Origin: a virus
Taxonomy: Duplodnaviria; Caudoviricetes
DNA length: 43,706 nt
Reading direction: 5' to 3' (one strand)
Virus record (IMG/VR): IMGVR_UViG_3300049889_000047
Span: 1 to 43,706 of that record
In this document: piece by piece, positions 1-43,706 of the stretch
How the letters are laid out: each line of letters starts with the position of its first letter
Numbering within the stretch: position 1 is the first letter of the stretch
The notes under the pieces: generated by a model
Database searches by the model: none
Seen by the model: only the letters and a program-made list of their open reading frames with translations
What the model was told of the DNA's origin: nothing
Made by a program: the position numbers and the translations under genes

Positions 1-1473
1 GTGACAGAGCGACTGTTAGACAGGTGGTGGCGTCTGCTGCATGCCGGCGCGAGACATCCGATGGCATCGGAACTGGCGGTGCTCTGGGCCTATCTGACGC
101 TGCCAGGGTGGCTGCTGGGGGCTGGTTTGGCTGGCATAGTGGGCTCTATCGTCGCAAGCGGTGCTCGCCGTAGGCTCGCACCGACTCTAGCAGATGATGT
201 CAAGTTCGTCTATCGCAAGGCTTACCTGCGGCACAAGTGGCCCAAGCTGTGTAAGTCAGCGGGACTGGAGGAGGCACGCAAGGGACCGACTGGCACTGAG
301 GGTGTCGCGTTGCACCGGCCGCGGCTGTGCCACGCGCACGTCTGGCAGCTGCCACTGACCAGGCAGCGCTGGCTCACCAAGATCTGTCAGACTCCGACTG
401 GCATGCGGATCACTGTCGACGGCACCACAGTGGGGATGCCTCTGGAGGCGTTTGAGGGCAAAGCCGGCAACAGCATCTGCAGTACGGTTCATGCCAAGGG
501 AGTCCGAGCTTACGAGCACCCTGACTACAGTCATTTCACTAGTATTGACCTGACTTTCGGTGAACCGTTTAAGCAGACTGTGAGCCATAAGTCTCTTCCG
601 ACTTCCAAGGTTCCTGGGTTTGTGAACACCGGCAGGGATGCTCAACACAAGCTAGTCCGAGTAAACCAGCTAGTGCATTGGTTGCTGATCGGTGCTTCAC
701 GTTCGGGGAAGTCTTCTGAAGTGTGGATGCGTCTGAAGGGCCTGGTGGACCAACATATTCCATTCTTGCTGTACTGCATCGATCCTAAAGGCGGTATGGA
801 GTTGTTCAACCTTGAGGGTCGGGCGTTCGTGTATGAGGACAACATTCTGAACTGCAAGCTGTTCGTAGAGAATGTGCTGAAAGCTCTTGCTGCTCGGCAA
901 GCTGAGATGAAGGCTGCTGGTGAACGCAAGTGGAAGCCTGACCTAAATCCGCGTTGGCCTCTGGTAGTTATTCTGATCGACGAGATCATTACGTTCATGG
1001 GGATGCTAAAGAAGCAGAAGATTAAGATCAATGGACAGGACGTAGCTGCTGAAGACGCCTTGCGTTTCCTGTTGACTCAAGGACTGGGTATCGGTTTCGT
1101 CTGCATCGGATGTAGCCAACTGAGTCAGAAAGAAGGTGGCCTCGGAGTTCTGCGTGACCTGTTTTCCGATATCACGATGTTTCGGGTCACTTCAGATGAG
1201 CAGGTGACTGCCGCGGGTTTCAAACCGTCTCTGCATCCGGCACACAAGATTCCAATTGGTGACGAGTTCGCCGGCCAGGCTTACATGAAGACTGAGGACG
1301 GGTCGATCCGGCATTACCGTGCAGGCTGGTGCCCCGATGAGGAGCGGGAGCGTATTACTCAAGGCATCCACGAGTGGTCAAAGAAGTACTGGGCTGCTTC
1401 GGTGGCTCTGCCTGAAACGATCGAGTTTGTGTCCAGTGAACTTGAGCTAGCGACGAATGGAGTAACAAAATGA
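1..1473 (+). CDS. FtsK/SpoIIIE (TraB-like) DNA translocase with N-terminal membrane segment
   Basis: N-terminal hydrophobic segment, Walker A LLIGASRSGKS, IDPKGGMEL motif and Walker B VVILIDEI, typical of actinomycete FtsK/TraB proteins. Confidence 0.85.
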   Translation: MTERLLDRWWRLLHAGARHPMASELAVLWAYLTLPGWLLGAGLAGIVGSIVASGARRRLAPTLADDVKFVYRKAYLRHKWPKLCKSAGLEEARKGPTGTEGVALHRPRLCHAHVWQLPLTRQRWLTKICQTPTGMRITVDGTTVGMPLEAFEGKAGNSICSTVHAKGVRAYEHPDYSHFTSIDLTFGEPFKQTVSHKSLPTSKVPGFVNTGRDAQHKLVRVNQLVHWLLIGASRSGKSSEVWMRLKGLVDQHIPFLLYCIDPKGGMELFNLEGRAFVYEDNILNCKLFVENVLKALAARQAEMKAAGERKWKPDLNPRWPLVVILIDEIITFMGMLKKQKIKINGQDVAAEDALRFLLTQGLGIGFVCIGCSQLSQKEGGLGVLRDLFSDITMFRVTSDEQVTAAGFKPSLHPAHKIPIGDEFAGQAYMKTEDGSIRHYRAGWCPDEERERITQGIHEWSKKYWAASVALPETIEFVSSELELATNGVTK

Positions 1474-2504
1474 GCTATCGTGATCAAATAGGTAAAGGAG
1501 CTATGCGTCCAGTATTGTCGTGGCTCATGCCTAGAGAAGGTGGCCCAGATCAGGGCTTCATAGACAGGAAAGCTGCACATGATAAACAAAGCCCACAGTG
1601 CCGAGGCTCTTGGGCTTTGCACTCGGGACCAAGAGAAGCCGGCGTTGATCGCTGTTGGGTCTGCAGTTCTCAATTCTAGTGACGAACGGAGCAATAAAAT
1701 GAGTAGGCGTGAGCATGTGCAGCAAGGAAGAATTATTATCACGCATAGTGACGATGAGCGTGCTTTACTTCGTCAAGCAGGACATATCGGTCCAGAAAGA
1801 AGTGATAATAGCGTGTCGCGTCCAGGACTGAGTCCAAACTTCATTCGCAAACTGAAAGAAATACGAGGTAAGCAATGAGAAAGTTCACGCACTATTTCAA
1901 TGAGATGTCTAAGTATGCTGCAAGAGAAGAGCAGTTAGGATATCCCGAGAAAGCACAACAAACACGAGATACACGTAACGCTAGTTGGGCTGAAAGTGTA
2001 CGCGTTGAAACTCGATACCAGCAGTCTCTAGAACGATTGAAGAGGTTTCAACGATGACACGCAACAACCACAAGAGTGCACAAACCAAGCGCGCAGAGAT
2101 TCGACAGTTCGATCGGAACATCCGGTCATGGGAGCGAGCGAAAGCATCTAAGGAGAATAAGCGATGAGTAAGCAGAGGTATTCTGAGTTTTTGGCGATGC
2201 GTGCCGAAGAGTATAAAAATCGAGGTGATGAACGAGTCGCTAAAGAGTATAGAGAAAGAGCAGAAGAAGTTAGGGGCTGGGAGCGCACAAGTGATGCAGC
2301 ACGTGCAGCACAAGCTAGGGGCAGACGGTGAGGATTGACCGGAAGTCCAACGACTCACCACTGCCTAGCAAGGATGAGATGGCAGCTATCACTGAGCACT
2401 GGATCGAGTATCCCGACTGCAGTGGTAGTGATGTCACCGAGAAGCATTCGATCGTGACCGGTGATTTCTCACTGTCATGTAGTGAATGTGGCCGGTCGCT
2501 ATGA
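1470..2504 (+). other. Chain of very short, translationally coupled hypothetical phage ORFs (e.g. 1470-1679, ~1699-1878, 1875-2057 and further ORFs under 60 aa)
   Basis: Successive ATGA start/stop overlaps and GGAG/GAGG ribosome-binding sites; no recognisable domains. Confidence 0.55.
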
Positions 2505-3025
2505 AGCAGTGGAATCGGGTGCATGGCACAGTTTACGGTCTGCGTACGAAAGACACGAAGGGTCGGACTACCTGGCTGCTGCATCGCCCGAAGATCAGCA
2601 TCGGCTATGTCGGTAAGTGGGGCGCTAACAACTGGGAGGAGAGAGTTCGTCAGCATGCTTATGGTGGTGGAAAATATCACTGTGAACCAAAAGACTGGGC
2701 AGACCTCATTCCTGGTTACGACCACGATGCCAGGATGCCGAAAGAACAGCGCCAGGCAGTGAAAGACATGATCGCTGCTGGCGGTGCGATTCGACTGTGG
2801 CATGGCGAGTGCTTCTACTGGTACCTGAAAATTAAAGAGTCAATTCTGATCGCCAGGATTCGGCCGGCGTACAACATCTTGGAGAACACCAAGAACCCGA
2901 AACACGTACCGAAGTGGGAAGCACAAGCGCAGCGACAGCGACGTAACAAGGCACGAGCATATGAAGATTCAACGATGTTCGCTCGTATCTCTCGTAAGAA
3001 TCCAGACGCTGAATGGAAAAGGTAG
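2486..3025 (+). CDS. GIY-YIG-like nuclease (likely start ATG 2501)
   Basis: GTVYGL...IGYVGK...RVRQH...E..I...P.YN pattern fits the GIY-YIG superfamily. Confidence 0.6.
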   Translation: MWPVAMKQWNRVHGTVYGLRTKDTKGRTTWLLHRPKISIGYVGKWGANNWEERVRQHAYGGGKYHCEPKDWADLIPGYDHDARMPKEQRQAVKDMIAAGGAIRLWHGECFYWYLKIKESILIARIRPAYNILENTKNPKHVPKWEAQAQRQRRNKARAYEDSTMFARISRKNPDAEWKR

Positions 3026-3191
3026 ACAGCATGAGTAGAGATTTGCAAGATCAATCAGGACATGGTCCTCTGCTTGGTTGGACTCCGCGAGCTACTGAAG
3101 CCGATATGCAAGCCTATCGAGCACAAGGTTCATGGTGCATGTGCAGTCAATGTAAGAATTATCGGCAGGGTTTAGATAAAGAGCGTACATC

Positions 3192-3401
3192 ATGATTGGA
3201 TGGACTGAAGCAATCGGTGCCGCGATATTCGGCGCTGTGCTTGGCTATTTGTTCTGTCATGTACAGCTAGAGCACCAACGTCACATGCACGAGCTACGCA
3301 AAGCTACGCCGATGTTGCGCAAGACTGCATACAAACTCGGCGCTGTGTTAATGGTTCTCGTTATAGGTGGATTCACTGTCTGGACTGGAGTATTCGGATG
3401 A
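3192..3401 (+). CDS. Small membrane protein (2 TM)
   Basis: Two hydrophobic helices; ATGA overlap with the upstream ORF. Confidence 0.6.
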   Translation: MIGWTEAIGAAIFGAVLGYLFCHVQLEHQRHMHELRKATPMLRKTAYKLGAVLMVLVIGGFTVWTGVFG

Positions 3402-4115
3402 GCGAAAATATAGTTCCTGAGCGTCCTATGCGTAACCGTCCTATCATGCCTAACGTTGCTGAACTAGCTGGTGAACACAGAGATCAGACCTCCGAATGGA
3501 AGCGGTCTGAAGCTATCCGTCAGTGGCGACGTCAGCACGTACGAGGAGACTGGGATAAGTGATGAATCCTCTTGATGCGATATTCGGAAGCTATGCCGGT
3601 GAGCGTGACGAAGAGGCTATCGCTGTTGGACTACGTGTTCAGTATCCCTGGCGTTACACCAACATCTGGACAGGCACTATGCGATCGAACAAACCCACGA
3701 GTGACGTTAAACGAGGTGAACGCGAATAAACCTACTATAAATTAGAATAATTATAGTAATATTATAGTAGCCAAAAAGATTGGAGTAAACAGCATGAGTG
3801 TAGAGCGTAGATAGGGTAAAGATCTTGAGTCGGGTGACCGAGTTTGGAAAGGAGAAAAATTAGTGAGAGTACGCAGTGATAAAAGAAAAAATAGATCTAT
3901 CAGGTCTTTACTGGGCACGACGAGCAGGACAATCGTAATGGACGATGATTATCTGACTCTTGAGTGGACCTCGCTGCTTGGTCCCGATGATGACCTGTCA
4001 TGGGCCGACTGGCAGAGGATCTGGGAAGCTGAAGCAAGTAAAGCCGCGCAACACATGGAAGCTTGCCAACGGCGGGCTGCGTTCTGCACGCAGATGTCAC
4101 AGAAAGCTGACGGAC

Positions 4116-4595
4116 ATGACGAACACTTATAACGAGACTGATCTAGAGTTGATACAGCGATATGGCGCATTGGAAGTCATCAAGCAGTACGGTGACAGCG
4201 CCGCTGTCCATGCCATCGCACTAGCCTGCTTACGTGACAGTAGCGCATCAGCGACCGCTGTCTACAACACTGATCGAGCCGTGCTCGTGCCTCCGTCAGC
4301 CCCTGAACCGACGCTGCTCTATCCGACTTGGGTAGCTGAAGAGCAGACAGCTCCGTACCGTTCCCGACTGCGCTATCTGCCGGCTGCAGTGGCCATCACG
4401 ATTGCTTGTGCTCTGGTGGGCATCCTGGTTTGGCTGGTTGTCAGTGTGATGACAGCAGTAGCTACTGCTGTGGTGACCTACTCCAGCGTGCTGATCGGTA
4501 GTGTCGTACTGCTTGGGTTGGTATGGGTGTTGAGTTTGTTCGGTGGCGGCCGCGGTCGTAGCTTCTCAGGAACATTCCAAGGCAGGATGCACTGA
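4116..4595 (+). CDS. Membrane protein (start uncertain)
   Basis: C-terminal part of ORF 3960-4595 with two long hydrophobic helices. Confidence 0.55.
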   Translation: MTNTYNETDLELIQRYGALEVIKQYGDSAAVHAIALACLRDSSASATAVYNTDRAVLVPPSAPEPTLLYPTWVAEEQTAPYRSRLRYLPAAVAITIACALVGILVWLVVSVMTAVATAVVTYSSVLIGSVVLLGLVWVLSLFGGGRGRSFSGTFQGRMH

Positions 4596-4685
4596 TGACT
4601 GACGAAGAGATCCACGAGCAGATGAAAGAATTACTAGGGCAGCCTTACGGAGTGCTCGCTGACTGGTCACTGGTAGATCAGGAGG

Positions 4686-4970
4686 ATGACTGTGGGATGG
4701 GATAGCTGGACGAGAACAGCAACAGAACAAAAATATCGTGCGCGTGAGGGTACTCCGAAAGGATCATCAAGGTCTGCGGTTGAGAAAGCTAAGGATCGAC
4801 TCGCCGGACACACGAGCTGTGCTTGCGGCTGCGGTAAGAAAGGCACCGTATTTCGTAACCGCAAAATGTACGACAGTTCTTGTGCAAAGGCTCATGATCG
4901 GATGGGTGGTCTGAAGGATCGGACTCCTCCGTTAGCGAGGTCGCAAAAGCATGGCCGCTGGGATCGCTGA
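4686..4970 (+). CDS. Small basic protein with CACGC motif
   Basis: AGGAGG immediately upstream; CACGCGK motif. Confidence 0.55.
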   Translation: MTVGWDSWTRTATEQKYRAREGTPKGSSRSAVEKAKDRLAGHTSCACGCGKKGTVFRNRKMYDSSCAKAHDRMGGLKDRTPPLARSQKHGRWDR

Positions 4971-5098
4971 ATCGGGTGATGTAGTCAATACGCTACCCTC
5001 CGCTGCCATGTTAGAACTTCCTGAAGATCCATTGACCGGCAAGCTCCCTGAGCTGCTGTGGGAGACACCGATCTATGACGAGACAGTCGTCTGGTGGC

Positions 5099-5544
5099 TC
5101 AAAGAGCACGGCGGCCAGCCTCCCCCGCGCGAGCCACTGGCACTGTCCTGGTCTGGCCACCAGGCTTGAGATGGTGTCGACCTGTAGACACCGCTCTCAC
5201 CCGTCCAGGTCGCAGTACAGACAGCGCCAATACACCAGCCAGCGTCAGTACCCCGAAGCCTCGCAACACCGCTGCAGCAGCGAACTGGTGAGCTAGTGAC
5301 GCCGCGCCGGCTGCAGCGACCAGCGTTGTCAACCCGATCTTAGCTCGTACCCATCGGTAGCGCAGCAGTCGCGGCCCTGAAGCAAGTACCGCTCCACTGG
5401 CCATCGTCAGCCCAGCTGTGAACACCAGCACCGCCAGCGCCCGTGGTGGCAGTGTTGTCAGCAGTGCGCAGCTAAGCATCCCGAACCACAGTGAACCTGT
5501 GATCAGGTGTGTGACGAGGATGACCCGGCGTGCGACGATGCGTA
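5099..5544 (-). pseudogene. Membrane protein resembling DUF2269, apparently lacking its original start
   Basis: RRVILVTHLITGSLWFG and LLRYRWVRAKIGLT...LSVLRP resemble this family; the frame stays open 5' of ATG 5479 up to a TAG with no start codon. Confidence 0.4.
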
Positions 5545-5582
5545 GCTAACGACGATGACCAGGTGTGAGGTATTATTGATCA

Positions 5583-5765
5583 ATGGCTGAGGTGTGGCTG
5601 GCGTGTTCTATCAAGGATTGTAAGTGGCGCCGATCGGTGTCTATCCCGAAAGATCAGCCTATCGTTGCTGACTACACCATCGCGCGTACCGCATTCTGTG
5701 ATCATCTGCTGAACTGCCACGGCATCACGATCCCCACATCCAAGTGGCGTAGTCAGGCGCGATAA
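5583..5765 (+). CDS. Small Cys/His protein, probably leaderless
   Basis: TATTAT -10 hexamer 6 nt before the ATG; CxxxxC and HxxxxH motifs. Confidence 0.55.
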   Translation: MAEVWLACSIKDCKWRRSVSIPKDQPIVADYTIARTAFCDHLLNCHGITIPTSKWRSQAR

Positions 5766-6100
5766 GCGGCTGAGGCACCCGTGCTGACCCGCAACCACAC
5801 CATACAACATCAGCATCCGGAGCGTGCACCACATAGCGCGGTCGCCGACAGTAGTAACACTCTCCGTCATCACAAGGATATGATCTGTGCGGTTTGTCCG
5901 TCTCCCCAGACCCTGGAGGCTCTAGCATGATCATCCTTCCGCCCAGCTCAGCTCTGCTGGATGAGAGCACCTCAGCACACTTCAACCATCGTTGGAATGC
6001 TTGCATCGCGTTGGACGTGACAGTGTGGAGCAAGGGTTACGCAGCATGCACTCCCGAAGAGCAGGAGCTGTGGTTAGAACGGCTGATCGAGCACTTGGAA

Positions 6101-6382
6101 CTATCGCGCAACGCGTGGCGTAGCGCTGCCCTGGCGAGGCACGCTGACTTCCCACCCGTTAGCGATGTCGCGCCGGGGAGCGGCACCAAAGCCCAGCCAG
6201 GTCTGCAGGGAGTGCAGCAGAGCCTCGACGTTCTCACCACACAGACTGGTGGTGCAGGCACCGACCGCGTGCGGATCGATGATCAAAGTATTGGCGGTGT
6301 AGCGGAAGCCGAGGTTGGTGAAACCCGCGATGCCATGGAGTTGGCAGGTGGCCGGTAGGACAAGTCTGTTACGCTCTGCCAC
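6101..6382 (-). CDS. Conserved actinobacterial hypothetical protein
   Basis: GAGGAG before GTG 6382; TCxLHG..GFTNL...IDPH.VGAC pattern recalled from Pseudonocardiaceae-type proteins (unverified). Confidence 0.5.
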   Translation of the reverse strand: MAERNRLVLPATCQLHGIAGFTNLGFRYTANTLIIDPHAVGACTTSLCGENVEALLHSLQTWLGFGAAPRRDIANGWEVSVPRQGSATPRVAR

Positions 6383-6551
6383 GGCATGACTCCTCTGTGA
6401 GTTGGTAGTGCAGGTCACAGAGTAGCCATGTCGATGTTGTCTCCGCACCCGTTGACCACGATCGGTTGCCCAGACAGCGACGAGCCCCCACCGATTTTGC
6501 TCCTCCGGTGGGGGTTTCGTATCCTTTCGTCCTACTCGACGTTAGGAACGC

Positions 6552-7880
6552 ATGACGACTCTGCCGCTGGTCGGTGATGATGTTCTCGTGCCGCTGGTAA
6601 CTGGCGGTACGTGCCGATATCGCAATTTCGACTATGCCGCGTCCACTCCCTGTCTAGTGTCGGTGCATCAAGCTGTTGAGAAGTTGCTACCCTGGTACAG
6701 CTCAGTGCACCGCGGCACCGGCTGGAAGTCACAGGTTACAACTAAAGCTTACGAAGATGCCCGAAGAACAGTACGTAGCTTCGTGAATGCTCGCCCGGAT
6801 GACTGTGTGCTATTCACTCGTAATACTACTGACTCGATTAACTTACTGATCTCCATGCTGCCACAAGACACCGTTGTGGTGACTTGGGCATCAGGACACC
6901 ATGCCGCACTGCTCCCACCGCGACGTCGCCATGTGATCACACTGCCGATTCCGACCAGCCCTGATCATGTGTTAGAGCAACTTGAGCAGGCTCTGCAACT
7001 TTGGCCAGCTCTCGTGGTGGTCACTGGCGCTAGCAATGTCACTGGCGAAATCTGGCCATATCATAAGATCACTGAACTAGCTCATCAGTATGGTGCCAGA
7101 GTGTTGCTCGACGCCGCACAGTTAGCACCACATCAGTTGATCGATTTGACAGTTAGCGATGTAGACTACGTCGCGTTCAGTGGGCACAAGCTCTACGCAC
7201 CCTACGGCGCTGGTGTGCTAGTGGGGCGCTGTCACTGGCTAGAGAAAGGCGAGCCGTTCCTAGCTGGTGGTGGAGCGGTCGACTTCGTCCGCGTTGAGGA
7301 TGTGCTGTGGTCTGCGCTGCCAGACCGTCAGGAGGCTGGTTCTCCGAATGTGCTGGGAGCGGTAGCGCTGGCTCAAACCTGCCGAACATTGATGTCAGTC
7401 GACATGCAAATTATCGCTGCAAAAGAAGCTATGCTCATCGACGTACTGCGTACTGGACTAGCTGTGATACCAGGCATACGATTCTATCGGATGTGGTCGA
7501 CTGGTTACCCACAAGTTGGGATCCTTACGTTCAACCTTGACAGCGTGCCTTATGCGAAGTTAGCTGCAATCCTGTCTGCTGAGTACGGCATCGGCGTCCG
7601 ACATGGGTGCTTCTGTGCGCACCCGCTGATGATGCATCTTCTCAACATCAGTGATGATGAAGCTCTAGCTATCGCTACTGATCGACGTCTAGGACGGGTT
7701 GCCCAAGTGCCTGGCGCGGTACGCGCTTCGGTAGGAGTCGGGACAACAGTAGAAGACGTGCTGGCGCTGATCACAGCAGTAGAAGAAATAGCAGTTGGAC
7801 GCAGCAGGTGGGACTACCAGAGCACACCAGACGGTGCCGACTGCTCACCCGTTCCTGACCTTCGTGAGCATCTGCTCTAA
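6552..7880 (+). CDS. Class V PLP aminotransferase / SufS-like cysteine desulfurase
   Basis: DYAAST, SSVHRG, FTRNTTDSIN, DAAQ, PLP lysine in SGHKLY, EAGSPN and catalytic RHGCFCAHP. Confidence 0.92.
   Translation: MTTLPLVGDDVLVPLVTGGTCRYRNFDYAASTPCLVSVHQAVEKLLPWYSSVHRGTGWKSQVTTKAYEDARRTVRSFVNARPDDCVLFTRNTTDSINLLISMLPQDTVVVTWASGHHAALLPPRRRHVITLPIPTSPDHVLEQLEQALQLWPALVVVTGASNVTGEIWPYHKITELAHQYGARVLLDAAQLAPHQLIDLTVSDVDYVAFSGHKLYAPYGAGVLVGRCHWLEKGEPFLAGGGAVDFVRVEDVLWSALPDRQEAGSPNVLGAVALAQTCRTLMSVDMQIIAAKEAMLIDVLRTGLAVIPGIRFYRMWSTGYPQVGILTFNLDSVPYAKLAAILSAEYGIGVRHGCFCAHPLMMHLLNISDDEALAIATDRRLGRVAQVPGAVRASVGVGTTVEDVLALITAVEEIAVGRSRWDYQSTPDGADCSPVPDLREHLL
7785..7880 (+). repeat. Copy 1 of a 96-bp diverged direct repeat (desulfurase 3' end)
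   Basis: Ungapped match to 8865-8960, 72/96 identical by manual count. Confidence 0.9.
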
Positions 7881-7889
7881 GAAAGCAGC

Positions 7890-7927
7890 TTGCGTGACAG
7901 TGCAGCCTGTGATAGCATGAGGTTATG
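7890..7927 (+). promoter_or_regulatory. Conserved leaderless promoter element
   Basis: TTGCGT-gacagtgcagcctgtga(17)-TAGCAT-6 nt-ATG. Confidence 0.8.
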
Positions 7928-8269
7928 AGTAAAGCTGAAAGATCTATCAACAGTGCACTCAAGTTCCATCGGACGCATACTAGTGTCTATCATGCTAAGG
8001 GCGCCACTAAGTCTTACGCTGTATATCGTGATAAGATAGACCATTGGTGGATTCTTGACATCCGTGAGCTTACTGAAACAGCAGGTGTTAGGCACTCTAT
8101 CAATCAACCTGTAATCGCTACGCAAGCTAGCGATGTCAAACGACTTGCTATAGCTGTTGCAAATACTTATGAAAAGTTGAGCGATGACTATTGTTCTCAT
8201 GAACATGGCTATCGCGAGCGTATCACCGAGGCAATTCAGATTGCTTACGCATCTGATAAGATATCATGA
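7925..8269 (+). CDS. Hypothetical protein, first gene of inserted cassette
   Basis: ATG directly after the conserved promoter. Confidence 0.7.
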   Translation: MSKAERSINSALKFHRTHTSVYHAKGATKSYAVYRDKIDHWWILDIRELTETAGVRHSINQPVIATQASDVKRLAIAVANTYEKLSDDYCSHEHGYRERITEAIQIAYASDKIS

Positions 8270-8652
8270 TGATTCGTGACTATCACGGTCAACCGCTGAC
8301 AATCGGCGACTTGGTGCGCTCCATTTGTGTTGATGTTGGAGCACCTCTATATGCTCACAGAGGCATAGTTCGAGCCCGCGTGCAATGGTCGGCAGTTAGT
8401 TATAGTGACTTGACACCGCCATATCATTCCGTAGTTCCGACTGCTATCGTGCATAACGATTCGTCGTCTGCAACTCGAAAATACTGCCGTGGTTGCCAAA
8501 CCCTGCTAACTTTTGAGGATCGCTGGTTACACGCAGGCAGCTATTCGAGAGCGTTGTCTTGTCCACTAAGTAATGATGAGATAGGTATCGCATGCGACGA
8601 AGCAGATGGTTTAAGAACTCAGAGCGTATCCGTGGATGCTGGGAGCAGCTAA
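8266..8652 (+). CDS. Hypothetical protein
   Basis: ATGA overlap with the upstream gene. Confidence 0.55.
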   Translation: MMIRDYHGQPLTIGDLVRSICVDVGAPLYAHRGIVRARVQWSAVSYSDLTPPYHSVVPTAIVHNDSSSATRKYCRGCQTLLTFEDRWLHAGSYSRALSCPLSNDEIGIACDEADGLRTQSVSVDAGSS

Positions 8653-8960
8653 CGCCGATAGGGGTCTATAAGCTGAATTATCTGACAAATAGAGAAGACA
8701 TTAGACGTGGATGGTATTTATTTGGTCCTGATGGACAACCATTCGGCACATATATGGCATTGACTGTGCATGCAGCTAAAGAAGAAGCTGATCGATACAT
8801 TATCAACCCTAAGAAATACTGGGAAGATGGACTCAATCAAGCGGCGGGTTCATGCCCTAGTAGTGAGATCGCAGTTGGGCAGAGCAAGTGGACATGCCAG
8901 AGCATGACAGACGGTATCGACTGCTCACCTGTGCCTGACCCTCGTGAGTACCCTGTCTAG
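8592..8960 (+). CDS. Hypothetical protein fused to a duplicate desulfurase C-terminal tail
   Basis: Last 31 aa (EIAVGQSKW...DCSPVPDPRE) are homologous to the desulfurase C-terminus. Confidence 0.55.
   Translation: MRRSRWFKNSERIRGCWEQLTPIGVYKLNYLTNREDIRRGWYLFGPDGQPFGTYMALTVHAAKEEADRYIINPKKYWEDGLNQAAGSCPSSEIAVGQSKWTCQSMTDGIDCSPVPDPREYPV
8865..8960 (+). repeat. Copy 2 of the 96-bp diverged direct repeat
   Basis: Lies 1080 bp downstream of copy 1. Confidence 0.9.
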
Positions 8961-9235
8961 CGCCAGTCGCGGTGATGTCCGCCACGGTCGTCACGATCAT
9001 GATCGCCATCGCCCTGATGCCAGTGTGGTTCACACTGGACATACCAGCGATGCTGCCAGTAGTTGTACTGCCAGTGGCAGTCGTCACGGTCATTGGTGTA
9101 CGAGCCGTGTGACACTTCACCAGCTGGCGCGACTGTCGAGGCTAGTGCGGGACTCGCGCCAGCCAGCACCGCGGCGCCGGTCAGCGCTAGAGCTGTCAAG
9201 GTTCGCTTCATGCCTGCCTCCTGTTGTGATGCCAT
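8957..9235 (-). CDS. Small secreted His/Asp/Trp-rich protein
   Basis: MKRTLTALALTGAAVLAGASPALA signal peptide followed by a low-complexity tail. Confidence 0.7.
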   Translation of the reverse strand: MASQQEAGMKRTLTALALTGAAVLAGASPALASTVAPAGEVSHGSYTNDRDDCHWQYNYWQHRWYVQCEPHWHQGDGDHDRDDRGGHHRDWR

Positions 9236-9392
9236 CCCTCTAGCACCCAGCCAACGACAAACGCCAGCATTAGAGCTATCGGATGCCAGTACAGGGCAAG
9301 CCAGTGCAGCACAGGCGTAACCCTGCCACGATCTAGTGACTACATCGCGCTAAGGTACGCATCCGTTAGCGTCCGACGACGTTAGGTATGGC

Positions 9393-10031
9393 ATGCGCAC
9401 ACCTAGAGGCTTGATAGTGATCATAAGTTCTGTCCTGCTGGTCGGTGCGGGGATGGGTGTTGCGGTCGCTGCCCCAGGAGATCCTTGCGCGCCTGGCCGC
9501 ACACTGGTCGGGCTGTTCTGTCTACCAGATCCCAATGCAGCACCAGTGCCAGTACCCGCTCCCGAGTCGCCAGCACCACAGCCAACGCCGGCTAGGCCTG
9601 CGCCACCAGTGCATAGACAGCCAGCACCAGTTGCTCCTGCTCCCCCACCACCTGCTGCGCCAGCACCTTCGCAGTCAACGACTCCTGAGTGTCCTGCTGG
9701 CAGTGTGGCAGTCGGGCTGCTCTGTCACGAACCGTCGCCATCAGGACTACCAACCGCTGACCAGGAACGGCTTGCTCTCGTGCGACTGTGTCTACAGATC
9801 CGTGCTGGTCAGATCATCGGTGCACAGACTGGCGAGCCTATCACCACACCAGACAATTCAGCTATCAAGGCAGAGCTGGTCTGTGACATCACCAAGCCAC
9901 TGCCACCTATCGTGACACCTCCACCACCTGCGGAAACAGTACCCGCGCCAGCTCCTGTCAGTCCTCCTCAGCCTCCGACTGCAGAGCAGAACCTGCAGAA
10001 CAACCCCCAGCCAGTCGAGGTGACTCACTGA
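9393..10031 (+). CDS. Secreted Pro-rich protein
   Basis: Signal peptide; two C.(P/A)G...VGL.C modules; Pro/Ala linkers. Confidence 0.7.
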   Translation: MRTPRGLIVIISSVLLVGAGMGVAVAAPGDPCAPGRTLVGLFCLPDPNAAPVPVPAPESPAPQPTPARPAPPVHRQPAPVAPAPPPPAAPAPSQSTTPECPAGSVAVGLLCHEPSPSGLPTADQERLALVRLCLQIRAGQIIGAQTGEPITTPDNSAIKAELVCDITKPLPPIVTPPPPAETVPAPAPVSPPQPPTAEQNLQNNPQPVEVTH

Positions 10032-10076
10032 TCATGCTATTGTCGGCGCTAATCACTTCGACAAAGGGGACAACTT

Positions 10077-10409
10077 ATGGCACTCGTACACAAGCGTGTG
10101 GACGACATCGACGGTACCGAAGCAGACCGAGAGTTCACCTTCGCAGTGGACGGCACGAGCTACGCCATCGATCTTCACGACGCGAACATCAAAGAGTTTC
10201 ACGCGGCTATCGGTGGCTTCATCGAGTCAGCCCGCAAGGTCGGCAAGGTGGCTTCAGCCAGCAAGAACAGTCACGCTTCGTCTACGGTGCGCCAGAGCCG
10301 TGAGCAGACTGCAGCCATCCGAGAGTGGGCTCGCAAGGCTGGCTACAACGTCAGTGACCGCGGCCGCATCCCCAGCGAAGTGCAGAAGGCGTTCAATGAG
10401 CTGGCTTAG
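10077..10409 (+). CDS. lsr2: Lsr2 nucleoid-associated / xenogeneic silencer protein
   Basis: VDDIDG...[12 protein letters not shown] dimerisation domain and [21 protein letters not shown]-hook domain. Confidence 0.95.
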
Positions 10410-10550
10410 GGGTGCGCTGGCCGTGGTGTTCGTAGCCGGCGCACTAGCGGTCGGTGCTGCGTCGTTCCTCGCTCCACAGGATCCATGTACCGAGTTCACC
10501 TGCGGCGGGATCGTCTGATAGGCTTCGTCACGGTTGTTCGATCGCTCCAT

Positions 10551-10592
10551 GAACCCTGGTCAGTCTCTAAGAGCCGGCCAGGGCTCTTTACT
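10551..10592. terminator. Hairpin terminator between the converging early and late units
   Basis: gaaccctggtcagtctc-taa-gagccggccagggctc followed by tttact. Confidence 0.6.
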
Positions 10593-10593
10593 G

Positions 10594-10749
10594 TCACCAT
10601 CCCCAGCCGGTTGACGCGGGCGGCTGGGGACCTGGCCCGTTGGGTGTACCGTAGTCAGGCCCTCCGTAGTACGGACCTCCGCTAGGTGGCACCGGGTGAA
10701 CGTCAGTAGGCAGCGGCAGTGCTGAGGTGAAGATCTCTGAGATAGTCAC
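10594..10749 (-). CDS. 51-aa Pro/Gly-rich protein (not in ORF track)
   Basis: GTGA overlap with the upstream stop; MTISEIFTSALPLPTDVHP...STGWGW. Confidence 0.5.
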   Translation of the reverse strand: MTISEIFTSALPLPTDVHPVPPSGGPYYGGPDYGTPNGPGPQPPASTGWGW

Positions 10750-11279
10750 GACTGGCTCACGATCCTTCGGTAGAGGTCATCGGGACTTATCAGATTGGCC
10801 GCCCGAGCGCCAGTGTCGACACAGATGCCGGCGTAGGCGTAGCAGTCGGCGACTAGCGCTGAACACACCCGCCAGGTGTCTTGCCGAAACACTTTGTCAA
10901 GCTGGTCTTCAGTCCGCAGCTTCAGAAGTTCTAGCGCAAAGCCGATATACGAAGCGTAGTCATACGGGGTGCCAACGAGCGCTTGAGCACGAGCGATGAT
11001 AGCAAGTCGCTGGTCATCACTGAGTGATTCGTGGATGTTCCACACTGCATCAGGGTGACTGTCTGCGGACACTGTCCGGGCGACTAGCGTGTGACCCTCG
11101 ACTATCTGGCCGTTGCCTATCATGACAAATGCGTGCCCTGCCCAGGAGTCTGTGGCGTGGCGTACCAGCTCCCCGACGATGCCGACGCCGTGGCTCACCC
11201 CGTAGCAGCCAGGGGCCACCACAGAGCCGTCACGCGAGATGTAGGGCGCCAGCTCAGACAGAACGACAGGTGCGATCAT
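10746..11279 (-). CDS. Permuted papain-like (YaeF/YiiX, NlpC/P60 superfamily) amidase
   Basis: His precedes Cys: GHAFV...IVEG...GTPYDY...CSALVA. Confidence 0.8.
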   Translation of the reverse strand: MIAPVVLSELAPYISRDGSVVAPGCYGVSHGVGIVGELVRHATDSWAGHAFVMIGNGQIVEGHTLVARTVSADSHPDAVWNIHESLSDDQRLAIIARAQALVGTPYDYASYIGFALELLKLRTEDQLDKVFRQDTWRVCSALVADCYAYAGICVDTGARAANLISPDDLYRRIVSQS

Positions 11280-11288
11280 CTTCTCAGG

Positions 11289-11828
11289 CTACGTCGTCGG
11301 CTCGTTAGGTTGGTCTGCAGCTACTGGCGGTACCAGCGGCTGGTACTTAGCTGTGTTGGGCTCTGGCGGTGCTGGGATCTGACCACCTGTAAAGATCTTA
11401 TCTGATCGGCCGGTGTCGAGTGGCACGCCAGGCGTAGCCTTCGGTATGATTGGTAGCGCTCCGTGGGCACCTGTAGTCTCAGCCATGCCTGTGATGATGT
11501 AGCCCGATGGTATTTTAGTGACATTGACAACACCAGTAGTCAGACCAGCATAATTAGTAGTCGGTAAGTTGGTATAGGTAGCATCACCGATGGCTACGAT
11601 ATTAGAATACGTATTCGGATTCCATGACGTCATCACGCCGGTTTCTTGCGGTGGCTCTGGTGCTGGCTCAGCATTGCTCTTGAAAAACACTGCAATTGGC
11701 GTGAGTGCAGCAGTAGCGACAATAGCCCACACAGGTGGCTGAGGCTGAATAGGAAGTGCTGCTATTGCGGCAGTAAGCCCAGAGAAAACAGTCGCTATAA
11801 CTGTTTTATCAAAAGTAGTAAGAGCCAT
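11289..11828 (-). CDS. Holin-like membrane protein with long Pro/Thr tail
   Basis: TGATG overlap with the lysin stop; two N-terminal TM helices. Confidence 0.55.
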   Translation of the reverse strand: MALTTFDKTVIATVFSGLTAAIAALPIQPQPPVWAIVATAALTPIAVFFKSNAEPAPEPPQETGVMTSWNPNTYSNIVAIGDATYTNLPTTNYAGLTTGVVNVTKIPSGYIITGMAETTGAHGALPIIPKATPGVPLDTGRSDKIFTGGQIPAPPEPNTAKYQPLVPPVAADQPNEPTT

Positions 11829-12781
11829 CAGACGGTCGCTCTCGTTTCGAGACATAGCGTGGCGCCCTCTGGGCATGATGTCAGATCCCAAGTAATCACC
11901 AAGTGCGAAGTACCATCTTTGATGTCTTTCCATGCACGAGGCACTAAATTGTTCTTGTCGGGTGTCAATACTTTCTCGTCCCAGGTCCAGGCATTGACGC
12001 CACCAGTCGCACTCTGTGCGTAGACATCGATCTGACCAGGACCGTCCATTTCACACGTCATCGCTGACAACCATGCGAGACGCCGATCCATTGAAGCTGA
12101 GCCAGTAGGGCATCCGAGTACTTTACGACCTTTGCCACTGATAAAAAAGTTCTGCACGTTGTCATCCTCTTGTCGGGCTACTCGGGTATACGGATGCTGA
12201 CCGAAGTCAGGGCGCATCATTGCTTCGTTGACATCACACGCGATACCATCAACCACTACAGTGACAATGTGCTGGTAGATATGTGCGCGTGGATCTATTT
12301 GCCCACCTGACCAAGCACCAGCTTGCCATGCCCAGGTAGCTGTACCGTTGTCGAGACAGCGTTTTACTGGATAGAATCCACCATAGATCCCGACTCGATC
12401 GACACCGATCACACTCGCAGCGCCTTTAAGGTAACTGTCGATCGCTACTTGATCTGATTCAGTAGCATCGAAATCCGCTGAAAACATAATCGGACGTTCA
12501 TCAGCCGGATAGCCAATGCCTTCTAGCACTGATTGAGCTGATGTAGCGTCATCAACGCCTGCTGCATAACCTCGCTTCATGCGATCCGCAGTCGTTTCCC
12601 AGTTGACTACTACAGCAACGCCAGCGGCGACCAGCGCATCGTATTCAGGTTTCTTCAGCAGCTTACCGGGCAATCCTGAACCGCCATCACAGAGGTAACG
12701 GCAGACAAATCCGTAGCCAGCTTCTTTGATCGCTGATGCGCGGGGAACACCGCCCGCGAAGTCTACTCCGAGCAGTGACAT
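11828..12781 (-). CDS. Endolysin, DUF1906/Rv2525c-like GH25-related glycoside hydrolase
   Basis: GVDF...AGYGFVCRYL...NWE...PIMFSADFD...VGIYG...WQ..AWSGG. Confidence 0.85.
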   Translation of the reverse strand: MSLLGVDFAGGVPRASAIKEAGYGFVCRYLCDGGSGLPGKLLKKPEYDALVAAGVAVVVNWETTADRMKRGYAAGVDDATSAQSVLEGIGYPADERPIMFSADFDATESDQVAIDSYLKGAASVIGVDRVGIYGGFYPVKRCLDNGTATWAWQAGAWSGGQIDPRAHIYQHIVTVVVDGIACDVNEAMMRPDFGQHPYTRVARQEDDNVQNFFISGKGRKVLGCPTGSASMDRRLAWLSAMTCEMDGPGQIDVYAQSATGGVNAWTWDEKVLTPDKNNLVPRAWKDIKDGTSHLVITWDLTSCPEGATLCLETRATV

Positions 12782-12931
12782 GACTTAACCAAACTCTCTT
12801 GGATTATATCCTCGTTTATCATTTCTCAGTCGGCGACGCCATGATTTCCAACTAACCCGACATTCTACACACCGCAACTCATGAGTCAAAGCCCGATACT
12901 TGACGGGTATTATCATTAAAACTCCCTTAAC

Positions 12932-12983
12932 GAAAAATAGGCGCGGGGCTGATGCCTCACCAGGAGAGACACCAACCCCGCGC
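12932..12983 (-). terminator. Intrinsic terminator upstream of the lysin
   Basis: 18-bp stem gcgcggggttggtgtctc/gaggcatcagccccgcgc followed by ctattttt on the - strand. Confidence 0.75.
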
Positions 12984-13000
12984 ATAGGTAGTAATAGTAG

Positions 13001-13399
13001 TCAGGAGGCAGCCGGTGCTCCTGGTGCTTGCGTGCCTGTGACATCAGCCTCAGATGTGCTAGCCGCTTCAGTGCCCGCAGCAGGAGGTGCTGCTTCAACG
13101 TCTCCACCTGACGCCGCTGGCGTATTGGCCAGCGTCTGCAGCTGGTCGGCTAGTGGCTTCAGGCGCTGCACAACGCTGTTTTCTGTATCGGCTTTGGCCG
13201 TGAGGTCAGCCTGATGTTCAGCGGTGAGCTTTGTAATGGCGTCTTCTAGTTCGGTCACCAGGTCATCCACAGCGGACATTGTCGCCTTCCATGAGACTAG
13301 TGCGGCTTGCATTTCGATGAGTAACTCTATGAGATTTTCGATCTGTGGTGTTATATCGGGAGCTGGCGTCGGTGGAGCTGCTTTAGTGAACGGCCACAT
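13001..13399 (-). CDS. Coiled-coil hypothetical protein
   Basis: Heptad-like helix with an Ala/Pro tail; part of the operon. Confidence 0.6.
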   Translation of the reverse strand: MWPFTKAAPPTPAPDITPQIENLIELLIEMQAALVSWKATMSAVDDLVTELEDAITKLTAEHQADLTAKADTENSVVQRLKPLADQLQTLANTPAASGGDVEAAPPAAGTEAASTSEADVTGTQAPGAPAAS

Positions 13400-13400
13400 G

Positions 13401-13730
13401 CTAGAGGATGTTACCGATAAGGCTCTTGAGCGAGTCAATCGCATTAGCCGGTGTCTTGAGGATAGTCGTGATCGTAGACACCGGAGTTACCAATGGAGTA
13501 GCTTGCACCGCAACAGTCTTAGCAGCGACGAACACCATCACGCCAGACACAACAGCCGGCAGTAGCTTCAGCAAGCCGACCAACGCACCACCCTTGGGTA
13601 CAAGCTTGGTTGGTATCAGGCCACTGCCGAGTGCTGCGGTAAGCACGGTAGTAGCAAGGCCGACACCGACGCCTACTACGTTGGCGATGTCATGGACAGG
13701 CTTGGCTGATGCTAGATCAGGGGTAGTCAT
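13401..13730 (-). CDS. Holin-like membrane protein
   Basis: Two TM helices and a VTPV motif; near the lysis genes. Confidence 0.55.
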   Translation of the reverse strand: MTTPDLASAKPVHDIANVVGVGVGLATTVLTAALGSGLIPTKLVPKGGALVGLLKLLPAVVSGVMVFVAAKTVAVQATPLVTPVSTITTILKTPANAIDSLKSLIGNIL

Positions 13731-14416
13731 GTGGATCTCCTCTTGGGGTTACCGATCTTGGTGTGCCGCGGTGACGGCAGTCTATGAGAGTTGCGAATCG
13801 TGAGACAGTCGACAATTGCGAATGGTAGCCCAGTCAATGCAATGAGCCACCCTACTATCAGAGTGATTTCAATAGTCAACATTGAGGCTTCGCTGTGTGC
13901 TACGTAAAGCAGCTCTAGCGGAGTTATTACCAGCAAAGTAATCACAAGTGCGTCAAGAATATGCAGCCACCAAATAAGTTTGATAGGTCGTGCAGCGAGT
14001 TTCGGTGCGATGCGACGTTCAGTGTAATCTTTAGCATCAATCTCAGCGACGAATCCGAGTGTGCACAGCGCCAGCACCTCATATTCGTCTCGGACAACGA
14101 CATCCCACTCCCAGTACCGGCCGTGTTGACTGACGCACTCCGCAGTCACGGTCACTACAGCGCCCCGGACTGCCGGTGCAAGGTGCTCAACCACTTGCTT
14201 GACACCGAGAGACACCCCAGGCATCGCCGGCATGACCGCCAGCTCGCACAGCCACAGCAGCCGCGCGGTAGCGAGAACATGAGGCTTCCACCGTGAGCAC
14301 CCCAGGCAGCGGTAGATCCGCGACGCGAGATCCTTGCGCCGCACGCGGTAGCGCACGCTACGTTGGGCGCCGACTGCACCGCACTGAGCTGCTGGCTCTG
14401 GGAGGTAGGTAGTCAC
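13727..14416 (-). CDS. FlK-like hot-dog-fold thioesterase fused to two TM helices
   Basis: VLATARLLWLCE...SLGV..VVEHLAP...VTVTAE matches the fluoroacetyl-CoA thioesterase pattern. Confidence 0.65.
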   Translation of the reverse strand: MTTYLPEPAAQCGAVGAQRSVRYRVRRKDLASRIYRCLGCSRWKPHVLATARLLWLCELAVMPAMPGVSLGVKQVVEHLAPAVRGAVVTVTAECVSQHGRYWEWDVVVRDEYEVLALCTLGFVAEIDAKDYTERRIAPKLAARPIKLIWWLHILDALVITLLVITPLELLYVAHSEASMLTIEITLIVGWLIALTGLPFAIVDCLTIRNSHRLPSPRHTKIGNPKRRST

Positions 14417-14424
14417 CGGACTAT

Positions 14425-14817
14425 CTAACGACCAACCTCAGGATCAGTCACGTCAGGGTGTGCTACGACTCGCTTGCGCATCTCCTCGATCTGGCCGTTG
14501 GCGATGACCAAGTCAGTCTGGAGCTGAGCAACCAGTAGTGCCAAGCGTGAGGTCTCGCTGTTGGACCTGGCTAGCTGGTTGGCGAAGTCAGTTCGGTCAG
14601 CGCTGCGTCGGGTGTCCAGCTTTTCTAGCGCCTCAGTGAGGATCTGCACTTGCGTCTGCAACTGGGTGACCAGCGTAGAAGCCGAGGTGACGATCGCAGC
14701 GTCTGAAGTGGTGTTGAGCTGACGGATCGACGCACGCCGACTGAACAGGTAGGTTAGCAACCCGACAGCAGGCACCGACAGTGCGGCGACTATTGCAGTC
14801 AGTGAATCGAGAGTCAC
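14425..14817 (-). CDS. Membrane-anchored coiled-coil protein
   Basis: N-terminal TM followed by a coiled coil. Confidence 0.7.
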   Translation of the reverse strand: MTLDSLTAIVAALSVPAVGLLTYLFSRRASIRQLNTTSDAAIVTSASTLVTQLQTQVQILTEALEKLDTRRSADRTDFANQLARSNSETSRLALLVAQLQTDLVIANGQIEEMRKRVVAHPDVTDPEVGR

Positions 14818-15218
14818 GGTAGCGGGACTGGTTGCTTCGTAGCGGAACGCAATAGAAAGAAAATTCTACCTAGTAAAGTAACTGTGATTCCCGCGTAACC
14901 GATGCCAGAAACAATCCCTTGATTATGGAGACCTAGCACAACCCCGCCACCATAGATAGCGGCGCCCAGCGCTAAGAAAACCAGCCCAGACATTTCTCGC
15001 AACGCTGAAGTTTTAATGATACTAGACAAAGTGAGCACAGCACCGACAACCAATAGACCGCCCATAACACGAATAGCTACTGACCCGCCAAGAGTAGCAA
15101 ATGCCTTGGACGCTCCGTCACCGAGTATCAATGCTGCGATGCCGACTGCCAGAAGAGCGACTGGGAGCACTACCGGGGTCTGCGCTTTCTTCCATGCTAG
15201 GTAGAGCTTTCGGAACAC
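14814..15218 (-). CDS. 4-TM membrane protein
   Basis: AGGAGG RBS before GTG 15218; four hydrophobic helices. Confidence 0.7.
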   Translation of the reverse strand: MFRKLYLAWKKAQTPVVLPVALLAVGIAALILGDGASKAFATLGGSVAIRVMGGLLVVGAVLTLSSIIKTSALREMSGLVFLALGAAIYGGGVVLGLHNQGIVSGIGYAGITVTLLGRIFFLLRSATKQPVPLP

Positions 15219-15228
15219 TGCAGCCCTC

Positions 15229-15843
15229 CTATTTATACGCGATGTAGAGTGACACAATAGTGCCGACAGCCGCGATAAGTCCTAATGCGATAATCCACGC
15301 AGCGCTATAGCCGGACCCTTTGCCTTCACTGCGGGTAAGCCGATCAGCGATACTTTGGACCTGAACAGAGATACGATCATATTCTGCCATCACCACGTCA
15401 CGAGGGACAAAGGCTTGCATTCTGGTGGTGACTTCCTGAATACGTTCTGTATTGCGCTGAATTAACGATTCAGTTTCTTTGCGTGTGATAAACAAACTGG
15501 CTTGGTCAGAGAGTGTCTGTCGAAACTCATTAACACTAGCAAATCGTGCATCATTAGCAGCTTCTGCTTTTGATGTAGCTCTATCCGCTGATACTAGCGC
15601 AGCATCAATAGCTGCCCGCTGAGCAGTGATCGCAGCTTCTATCGCGCGTGTTTGCGCTTCAAAACGCTGCTGCTGGCGTAGCTCCATATCTGCGTTCCGT
15701 GCAGCACTGGCGTCAATCTGAGCTTCAAAACGCTGCTGATTACGTAGCTCCATGTCCGAGAATCGAGTATTGATGTGCTCTAATAATGTTGCAACAGTCC
15801 AGCCGCCTTCAAGCGGCAGCCTCTTGTTAGATACCCATGGCAT
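15229..15843 (-). CDS. Coiled-coil protein with C-terminal TM
   Basis: RFASVNEFRQTLSD motif and C-terminal anchor; start moved to ATG 15843. Confidence 0.7.
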   Translation of the reverse strand: MPWVSNKRLPLEGGWTVATLLEHINTRFSDMELRNQQRFEAQIDASAARNADMELRQQQRFEAQTRAIEAAITAQRAAIDAALVSADRATSKAEAANDARFASVNEFRQTLSDQASLFITRKETESLIQRNTERIQEVTTRMQAFVPRDVVMAEYDRISVQVQSIADRLTRSEGKGSGYSAAWIIALGLIAAVGTIVSLYIAYK

Positions 15844-16137
15844 TACAAAACGCGGCTTACTAGAGAGATATTCGTAATGATGGTATAATCGAGACAGGTG
15901 CTGGTCCACCAACGTGGTGTCTTGATTGATGACTCGGTGGCGATCGTGATGGGACACATAGCGAGTAGCGCGGCGTGGTGAGATGTCATCCACCAACCTC
16001 CCGACGCATCGGGGTGAGAAGCACACGGGGTACACCAGTTTCAATAAGAGCACGAAGCACTGATAGCGCCGACAGTGTATAGCCATGCGTAAGGTCAAAA
16101 ATCGCGTCGCTTATCATCTGCTTCTCTTTGGTGTCCA

Positions 16138-18384
16138 TTAAATTATCTCCGTGTCGCCTTGGGTCGTACCTGACATATCGGTGTCCCCGACTGCAGTGCC
16201 ACTCAATGATGTATCGCCTGATGCTGAGCTACTGACCAGTACAGTGTCTTGGCTGAGTTGTGTCAGTGCTACCGCGCCCACCGCGACGGTGTAAGTCAGC
16301 GTGACCGATCCGACCTGTGGTGGCCACGGTGGCGGAGTGTGAACTGTCGCTGCCAGGACAGCGCTGGCCAGCGTGAGCACTGAGACATCAGCAAACTTCA
16401 GTTGCCGAGCTGTGAGCAGTGCTGAGCTGGTGATGGTCGCTGTCAGCGCCGCGGTGTCAGTCCGGCTAGCTAATGCAAGTACCGATGCACTGGTCGTTGC
16501 ACTGACCGACGTTCGGTCGGTACGCGTTGCTGTAACGACGCTGGACGACGCTGTGACGATGGTGCACGACGCTGTGTCGGTGCGATGAGCAACCATCGTG
16601 GTCGAGCTGGTCGTGACTGTGCTGAGCTGTCCGACGCCGCCAGCTGTAGCAACGACAGAGCTACCAACAGTTGCGCTAGCTGTGATCGATGCTGTGTCGG
16701 TCCGAGTAGCGGTAACGCTGGCGCTAACTGTGCTAGCTAAACTGACTGCGCCGGTTTGAGTTCTAGTGCTGGTGACTGTGCTTGCTGCAGTCGTTGTGCT
16801 GGTCAGCGTTGCGGTGTCAGCTCGGATAGCAATGACACTGGCGCTAGCAGTCGTCGCTGTGCTGACCTGACCAATGAGGCTGGTGCTGACGAGTGCCGTG
16901 CTGGTTGTCGCTGCGCTAACCGCACCAGTCTGGGTTCGGGTGCCAGTGGCTGTGCTTGCTGCGGTCGTTACGCTGGTGACTGTCGCGGTATCGACCCGAG
17001 TAGCGATAACACTAGCTGCCGCTGTGCTAGCGCCAGTCAAGCTTGCTGCGTCGGTACGGCTGGCTGTAACGCTCGCTGCAGCTGTACTGGTCGAACTAGT
17101 GGTTGCCGGTCCTACAGCAGTTGTTGAGATGCTGGCGGCTGCTGTGCTGGTTGCACTAACGGCTACGGCATAGACCGCGGTAACAACAGCACTAGCTGTG
17201 GTTGTTGAGCTGACTATCGCAGTGTCAGTACGGGATGTAGTGACCGAGCTGCTTGCTGTACTGGCTGAGCTAACTGCACCGGTCTGAATTCGGGTAGCAA
17301 TAACTGCTGAACCAGCGGTACTGGTTGAACTAAGCGCGCCAGGACCTACTGAAGTAGCACTGACTGTAGCTGCAGCAGTAATTGCTGGACTAGCTGCAGC
17401 ATTAACTGATGTTGTTGCTGTAACTGTTGCTGTCGCGGTTGTAGTCGCTGCTACATCAGCACTCGGACCACCAGCGCCAGGCTGCAGCTCAACAGCGATA
17501 ACACCGTAAGTCTGCGTTGGTGCCGACATGCCGACTGTTTTCGCACCAGCCGTGCCTGAGTCGAGATAATAGCCAGCCCAGATAGTGAAAGTGCCGCCAC
17601 TGGACTGGTCAGAGTGAACAACTTCAGTAAATGTCCCGACACCACTAGTAAGATATGTTGCGGCAGTTGCTGTGTCAGGTGAAGCAACGTCAGCCATGAA
17701 GATGGCAGAGTGAGCTACTGTTGTCGTCAGACCAACCGAAGGTGCCGCACCGCCACCAGTAGCAATATTGCTGGTGCCGATCACACTAACACTAGCGAAT
17801 CGGAAAGCAGTGAACCCCCAGATAGTGCTAAATGGGTTGCTTGACACTGCTGCTGTCAGTGTGAATGTTTGTGATGATGCCGCCGTAGCTTTCCAAACCT
17901 GCAACTCGGCGTTAGTCGTTTCCGACTGCATTGACGTATAAGTGAGCCCACCACCACTAGGGGTAGACCACACCTGGTTGTTGTCGCCACAAACTTGAGT
18001 AACGAGCAGGACGTCACCAGTAGAGACTGTGACCGAGACTGTTTTCGGTGTCGTGGTAGTGCTAAAAGCACTGGTATAGCTAGTAACAAAAGAAACAGCA
18101 CCACCAACAGTGACATTAGCAGCGACTGTTGCTGCTGAAGTAATGGAAGACGTAGTACTAACAAGATCAACCCGAGTACCGACAACAGTAGTTACTGCAG
18201 TGATAGGAGCATTGATGTCAGCGTTCGCAGTAATCGAGGCAATGACAGTAGCAGTAGCGGCAGTGTCTCCTGTGACATCGCCTAACGGCGCGGGCGCAGC
18301 GCCCCATAAAGCTGTTGGATAAACCCACGGCTGGTGAACTATTGGACGTCGCTGTACTGCTCTACTTTTGCTACTGCTTGGCAT
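16138..18384 (-). CDS. Thr/Ala/Ser/Val-rich virion fibre-like protein
   Basis: About 21-aa repeats (TRTDTA...) and a beta-rich domain, in the tail module. Confidence 0.7.
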   Translation of the reverse strand: MPSSSKSRAVQRRPIVHQPWVYPTALWGAAPAPLGDVTGDTAATATVIASITANADINAPITAVTTVVGTRVDLVSTTSSITSAATVAANVTVGGAVSFVTSYTSAFSTTTTPKTVSVTVSTGDVLLVTQVCGDNNQVWSTPSGGGLTYTSMQSETTNAELQVWKATAASSQTFTLTAAVSSNPFSTIWGFTAFRFASVSVIGTSNIATGGGAAPSVGLTTTVAHSAIFMADVASPDTATAATYLTSGVGTFTEVVHSDQSSGGTFTIWAGYYLDSGTAGAKTVGMSAPTQTYGVIAVELQPGAGGPSADVAATTTATATVTATTSVNAAASPAITAAATVSATSVGPGALSSTSTAGSAVIATRIQTGAVSSASTASSSVTTSRTDTAIVSSTTTASAVVTAVYAVAVSATSTAAASISTTAVGPATTSSTSTAAASVTASRTDAASLTGASTAAASVIATRVDTATVTSVTTAASTATGTRTQTGAVSAATTSTALVSTSLIGQVSTATTASASVIAIRADTATLTSTTTAASTVTSTRTQTGAVSLASTVSASVTATRTDTASITASATVGSSVVATAGGVGQLSTVTTSSTTMVAHRTDTASCTIVTASSSVVTATRTDRTSVSATTSASVLALASRTDTAALTATITSSALLTARQLKFADVSVLTLASAVLAATVHTPPPWPPQVGSVTLTYTVAVGAVALTQLSQDTVLVSSSASGDTSLSGTAVGDTDMSGTTQGDTEII

Positions 18385-18407
18385 GTCTCAGCCCCTCACA
18401 GCAGCGA

Positions 18408-19166
18408 TTATCCTACGGCACTGTGAATGGCAATAGGGTTGGTTAAGCAACCCGCTGGAGAGCCCAAACCCTGCCGCCAGGGTGCGGGTCCTGGGTAGCC
18501 AGTATTATTGAGCTGTACCTCAGATAACATGTATCCGGGCTGCGCACCTGATACAAGATCAAATCCGTAAGCAAATTTATTGCATGCATTATAAACACCT
18601 GTAGACTGCGTAATGGTGTCAGTTGTTGTCACACCATCTAAATTAGCGCCCGAATACATATTGAGTGTAGCAATATCAGTTGTCGTATTAACACCCAACT
18701 CAAAGCGAACCCACGTTTGGGCGGATGGCGTTACTGAACCGACCGTAAGTATTGAAGCTGAGTCTTGAAGCACCATCACATGTGGAGTCGAAATAGTGCG
18801 GATATATGCGTATATTTCGCGAGTACTACTACTATACGCAGTGAACAGCGGTAGATTAACCGTATTAGCACTAACATTCGCGATAAAGATGTAAAACCGG
18901 GTCCAAAATGTTGTTTGTGAGCCCATAGATGTTGACCATGCCACAGCTGCTGTAGAGCTGGCATTTGACACGCCAAGACCAAGAAGAAACTGCGTCTGCG
19001 GACGCAGTGTTCCCACATCATCTGCTGTTTGGAATAATGCGTAAGACATGACTCCGCCAGATAAGTTCACCACATCAAATGCATTGTCGCCAAACTGATT
19101 GGAGTTGGATGTGCTAATCGTAGTGCTATCTGGACCACCATTGAAATTGTTGTTGAGCGCTGTCAT
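18408..19166 (-). CDS. Putative minor virion protein (beta-sandwich-like)
   Basis: Position in the operon; beta-rich; WVRFE motif. Confidence 0.55.
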   Translation of the reverse strand: MTALNNNFNGGPDSTTISTSNSNQFGDNAFDVVNLSGGVMSYALFQTADDVGTLRPQTQFLLGLGVSNASSTAAVAWSTSMGSQTTFWTRFYIFIANVSANTVNLPLFTAYSSSTREIYAYIRTISTPHVMVLQDSASILTVGSVTPSAQTWVRFELGVNTTTDIATLNMYSGANLDGVTTTDTITQSTGVYNACNKFAYGFDLVSGAQPGYMLSEVQLNNTGYPGPAPWRQGLGSPAGCLTNPIAIHSAVG

Positions 19167-19615
19167 TACTGCTCGATATATAGGTTGATACGAACTGGGC
19201 TAGCTAGAGTTGACGTAGCCCGTAACGCACGCAATGTTGATACTGGCTGATACATCTCCCGACCGTAAGGATAGAGAATCGAGTACATGCCTGGCAATGG
19301 GATCACATAAGTAGGTAATGCTCCAACTGCAAAACTGGTAGGCTCTACCGTATCAATGATCTTTACAGTTCCTAGGGTGGCCGCAACGCTTTGATCAACA
19401 CCGATTTTCTGCGGAGTAGCTGTAGTGCCAGTACCAGTGACTGTGTACGTACCCCATTCGATCGTCAATGTTCCCGCAGCAGCAGCCGAACTCATAATCT
19501 CCATACCGATCACTAAGAATGGCAATGTCGAACCGGTCGGAATCTCGATACAGGTTTTAGCGGTAGCCGCTACCAAGGTAACCGATCCGGTAGCTATGAC
19601 ATACTGCGTAGCCAT
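19166..19615 (-). CDS. Putative minor virion protein
   Basis: Translationally coupled within the structural operon. Confidence 0.6.
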   Translation of the reverse strand: MATQYVIATGSVTLVAATAKTCIEIPTGSTLPFLVIGMEIMSSAAAAGTLTIEWGTYTVTGTGTTATPQKIGVDQSVAATLGTVKIIDTVEPTSFAVGALPTYVIPLPGMYSILYPYGREMYQPVSTLRALRATSTLASPVRINLYIEQ

Positions 19616-19833
19616 TACTCAGGCACCCCACACGCATGGATGACCGGACCGTCGTGACCTCGCTGAATACGCAGACCAATCACCATGCCGTCTTTGACTG
19701 TTTCATGGATATGAACACCGTCAGGTACCGGCTCAAACTCGCACCCTGAGCAACGGTAATGCGCGCCGGCATGTTGCACGAGCGGCGTATCTGTCGGTTT
19801 GATCGGGACAGGAAACGGCGTGAACTTAGTCAT
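19615..19833 (-). CDS. Small hypothetical protein
   Basis: Overlap coupling on both sides; CxxC. Confidence 0.5.
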   Translation of the reverse strand: MTKFTPFPVPIKPTDTPLVQHAGAHYRCSGCEFEPVPDGVHIHETVKDGMVIGLRIQRGHDGPVIHACGVPE

Positions 19834-20369
19834 CACTCTCCCGTCGCGATGCCGGCCATAGCGTTCCATGAGTTATTAACTACGTTGAATAAGTTGGTAT
19901 CAGTCTCCATTTTCTGTACCGTGCCGGTCGCACCACCTACGCCATTACCAGGCTGTGGGATTGAGAACGTCGTAGTGCTCAACACCGTCACTATCCAGGT
20001 CCCATTAGCGCTGGTGTTGACTAGGTGATTCAATATTTCGACCACATCACCACTGGTGTAACCATGCGTCGGTGTCGTGATTACCGAAGGGCTGGCTGCG
20101 GTTGATGACGTGATGAGAATTGGGTTGAACCAAGTCAATGCTGATGCCGGATCAGAAGATACTAGCGCGGTGAATCGCGGTAATTGTGAGTCAGGACTAG
20201 TAAGGATAAGATTCGCTAACCCTCTGCGTTTAGCCCATACCGTAGAAGTCTGCGCGGCTTGAGATTCGAGTTCGATAGTGACTGCTACCCGAACCATCAC
20301 TGATCGGACACGGCTATTAAATGACGCGTCAGCGACAAGCTGAGCACCTTGGCCTAATGTCAGTGCCAT
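19833..20369 (-). CDS. Virion protein with an FCCH-like beta module
   Basis: ITSST.ASPSVITT..HGYTSGDVVEI...ANGTWIVTVLSTTTFSI. Confidence 0.6.
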   Translation of the reverse strand: MALTLGQGAQLVADASFNSRVRSVMVRVAVTIELESQAAQTSTVWAKRRGLANLILTSPDSQLPRFTALVSSDPASALTWFNPILITSSTAASPSVITTPTHGYTSGDVVEILNHLVNTSANGTWIVTVLSTTTFSIPQPGNGVGGATGTVQKMETDTNLFNVVNNSWNAMAGIATGE

Positions 20370-20394
20370 AAATCCCTCCCTGTATCATGTAGTT

Positions 20395-20667
20395 ATGATG
20401 ACAACTATTGGCATAGCAACACTTCAGGAAGGTGTTCCGACAGACATCCCAGGTACAGCAATGCGCGCAACCTTAAGTAAATCAACAATACTACTAGAGA
20501 AAATCATTGCGGATAGATTGATAAAACAATTGATAATACCGTCGCCCGGCATGTATTGCACAAATACACTCGCGTGGCCATGGATTCCTTATTGGGGCTT
20601 AGATGTAATAAGCACACGCACAAACGACGGAATGACAACTATCCGTATTGAAGAAACGTCAGAATGA
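20395..20667 (+). CDS. Antisense-inserted AT-rich hypothetical gene, leaderless
   Basis: TATCAT 6 nt before the ATG; its stop abuts the - strand stop at 20668. Confidence 0.6.
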   Translation: MMTTIGIATLQEGVPTDIPGTAMRATLSKSTILLEKIIADRLIKQLIIPSPGMYCTNTLAWPWIPYWGLDVISTRTNDGMTTIRIEETSE

Positions 20668-21054
20668 TCATGCAGCCAGGGGGGCGTAGCTGAGGGTAAT
20701 AGTTGTGAAGTTTAAAGTAGAGCCGTTGATGACTGCTTGCGGAGTGGTGAGTGCTGCACTTTGTAGAAAGTTACCTGCTGTGCTGGCATCCCAGAAACTA
20801 ACATATGAAATAGTTTCAGTAGCAGTCATGGAGTAGCCCGAAATCGAAGATAGCGGCATAGACCCAGTTGCTATCGTGCCCCAAGTAATCGGGTTTCTTG
20901 TGGTAACAGCACTAGCGTTAGCCGTACCTGCCGCACCAGGGTCTCCAGCATTGGTGTGAAGCTTCATATAAACAGTAGTAATAGCAGTCCACGTCGTAGC
21001 TTTATAGACACCGAGTATCGATGCTGCTGTTGCCGCAGCTAGTCCTGTTGCCAT
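20668..21054 (-). CDS. Small tail/fibre-associated protein
   Basis: YMKLHT..DPG.AGTAN...ET.SYVSFWDA.TAGNFL pattern common in actinophage tail genes. Confidence 0.7.
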   Translation of the reverse strand: MATGLAAATAASILGVYKATTWTAITTVYMKLHTNAGDPGAAGTANASAVTTRNPITWGTIATGSMPLSSISGYSMTATETISYVSFWDASTAGNFLQSAALTTPQAVINGSTLNFTTITLSYAPLAA

Positions 21055-21187
21055 TAGTCAACATCCTTTGGTGGGATCGGTAAACCGTTATCATCGAACG
21101 TCGTACCAGGAGGATGCGTGACAGTCGCAACAACTTCTATCTGCAACTCAGACTCGAACATCGCTGGCTCTTCAGGCATGCCGCTCC

Positions 21188-21607
21188 CTAGTCATTATCA
21201 GCATCGAAAGATACCTCGAAGATCTCATCTACTATCCGAGCGACATATCCCGTTACAGGGTCGATCAGCTCAGCTTGTATAAGTACCAGCGGGCATCGCC
21301 AGGTCTCTGTCTGGGTCGGCGTGATATGCAACTGCACCTGATCGATCGGCTGAGACGTCATAATAGCGTTAGCGCCAGCTGTCGCCACTCCATCAGTACC
21401 GGTCGGCGTGGTGTTCCAGGTAGCCACGATAGGATCGAGCATCCGGTAGTGGTAGATTCGGCGACCGAGTACCCGACGCTGATATCGTGCTCGCGCTACG
21501 CCGGTCACCTTGTAGCCGGTGACATTCATCTGCAAGCCGGTGCGCACGTCAATCAGGTTGCTAGCAATTATCCAGCAGTCCGTACCTTGTCTGATGATGT
21601 CACTCAT
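21188..21607 (-). CDS. Putative tail/baseplate-associated protein
   Basis: IRQGT...LHITPTQT pattern; synteny. Confidence 0.55.
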   Translation of the reverse strand: MSDIIRQGTDCWIIASNLIDVRTGLQMNVTGYKVTGVARARYQRRVLGRRIYHYRMLDPIVATWNTTPTGTDGVATAGANAIMTSQPIDQVQLHITPTQTETWRCPLVLIQAELIDPVTGYVARIVDEIFEVSFDADND

Positions 21608-22116
21608 CAGAAATCTCCAATTATGGTGGATCCACCAAGATTTGTGACGATTAAAGAAGTCGGTACAATCGCATTAGCATTACCCGTGCCAGCGATACGA
21701 ACGATAGAGCCAGCGAAATAATCTAATTCTGCAGCAGTTGTTTTATATAGTAAAGAAACATGCCCATGATTAGGTTGCGGAGAAACATAGACACCGAATG
21801 CCGCTGCTTCACCGACGATTGTGCCGCTTACACTCGTCAGCCTCACTCGCATAGTAATATCGGTAGCAGCTATTGTGACAGTAAAAGCGCAGTAAAAATC
21901 AATAAGGAAAACGCTGTTAGCCGCAAGTGAAAGAGTCTGAGTATCAACCACGATGCTTTCTATTGTGTTAACAGCAGAACTAATGCCAGTACGCCTCTTG
22001 CCACCAAGGATACCGAGAGCATCAACACCATTAGCAAGATTCTGTATTGCTAATGGACCATTCGGAGCGTCTGATAATGCTGGATAGGGCAGTGCAAATT
22101 TAGACGTATTCGGCAT
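21607..22116 (-). CDS. Minor tail protein
   Basis: N-terminal LPYPALSDAPNGPLAIQNLA motif. Confidence 0.7.
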   Translation of the reverse strand: MPNTSKFALPYPALSDAPNGPLAIQNLANGVDALGILGGKRRTGISSAVNTIESIVVDTQTLSLAANSVFLIDFYCAFTVTIAATDITMRVRLTSVSGTIVGEAAAFGVYVSPQPNHGHVSLLYKTTAAELDYFAGSIVRIAGTGNANAIVPTSLIVTNLGGSTIIGDF

Positions 22117-22131
22117 CTGCCCCTCTTAAAG

Positions 22132-23379
22132 TTAGACAGCGTAGGTTAATTGCAAATATGGACGGTATGCTGCACTGAATCCATAACCACGGAAGCCGGA
22201 AGCTGAGTCACTGAAGTTATACGAGCCACCCAGCACTGAATTAGCGTTACTATTGATGATGTTCGCCATCTGCGAAGAGATGTCAAAACCGTTCCAACTG
22301 TTGACCTGCCACAGGTTCTTGATGTCGTCGCCACCGAAGCCGTTGTTAGGAAACGTACCGGCGATCGTTGCGGTTGTGCTCCACTTGTACGTGAGGTCAG
22401 CCGGGATGCTGCTACCCGCGAAACAGTACAAGAACATCTGCGCGCTGAGCACAGTGGCACCAGCCAGATCAGATCGCATAGTGGTCGCGTCGAACGTCCA
22501 CATATGTGCTTCGTTGCCGTTGCTGCGTCCCGACAGCGACCAGGTATAGAGGTTGTTATCACCATCAGGTGTGCTGATCGGTGAGCCCGAGCTGTTGTAG
22601 GAGCGGGAGCCAGTAGCTGGATAGACCTTGACAAACGTCTGCTCACCCGATGCCGGCCCTAATTCAGCTATCCGCATCCACGAGCCGGCTTGTAGTACTG
22701 CGGGAGTGGCATTAGAAGTGTTCTGACCGAAGCGATACTGCAGTAACCCACCTGTGTCTGATGTAGCAAACCAGGCTTTCGGATGCTGCACCGCGGAGGT
22801 AGTCCAGCCGAATGTCTCCTGCGAGGACGCATCGCCGTATGCAGTCATCGTGTCGAACAGCAGGTGCGTGAAGCTGGTATCTTGCGTACCCCAGTTGGAC
22901 CATTTACAAGTCATATTCGGCGGTCCGGTCCAGGCGAACTTGATGTCGGACGCGCTCGTCGCGGCATAGAATATGCAGCCATCGACAGCGTACTGAGTGT
23001 TCTCATCAAGCAGGAAGTTCAGTGTGCCAGCGTCCTGCATAGCCGTACTCGATGCCGGCGTGCTGACATCACTGCGCAGCGATCGATACCGAATAGGGTC
23101 AATGAAGGTAATGTTTCTGGAGTTGCCGATATTGCCCATAATGATGTAGCCACCAGCAGCTTTGAGCAGCAACACCGTCCCCAGCGTAAGACCGTTCGGC
23201 GCGCACACCGACAGATTCCGGTAGGTGACCGGACCTACTGTAACCGTGTTGGACAACGACGTCGCATCCCACTGCGTCAGCAGCCCGCCAGCAACACTCT
23301 GGGCCAACGTCGGGTCAGGCGGTACTGAGCTGGGAGTGATGAACAGCCGAGTTAAGCCGAACGCATCGGGAACAGTCAC
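22132..23379 (-). CDS. Minor tail protein
   Basis: Synteny; C-terminal RPYLQLTY. Confidence 0.7.
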   Translation of the reverse strand: MTVPDAFGLTRLFITPSSVPPDPTLAQSVAGGLLTQWDATSLSNTVTVGPVTYRNLSVCAPNGLTLGTVLLLKAAGGYIIMGNIGNSRNITFIDPIRYRSLRSDVSTPASSTAMQDAGTLNFLLDENTQYAVDGCIFYAATSASDIKFAWTGPPNMTCKWSNWGTQDTSFTHLLFDTMTAYGDASSQETFGWTTSAVQHPKAWFATSDTGGLLQYRFGQNTSNATPAVLQAGSWMRIAELGPASGEQTFVKVYPATGSRSYNSSGSPISTPDGDNNLYTWSLSGRSNGNEAHMWTFDATTMRSDLAGATVLSAQMFLYCFAGSSIPADLTYKWSTTATIAGTFPNNGFGGDDIKNLWQVNSWNGFDISSQMANIINSNANSVLGGSYNFSDSASGFRGYGFSAAYRPYLQLTYAV

Positions 23380-23741
23380 TGGTCGATAACCACCGCGACA
23401 GCCAGCACCCGATAAGTCAGCGAACCAGTGCCAGTCACTATCGAAGTCATCCGAGATAGCTCAGTGACCGGCAGAGGTGCGTTAGCCACTGTGCTGCCGA
23501 CTGCTGACATCGGTGCAATATGACTGCCCAGCACTAGAGTCCAGACCACGCCGTCTGGTGAGGTCTCCATCGACACGTCTAGCGTAGCGCTGCCGGTGAC
23601 CGCGGTGACGCACACCCACAGTTCGATGTCAGCAATCGGCAGCTCCACGAAGCTGGCTGAGGTGTAGGTGCCGGCAGACCGCGGCGCCAGCGGCAGCAAC
23701 AGCGTGTCGAGCGGGACGTTGATGCCAGGTGGCAGCGGCAC
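23376..23741 (-). CDS. Small beta-sandwich virion protein (paralog of 34138-34500)
   Basis: AGTYTS...TLDV..ETSPDG..W. Confidence 0.65.
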   Translation of the reverse strand: MPLPPGINVPLDTLLLPLAPRSAGTYTSASFVELPIADIELWVCVTAVTGSATLDVSMETSPDGVVWTLVLGSHIAPMSAVGSTVANAPLPVTELSRMTSIVTGTGSLTYRVLAVAVVIDQ

Positions 23742-23751
23742 GCAAGCTCCC

Positions 23752-23791
23752 TTGCTCTGAGAGTACAGTCTGTGGTAGTATCTGAACTATG
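23752..23791 (+). promoter_or_regulatory. Conserved leaderless promoter element
   Basis: ctccc-TTGCTC-tgagagtacagtctgtgg(18)-TAGTAT-7 nt-ATG. Confidence 0.85.
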
Positions 23792-23932
23792 GAGCGAAGC
23801 AAACAACAACCTATCTACCGTGAAACTTACTCGTGGTGCCAGATGTGTGGTAAAGAAACTATCTGTAATAGATACTGTTTAGACCATCAACCAGCTACAG
23901 AATCCCTAGCCCGAGTGACAGACCTTCAGTAG
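23789..23932 (+). CDS. 47-aa antisense Cys-rich mini-protein (not in ORF track)
   Basis: MERSKQQPIYRETYSWCQMCGKETICNRYCLDH..., directly after the promoter. Confidence 0.65.
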   Translation: MERSKQQPIYRETYSWCQMCGKETICNRYCLDHQPATESLARVTDLQ

Positions 23933-25094
23933 CAGTCGGGATGCGCGTTGTGATCGTACCGAGCTGGTTAGCCACCAGTGGGATCATAATGGTGTCCAGC
24001 ATACAGCGCTGCAACGGGAAGCCAGGGCGCACGCTGACATCGAGTGGATCGTTGCATTCTAGCGCCGGGTTACAGATGGTCGAAATCGTGAACGTCTCTG
24101 GCAACGCAATGTATCGCCGTAGCAACACCTCACCGGCCAACTCGACATCAGCGTCTACCTGCAGCAATGGCGAACTGTAATAGGTCGGTGATGGTCCGAA
24201 CTGCGGGAATGTCGTCTTATTCCACGCCAACGGTGAGTTGGAGTCGGCATTAAAAGTAACGATGAAATCTGTGATGCTGGACGGATCAGACCCGTACGCC
24301 GTTACTATGTTGTGCACGTCAGTGCGCTTAACGACTCGCTTAACAGTGGAGATAGCACCACCAGTGCCACCCTGTAATGTAGCAACCGGATGGCTGAAGT
24401 CAAACTTCAGCGAGTAGACAATCATCTCACCAGCATTGTTGAACCGAATACCCGCGTAGTAAAACTTGATGAGCTGTGCCAAATAAGCGTATGAGTCATC
24501 TTCGACTATCTGATCACCAATGATAGTAATAGCGTCAGGATCATAACCAGACCAATAGATGGGCACCCGAGCATTGAGATACATCCCATAGCCATCGGGT
24601 GACAATCCCGGATAAGTGGCTTGCTGCGGTATGGCTATTCCATTGACGAGTCGTTGAAAGACGTTGCGGTGCGAGTCACCATTGTTAAGGGGGAGCGGAA
24701 AAACTAAACGATTTTGCTGGAGCTGACTTATTCTGTCTAAACAAGTAAGCACAATCGGCCCATAAGGTGCATCATCTTGACTCGCCTGCTCAATTCGGTG
24801 ATAGCCTAAGGGCACAAGCTCTTTATCACCATTAGCAAACTCAATACCCCGAGAGATGTAAATCTCTTGACCAAAAGGCTGTACTTGATCCCAATACTGG
24901 CCTGGAATCGTAATTGTTAGGGTGCTTTTGATATCGCTCAAGCTCTGGATTGTTACGTTACCTGAGATCACCGGTACCTCTGTACCAGTCGGGTCTGTCC
25001 CAAACTGCGGCACCGGATTACATAATACGGCCTTAACGGCGATCTTATGTGGCCCTTGTAGAGCACTCAGGAATCGAGAACTAACTGAGTGCAC
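23895..25094 (-). CDS. Minor tail (baseplate hub-like) protein
   Basis: VSSRFL.AL.G.H, PFGQE.YI.RG, VPLG, NPALE..D motifs. Confidence 0.75.
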   Translation of the reverse strand: MHSVSSRFLSALQGPHKIAVKAVLCNPVPQFGTDPTGTEVPVISGNVTIQSLSDIKSTLTITIPGQYWDQVQPFGQEIYISRGIEFANGDKELVPLGYHRIEQASQDDAPYGPIVLTCLDRISQLQQNRLVFPLPLNNGDSHRNVFQRLVNGIAIPQQATYPGLSPDGYGMYLNARVPIYWSGYDPDAITIIGDQIVEDDSYAYLAQLIKFYYAGIRFNNAGEMIVYSLKFDFSHPVATLQGGTGGAISTVKRVVKRTDVHNIVTAYGSDPSSITDFIVTFNADSNSPLAWNKTTFPQFGPSPTYYSSPLLQVDADVELAGEVLLRRYIALPETFTISTICNPALECNDPLDVSVRPGFPLQRCMLDTIMIPLVANQLGTITTRIPTATEGLSLGLGIL

Positions 25095-25098
25095 TCAC

Positions 25099-25566
25099 TT
25101 ACCTCCGATTAGTAGCTCTCCATTGCTGCTTATAGTGCGGCCTACATAAACCATTAGCACAGTATTTTCTCTCACAGCCACTTACTGAGCAGACTTTAGG
25201 GAGCTTCCTGTCATACACTCGGTGACACTTAGTGCAGAGAGGCATGTAGTGCTGTACTTTTAAGCTGTATTTTAACAACGGACCACCGCGTCGAGCTGGT
25301 CCGATTAGTTCCTCAGGATCTTTCCCATCATAAGCCCAGTTCTCTGCCTGACAACCGCAGTGCTGACAAAGATACTGCGCTATGTTTCCCTTAGCCGCTC
25401 TAACTCGAATATGCGCGCCATGGTATTGCACATCATCATACCTGTTATTATGCGTAATAAGCGGATCACCATAACGAATAAAACGTGCATAGTGTTTTAT
25501 ACAAAAACTAAGCGAATGATGAGCATCCTCGCAGCCATCGACAGAGCAAGTTCGGGTACCCTTCAC
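25099..25566 (-). CDS. HNH-like endonuclease with CSVDGC zinc fingers
   Basis: CSVDGC...C.KHY.R..RYGDP, AH.RV...G, Y.PLC..CH..YD. Confidence 0.75.
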   Translation of the reverse strand: MKGTRTCSVDGCEDAHHSLSFCIKHYARFIRYGDPLITHNNRYDDVQYHGAHIRVRAAKGNIAQYLCQHCGCQAENWAYDGKDPEELIGPARRGGPLLKYSLKVQHYMPLCTKCHRVYDRKLPKVCSVSGCERKYCANGLCRPHYKQQWRATNRR

Positions 25567-25662
25567 GGGTAGCCCCCTTCCGGTGAGGTCGGACAGGTGG
25601 GTCAGGGTCTGGCAGGAGTTGACCGCTCCTGCTAGTCCCGTACTACGTCAAACTCTACCGCA

Positions 25663-25863
25663 TCAGAGCCTCAACCATGATGGGTCAGGGTTGCTGCAAA
25701 CTGAGCCATCCTTGTGTTGTGGGTGCTGCCACTCAGTGCACTGCCGACAGCACATAGTTCTCGGAGGCTCGCACCGCAGACCATGCGTTGAGCAGCATAA
25801 GCCAGCGTAGTTACCTGCCGGTAGTGTCTGGCGTAACTTCTCACGTTGCCAGGAGTACATCAC
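25663..25863 (-). CDS. Small Cys-rich hypothetical protein
   Basis: Start overlaps the upstream stop. Confidence 0.5.
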   Translation of the reverse strand: MMYSWQREKLRQTLPAGNYAGLCCSTHGLRCEPPRTMCCRQCTEWQHPQHKDGSVCSNPDPSWLRL

Positions 25864-26204
25864 AAAGATTGCCTCACAATATAATCACGGTGTGCACGCT
25901 GTGCTTTCCTTAACTCAACATCTGGATGATTTTCGCCAACAATAGTATCTAAAATTGTCACAGCAGCAATAATAATGACAACAACACCAAGGCACCCAAC
26001 TGTGATTGATGCTGCAGCCCAACCTGCTGTGTCTACGTGATGTAAAGATCCTTCTGAACCTATATAAACTCCAAAAGCAATAAGAGCTAAGAAAAACGAC
26101 AGAAACACAGCAAACACACGCACCCAACGCTTATACGAACACACTGATATCCGCGCATCATCAAGTGCATCAAGTAAATGCTGTTCTTCCAGTGGGTCAG
26201 CCAT
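25860..26204 (-). CDS. Inserted AT-rich 2-TM membrane protein with its own leaderless promoter
   Basis: tgcga-TAGAAT-6 nt-ATG on the - strand; two TM helices. Confidence 0.65.
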   Translation of the reverse strand: MADPLEEQHLLDALDDARISVCSYKRWVRVFAVFLSFFLALIAFGVYIGSEGSLHHVDTAGWAAASITVGCLGVVVIIIAAVTILDTIVGENHPDVELRKAQRAHRDYIVRQSL

Positions 26205-26227
26205 GGGGATATTCTATCGCACTAGCG

Positions 26228-27646
26228 TTACGACACTCCTACCAGCGCGTCAGCAGGAGTACCTTGCAATGCGAGTACTGCAGACCAAGTGGCGTTCGCC
26301 GCAAGCTCAGCACTCCAATCAGTGTACTGAGTGATCAAAGTCGCCCATGTAACCGTAGCGCCTACGATTGCTAAGTCAGGCATACCGACCTCAGTCAGCG
26401 GCACAGTAATCGTATTTCGATGAGACAAGTGTGCTGGCTTGGCATAATTGTAGGTCCCGACTCCTGCATACATACTCTTCAGTGCTAGATTCACTGGAGT
26501 CTGCAGCAACAGAATGATACCTAACGACAGAACTAGATCTACCGCTGCTACCTCAATATCATCTTGTGTGAACAGCGAGATAGTGACTGTTCGCGGCGCG
26601 TGTGTGTCGGTTGATGCAATAGCGGTGCGCTTGCCGACGATCGGGAAGAATCCGAGTCGCGTAGTACGCTCCGTCTCCTCCCAGCCTATCAACATAACCG
26701 AACGGTTGAGATAGGGAGCGCTGGGAAACTTCAGCCACACTGCGGACATCGTCGGAGTGATCTGCGCGCTCGTACGGGTCACGTAGTCGGCGTTACGCAG
26801 TGCCACCGCAGCGCCATAAGAGATCGCAGCCGCTCCGCCAGTCACGACGAACGCTCCTGCAGCTACTGCAGCTGGTGTCGTCAACAGCTGGTAATCCCAG
26901 ACCAGGCCGGCATCCAGGCCAGCGGTGCTCACCGGTTCACCGATCTCCGTAGCGCCCGAGACAGTGGCTACGCCGGTCCAGTCGTCAGCCTTCCACCCGA
27001 GGTAGAGCACCGCGGTCCAGTTCGTCTCGACACCAGCCATCGGCGGATAAGTGATGTTCTGAGCGCTTGGGTTGAGCTGGTAGGCGATTGCGGCCGGCGT
27101 GCGCTCGCAGTTGCGAAAGCACGCCATCTGAGCGATCACGTCGCTGCCAGACGCTCCGGTGACACCGCCCGTGACACTGACAGTCGGGGTGCTCTCACTG
27201 CTCAGAGCCCGTTTGCCGAACAATCCGATGTTGTCGGTCTGCATCATGACAGTCCAGCCAGCAGGGCATACCACCGTGCCAGTGCCAGAGTTGCGGATGC
27301 TCGCCCAGATCACCAGCAGGTCACCTTCGGCATAGCCCACCGGCACAGTCGGGGACACCGCGGTACCACTGGCGCTGACCGCTGTGCTCGACGCTACGAA
27401 GGTTGGCAAGCCGGTGTCGACCGCGGACACCCGGTAGTAGTTGATCACACCAGGAGCGAACTCGTAGTCAACAAGGCTCGCTGCGGTGCTGACGATCGGT
27501 ACCGCGCTGCCGCCACGCACCTGCGACCAGTGGATCTGATCAACACTGACCTCGAACAGTGCTACGTCAGCTGTCGCAGCCAGCGAGGTCGCCGACAGCA
27601 GGATTCTCGCTGTGGTGTCGTCGTATGTAAGAGACAGTGAGGCCAA
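26228..27646 (-). CDS. Distal/minor tail protein
   Basis: First large gene after the tape measure; DYEFAPG, WLK.P..P.LN. Confidence 0.75.
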   Translation of the reverse strand: MASLSLTYDDTTARILLSATSLAATADVALFEVSVDQIHWSQVRGGSAVPIVSTAASLVDYEFAPGVINYYRVSAVDTGLPTFVASSTAVSASGTAVSPTVPVGYAEGDLLVIWASIRNSGTGTVVCPAGWTVMMQTDNIGLFGKRALSSESTPTVSVTGGVTGASGSDVIAQMACFRNCERTPAAIAYQLNPSAQNITYPPMAGVETNWTAVLYLGWKADDWTGVATVSGATEIGEPVSTAGLDAGLVWDYQLLTTPAAVAAGAFVVTGGAAAISYGAAVALRNADYVTRTSAQITPTMSAVWLKFPSAPYLNRSVMLIGWEETERTTRLGFFPIVGKRTAIASTDTHAPRTVTISLFTQDDIEVAAVDLVLSLGIILLLQTPVNLALKSMYAGVGTYNYAKPAHLSHRNTITVPLTEVGMPDLAIVGATVTWATLITQYTDWSAELAANATWSAVLALQGTPADALVGVS

Positions 27647-27691
27647 GGAAAAATACTCCAGTCCTCTAGTTCACCCGTGCGGAGTAACAGC

Positions 27692-27730
27692 TAGCTTCAC
27701 AGTGCAGTCTGTGGTAGTGTCTGGTCTATG
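27692..27730 (+). promoter_or_regulatory. Conserved leaderless promoter element
   Basis: TAGCTT-cacagtgcagtctgtgg(17)-TAGTGT-7 nt-ATG. Confidence 0.8.
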
Positions 27731-27928
27731 ATCGAACTTGAGATTCCTGAAGCTGCTTTCAACGCTGGTGCACAAGCTGAGAACTCCGATGATTCAATCA
27801 GTCTTGCTGCACCTTTGATTGTAGCTGCTGAGCTACGTCGCCTTATTGCTAAAGGAGAAACAAACGCAGGCTATCTACGCTTACGCGCTGATGAGCTAGA
27901 GCAAATCACCTCAAAGCAACACAGCTAG
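27728..27928 (+). CDS. Antisense-inserted small protein
   Basis: Directly after the promoter; VAAELRRL...LRADEL. Confidence 0.7.
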   Translation: MIELEIPEAAFNAGAQAENSDDSISLAAPLIVAAELRRLIAKGETNAGYLRLRADELEQITSKQHS

Positions 27929-28024
27929 CCGGATCATGCTCACGCTGGTCGACTGGCTGGTGTAGCTCGTGGCACACCGCACCACAGCAATGCTGATGCC
28001 GGCGAGCGCGGCGGTGTTGCGGCA

Positions 28025-29218
28025 TCAGACGATGGACCCGCGGCCCATGCGAGCAGCTACCGCAACACCTTGAGTCATCATGCTGATCTGGTTAGTGACC
28101 ATATCCCTTAGCTCCGTCTCCCCGATCTTCACTGTGACCTGATGGAAGTGTGTGCCCCCCATAGCTGAGTTAGGCGTAATGAAGCCACTGCCGCCCATGC
28201 GCAGGATCTCGGGACCGTGCTCGCCTACGAGGTAGCTCTTGCCACCCATCACGGAACCGCCCATAGCTTTGCCACCACCGAAGATCGATGAGAAAAACGA
28301 TCCGATGCCGTGGAGAATGCCACTGAAGAATCCTCCAATGCCGCCACCGCTACTGGTGCTGGTCGTGCCGCCACCAGCGGCTCCCGCTACACCGCCGATC
28401 GCACCTGCGCTGCTGGTGATGCCACTCAGCCCTGACAGGATCGGGGCTATGAAGTTCATAATGTCGCCTAGCCAGCCCATCAACACCTGCAGCAGTGGCA
28501 GTAGGCTGATCAGGATATTAGCAAAACTGGTGAACAGTGAGATCATGGTCGGTAGCATGGACTCGATAATCGGCAGGATTTTATCACCCATACCGCTGAA
28601 CGCAGTCATCCAGTTCTGAATCGCGGCTATCACCTGAGGCTGCAGCAAGAACTGAACCAGCTTCTCACGCAGATCACCTAGTGAAGTAGCGATACCACCC
28701 AAACCAGTACCAAGAATCGGGAAATATACTTGTGCTAGCTGAGTGACATCACCAGAGAAACCAGCCCAGAAACCTTGCTGAATAATGCCATACAGATTCT
28801 TGAGCTGTGGTTCTAGCAGCCGCACCGACATAACGGCATCTTTCATAGCCGGTGCCATGTTACGAGTTGCCGCTACAAACTCTGCTGGTGATGCCGCACT
28901 GATAGCTGTCGAGAAATTCGCCATCGCCATCTGAGCGATGTTGATCGGGTTTACTAACGCAATCAAGAAACCAGGAATAATAAGGAATATCTTAGCTATC
29001 TTGCCCAACGCATTGAACACGCCATTAACCAACGGCTTGATATTGCCAGTTAACGCAGCTCCGAACATCTTGCCAACATTAACAACAGCGTCACCCATTT
29101 TACCGAGAACAGCAGTCGCTTGTTTAGTAGACGCAATAAGGTTGCTAACAGATCCCTTAAAATTGATGAAGACAGTTCGTTGAGTGGCCATTGCGCCACT
29201 AGCGGAGGCAGCAGTCAC
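28025..29218 (-). CDS. Tape measure protein (short, 397 aa)
   Basis: Amphipathic helical body; C-terminal GKAMGGSV.GG.SYLVGEHGPE motif; synteny. Confidence 0.8.
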   Translation of the reverse strand: MTAASASGAMATQRTVFINFKGSVSNLIASTKQATAVLGKMGDAVVNVGKMFGAALTGNIKPLVNGVFNALGKIAKIFLIIPGFLIALVNPINIAQMAMANFSTAISAASPAEFVAATRNMAPAMKDAVMSVRLLEPQLKNLYGIIQQGFWAGFSGDVTQLAQVYFPILGTGLGGIATSLGDLREKLVQFLLQPQVIAAIQNWMTAFSGMGDKILPIIESMLPTMISLFTSFANILISLLPLLQVLMGWLGDIMNFIAPILSGLSGITSSAGAIGGVAGAAGGGTTSTSSGGGIGGFFSGILHGIGSFFSSIFGGGKAMGGSVMGGKSYLVGEHGPEILRMGGSGFITPNSAMGGTHFHQVTVKIGETELRDMVTNQISMMTQGVAVAARMGRGSIV

Positions 29219-29233
29219 TTACTGCGCCTCCTT

Positions 29234-30163
29234 TTATCCTGAGTAAACTTTAGCCATCCACGATGGATTTGAGCTGTACAGATCTCCTGGCTGTACCAAG
29301 TTCGATCCCGCTGCTTCGTCATAGCCACGAGACTCGGGACCTAACGTAGGCATGTAAGCAGTGTTACCTGCCCAACTACCGCCCTCGGAGCCACCTAGCG
29401 AATTGAAACCAGGTCCAGGTGTGTTGATGCCGCTAGCATTATCTTGCGCGACTGTTGTCCAGCCACCCAAGTTGCTCCAGTTTCCCTCAGTGTCACCCGC
29501 AGCTTCATCCTGACCTACCGTGCTGATTCCCGGCCCTAGGTCTGACCACACTGAATCATTGAATCCAGATCCGTAGTCAGCTTCTTGCTGCGTCGGAAAA
29601 TCCGACGGTTTGGTCAGAGCATCGCCGGTATCACCGCTGTTATCTCTACTGCCCCAGCCAGATAGCGACTTATCCATCGCTTGCTGAGTAGCCATCTGTG
29701 CGGGATCATCAGACGGTGGTGACCCACTCATAGCCATTGATGTACTTTGAGTCCATGGCGTAAAAGAAGCCGGAAAACCACTGGATGACGATGAGCTGGC
29801 ACCGAAAGGTCCGCTAGAGTCTGACGGAGGTATCGGCGGCACAGTCGATCCTACATCACTATCGGGCGGCGCATTATCCGATATCGCTGACTTCATGTTG
29901 TTAAGCATGTCTCCGGGTAGCGAATTATTAGCACCGAACATGCCTGACAAACTATTAGGATCGAAGTTAGTGCTGTATGCATCAGAGTAGGTGTTAGCGC
30001 CTTCGATCGGCTGCTCTGGTCCTACCGTAGCGCCGGCAACGCCTGTGTTCAGTCCCGCATCACCAGGATCAGGTGAGTCGAACTGGTATGCCTGACTATC
30101 TGACGCAGCTTGCGACCCTCCGAAAGCATCGCCGCCATCCGCGTCACCAATAGGGTCGCTCAC
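29234..30163 (-). CDS. Acidic Gly/Ser/Asp/Pro-rich low-complexity protein
   Basis: 309-aa ORF with RBS, between the chaperone and the tape measure. Confidence 0.7.
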   Translation of the reverse strand: MSDPIGDADGGDAFGGSQAASDSQAYQFDSPDPGDAGLNTGVAGATVGPEQPIEGANTYSDAYSTNFDPNSLSGMFGANNSLPGDMLNNMKSAISDNAPPDSDVGSTVPPIPPSDSSGPFGASSSSSSGFPASFTPWTQSTSMAMSGSPPSDDPAQMATQQAMDKSLSGWGSRDNSGDTGDALTKPSDFPTQQEADYGSGFNDSVWSDLGPGISTVGQDEAAGDTEGNWSNLGGWTTVAQDNASGINTPGPGFNSLGGSEGGSWAGNTAYMPTLGPESRGYDEAAGSNLVQPGDLYSSNPSWMAKVYSG

Positions 30164-30171
30164 AGCAGCTC

Positions 30172-30324
30172 CTACCCGCTCATCTGCCGACCTTCTGGAT
30201 CTTCTTTCTCACTCTGTTTGTTCAGTATCTCAATAGCGGTCTTAATGCCTCGCCAACCTTGATCCGCCCAAATATCGGGAGAAATCCCAGTAGCAACTGC
30301 AAGCTCTATAGTAAGCCGAGTCAC
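30172..30324 (-). CDS. Second tail assembly chaperone ORF (-1 frame; not in ORF track)
   Basis: YEAGSVTRLTIELAVATGISPDIW...; -1 frame overlapping the DPT end of the upstream gene; a GTGA overlap is also present. Confidence 0.65.
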   Translation of the reverse strand: MTRLTIELAVATGISPDIWADQGWRGIKTAIEILNKQSEKEDPEGRQMSG

Positions 30325-30716
30325 CGACCCGGCTTCGTAGGATCCATAGATTTATTATGTATATCCTCTAGCATGGACATCACAGCATCTGCGATATCTG
30401 TTGAGCTGCCTTCAGCTTCTGTCACTCTTTCGACAACCAACAACAATTCGTCATAACTTAGCGGCCCAGATACCTCATCAGGCTGAGGTAGAACATCGTA
30501 GTTATCCACAAACTCATCAAATGAAGGGACTTCGTGCTCACCTTGCTCTTTGAGTGCTAGATAAGCCAAGGAATAGCAGAAATCCATCGACGGGTTCTCT
30601 GCCATATTCCGCAACGTATTGCGTTGGCTACGCTTCTCCCATTTCTTGACATCACGCGCGCGTGCTGTCAGCATGAACGGCTTACCACCATCAGGAGTAA
30701 TCAGGAATGACTGCAT
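30321..30716 (-). CDS. Tail assembly chaperone
   Basis: Synteny; RD..KWE motif and DPT near the C-terminus. Confidence 0.65.
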   Translation of the reverse strand: MQSFLITPDGGKPFMLTARARDVKKWEKRSQRNTLRNMAENPSMDFCYSLAYLALKEQGEHEVPSFDEFVDNYDVLPQPDEVSGPLSYDELLLVVERVTEAEGSSTDIADAVMSMLEDIHNKSMDPTKPGR

Positions 30717-31234
30717 TACACTGATGTTCCTATCACTGTGATTTCATAGGACACGGACGTGCCCGCAGCTGAGTTAGCGATCTGCAGCAGGTCAGTCGAG
30801 CTAGCCGTCACCGGATACGCCGTAGCATCAGCAGGGCCAGCAACCCACATCGCGGTAGCACCTGGCCGCAGGATCGTAGTGTGCGTCGTCGCACCGAACA
30901 GGCCGGTGAACGTCGTAGTGCCGCCGCCTACCACCACGTTGTTAGTGTTAGCTGCCAGCGCTGAGATAATCAGAGCCTTGATCCTGGCGAAAGTCAACGT
31001 CGCACCTGAGCTAGGGTCGGCAAGCGCGCCGGCAAAATCGATGTTCTCCGTTGCACTGGCAGTCAGTGTCCGAGACGACCACCACGCGGTGTCGGCTGCG
31101 CCAGCGACGGTGCCACTGATCAGCGACGCACCGTAGGACCGCTGTAGGTTGGCACTGGACGTCCCTAGCGCCGGGGTGTTAGCGATCGTTGCCGCTACCG
31201 ACAGGCTGATCACTGTGGAGAGTGCCACAGACAC
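30716..31234 (-). CDS. Putative virion structural protein
   Basis: Ala/Thr/Gly-rich beta protein in the tail module. Confidence 0.6.
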   Translation of the reverse strand: MSVALSTVISLSVAATIANTPALGTSSANLQRSYGASLISGTVAGAADTAWWSSRTLTASATENIDFAGALADPSSGATLTFARIKALIISALAANTNNVVVGGGTTTFTGLFGATTHTTILRPGATAMWVAGPADATAYPVTASSTDLLQIANSAAGTSVSYEITVIGTSV

Positions 31235-31239
31235 CTCCC

Positions 31240-31278
31240 TTGTGTTGACAGTGCAGCATGTGATAGTCTGAGGTCATG
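31240..31278 (+). promoter_or_regulatory. Conserved leaderless promoter element
   Basis: ctccc-TTGTGT-tgacagtgcagcatgtga(18)-TAGTCT-6 nt-ATG. Confidence 0.85.
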
Positions 31279-31518
31279 AGTGATGAAGCGAGATGGACTC
31301 CCGATCAACAAACATCTGAAGTACGTTTCGGTCGTGGCCGTGCGCCTCGAATGACTTACATGCCTTGGTGGCGTAGTCAAGCTACTGAACTAGGGATGAC
31401 AGACGAAGGAACTTACCGACGCTGCCCTCGCCAAGGATGCCGTATCTGGGCTGGCCCTTATCGAAATACAAATGAAGCTAAGCAAGATGGCATGGATCAC
31501 GATCATTTAGCACACTAG
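31276..31518 (+). CDS. Antisense-inserted small protein
   Basis: Directly after the promoter; CTAG stop overlaps the stop of the major tail gene; CxxxxC...HxxxxH. Confidence 0.7.
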   Translation: MSDEARWTPDQQTSEVRFGRGRAPRMTYMPWWRSQATELGMTDEGTYRRCPRQGCRIWAGPYRNTNEAKQDGMDHDHLAH

Positions 31519-31979
31519 CCAACCCTAGTAAATGTTGGCACGCCAAGAATGAGCATTGTAATTGACGTCTCCTCAATCGTTCGCAGGTCGCCACCCACAG
31601 TTGGTGCCTTGATCACACAAGTTCCCGACCATCGAACATGCTCACCGACGACATCAGGCATGTGATCGAGAATGAAACCGGCATAAGCACGGCTGTTGTT
31701 CCACAGATAATCGGAGATCCCGCCGGCTCGCCAATCAGCAAAGAACTTCACCTGCAAAGCATAATCGTTGTCAGTTTCAGTCCTGAATTCGCTAAGGTTC
31801 CCTCCGTAACTCCAGGTCTTAGTTCCGTCTACCGTGTTGTTCAATATCGACCAGTTATTTAATTGCATCGACTGATCCACTCCGTTAAGAGTGAATACGA
31901 CTATTTTAAGCCTGCGAGTATGAACTAGCTGACCACTAGGGGCAGTCAAAGGACCGCCATAATAGATGGGCGCAGTCAT
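31515..31979 (-). CDS. Major tail protein (probable)
   Basis: Synteny; DW...GISDYLW, W.GT..I.AP.VGG motifs. Confidence 0.7.
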   Translation of the reverse strand: MTAPIYYGGPLTAPSGQLVHTRRLKIVVFTLNGVDQSMQLNNWSILNNTVDGTKTWSYGGNLSEFRTETDNDYALQVKFFADWRAGGISDYLWNNSRAYAGFILDHMPDVVGEHVRWSGTCVIKAPTVGGDLRTIEETSITMLILGVPTFTRVG

Positions 31980-31988
31980 TACGCCTCC

Positions 31989-32636
31989 TTAATCGGAGGC
32001 TTTAGCCTCCCCTGTAGAGTGCTGTAACAGATATGCTGCAGCAACCATTAGACGATCAGGGTCATCTTTGAACTTCCCAAGCCCAAGATTGCACGAAGAA
32101 CACAATAATCCCCTAATGCGGCCTGTCTCATGACAATGGTCTACATACATTTTAAACGCAGTACGACCTTTTCGACCACTATCTTTTGATCCACAGATTG
32201 CACATTTTTCATTCTGAGAAGATAACATTAAGTCATACTGTTCAACTGTTAAATCATGCATCGTCTTCAGTGACGATTTGCGGCTATCTATATAACGCTC
32301 TTCAGAGGTTTGTGCGGCTCTCCGTTTTTTACGATAAGCGTTATAATAAGATTTCTCACAAGGAATACAATATGATGACAGCCCAGTTAATTTACTTGAA
32401 CATTTGCGAAAATTATCTGCTAGCTTGATAGTGTCACAACGAGGGCATCTCATTCTAATTATTTGGCGACCATCCCCAACTTTAACACGGTCTATTGCTC
32501 TCTTTCGAGCAGCAGCGTATTTCTCAGGATTTTGCTTCCTCCACCAAATTAGATAATGCTTTTTACATTTACCTAAACTAGTCTGAATATTTACACAATC
32601 AGCAACAGAGCAAAGCGTCTTTATAGGTTTAGTCAT
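31989..32636 (-). CDS. Endonuclease VII-family HNH endonuclease
   Basis: Y..ML..Q..KCAIC...VDHCHETGRIRGLLC..CN.GLG.FKDDP; markedly AT-rich. Confidence 0.9.
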   Translation of the reverse strand: MTKPIKTLCSVADCVNIQTSLGKCKKHYLIWWRKQNPEKYAAARKRAIDRVKVGDGRQIIRMRCPRCDTIKLADNFRKCSSKLTGLSSYCIPCEKSYYNAYRKKRRAAQTSEERYIDSRKSSLKTMHDLTVEQYDLMLSSQNEKCAICGSKDSGRKGRTAFKMYVDHCHETGRIRGLLCSSCNLGLGKFKDDPDRLMVAAAYLLQHSTGEAKASD

Positions 32637-32676
32637 ACTATAATCTTACCACAGACTGCCTCAAACTGCACTGTGT
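32637..32676 (-). promoter_or_regulatory. Variant of the conserved promoter element on the - strand, upstream of the endonuclease
   Basis: - strand acagtgcagtttgaggcagtctgtgg-TAAGAT-6 nt-ATG. Confidence 0.7.
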
Positions 32677-33062
32677 CATCTAGCAGCAATCTCCATTTGG
32701 CATACGGTGACGTAGCACGGCAGCGCACCACTGGGGCTCGGATACGTACCCGGCGCTGACGACAGCACAACCCCCGGCGTGTAGCGCTCCACAGACTCGG
32801 CTACCGCCCCTACCAAAGTCAGCAGCTGATCAAGTGCGTACTGCGACACGCCAGTCACCAGATATAAACTCCACTGCACTGTGAGTGGCTGGCCACCCAC
32901 ACTGGCCTCACCGACGTAGCCCAACCGCGGGGGTCCGATCACCACTGCTGGCGGGCTGATCGGGGTAGCGATGTTGGTGCTGATCCTGATGCCAGGGATA
33001 ATGATCAACGCAGCAGCGAGTCGTTGAGTAGCGTCAGCGATCGGTGTCAGTGCAACAGTCAC
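32676..33062 (-). CDS. Tail terminator / head-tail completion-like protein
   Basis: Synteny; PPAVVIGPP motif. Confidence 0.6.
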   Translation of the reverse strand: MTVALTPIADATQRLAAALIIIPGIRISTNIATPISPPAVVIGPPRLGYVGEASVGGQPLTVQWSLYLVTGVSQYALDQLLTLVGAVAESVERYTPGVVLSSAPGTYPSPSGALPCYVTVCQMEIAAR

Positions 33063-33076
33063 CTAACACCTCCCAC

Positions 33077-33115
33077 TAGACTGGCAGTGCAGGTTGTGGT
33101 AGCATTCAACATGTG
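33077..33115 (+). promoter_or_regulatory. Conserved leaderless promoter element
   Basis: TAGACT-ggcagtgcaggttgtgg(17)-TAGCAT-7 nt-GTG. Confidence 0.8.
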
Positions 33116-33310
33116 ACTAACTACCTTGATCAAGCGGCCGAATACTCACGTAATGAACGAAACTGGCGAGCGGAAGCCAGTCGACTTAACACATCTTCCA
33201 GTCCTCGTGACAAAGCTAAAGCAGCTTTACTTGATCGTAAAGCAGATCGAGAACGTGAGTTTGCACAAGGCGCACTTAATAATGCATTAGGCATCAGTAA
33301 CGAACTCTAA
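33113..33310 (+). CDS. Antisense-inserted small helical protein
   Basis: Directly after the promoter; 4-bp stop overlap with 33307. Confidence 0.7.
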   Translation: MTNYLDQAAEYSRNERNWRAEASRLNTSSSPRDKAKAALLDRKADREREFAQGALNNALGISNEL

Positions 33311-33639
33311 GCTAAACCGCCCATAATCCCTAGCTGCATGTAGATGTCAGGATCAACACGCATCACCATGCCGCTGCCAACGTCTCCTAATCCCACCAGA
33401 CCATCCGGTGAGATCCGACGTACGAACCATCGGGCAGCGAGCCGGATAGTGCCAAGCTGCACATCCAGTGGCACCGTCCAGCCCCCGTGGTAGTCCAAGT
33501 CTGGCCGGTGTGCCTGGACCCAGACCATCGCTGAGTCCAGTGTCCGCTGCAATGCTTCGTCATCATGCGGGGTCAGCGCGTTGTCCAGCGTTTGATCATT
33601 CTTCAGTGCTTCCAGCGTCACCCACTGAACTTGAGCCAT
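33307..33639 (-). CDS. Head-to-tail adaptor
   Basis: LGTIRLAARW..RR.SPDG...DPDI..LLG pattern. Confidence 0.75.
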   Translation of the reverse strand: MAQVQWVTLEALKNDQTLDNALTPHDDEALQRTLDSAMVWVQAHRPDLDYHGGWTVPLDVQLGTIRLAARWFVRRISPDGLVGLGDVGSGMVMRVDPDIYMQLGIMGGLA

Positions 33640-34145
33640 CAGCGCTTAGACACGTCTGATTTCGATGGTGAGGCTGCAGGTGTTGACGTCGAGTACCGAG
33701 TAACGCTAGGACTGTACCCCGGTGCGTCAGTCTTGACTGTCTTGCTCTCCCGAGTCTGCCTGCCACGGGGTGTCTTGCCGTCGTCCTCAGTGGTCTCGTC
33801 GTCTACCTCAGGGTCGCCCTCGTAACCGAGTGCGGCAAGATTTTTCTTAGCGGCCTTCACCCGCTCGTCATTGCCGTGGCGCGTGGCGTTGCGGTGCTCC
33901 TGCATGGCCTGGCGGATCTGGCCGGCACGCTGGTACTGCACACCCATCTCCTGCGCCTTGACGATGCCAGGGTCAGGGTTACCTTGCTGGTCCAAGGTGT
34001 CTTCTTTCGCTGCTTCTAGATCAACGTTCTCTAGATCAGGGATGTCAGTGATCGGAGCCGAACCCGCGGTCTCTGGCTCTGGCAAGACATACTTCTCAGG
34101 GCCTTCAGGATCTGGCTCACCTTTAGCAATACCTTGATCAGCCAC
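33639..34145 (-). CDS. Acidic hypothetical head-module protein
   Basis: Likely GTG start at 34145 overlapping the upstream gene end. Confidence 0.6.
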   Translation of the reverse strand: MADQGIAKGEPDPEGPEKYVLPEPETAGSAPITDIPDLENVDLEAAKEDTLDQQGNPDPGIVKAQEMGVQYQRAGQIRQAMQEHRNATRHGNDERVKAAKKNLAALGYEGDPEVDDETTEDDGKTPRGRQTRESKTVKTDAPGYSPSVTRYSTSTPAASPSKSDVSKR

Positions 34146-34500
34146 CAGGCACCACCAATACCTCGACACGGAAAGTAACGGTCGGACTGCCGGTGCCACC
34201 CACAGTAGCCAACACCTGAATGTACTCAGCCGGTACGTAGGCGTTGCTCTGAGCGCTGCCTATCGCAGTCATCTGCGTAATAGCCGAGCTAGTCAGTGAC
34301 GTCCAGGTCGAGCCGTCCGGACTGGTCTGGATCACAACGTCCAGCGTCTGCGTGGTGCCACCTACCGCGGAGGCGAACACCCACAAGCCGACGTTGCTGG
34401 TCGCACCAGGGTTAGCGATCGGCCCCGACGAGTACGTGCCAGCAGCTCGCAAGGTGGCTACCGGTATCGCAGTATCTACCAATAATGGTCTTAGTGCCAT
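34138..34500 (-). CDS. Small beta-sandwich virion protein (decoration-like)
   Basis: AGTYSS...TLDV.IQTSPDG..W. Confidence 0.65.
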   Translation of the reverse strand: MALRPLLVDTAIPVATLRAAGTYSSGPIANPGATSNVGLWVFASAVGGTTQTLDVVIQTSPDGSTWTSLTSSAITQMTAIGSAQSNAYVPAEYIQVLATVGGTGSPTVTFRVEVLVVPGG

Positions 34501-34679
34501 TACCTGCTCTCCTCTACAGTGCCGTCAGCGTTCCACTGCTTCGGCAGCTTGCTGAGCAGCCCAAGATAAGCTGCCCGCTCATAGATACGCCGACGATCTG
34601 TCGGAGTTTTCGCTCGCTCAACTGCAGCCTGAATATCAGGAACCGTCTGCAGCCTTGGTGCCTCATCAGGCTCTGACAC
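34500..34679 (-). CDS. 59-aa hypothetical protein (not in ORF track)
   Basis: AAGGAG RBS; MSEPDEAPRL...LPKQWNADGT; TAATG overlap with the next gene. Confidence 0.6.
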   Translation of the reverse strand: MSEPDEAPRLQTVPDIQAAVERAKTPTDRRRIYERAAYLGLLSKLPKQWNADGTVEESR

Positions 34680-34687
34680 AGATCTCC

Positions 34688-34894
34688 TTAGACGAGTGTC
34701 GAAGTGAAATCAATAGGATTACTGGCTAACAATGTTGCTAGTGCAGACGCTGCCGCAGCAGCATTAGCCCCTAAATGAGCGACAAAGTGATCTCTACCGC
34801 TATAATATACCCAGATGTCACCATTAGTCTGTATTTCCATGTTGGTTATCTGTGCATCATGCCAGTACGAGTTGCCAGCTTTTACGTACGCCAC
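34688..34894 (-). CDS. Small hypothetical protein
   Basis: Fills the gap in the operon. Confidence 0.55.
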   Translation of the reverse strand: MAYVKAGNSYWHDAQITNMEIQTNGDIWVYYSGRDHFVAHLGANAAAAASALATLLASNPIDFTSTLV

Positions 34895-34899
34895 GCTAC

Positions 34900-35805
34900 C
34901 TACTCTCGCGCAGCTTCCAAATACTCAGCCGCCTGCCGTAGTAACTTCGGATCATCTTTAAGATTCCCGATACCTCTATTGCAGATATCACAGAGAATCC
35001 CACGAACTTTGCCCGTATCATGGCAATGATCAATATGCCACATGCGCCCATTAGCTTCGGTACGGCAGATTGCGCAACACCCATCCTGATCAGCTAACAT
35101 CTGATCATACTGCGGAATCGTAATCCCATACTGACGCAGTATGTTCACCGCACGACAACAATCACGGCAATATGCGGCATTGACTCTATCATCTTCAGCA
35201 CGCAGTTCACCACATCTTGAGCAAGGCCCTTGCATGCGGTCTAACTTGTACTGAATATTGCATTCATTACAGTACGTCGGATGCCGACCGTCTCTCTTCT
35301 TACCACAGCGAGAACAATTCAGTAACGGCTTTTTACCACCCGTACGTTCTCGAGACTCTTTAGCCAACGCCCTATGGCACGGACGACAATACGACATATG
35401 CTCTAATCTAGGCGCTTCTTTACATCTAGCACATGGCTCTGTCGTTTTCTTATTACGGTCTAACCATTCTGTGCGTTGCAATCGACAACACGCCACACAG
35501 TAAGAGTGATGATTACCTGTCATCGAACCATTACATTGTGCGCAGGTTTTACGAGTCGGGCGTGTTTTTGCCCTGTATGCATCATTAGCAGCTTTAGTCA
35601 TCGCACGATAGCAATCTATGCAATACGATGGCGCAGGGCTATTACGAGGTGCGACATGACATCTCGCGCATGGTTTATCTGATCGTTGTTTACGATGACG
35701 CGCGACATACTCACGATTATTAAACAAACGACAATTAGCGCAATAGGACTCATTCACTCTAAGCGCCGCATGACAACGCGCGCATGGTTCAGTACTCTGA
35801 GACAC
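34900..35805 (-). CDS. Endonuclease VII-family HNH endonuclease with tandem CxxC repeats
   Basis: Six repeats of C(A/S)(R/Q)C...YC..C, then YGIT..QYDQML..Q.GCCAIC...IDHCHDTGKVRGILC..CN. Confidence 0.9.
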   Translation of the reverse strand: MSQSTEPCARCHAALRVNESYCANCRLFNNREYVARHRKQRSDKPCARCHVAPRNSPAPSYCIDCYRAMTKAANDAYRAKTRPTRKTCAQCNGSMTGNHHSYCVACCRLQRTEWLDRNKKTTEPCARCKEAPRLEHMSYCRPCHRALAKESRERTGGKKPLLNCSRCGKKRDGRHPTYCNECNIQYKLDRMQGPCSRCGELRAEDDRVNAAYCRDCCRAVNILRQYGITIPQYDQMLADQDGCCAICRTEANGRMWHIDHCHDTGKVRGILCDICNRGIGNLKDDPKLLRQAAEYLEAARE

Positions 35806-35985
35806 ATCGACCCCTTACTGGTCGGTCACGCCTCGGGGTGCTGACACACCGCCGGGGCCTTATTCTGCTTAGTGTACCAGAGTATCCGTAATCAAGTGCT
35901 GAATACCTATATCAATCTCAACAACATCAAATCTCACGCAGTGTGCACAAAACATCGTTATAGATAGCATGTTGACTACAGAGAG

Positions 35986-37407
35986 TCAGAACGCAGGCGT
36001 GATCAACCCAGTTCCACTGATCTTGGACATAGCATTTGCATATCGCCTCATGCTGTAAGCAAAGTACCCATACAGGACTAATAGGATGCCAAGGTTAGCA
36101 GCCGCGGGCTGCTCACAACGCAAGAAAACGGGCGCTGCGGGATCTTCCCAGAGGTGACACTCGTCAGTAGCGACTACATACGCTTCGTCCTGGTTGGTGC
36201 CCGCGCCCAAGTTTGTGGCTATGTTGTTGTCCACTACCGCAACCATGCCGTTCGGCAGAATGCCTCTCGCGCCACGACCATAGGAGGTGGCGTAATTCTC
36301 GCCGCCGCGGTTGTCAGCGATGTTCGGCTGACCAAACAAGGGCCACTGAGAAGACAGCTGGCTCTGCAGCCAGTACCAGCGCCGGGAGTGCATCAGCACT
36401 ACGTCAGGCTGTGCGAAGCCCAGCAGTGCAGCCTCAGTAGCGGCAGCGCCGGCAAGGAACTTCGGCCACACCTCGACACCGGACGGGTTGGCGTCGGTGT
36501 AGGTGATTGCTGCAGCCACCGCAGACAGCCCAGTCGTCGCCTGGTTGATCAGTGTTGAGTCCAGGTTGGTGGCGTAACGACGGAAAAGATCGTCCATCAC
36601 GATTTCTTCGATGCCGGTGCCACGTTCCGCAGCCTGCCGAGAGATGGTCTGTTGTCCGGCCGCAGTCTGGATATTCTCCGTCAACAGCGTGTCGTCCATG
36701 TTGGTTTCGGAGACTGACGCGTTTTCTGTTGCTTGCGCAGCTACTGATGCCGGTGTTGTGATCTGCGAGATGTTGACCGTCATACCACTAGCAGGCAGGT
36801 CGTGATGATTACAAACGTCCGCAAATGGTCGTAAAGCTGCCACAGCTGGTGCATACATATCGGTGAGGTACTGAGGCACCGTGAGGCCAGTGAAAGCTCC
36901 TGTACCTACTGCTCGCTCTAGGTACTGACCACGCTCGATCTGCTCTTCGTGCATATGCTTGGCAAGTCGTGTGCTGGCTCCCACATCACCGAAGAGGTGC
37001 TGACGAATCACATCCTGACAGAAAGCCGCACCCTTGCGGTCGTTGCCCTTGTGATAGGTACGCTCTTCACGACCTACCCGCGTCACCTCATCGTAAGCAG
37101 GTTTACGCGTGCCAGTTGGGGTGATCTCCCGCGCTGTCTTCTGGTCGCTCATCTCTTCGGACTTCAACCGAAGAATCTTTGCTAGCTTATTGTTGATACC
37201 CTCAATGTCATGCTGTACTTGCGTACCCGCGACTTCTAGCTCGGCAACACGATTGTCCTCTTCAGGAGTGAGGTTAGATCGCCCCTCCTGACGTGCTTGG
37301 TTGATGATTGCTAGAATCTCCATACGCATTTTAGTGCGGCGCTTCTCAGCGGCTTCCTTCTCAAACTCGGTACCTGCTTCCAGATCCCCGATGGTAGTAC
37401 TCGGCAT
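35986..37407 (-). CDS. Major capsid protein (HK97 fold, N-terminal coiled-coil delta domain)
   Basis: Size and synteny; VPQYL, RPFAD, Q..EN, AGQQTISRQ. Confidence 0.9.
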   Translation of the reverse strand: MPSTTIGDLEAGTEFEKEAAEKRRTKMRMEILAIINQARQEGRSNLTPEEDNRVAELEVAGTQVQHDIEGINNKLAKILRLKSEEMSDQKTAREITPTGTRKPAYDEVTRVGREERTYHKGNDRKGAAFCQDVIRQHLFGDVGASTRLAKHMHEEQIERGQYLERAVGTGAFTGLTVPQYLTDMYAPAVAALRPFADVCNHHDLPASGMTVNISQITTPASVAAQATENASVSETNMDDTLLTENIQTAAGQQTISRQAAERGTGIEEIVMDDLFRRYATNLDSTLINQATTGLSAVAAAITYTDANPSGVEVWPKFLAGAAATEAALLGFAQPDVVLMHSRRWYWLQSQLSSQWPLFGQPNIADNRGGENYATSYGRGARGILPNGMVAVVDNNIATNLGAGTNQDEAYVVATDECHLWEDPAAPVFLRCEQPAAANLGILLVLYGYFAYSMRRYANAMSKISGTGLITPAF

Positions 37408-37428
37408 AGCGGTCCATCCTTCCACTCA

Positions 37429-37627
37429 TTGACCGCCAGAGGCGGGGGTCTATAATCACTACATGACAAATGAACCAAGTAACTATGACTATGCAATGTC
37501 CGCGCTTAATAGAGGTACGTTAGATCACAATGAAACAGCAATAGTTTCAGCATTATTAGCAATAGCTGACGCCATTAAAGAAACAAAAGGATCTAACTAC
37601 ATTTACCATAAACCTGCAGTTAATTAA
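37429..37627 (+). CDS. 54-aa antisense-inserted gene (ORF 37463-37627) with its promoter (not in ORF track)
   Basis: TTGACC-16-TATAAT-6 nt-ATG; MTNEPSNYDY...ALLAIADAIKE...; TTAA stop overlap with the protease gene. Confidence 0.7.
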
Positions 37628-38448
37628 CCTTCGTCAGCGAGTAATGCGCTGCGAATCAAACTTATCGACCGACCGTTAGCTCGTTTCTCTTCAGGCTTAT
37701 CAAATCGAGCCTGTAGCTGAGTTAATGCTGCTCTAGCGGCACCGGAGGGGAGCCGGTCAACTTCGTTAAGGAGTCGATGCGCTCTTGCTGAAATGCTAGT
37801 GTGCGGGTTAGCTCCGTAATTAACCGCTGATACGTCTCCGCAGTGCAAGTCGAGTTCCAGCATGGTGAAGGTCGTGTACTCATCATCCCACTCACCTTCC
37901 TGCAGCATAGCGGCGAAACTCATCTGGTCGACACAACCGTCTTTGATCGCCACCATGAGATCCGAGACGTCAGTGCGCAGCGGATTGAGCCATGCTTCGG
38001 TAGCCAGGCCATCGTCACTAGAACTGAGTTTCAATGTGGCGTTAGTAGTACGCGCCATAGTCAGGCCCTTGTGGTTAACCAAAAACGCTACATCAGGTTG
38101 TCGGGACAATGATGCATCGAATGCTCGCCCACTGACTTTCTCGGTATATGGGCCGAACATATCCCACATCTCATACGGCGTCTCCACAACAGAAGCCACC
38201 CCAGATAGCCGGTGCCAGAGACTGTCACCGTCATCCTGTGGTGCTCTGGCACACTCGCACGTGGTATCAGAGCAGCCACGGCGGTGCAGGCCGGCTGTCA
38301 GCTGTGCGGGAAACGCCAGCGTGCGAGAGGTGCCAACATCGAGTGGCTGTGCTGAGCGTGCCAGCTTCAGCCCTGGCACGTCAGTGTTCTCGATCGCCTC
38401 CCGGCGCATACGTGCGGCACCGGCCCGCGTCACCTCTAGATCGATCAC
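37624..38448 (-). CDS. HK97-type prohead protease
   Basis: G.ASV.E.PYEM.D.FGPYTE, FLVNH.G, QMSFA, GDVSAVNYGANP; start moved to GTG 38448 after AAGGGAG. Confidence 0.9.
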   Translation of the reverse strand: MIDLEVTRAGAARMRREAIENTDVPGLKLARSAQPLDVGTSRTLAFPAQLTAGLHRRGCSDTTCECARAPQDDGDSLWHRLSGVASVVETPYEMWDMFGPYTEKVSGRAFDASLSRQPDVAFLVNHKGLTMARTTNATLKLSSSDDGLATEAWLNPLRTDVSDLMVAIKDGCVDQMSFAAMLQEGEWDDEYTTFTMLELDLHCGDVSAVNYGANPHTSISARAHRLLNEVDRLPSGAARAALTQLQARFDKPEEKRANGRSISLIRSALLADEG

Positions 38449-38458
38449 GCGGTCTCCC

Positions 38459-38497
38459 TTGCTCTGGCAGTACAGTCTGTGGTAGTATCTAGCTATG
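38459..38497 (+). promoter_or_regulatory. Conserved leaderless promoter element
   Basis: ctccc-TTGCTC-tggcagtacagtctgtgg(18)-TAGTAT-6 nt-ATG. Confidence 0.85.
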
Positions 38498-38683
38498 GCT
38501 AAAACACGCAATTTACACATAACTCACGATTGCTACACCGCTGCTATGGACGCATACCGAGATAGCGCCCTAGCCGACATCAAAAGTATGCAGCCTATAA
38601 ACACTGAAAAAGCAATTCAACTAGCTGTTGATGCGGCACTTAATGTTCACATTAAGCGTTGCTCGGAGCCTTCACACCACTAG
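38495..38683 (+). CDS. Antisense-inserted small protein
   Basis: Directly after the promoter; converges on 38652. Confidence 0.7.
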   Translation: MAKTRNLHITHDCYTAAMDAYRDSALADIKSMQPINTEKAIQLAVDAALNVHIKRCSEPSHH

Positions 38684-39176
38684 GCGTATTCGGCACTCCA
38701 GTGTCATTAGGAGCTGGTGTCGTCGAATTAGCGTTCGAGTCATCGTCATCAATCGTCAGATCACCATGCAGCGGCTCGAAATCATCGGCATCACCAGCGG
38801 ACTTCTGAATGCCTACTGCTTCGTCAGCGTCCTTCTTGTCCTTGTCTTTCTCGTCTTCGGTAGCGGCATCTTTCTTTACCGAGATCTTCTCTTTATCGTC
38901 AGCGAACAAAGAAGCATCATCCTTCTTACCGGTTTCCTTCGGCTTACCGGTGTTGCTCTTAGTGTCAGCTCGATCCAAGGTCGCAGCTCGCGCCAGCTCA
39001 CCTACGCGGAAACTGCTGGCCTGGCGCTGGCTGATCGGTGTCACGTTCTGCTGAGTAGCTGGCGGTGTCGCAGCACCCGGGCGAAACGTGCCGGTGCGTG
39101 CGCGGTTGACAGTCACGAGAGATCTCCCTTGCGTTGGCAATATGTAATGATGCTGACGGTGGTAAGTAATTTTCAA
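38652..39176 (-). CDS. Charged low-complexity hypothetical protein
   Basis: Asp/Lys-rich; between portal and protease; start uncertain. Confidence 0.55.
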   Translation of the reverse strand: MKITYHRQHHYILPTQGRSLVTVNRARTGTFRPGAATPPATQQNVTPISQRQASSFRVGELARAATLDRADTKSNTGKPKETGKKDDASLFADDKEKISVKKDAATEDEKDKDKKDADEAVGIQKSAGDADDFEPLHGDLTIDDDDSNANSTTPAPNDTGVPNTPSGVKAPSNA

Positions 39177-39227
39177 GAAGCCCTCTTGTCTTAATCACAT
39201 GCACGCCATGTGACGGAATTAGCTTCA

Positions 39228-40457
39228 CTAAGCATCACTCTCCGCAGGTACTGGAGCAGTAGGTGACGGTGTTGCCGGTCCAGGCTGCGGACGCGGAGGC
39301 CACAATTGGTCGAACTCAGCTCTATCCGCTGCGGTTAATGGCGGCCGATCATCGAGCAAGCGAGCTTCCGACGGCGTCAGCACACGGCCAGCCACCTGAA
39401 GGTTGATGATCTGTGCTTGCGTCAGCGGATCCATGCGAAGCAATGCTTTGGTGTTGAGTTTGCAGAACTGACGATTAGGCAGCAGCTTGTTAAGGCTGTT
39501 CTCACGACGGTTTATCGTTGGACCTAGACTCATCGTCAAGAACTGCAGGTTCCGCTGTGTTACATTTGCATAGGTCACTGCTGAGCCAGAGATAGCCGAG
39601 TCGATAAGGTCACTAGGGCAGTCGAAAAACCGTGCTATATCTGTAGGCCCTAACTTACGCGCCTCGATCCATTCCATTCCCGTCTGCTCAGCTTGGACCA
39701 TGTTGTATTCCCAGTCCTTGCCGGTGACCAGCACATCACCAGACGCTACCGATTCTTTAACCAATGCTTTGACATCTCGCATCTGGTCACGAGTCGGAGT
39801 AGGGAGCATGGTGTTCTGCAGGTGCCCACGCGGGATACCACCGTTAGTGAACCATGAGATAGCGAAGTCCTGAATACTCAGATGCTCACCGATACTCCAG
39901 GCAGCGTACATAATCGGAGACAACCCAAGGTGAAATCCTGCGACTGTGTACTGCTTCTCATGCCAAATCTGCCGCGGTGGGTAAGGATGGCCACGAATGA
40001 AATACTCAACTAACACATTGTCCACGATGTTCACCGACACCCAGGCGAGCGGCACCAGCTGAATCACAGCTGGTAAACCGAAGCCGTTACGTTCGGTAAT
40101 CAGACCAATGCTATTGCCTGCTCTGTCTAAGTCGAACTGAGTTGAATACATCCACTCCATATAGTCAACACATTCACCACCTGGACTGATCAGGATCGGT
40201 GGCTTGCTCACCTCAACGTCGGCAATGCCGTACTGACCCTTGCGATAGCAGTCGATCGGGAACGTCGAGATCAGGTTAGCCCGCAGTCGCAGGCACGCCC
40301 ACACAGCAGAGTGACGTAGTGCCGAGTCGTTGTTGATCATATGACCCGGTGCGAGTTGCATGCTCATGCGGTGCGGGATTATTTCAGCAGCCAGCGCACC
40401 GGGGTACTCCCCGAAATAGGGACCTTCGATGTTGGCTGTCCTGAAGAGCAAGCTCAT
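39228..40457 (-). CDS. HK97-family portal protein
   Basis: ALRHSAVWACLRL, GLSPI, F.NGG.P.G, IARFF, TYANV. Confidence 0.93.
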   Translation of the reverse strand: MSLLFRTANIEGPYFGEYPGALAAEIIPHRMSMQLAPGHMINNDSALRHSAVWACLRLRANLISTFPIDCYRKGQYGIADVEVSKPPILISPGGECVDYMEWMYSTQFDLDRAGNSIGLITERNGFGLPAVIQLVPLAWVSVNIVDNVLVEYFIRGHPYPPRQIWHEKQYTVAGFHLGLSPIMYAAWSIGEHLSIQDFAISWFTNGGIPRGHLQNTMLPTPTRDQMRDVKALVKESVASGDVLVTGKDWEYNMVQAEQTGMEWIEARKLGPTDIARFFDCPSDLIDSAISGSAVTYANVTQRNLQFLTMSLGPTINRRENSLNKLLPNRQFCKLNTKALLRMDPLTQAQIINLQVAGRVLTPSEARLLDDRPPLTAADRAEFDQLWPPRPQPGPATPSPTAPVPAESDA

Positions 40458-40792
40458 CCGCCGTCTTCACCACCAGAACGCACAGACCAATACATCTGAC
40501 CAGACTCAAATCCTGGGGGAGCTGTTAGATCGTGGCAATGATAACTAAACTCATCATGATCATGGCATACGCGGCCAGTCCACTGTGCCGGGTGACAATG
40601 TGGGTCACCAACCCAGTGAGCTAACGGAGACGAGTCACTCATCAAAGGCTCCTGCTCAACTCGAACACCAACGGCCAGGACAGCGCTACCGACAGCACCC
40701 GCAACCGGTCCAACTACATCTCCAGCTGCTCTACGTCTGTGCAGCTAGCGCACAGTGCAGTCTGGTCTTCGGAGCACGGCATGCAGTCTCCC

Positions 40793-40832
40793 TTGCTCTG
40801 GCAGTACAGTCTGTGATAGTATCTGAACTATG
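40793..40832 (+). promoter_or_regulatory. Conserved leaderless promoter element
   Basis: ctccc-TTGCTC-tggcagtacagtctgtga(18)-TAGTAT-7 nt-ATG. Confidence 0.85.
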
Positions 40833-41057
40833 AAACGCGAAGAAATGTACGACATCATTGTGGCACATATTCGGTGCAAAGCACGTGAAAAATTACGTCT
40901 CAGTGTTGATTTTGAGTGGTGTGATGAAGTACTCAATGAACTACGTAATGATAAATACCAAGAATCATTGCTTGGGCAAGCTGCGAAGCTAGTAACTACG
41001 CAGTCCGTTGTTCGTAAAGCTAATAAACTACCTATCTACACTGAAAGTAGATCATAA
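40830..41057 (+). CDS. Antisense-inserted small protein
   Basis: Directly after the promoter; 3' end overlaps the - strand stop at 41052. Confidence 0.7.
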   Translation: MKREEMYDIIVAHIRCKAREKLRLSVDFEWCDEVLNELRNDKYQESLLGQAAKLVTTQSVVRKANKLPIYTESRS

Positions 41058-41291
41058 GATCTTCTTTGCAACAGGGGGCGGTGACATCTCGCGCTGGCGT
41101 CGGGCGACGAGCGCAGCAGCGCCCAGCAGCACGACGCCGGTCACCGCCAGCCCAGCCCAGCCGATCCAGACAGCCGCCAGGAAGCCCAGCCCACCCGCTA
41201 CCAACAGGATGCCCAGCACCTCCAGCGCCAAGATCACGATCTCATGTATCAGCCGCACAGAGCAGGAGACTAACCATACTTGCATCAGCAC
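41052..41291 (-). CDS. Small 2-TM protein upstream of portal (start uncertain)
   Basis: Hydrophobic hairpin, commonly seen between terminase and portal. Confidence 0.6.
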   Translation of the reverse strand: MLMQVWLVSCSVRLIHEIVILALEVLGILLVAGGLGFLAAVWIGWAGLAVTGVVLLGAAALVARRQREMSPPPVAKKIL

Positions 41292-41662
41292 TACTTATCG
41301 GGGCTCTAGCTACATTCTTAATGCTAACTCTCACTGCTTGGTCATGCGTGCTGATTCAATATCACACAAGACAAATTATGGAATATCAAGAAACCCTTGT
41401 CAAGTTAGCTATCCGTCAGGACACTGCGGTGTCGTCCGACCCATCAGCTCATAGGCTAGCGTAGCCAAACCCCACCAAGCCAGTCCCGCTATACTCACGA
41501 TCAGGAGTTTTCTCATGACTAAGTCAGATTTCGATAAAGATCCAAAATGCACTTGTAATTACCCCGCACTGCCTATTCGTTTAACTATTTTTCAGTGGCC
41601 ATCATGAAACTTGTCCTCACCCAAATCGAAATCGCACGTCAATTTAACCAAAATTTGAGCAA

Positions 41663-43111
41663 TCAGCACATTGACTCCAGCACATCGTAAGCTCGCGCTC
41701 CGTACACCGCTAACCCATGCAACGCCAGTGCAATAGCGAGTACCGGCGATACGCTGTCCTCACTACGTCGGCGACTGAAACTCCACAGGCCATCACCGAT
41801 GTCTCGTTTCTGTGCGATTCGGATTGCTTCCGCTACACAAGGCTGGTTGAGGTGGCGCAACTCGTCTATCGCAGTCGTCGCCTTGTGCAGCGCACCGCAC
41901 GCCTGACCTAACTCGCGCACCCCAACTAGCTCAGGTTCGATGCCCGCAGCTCGCAGATCTTCCAGCAGCGCTCCTGCCGGTCCCGCTGGGTCAAGTACCC
42001 AGGCTGCCGGCGACCACTGCTCCTGCAGCTCTACAGCGCGTTCTACCAGCCACGTCACACCCTGGCGATGATCCAGCACATCGTCCCAGCTAGTAACCTC
42101 GACGTGCGGGATACCGTCAGACCGGTAGCCGCTGACCGCGATGCAGCCGTGCGACAGGTCTTCGTCTACTTCGATCGAGAACACCATCGGGCTAGTGATC
42201 ACCGACAGCGGGTCAGCCAACAATGACCATAGATTAAGATCAATGATCGGAGCGCCCAGCGGATCATCCCAGACACCTAAGACTTCTCTGGCAAACTGAT
42301 CTTCTGGCATTGATCGTTGTGCTATCTGCAGTGTCTTAATCTTGATACGTATTCCAACAGCAGGATTAGACTGTGCTAAAGCTGCCGGCATATTGGCGAC
42401 ATACTCAGGTGCTGCCTGGTAGACCTCACTCGGTACCGACCACTCGTAGTAGGCCAGCCCAGGATCTTTTGCTATCCCACGGTTGCGCACCCTGCGTAGT
42501 GCGTCAGAATCTTTCTGGCCAGCACTGGAGATATACCATATCTGCCAGTTCTGCCGAGCGAATAGAATCGGCATTAACGCACCTATCTGAGCCGCTGCCA
42601 ACGCGAACGCCTCATCCATAAGGATCACATCATATCCCGACCAGCCACGGGCACTCGTCGGGGTTCGAGCGACGAAATCAAGTCTCGCACCGGATTTCAG
42701 CGTAATAGAGTAGTCATTGGTAGACTGATTAACTCGTTTCACTTCACGATCAAGATCTGGTGCGCTCTCTATCATTCGGACGGTTTCTGCATGGATCTTC
42801 TGCGTTGTCGTCATGATATGACTGGTGTAGATCACTCGCGACTTCATCAAGAACATCGCATGCAGTGCAGCCACTTGCATGGTCACTGTCTTGATGTTTT
42901 GTCTAGGCACAACCAAGCCGACCTCAGGTGCTGACCACTCGCCGTCCTCCGTGTGCCCTAGTGCTCCCCACAAGATCCGCTTCTGGGACGGATCCATCGG
43001 CTTGTCGGTCAACGCAGCCAGCTCGATCGCATCAGCACCGGAGCTGGTGACCCACGGCGGCACCGACTCGATCCGCGGCACCTGACTGCCGACCAGCTTA
43101 GGAGCAGCCAT
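41663..43111 (-). CDS. terL: Terminase large subunit
   Basis: VPRQNIKT Walker A region, RG...D.ILMDEA Walker B, SSAG, NPA.G, F.RE.LG.W. Confidence 0.93.
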   Translation of the reverse strand: MAAPKLVGSQVPRIESVPPWVTSSGADAIELAALTDKPMDPSQKRILWGALGHTEDGEWSAPEVGLVVPRQNIKTVTMQVAALHAMFLMKSRVIYTSHIMTTTQKIHAETVRMIESAPDLDREVKRVNQSTNDYSITLKSGARLDFVARTPTSARGWSGYDVILMDEAFALAAAQIGALMPILFARQNWQIWYISSAGQKDSDALRRVRNRGIAKDPGLAYYEWSVPSEVYQAAPEYVANMPAALAQSNPAVGIRIKIKTLQIAQRSMPEDQFAREVLGVWDDPLGAPIIDLNLWSLLADPLSVITSPMVFSIEVDEDLSHGCIAVSGYRSDGIPHVEVTSWDDVLDHRQGVTWLVERAVELQEQWSPAAWVLDPAGPAGALLEDLRAAGIEPELVGVRELGQACGALHKATTAIDELRHLNQPCVAEAIRIAQKRDIGDGLWSFSRRRSEDSVSPVLAIALALHGLAVYGARAYDVLESMC

Positions 43112-43120
43112 CTAGCTCCC

Positions 43121-43158
43121 TTGCTTGACAGTGCAGTTTGTGGTAGTGTCTAAACATG
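43121..43158 (+). promoter_or_regulatory. Conserved leaderless promoter element
   Basis: ctccc-TTGCTT-gacagtgcagtttgtgg(17)-TAGTGT-6 nt-ATG. Confidence 0.85.
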
Positions 43159-43428
43159 AATATCGATGATCTCAGAGCTAAGTGGTGCGGTTCAATGGTT
43201 CGTACCGAACGTCCACTCACTGCTGAGGAATTTCTTATATGGTGCCCCATAGGAGTTCTTAACGAAGACTGGTTTCCAGGGTATAAATTCGGCGGTGAAG
43301 GCGTTGTTGTTGGCTTTCACGAACATGATGGCAAGATCTGGCTTGAAACTGACTGGGGTATGGACTGGGTTATCGATGATCAAACAGAAATCATGACTGT
43401 CGATAGAACAAATCCATACGTCTACTGA
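43156..43428 (+). CDS. Antisense-inserted small protein between the terminase subunits
   Basis: Directly after the promoter; ends 2 nt from the - strand stop at 43431. Confidence 0.7.
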   Translation: MNIDDLRAKWCGSMVRTERPLTAEEFLIWCPIGVLNEDWFPGYKFGGEGVVVGFHEHDGKIWLETDWGMDWVIDDQTEIMTVDRTNPYVY

Positions 43429-43430
43429 AG

Positions 43431-43706
43431 TTATCCACTGCTCAACCGCTTCTCACGCTTAGCTCTAATCCGGTCCAGGTCGTTACTCTTCGGTCGCCCC
43501 AGCGCGACCCGTTCTTTCTCCTGCGCCAGCTTGCGCAACTCCGCTAGTACCCGCTGCAGTGCACAACCGCTCGGCTGGTGGCCCTGGTCGAACGCCAGAG
43601 CGTGCTGACGCCCGATCTGGATCAGGCCGCACTCCCGCTCCACCAGCTCAGCAGGCAGCAGACGTACCTGAGCGAGGTAAGAACCCAGCGCAGTCGGACC
43701 AGACAT
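43431..43706 (-). CDS. Probable terminase small subunit
   Basis: Upstream of terL; L.RVLAELR...DLDRIRAKR C-terminus. Confidence 0.6.
   Translation of the reverse strand: MSGPTALGSYLAQVRLLPAELVERECGLIQIGRQHALAFDQGHQPSGCALQRVLAELRKLAQEKERVALGRPKSNDLDRIRAKREKRLSSG

Follow-up and report, generated by a model that had tools for sequence, protein, structure and literature searches.

The window analyzed here, a 43,706-nucleotide tailed-phage record, carries eight + strand copies of a conserved element, at 7890, 23752, 27692, 31240, 33077, 38459, 40793 and 43121, where a first-pass annotation had placed them, each heading one or more short ORFs that we call passengers (Table 1). The phage group to which it belongs consists of uncultured actinobacterial phages. 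The pattern previously given for the element, T[T/A]Gnnn-17/18 bp-TAGYNT with the spacer (C)AGTRCAGnnTGTGR, was borne out in 8/8 copies, with the exception that copy 23752 has GAGT instead of CAGT. The copies scored 23.8-33.9 bits in a leave-one-out matrix test, each topping the ranking of non-training sites, against a highest score of 22.1 and a median of 11.8 in Markov-3 shuffles (n=50). A ninth copy, in a three-repeat form, was found on the - strand at 32673, ahead of the endonuclease VII gene.

Table 1. Element copies, passengers and neighboring features of the window (SD, Shine-Dalgarno sequence; G and L numbers denote relatives).
Feature	Position	Strand	Remarks
Element copy, SD face absent	7890..7924	+	+ arm, after cysteine desulfurase-like gene; heads an insert missing from G001
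Three passenger ORFs, 114, 128, 122 aa	7925..8960	+	Same insert, bounded by a 95-nt repeat (76% identical) of the upstream gene's 3' end
Box-less antisense cassette	20383..20667	+	TG-TATCAT, leaderless ATG 20395, 90 aa; slot empty in G001, G003
Element copy	23747..23788	+	Opposite strand is SD for GTG 23741; slot empty in G003 (16-bp spacer)
Leaderless passenger ORF, 47 aa	23789..23932	+	Overlaps end of upstream tail gene
Element copy, SD face absent	27692..27727	+	Downstream of tape measure gene
Leaderless passenger ORF, 66 aa	27728..27928	+	Homologue in L007; 9-bp direct repeat flanks cassette
Element copy	31235..31275	+	Opposite strand is SD for late gene from GTG 31228
Leaderless passenger ORF, 80 aa	31276..31518	+	4-nt stop-stop overlap with major tail gene; passenger at this slot differs in each of 7 distinct genomes
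Endonuclease VII gene	31989-32636	- (late strand)	Headed by ninth copy
Ninth copy, three-repeat form	32637..32673	-	Box displaced 10 bp relative to -10
Element copy	33069..33112	+	Opposite strand is GGGAGG SD for GTG 33062
Leaderless passenger ORF, 65 aa (GTG)	33113..33310	+	Same gene in L018; dN/dS 0.09; 4-nt stop-stop overlap with head-tail connector gene
Box-less antisense cassette	37429..37627	+	TTGACC..TATAAT, leaderless ATG 37463, 54 aa; flanked by the protease and capsid genes; passenger varies among relatives
Element copy	38454..38494	+	Opposite strand is SD of head protease (GTG 38448)
Leaderless passenger ORF, 62 aa	38495..38683	+	Homologues in L003, L011; dN/dS 0.22-0.26
Slot without box	39120..39227	+	SD complement and TTGCGTTGGCA start, spacer motif absent after; occupied by box cassettes in G001, G002, L003, L004, L011
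Element copy	40788..40829	+	Opposite strand is SD of short ORF at 40782
Leaderless passenger ORF, 75 aa	40830..41057	+	In none of 7 relatives covering slot
Element copy	43116..43155	+	SD complement, -35-like TTGCTT, -10-like TAGTGT at 43144-43149; opposite strand is SD of terL (ATG 43111)
Two-repeat box	43129-43148	+	Part of the copy at 43116..43155
Leaderless passenger ORF, 90 aa	43156..43428	+	Between terS and terL; family at terS/terL slot in L004, at post-portal slot in G001 and L001; dN/dS 0.09-0.15

In all eight + strand copies the ATG or GTG of an ORF of 47-114 aa lies 6-7 nt past the -10-like hexamer, leaving no space for an SD of the passenger's own, and all 38 sites in the window, the complete relative G001 and G002 overlap a promoter-like TG..TAnnnT. 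The copies have poor -35 hexamers (TTGCnn, TAGCTT, GTGCAG), and none of the eight is among the consensus promoters listed. We predict that the element is a leaderless promoter ahead of a one-gene cassette; its repeat array is present at 14-15 promoters per genome, all box cassettes among them.

Among close relatives, whose terminases are 92-93% identical, the same late-gene junctions carry different cassette genes, and empty alleles exist at some junctions. The 57 passengers found in 13 records fall into 45 families, mostly unknown, with two passengers being DNA methyltransferases, and those common to several genomes are under purifying selection (dN/dS 0.09-0.26 for the window passengers measured). 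Two families were each seen at two different junctions, and the sequence that such moved passengers have in common begins at the box and runs onward. Late cassettes contain a single element copy and end on the other side at the stop of the upstream gene; a search for a general repeat flanking them found none, and the terminator-like sites of 23710-43706 (17, versus 12.5 +/- 3.8 in shuffles) include none inside any of the seven copies there. We read the element as a head-piece that recurs in front of exchangeable antisense mini-genes, placed as cassettes where late genes adjoin.

The element had also been described as two-faced, a promoter on one strand and an SD on the other, which stands for six of the eight copies and not for 7890 and 27692, where the SD face is absent. 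Five copies do begin with CTCCCTTG, and 33077 with CTCCC, as the first-pass annotation said; the spacing it gave, 4-6 nt before a - strand start, does not apply to GTG 31234, which abuts CAAGGGAG at 0 nt and has the in-frame GTG 31228 at 6 nt, and the short ORF at 40782 has 22 codons in the window but 48 codons in 7/7 relatives read. Because CTCCCTTG also occurs at 39124 with the spacer absent, the SD there is part of the late-gene backbone. At junction 33639, the SD is absent from all four empty alleles (duplex energy +0.4 kcal/mol) and both filled alleles bring in GGAGG (-10.8 and -10.2 kcal/mol); filled alleles at 23379 and 31979 likewise have their own GGAGG. The earlier idea of a cassette end that supplies a ribosome binding site (RBS) is supported by these three junctions, the SD being the backbone's own at the others. 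An identical sequence in insert-free relatives would have spoken against the first-pass reading; at their empty junctions, the spacer motif is absent.

The conserved spacer proves to be a ~20-bp unit of direct repeats at 10-bp spacing, and it occurs in two registers offset by a single turn of the helix, so that its conservation reflects something other than promoter geometry. Arrays of two, three and four units keep the 10-bp pitch, the likeness between first and later units being confined to RYAG, and a four-repeat array lies between the divergent arm promoters of the complete relative. Conservation is position-specific, with invariant positions alternating with free ones and two positions accepting purines only. 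In two relatives, an element copy heads the gene of a clade-restricted, 115-aa protein (55284-55631 in G001). By predicted fold it matches Pukovnik Xis and BldC, both of which bind head-to-tail on such direct repeats; it contains an insert of ~14 residues and has no close relatives beyond the clade. We infer that this protein is the cognate binder of the repeats. For the operator that had been suggested, indirect support comes from the array of four repeats, from the existence of two registers, from the dependence of conservation on position and from the copy that heads the Xis/BldC-fold gene; the two earlier alternatives, an operator or an RBS-supplying cassette end, are each partly supported and not mutually exclusive.

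We favor, with moderate confidence, a reading in which the head-piece of the swappable cassette joins a leaderless host-sigma promoter to an operator for the Xis/BldC-fold protein and, in 6/8 copies, carries the predicted SD of the following late gene on the other strand. What the sequence contributes directly is the start 6-7 nt past the hexamer, the conserved ORFs, slot swapping, SD replacement at coupled junctions, the two registers and the copy ahead of the Xis/BldC-fold gene. The element is likely an operator-promoter, through which a phage repressor of Xis/BldC type would shut down the early promoters and those of the cassettes ahead of late transcription. In the early phase of infection, the RNA polymerase of the host would start at the cassette promoters and yield small accessory proteins that need no RBS, so that each cassette would require only ~40 bp of control DNA; the RNA made there would reach into late genes at their 3' ends. 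Head-to-tail polymerization of the Xis/BldC-fold protein on the 2-4 repeats covering the -10 or -35 would follow, repressing the gene that encodes it together with every cassette and the arm promoters, and would leave the late operon free to be read through. For the exchange of cassettes, we envisage recombination at two places, the box that they have in common and, at the opposite side, the end of the late gene. A more tentative possibility is that the ~40-bp two-faced part is a phage-wide plug-in standard, which would make nearly every late junction a slot, repair the late start and bring whatever gene arrives under the control of one Xis/BldC filament; counting 2-4 repeats as a graded timer, the filament would silence a dozen head-on promoters and so license late transcription.

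It is unlikely that the element is a copied promoter only, with no protein reader, its spacer homogenized by cassette recombination as in PeSL cassettes and its longer forms arising by 10-bp slippage. Such copying would fit the sequence that moved passengers share from the box on, the presence of box-less cassettes in the same kind of slot, and the description of PeSLs as kept alike over ~100 bp and acting as recombination points (PMC2839356). It predicts even conservation, however, whereas invariant and free positions alternate here; the sequence around the core differs in 52/53 copies, and the box also stands at non-swapped places, namely core genes and an arm promoter. We regard as rather improbable that an activator encoded by the phage, be it the Xis/MerR-fold candidate or some other protein, turns on cassette, replication and regulator promoters as a middle class, offsetting the weak -35 hexamers. 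The poor -35 hexamers, the constant presence of a repeat directly upstream of the extended -10 and the transcriptional activation by Xis2d, as cited in PMC12266134, point that way. In short arrays, however, the second repeat lies on the extended -10 and half of the hexamer, and protein bound there would keep sigma out; the position of the strongest repeat shifts by one whole turn with respect to the -10; and the candidate's own promoter has the box, so that its first expression would need to be unaided.

Very unlikely, in our judgment, is an operator for a different protein, whether of host origin or some other regulator of the phage, that serves a carrier or dormant state and not an early-to-late switch. 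Candidates are present, in that G001 encodes Lsr2, an HTH_23 protein and a DUF2637-HTH protein and G002 an additional HTH_17; yet the upstream box is absent at the other G001 candidates, and the complete G001 matched neither PF00589 nor PF07508 (tyrosine integrase, serine recombinase), the two families covered. Across 185,579 species genomes, the exact 21-nt pattern gave only two single matches, both in non-actinobacterial records, so that no host regulon is visible.

The proposed operator has counterparts in Xis/RDF-type regulators acting on direct repeats, as described for phage 186 Apl (PMC7498355), BldC (PMC5859096) and D29 Gp36 (PMC12266134). Shared with these accounts are a winged-helix protein of small size, a variable number of direct repeats spaced by roughly one turn, an array between two early promoters and, as proposed here, repression by a phage not needing excision; in contrast, Apl is described at one switch and att and Gp36 at two sites, against 14-15 promoters per genome here, and our candidate has its insert and its restriction to one clade. 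The likeness to mycobacteriophage L5 stoperators raised by the first-pass annotation did not hold: GGTGG(c/a)TGTCAAG has no exact match in the window (best 8/13), only 1 of 57 ORF-heading copies ends in TGTCAAG, and the sites sit on predicted promoters, whereas most L5-type sites lie elsewhere and stop elongation, so we reject that reading. Cluster A stoperators are described as 13-bp sites, mostly away from promoters, for a two-domain repressor of temperate phage (PMC5712189, PMC9283540); they too are numerous, asymmetric, mainly co-oriented and intergenic, one overlapping an early promoter, whereas here each site is a predicted promoter and the complete relative lacks an integrase by the PF00589 and PF07508 search. 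Unexplained intergenic repeats of other actinophages, namely cluster K SAS/ESAS (PMC3203893), cluster O 17-bp repeats (PMC4351075) and the 18-bp motif of Microbacterium cluster EC (PMC7302621), are likewise conserved before small genes, some among virion genes, and cluster O has leftward genes within the structural operon, including one whose SigA promoter is leaderless (PMC4351075). SAS are described at the RBS, on their own gene's strand, whereas our core heads an antisense leaderless gene; this, the SD-to-box distance of 12-17 nt and the absence of CTCC within 24 nt in 10/49 copies led us to reject SAS/ESAS membership. The EC motif lies upstream of the RBS of same-strand genes (PMC7302621), cluster O repeats are palindromic and mostly off promoters (PMC4351075), and none of the three is described in these sources as heading swappable antisense cassettes.

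As cassettes, those described here resemble the PeSL cassettes of T4-type phages, in which a repeated host-sigma promoter, here predicted, precedes variable ORFans and is proposed as a recombination point for shuffling (PMC2839356, PMC4122927). As described there, PeSLs include a stem-loop terminator, give the passenger its own SD, are found for the most part in hyperplastic regions and enclose the passenger between two copies, making mini-circles possible, with no mention of an operator; our cassettes have no common terminator, are leaderless with an opposite-strand SD serving the late gene, stand antisense at one per late-gene junction, carry a repeat array and, in late positions, have a single copy, and the 7890 insert shows a 95-nt gene-end duplication in place of two-copy flanking. 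The noncontiguous operons of phage 80alpha, such as tha-1/ith-1 (PMC11087260, PMC11034616), similarly nest an antisense gene with its own promoter (predicted here) between co-oriented operon genes, with mutually exclusive expression expected. Four cases with fixed partners are described in 80alpha, against ~10 slots per late operon, swappable cargo and one common promoter motif here.

The late operons of tailed phages are usually held to tolerate few insertions, and here at least a dozen junctions accept interchangeable antisense genes by way of one compact part, which would answer three problems together: RBS-free expression, an intact late-gene start and coordinated shut-off. The passengers form a set of small, putative early genes of interest for host takeover or counter-defense. 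If the Xis/BldC-fold protein is the binder, it would give a concrete regulon to a kind of intergenic repeat often noted in actinophages, and a protein of excisionase fold would serve as a switch for the whole genome of a phage that shows no integrase by the two-family search.

Each of the eight copies of the ~40-bp element (whose conserved repeat core is called the box) that the first-pass annotation had located in the window was confirmed where it had been placed, every copy ranking first in leave-one-out scoring (23.8-33.9 bits; maximum in 50 shuffles, 22.1). The feature is genuine and extends beyond what was first described: in all eight copies a start codon (ATG or GTG), missed in that annotation, begins a + strand ORF of 47-114 aa at a distance of 6-7 nt past the TAGnnT hexamer, seven of these ORFs running antisense between late genes. 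This spacing places the predicted transcription start at the start codon, a leaderless arrangement common in actinobacteria, and we consider it very likely that the element is a leaderless promoter heading swappable cassettes, each an element copy plus its small passenger ORF. A leaderless start has likewise been predicted for cluster O promoters (PMC4351075). Passenger G+C was 0.39-0.51 (a set including one box-less ORF) versus 0.49-0.59 in nine late genes.

The window is a whole 43,706-bp contig of a tailed phage with no close cultured phage (closest cultured terminase match, only 37%), and its host is likely actinobacterial, since the best GTDB terminase match (58%) sits on a Pseudonocardiaceae MAG contig. 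Its tape measure protein is only 397 aa, and the pairing of FtsK/SpoIIIE-like and DUF2637-HTH genes resembles that in actinomycete conjugative elements.

Features of the window and of related phage records (G-numbers, genomes; L-numbers, loci)
Feature	Record and position	Strand	Remarks
Late genes (terminase, portal, protease, capsid, tail, tape measure, endolysin)	window 43.7 to 10.7 kb	-	
Arm with FtsK-like and other genes	window	+	
FtsK/SpoIIIE-like gene adjoining DUF2637-HTH gene, and Lsr2 gene	L030 (G001) 2738-5091, 11645-11977; window 1-1473		no integrase found in G001
95-nt, 76%-identical repeat bounding the 7890 insert	window 7785-7879, 8865-8959		3' end of cysteine desulfurase-like gene; insert absent from G001
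Box-less antisense leaderless cassettes	window 37463, 20395	+	
72-bp stretch	window 27916-27987		94-97% identity in relatives; no clear ORF; no tRNA within it; cassettes inserted either side
309-aa acidic low-complexity ORF	window 29234-30163		between tail assembly and tape measure genes; conserved in G001; no PHROG match
Three-repeat promoters at endonuclease VII-like genes	window 32637-32673; L007 near 3670	late strand	
TTGACC..TATAAT promoter	window 37429-37462		canonical; G+C-rich inverted repeat in spacer; retained at capsid-protease junction although passenger varies
Short ORF	window 40782	-	22 codons; 48 in seven relatives
Box-less unit	window 41483-41610	+	between terL and pre-portal gene; TATACT followed by AGGAG, with an ATG near 41516
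C5 and N4/N6 DNA methyltransferase passengers	L035 13538-14194, L034 13407-14498 (G002); L031 8666-8821 (G001)		G001 C5 copy ends after 52 codons
Ferritin-like and MbnB/TglH/ChrH (DUF692) pair	L032 5410-8403 (G001 45410-48403)	cassette strand	upstream of terS; box cassette between the two genes

We compared the window with six loci of 92-93% terminase identity and further motif-bearing contigs, with G001 a complete genome of 71,198 bp, and matched junctions by anchoring on late genes. The junctions carry cargo that differs from relative to relative: the slot after the major tail gene holds 7 different passengers in 7 distinct genomes, that at 23741 is empty in G003 (16 bp), and junction 33639 is empty in the window, the spacer being absent. 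Across 13 records, 57 of 66 distinct copies head an ORF of at least 28 aa, and these passengers form 45 families (one chance-like match left out), two of which each occur at two different slots, with similarity spanning box through passenger stop. Judged by dN/dS of 0.01-0.26 in 12/12 pairs, the shared passengers are real genes; function was clear in only two passengers, both DNA methyltransferases. A 4-nt overlap with the stop of the upstream late gene was seen in 11 of 49 passengers, and passengers end within 12 nt of that stop in 20/49 and within 40 nt in 28/49; a search for a terminator common to the cassettes found none. The 7890 insert looks like the single-crossover integration of a circle.

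As read from sequence, this slot architecture is independent of the box, which would be a clade-specific layer added on top, because box-less cassettes occur both in the window and in relatives whose terminase is about 50% identical (three each in L082 and L084, one in L044), a point that weighs against the operator reading. Distant loci yielded only one box-less antisense leaderless cassette in 586 kb (50 loci).

The proposal that one element serves as promoter on one strand and Shine-Dalgarno (SD) on the other holds in that both faces are present, an SD-like word occurring in six of the eight window copies and lacking in two, but the faces are overlapping modules that share a few bases (the -35 TTG reads as CAA in CAAGGGAG) and not an indivisible motif, because the backbone SD persists where the box is absent, as at 39124. 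In 39/49 copies CTCC stands 12-17 nt ahead of the box. With SDs predicted from the anti-SD motif, junction 33639 has none in four empty alleles and gains GGAGG in two filled ones; the empty allele of 31979 relies on a GGAGG within the upstream gene, and its filled alleles supply their own; at 23379 filled alleles swap a weak site for a strong one; and at the remaining junctions the SD is the backbone's own.

To prevent circularity, spacer test sites were chosen solely by TGTGnTAnnnT plus a start codon. AGTRCAG (chance, 0.0024 per offset) stood at the near offset in 51/61 sites, ten bases further upstream in nine and twenty further in one, and the promoters are built in 10-bp blocks of two, three or four units, the first YAGTRCAG and later ones TGWGRYAR. 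Because the array shifts by a helical turn, as a sigma determinant cannot, the repeats are probably a protein site, although the units resemble one another only loosely, which counts against that reading; the middle units frequently lack TA and are therefore not spare -10 elements. Across the short arrays the base left unselected in TGTGnTA is always a purine (53/53); the 8 longer arrays have G or C there, and in them this block need not be a binding unit. The -10 is overlapped in 38/38 sites of the window, G001 and G002. We lean modestly towards binding by the Xis/BldC-fold protein, a 115-aa clade-restricted phage protein, as a repressor, for which Aca proteins, which repress an inserted promoter, offer a functional parallel; an activator may act at the repeats instead. 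A four-unit array in G001 lies between two divergent predicted leaderless promoters where its two arms start. A ninth window copy, of three-unit form, precedes an endonuclease VII gene, and selfish nucleases may borrow cassette-type control, since both endonuclease VII-like genes carry a three-repeat promoter.

PeSL cassettes (PMC2839356, PMC4122927) are the closest known system, but they have a terminator and lack the antisense, leaderless, operator-bearing design (PMC2839356); the canonical promoter at the capsid-protease junction is similar to them in layout. Noncontiguous operons (PMC11087260, PMC11034616) share the gene layout, and late transcripts may here read through the antisense genes. 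Microbacterium cluster EC phages have a similar-looking unexplained motif preceding inserted same-strand genes (PMC7302621). The suggested likeness to L5 stoperators was not borne out: the element is neither an L5 stoperator (PMC9283540) nor an SAS (PMC3203893). A literature search, covering mainly open-access main texts, found no account of swappable cassettes that are antisense and leaderless and share an operator. The whole is an unusual combination of known parts, namely moron/PeSL cassettes, noncontiguous operons and Apl-type operators, and this combined cassette/operator design is open to direct testing.
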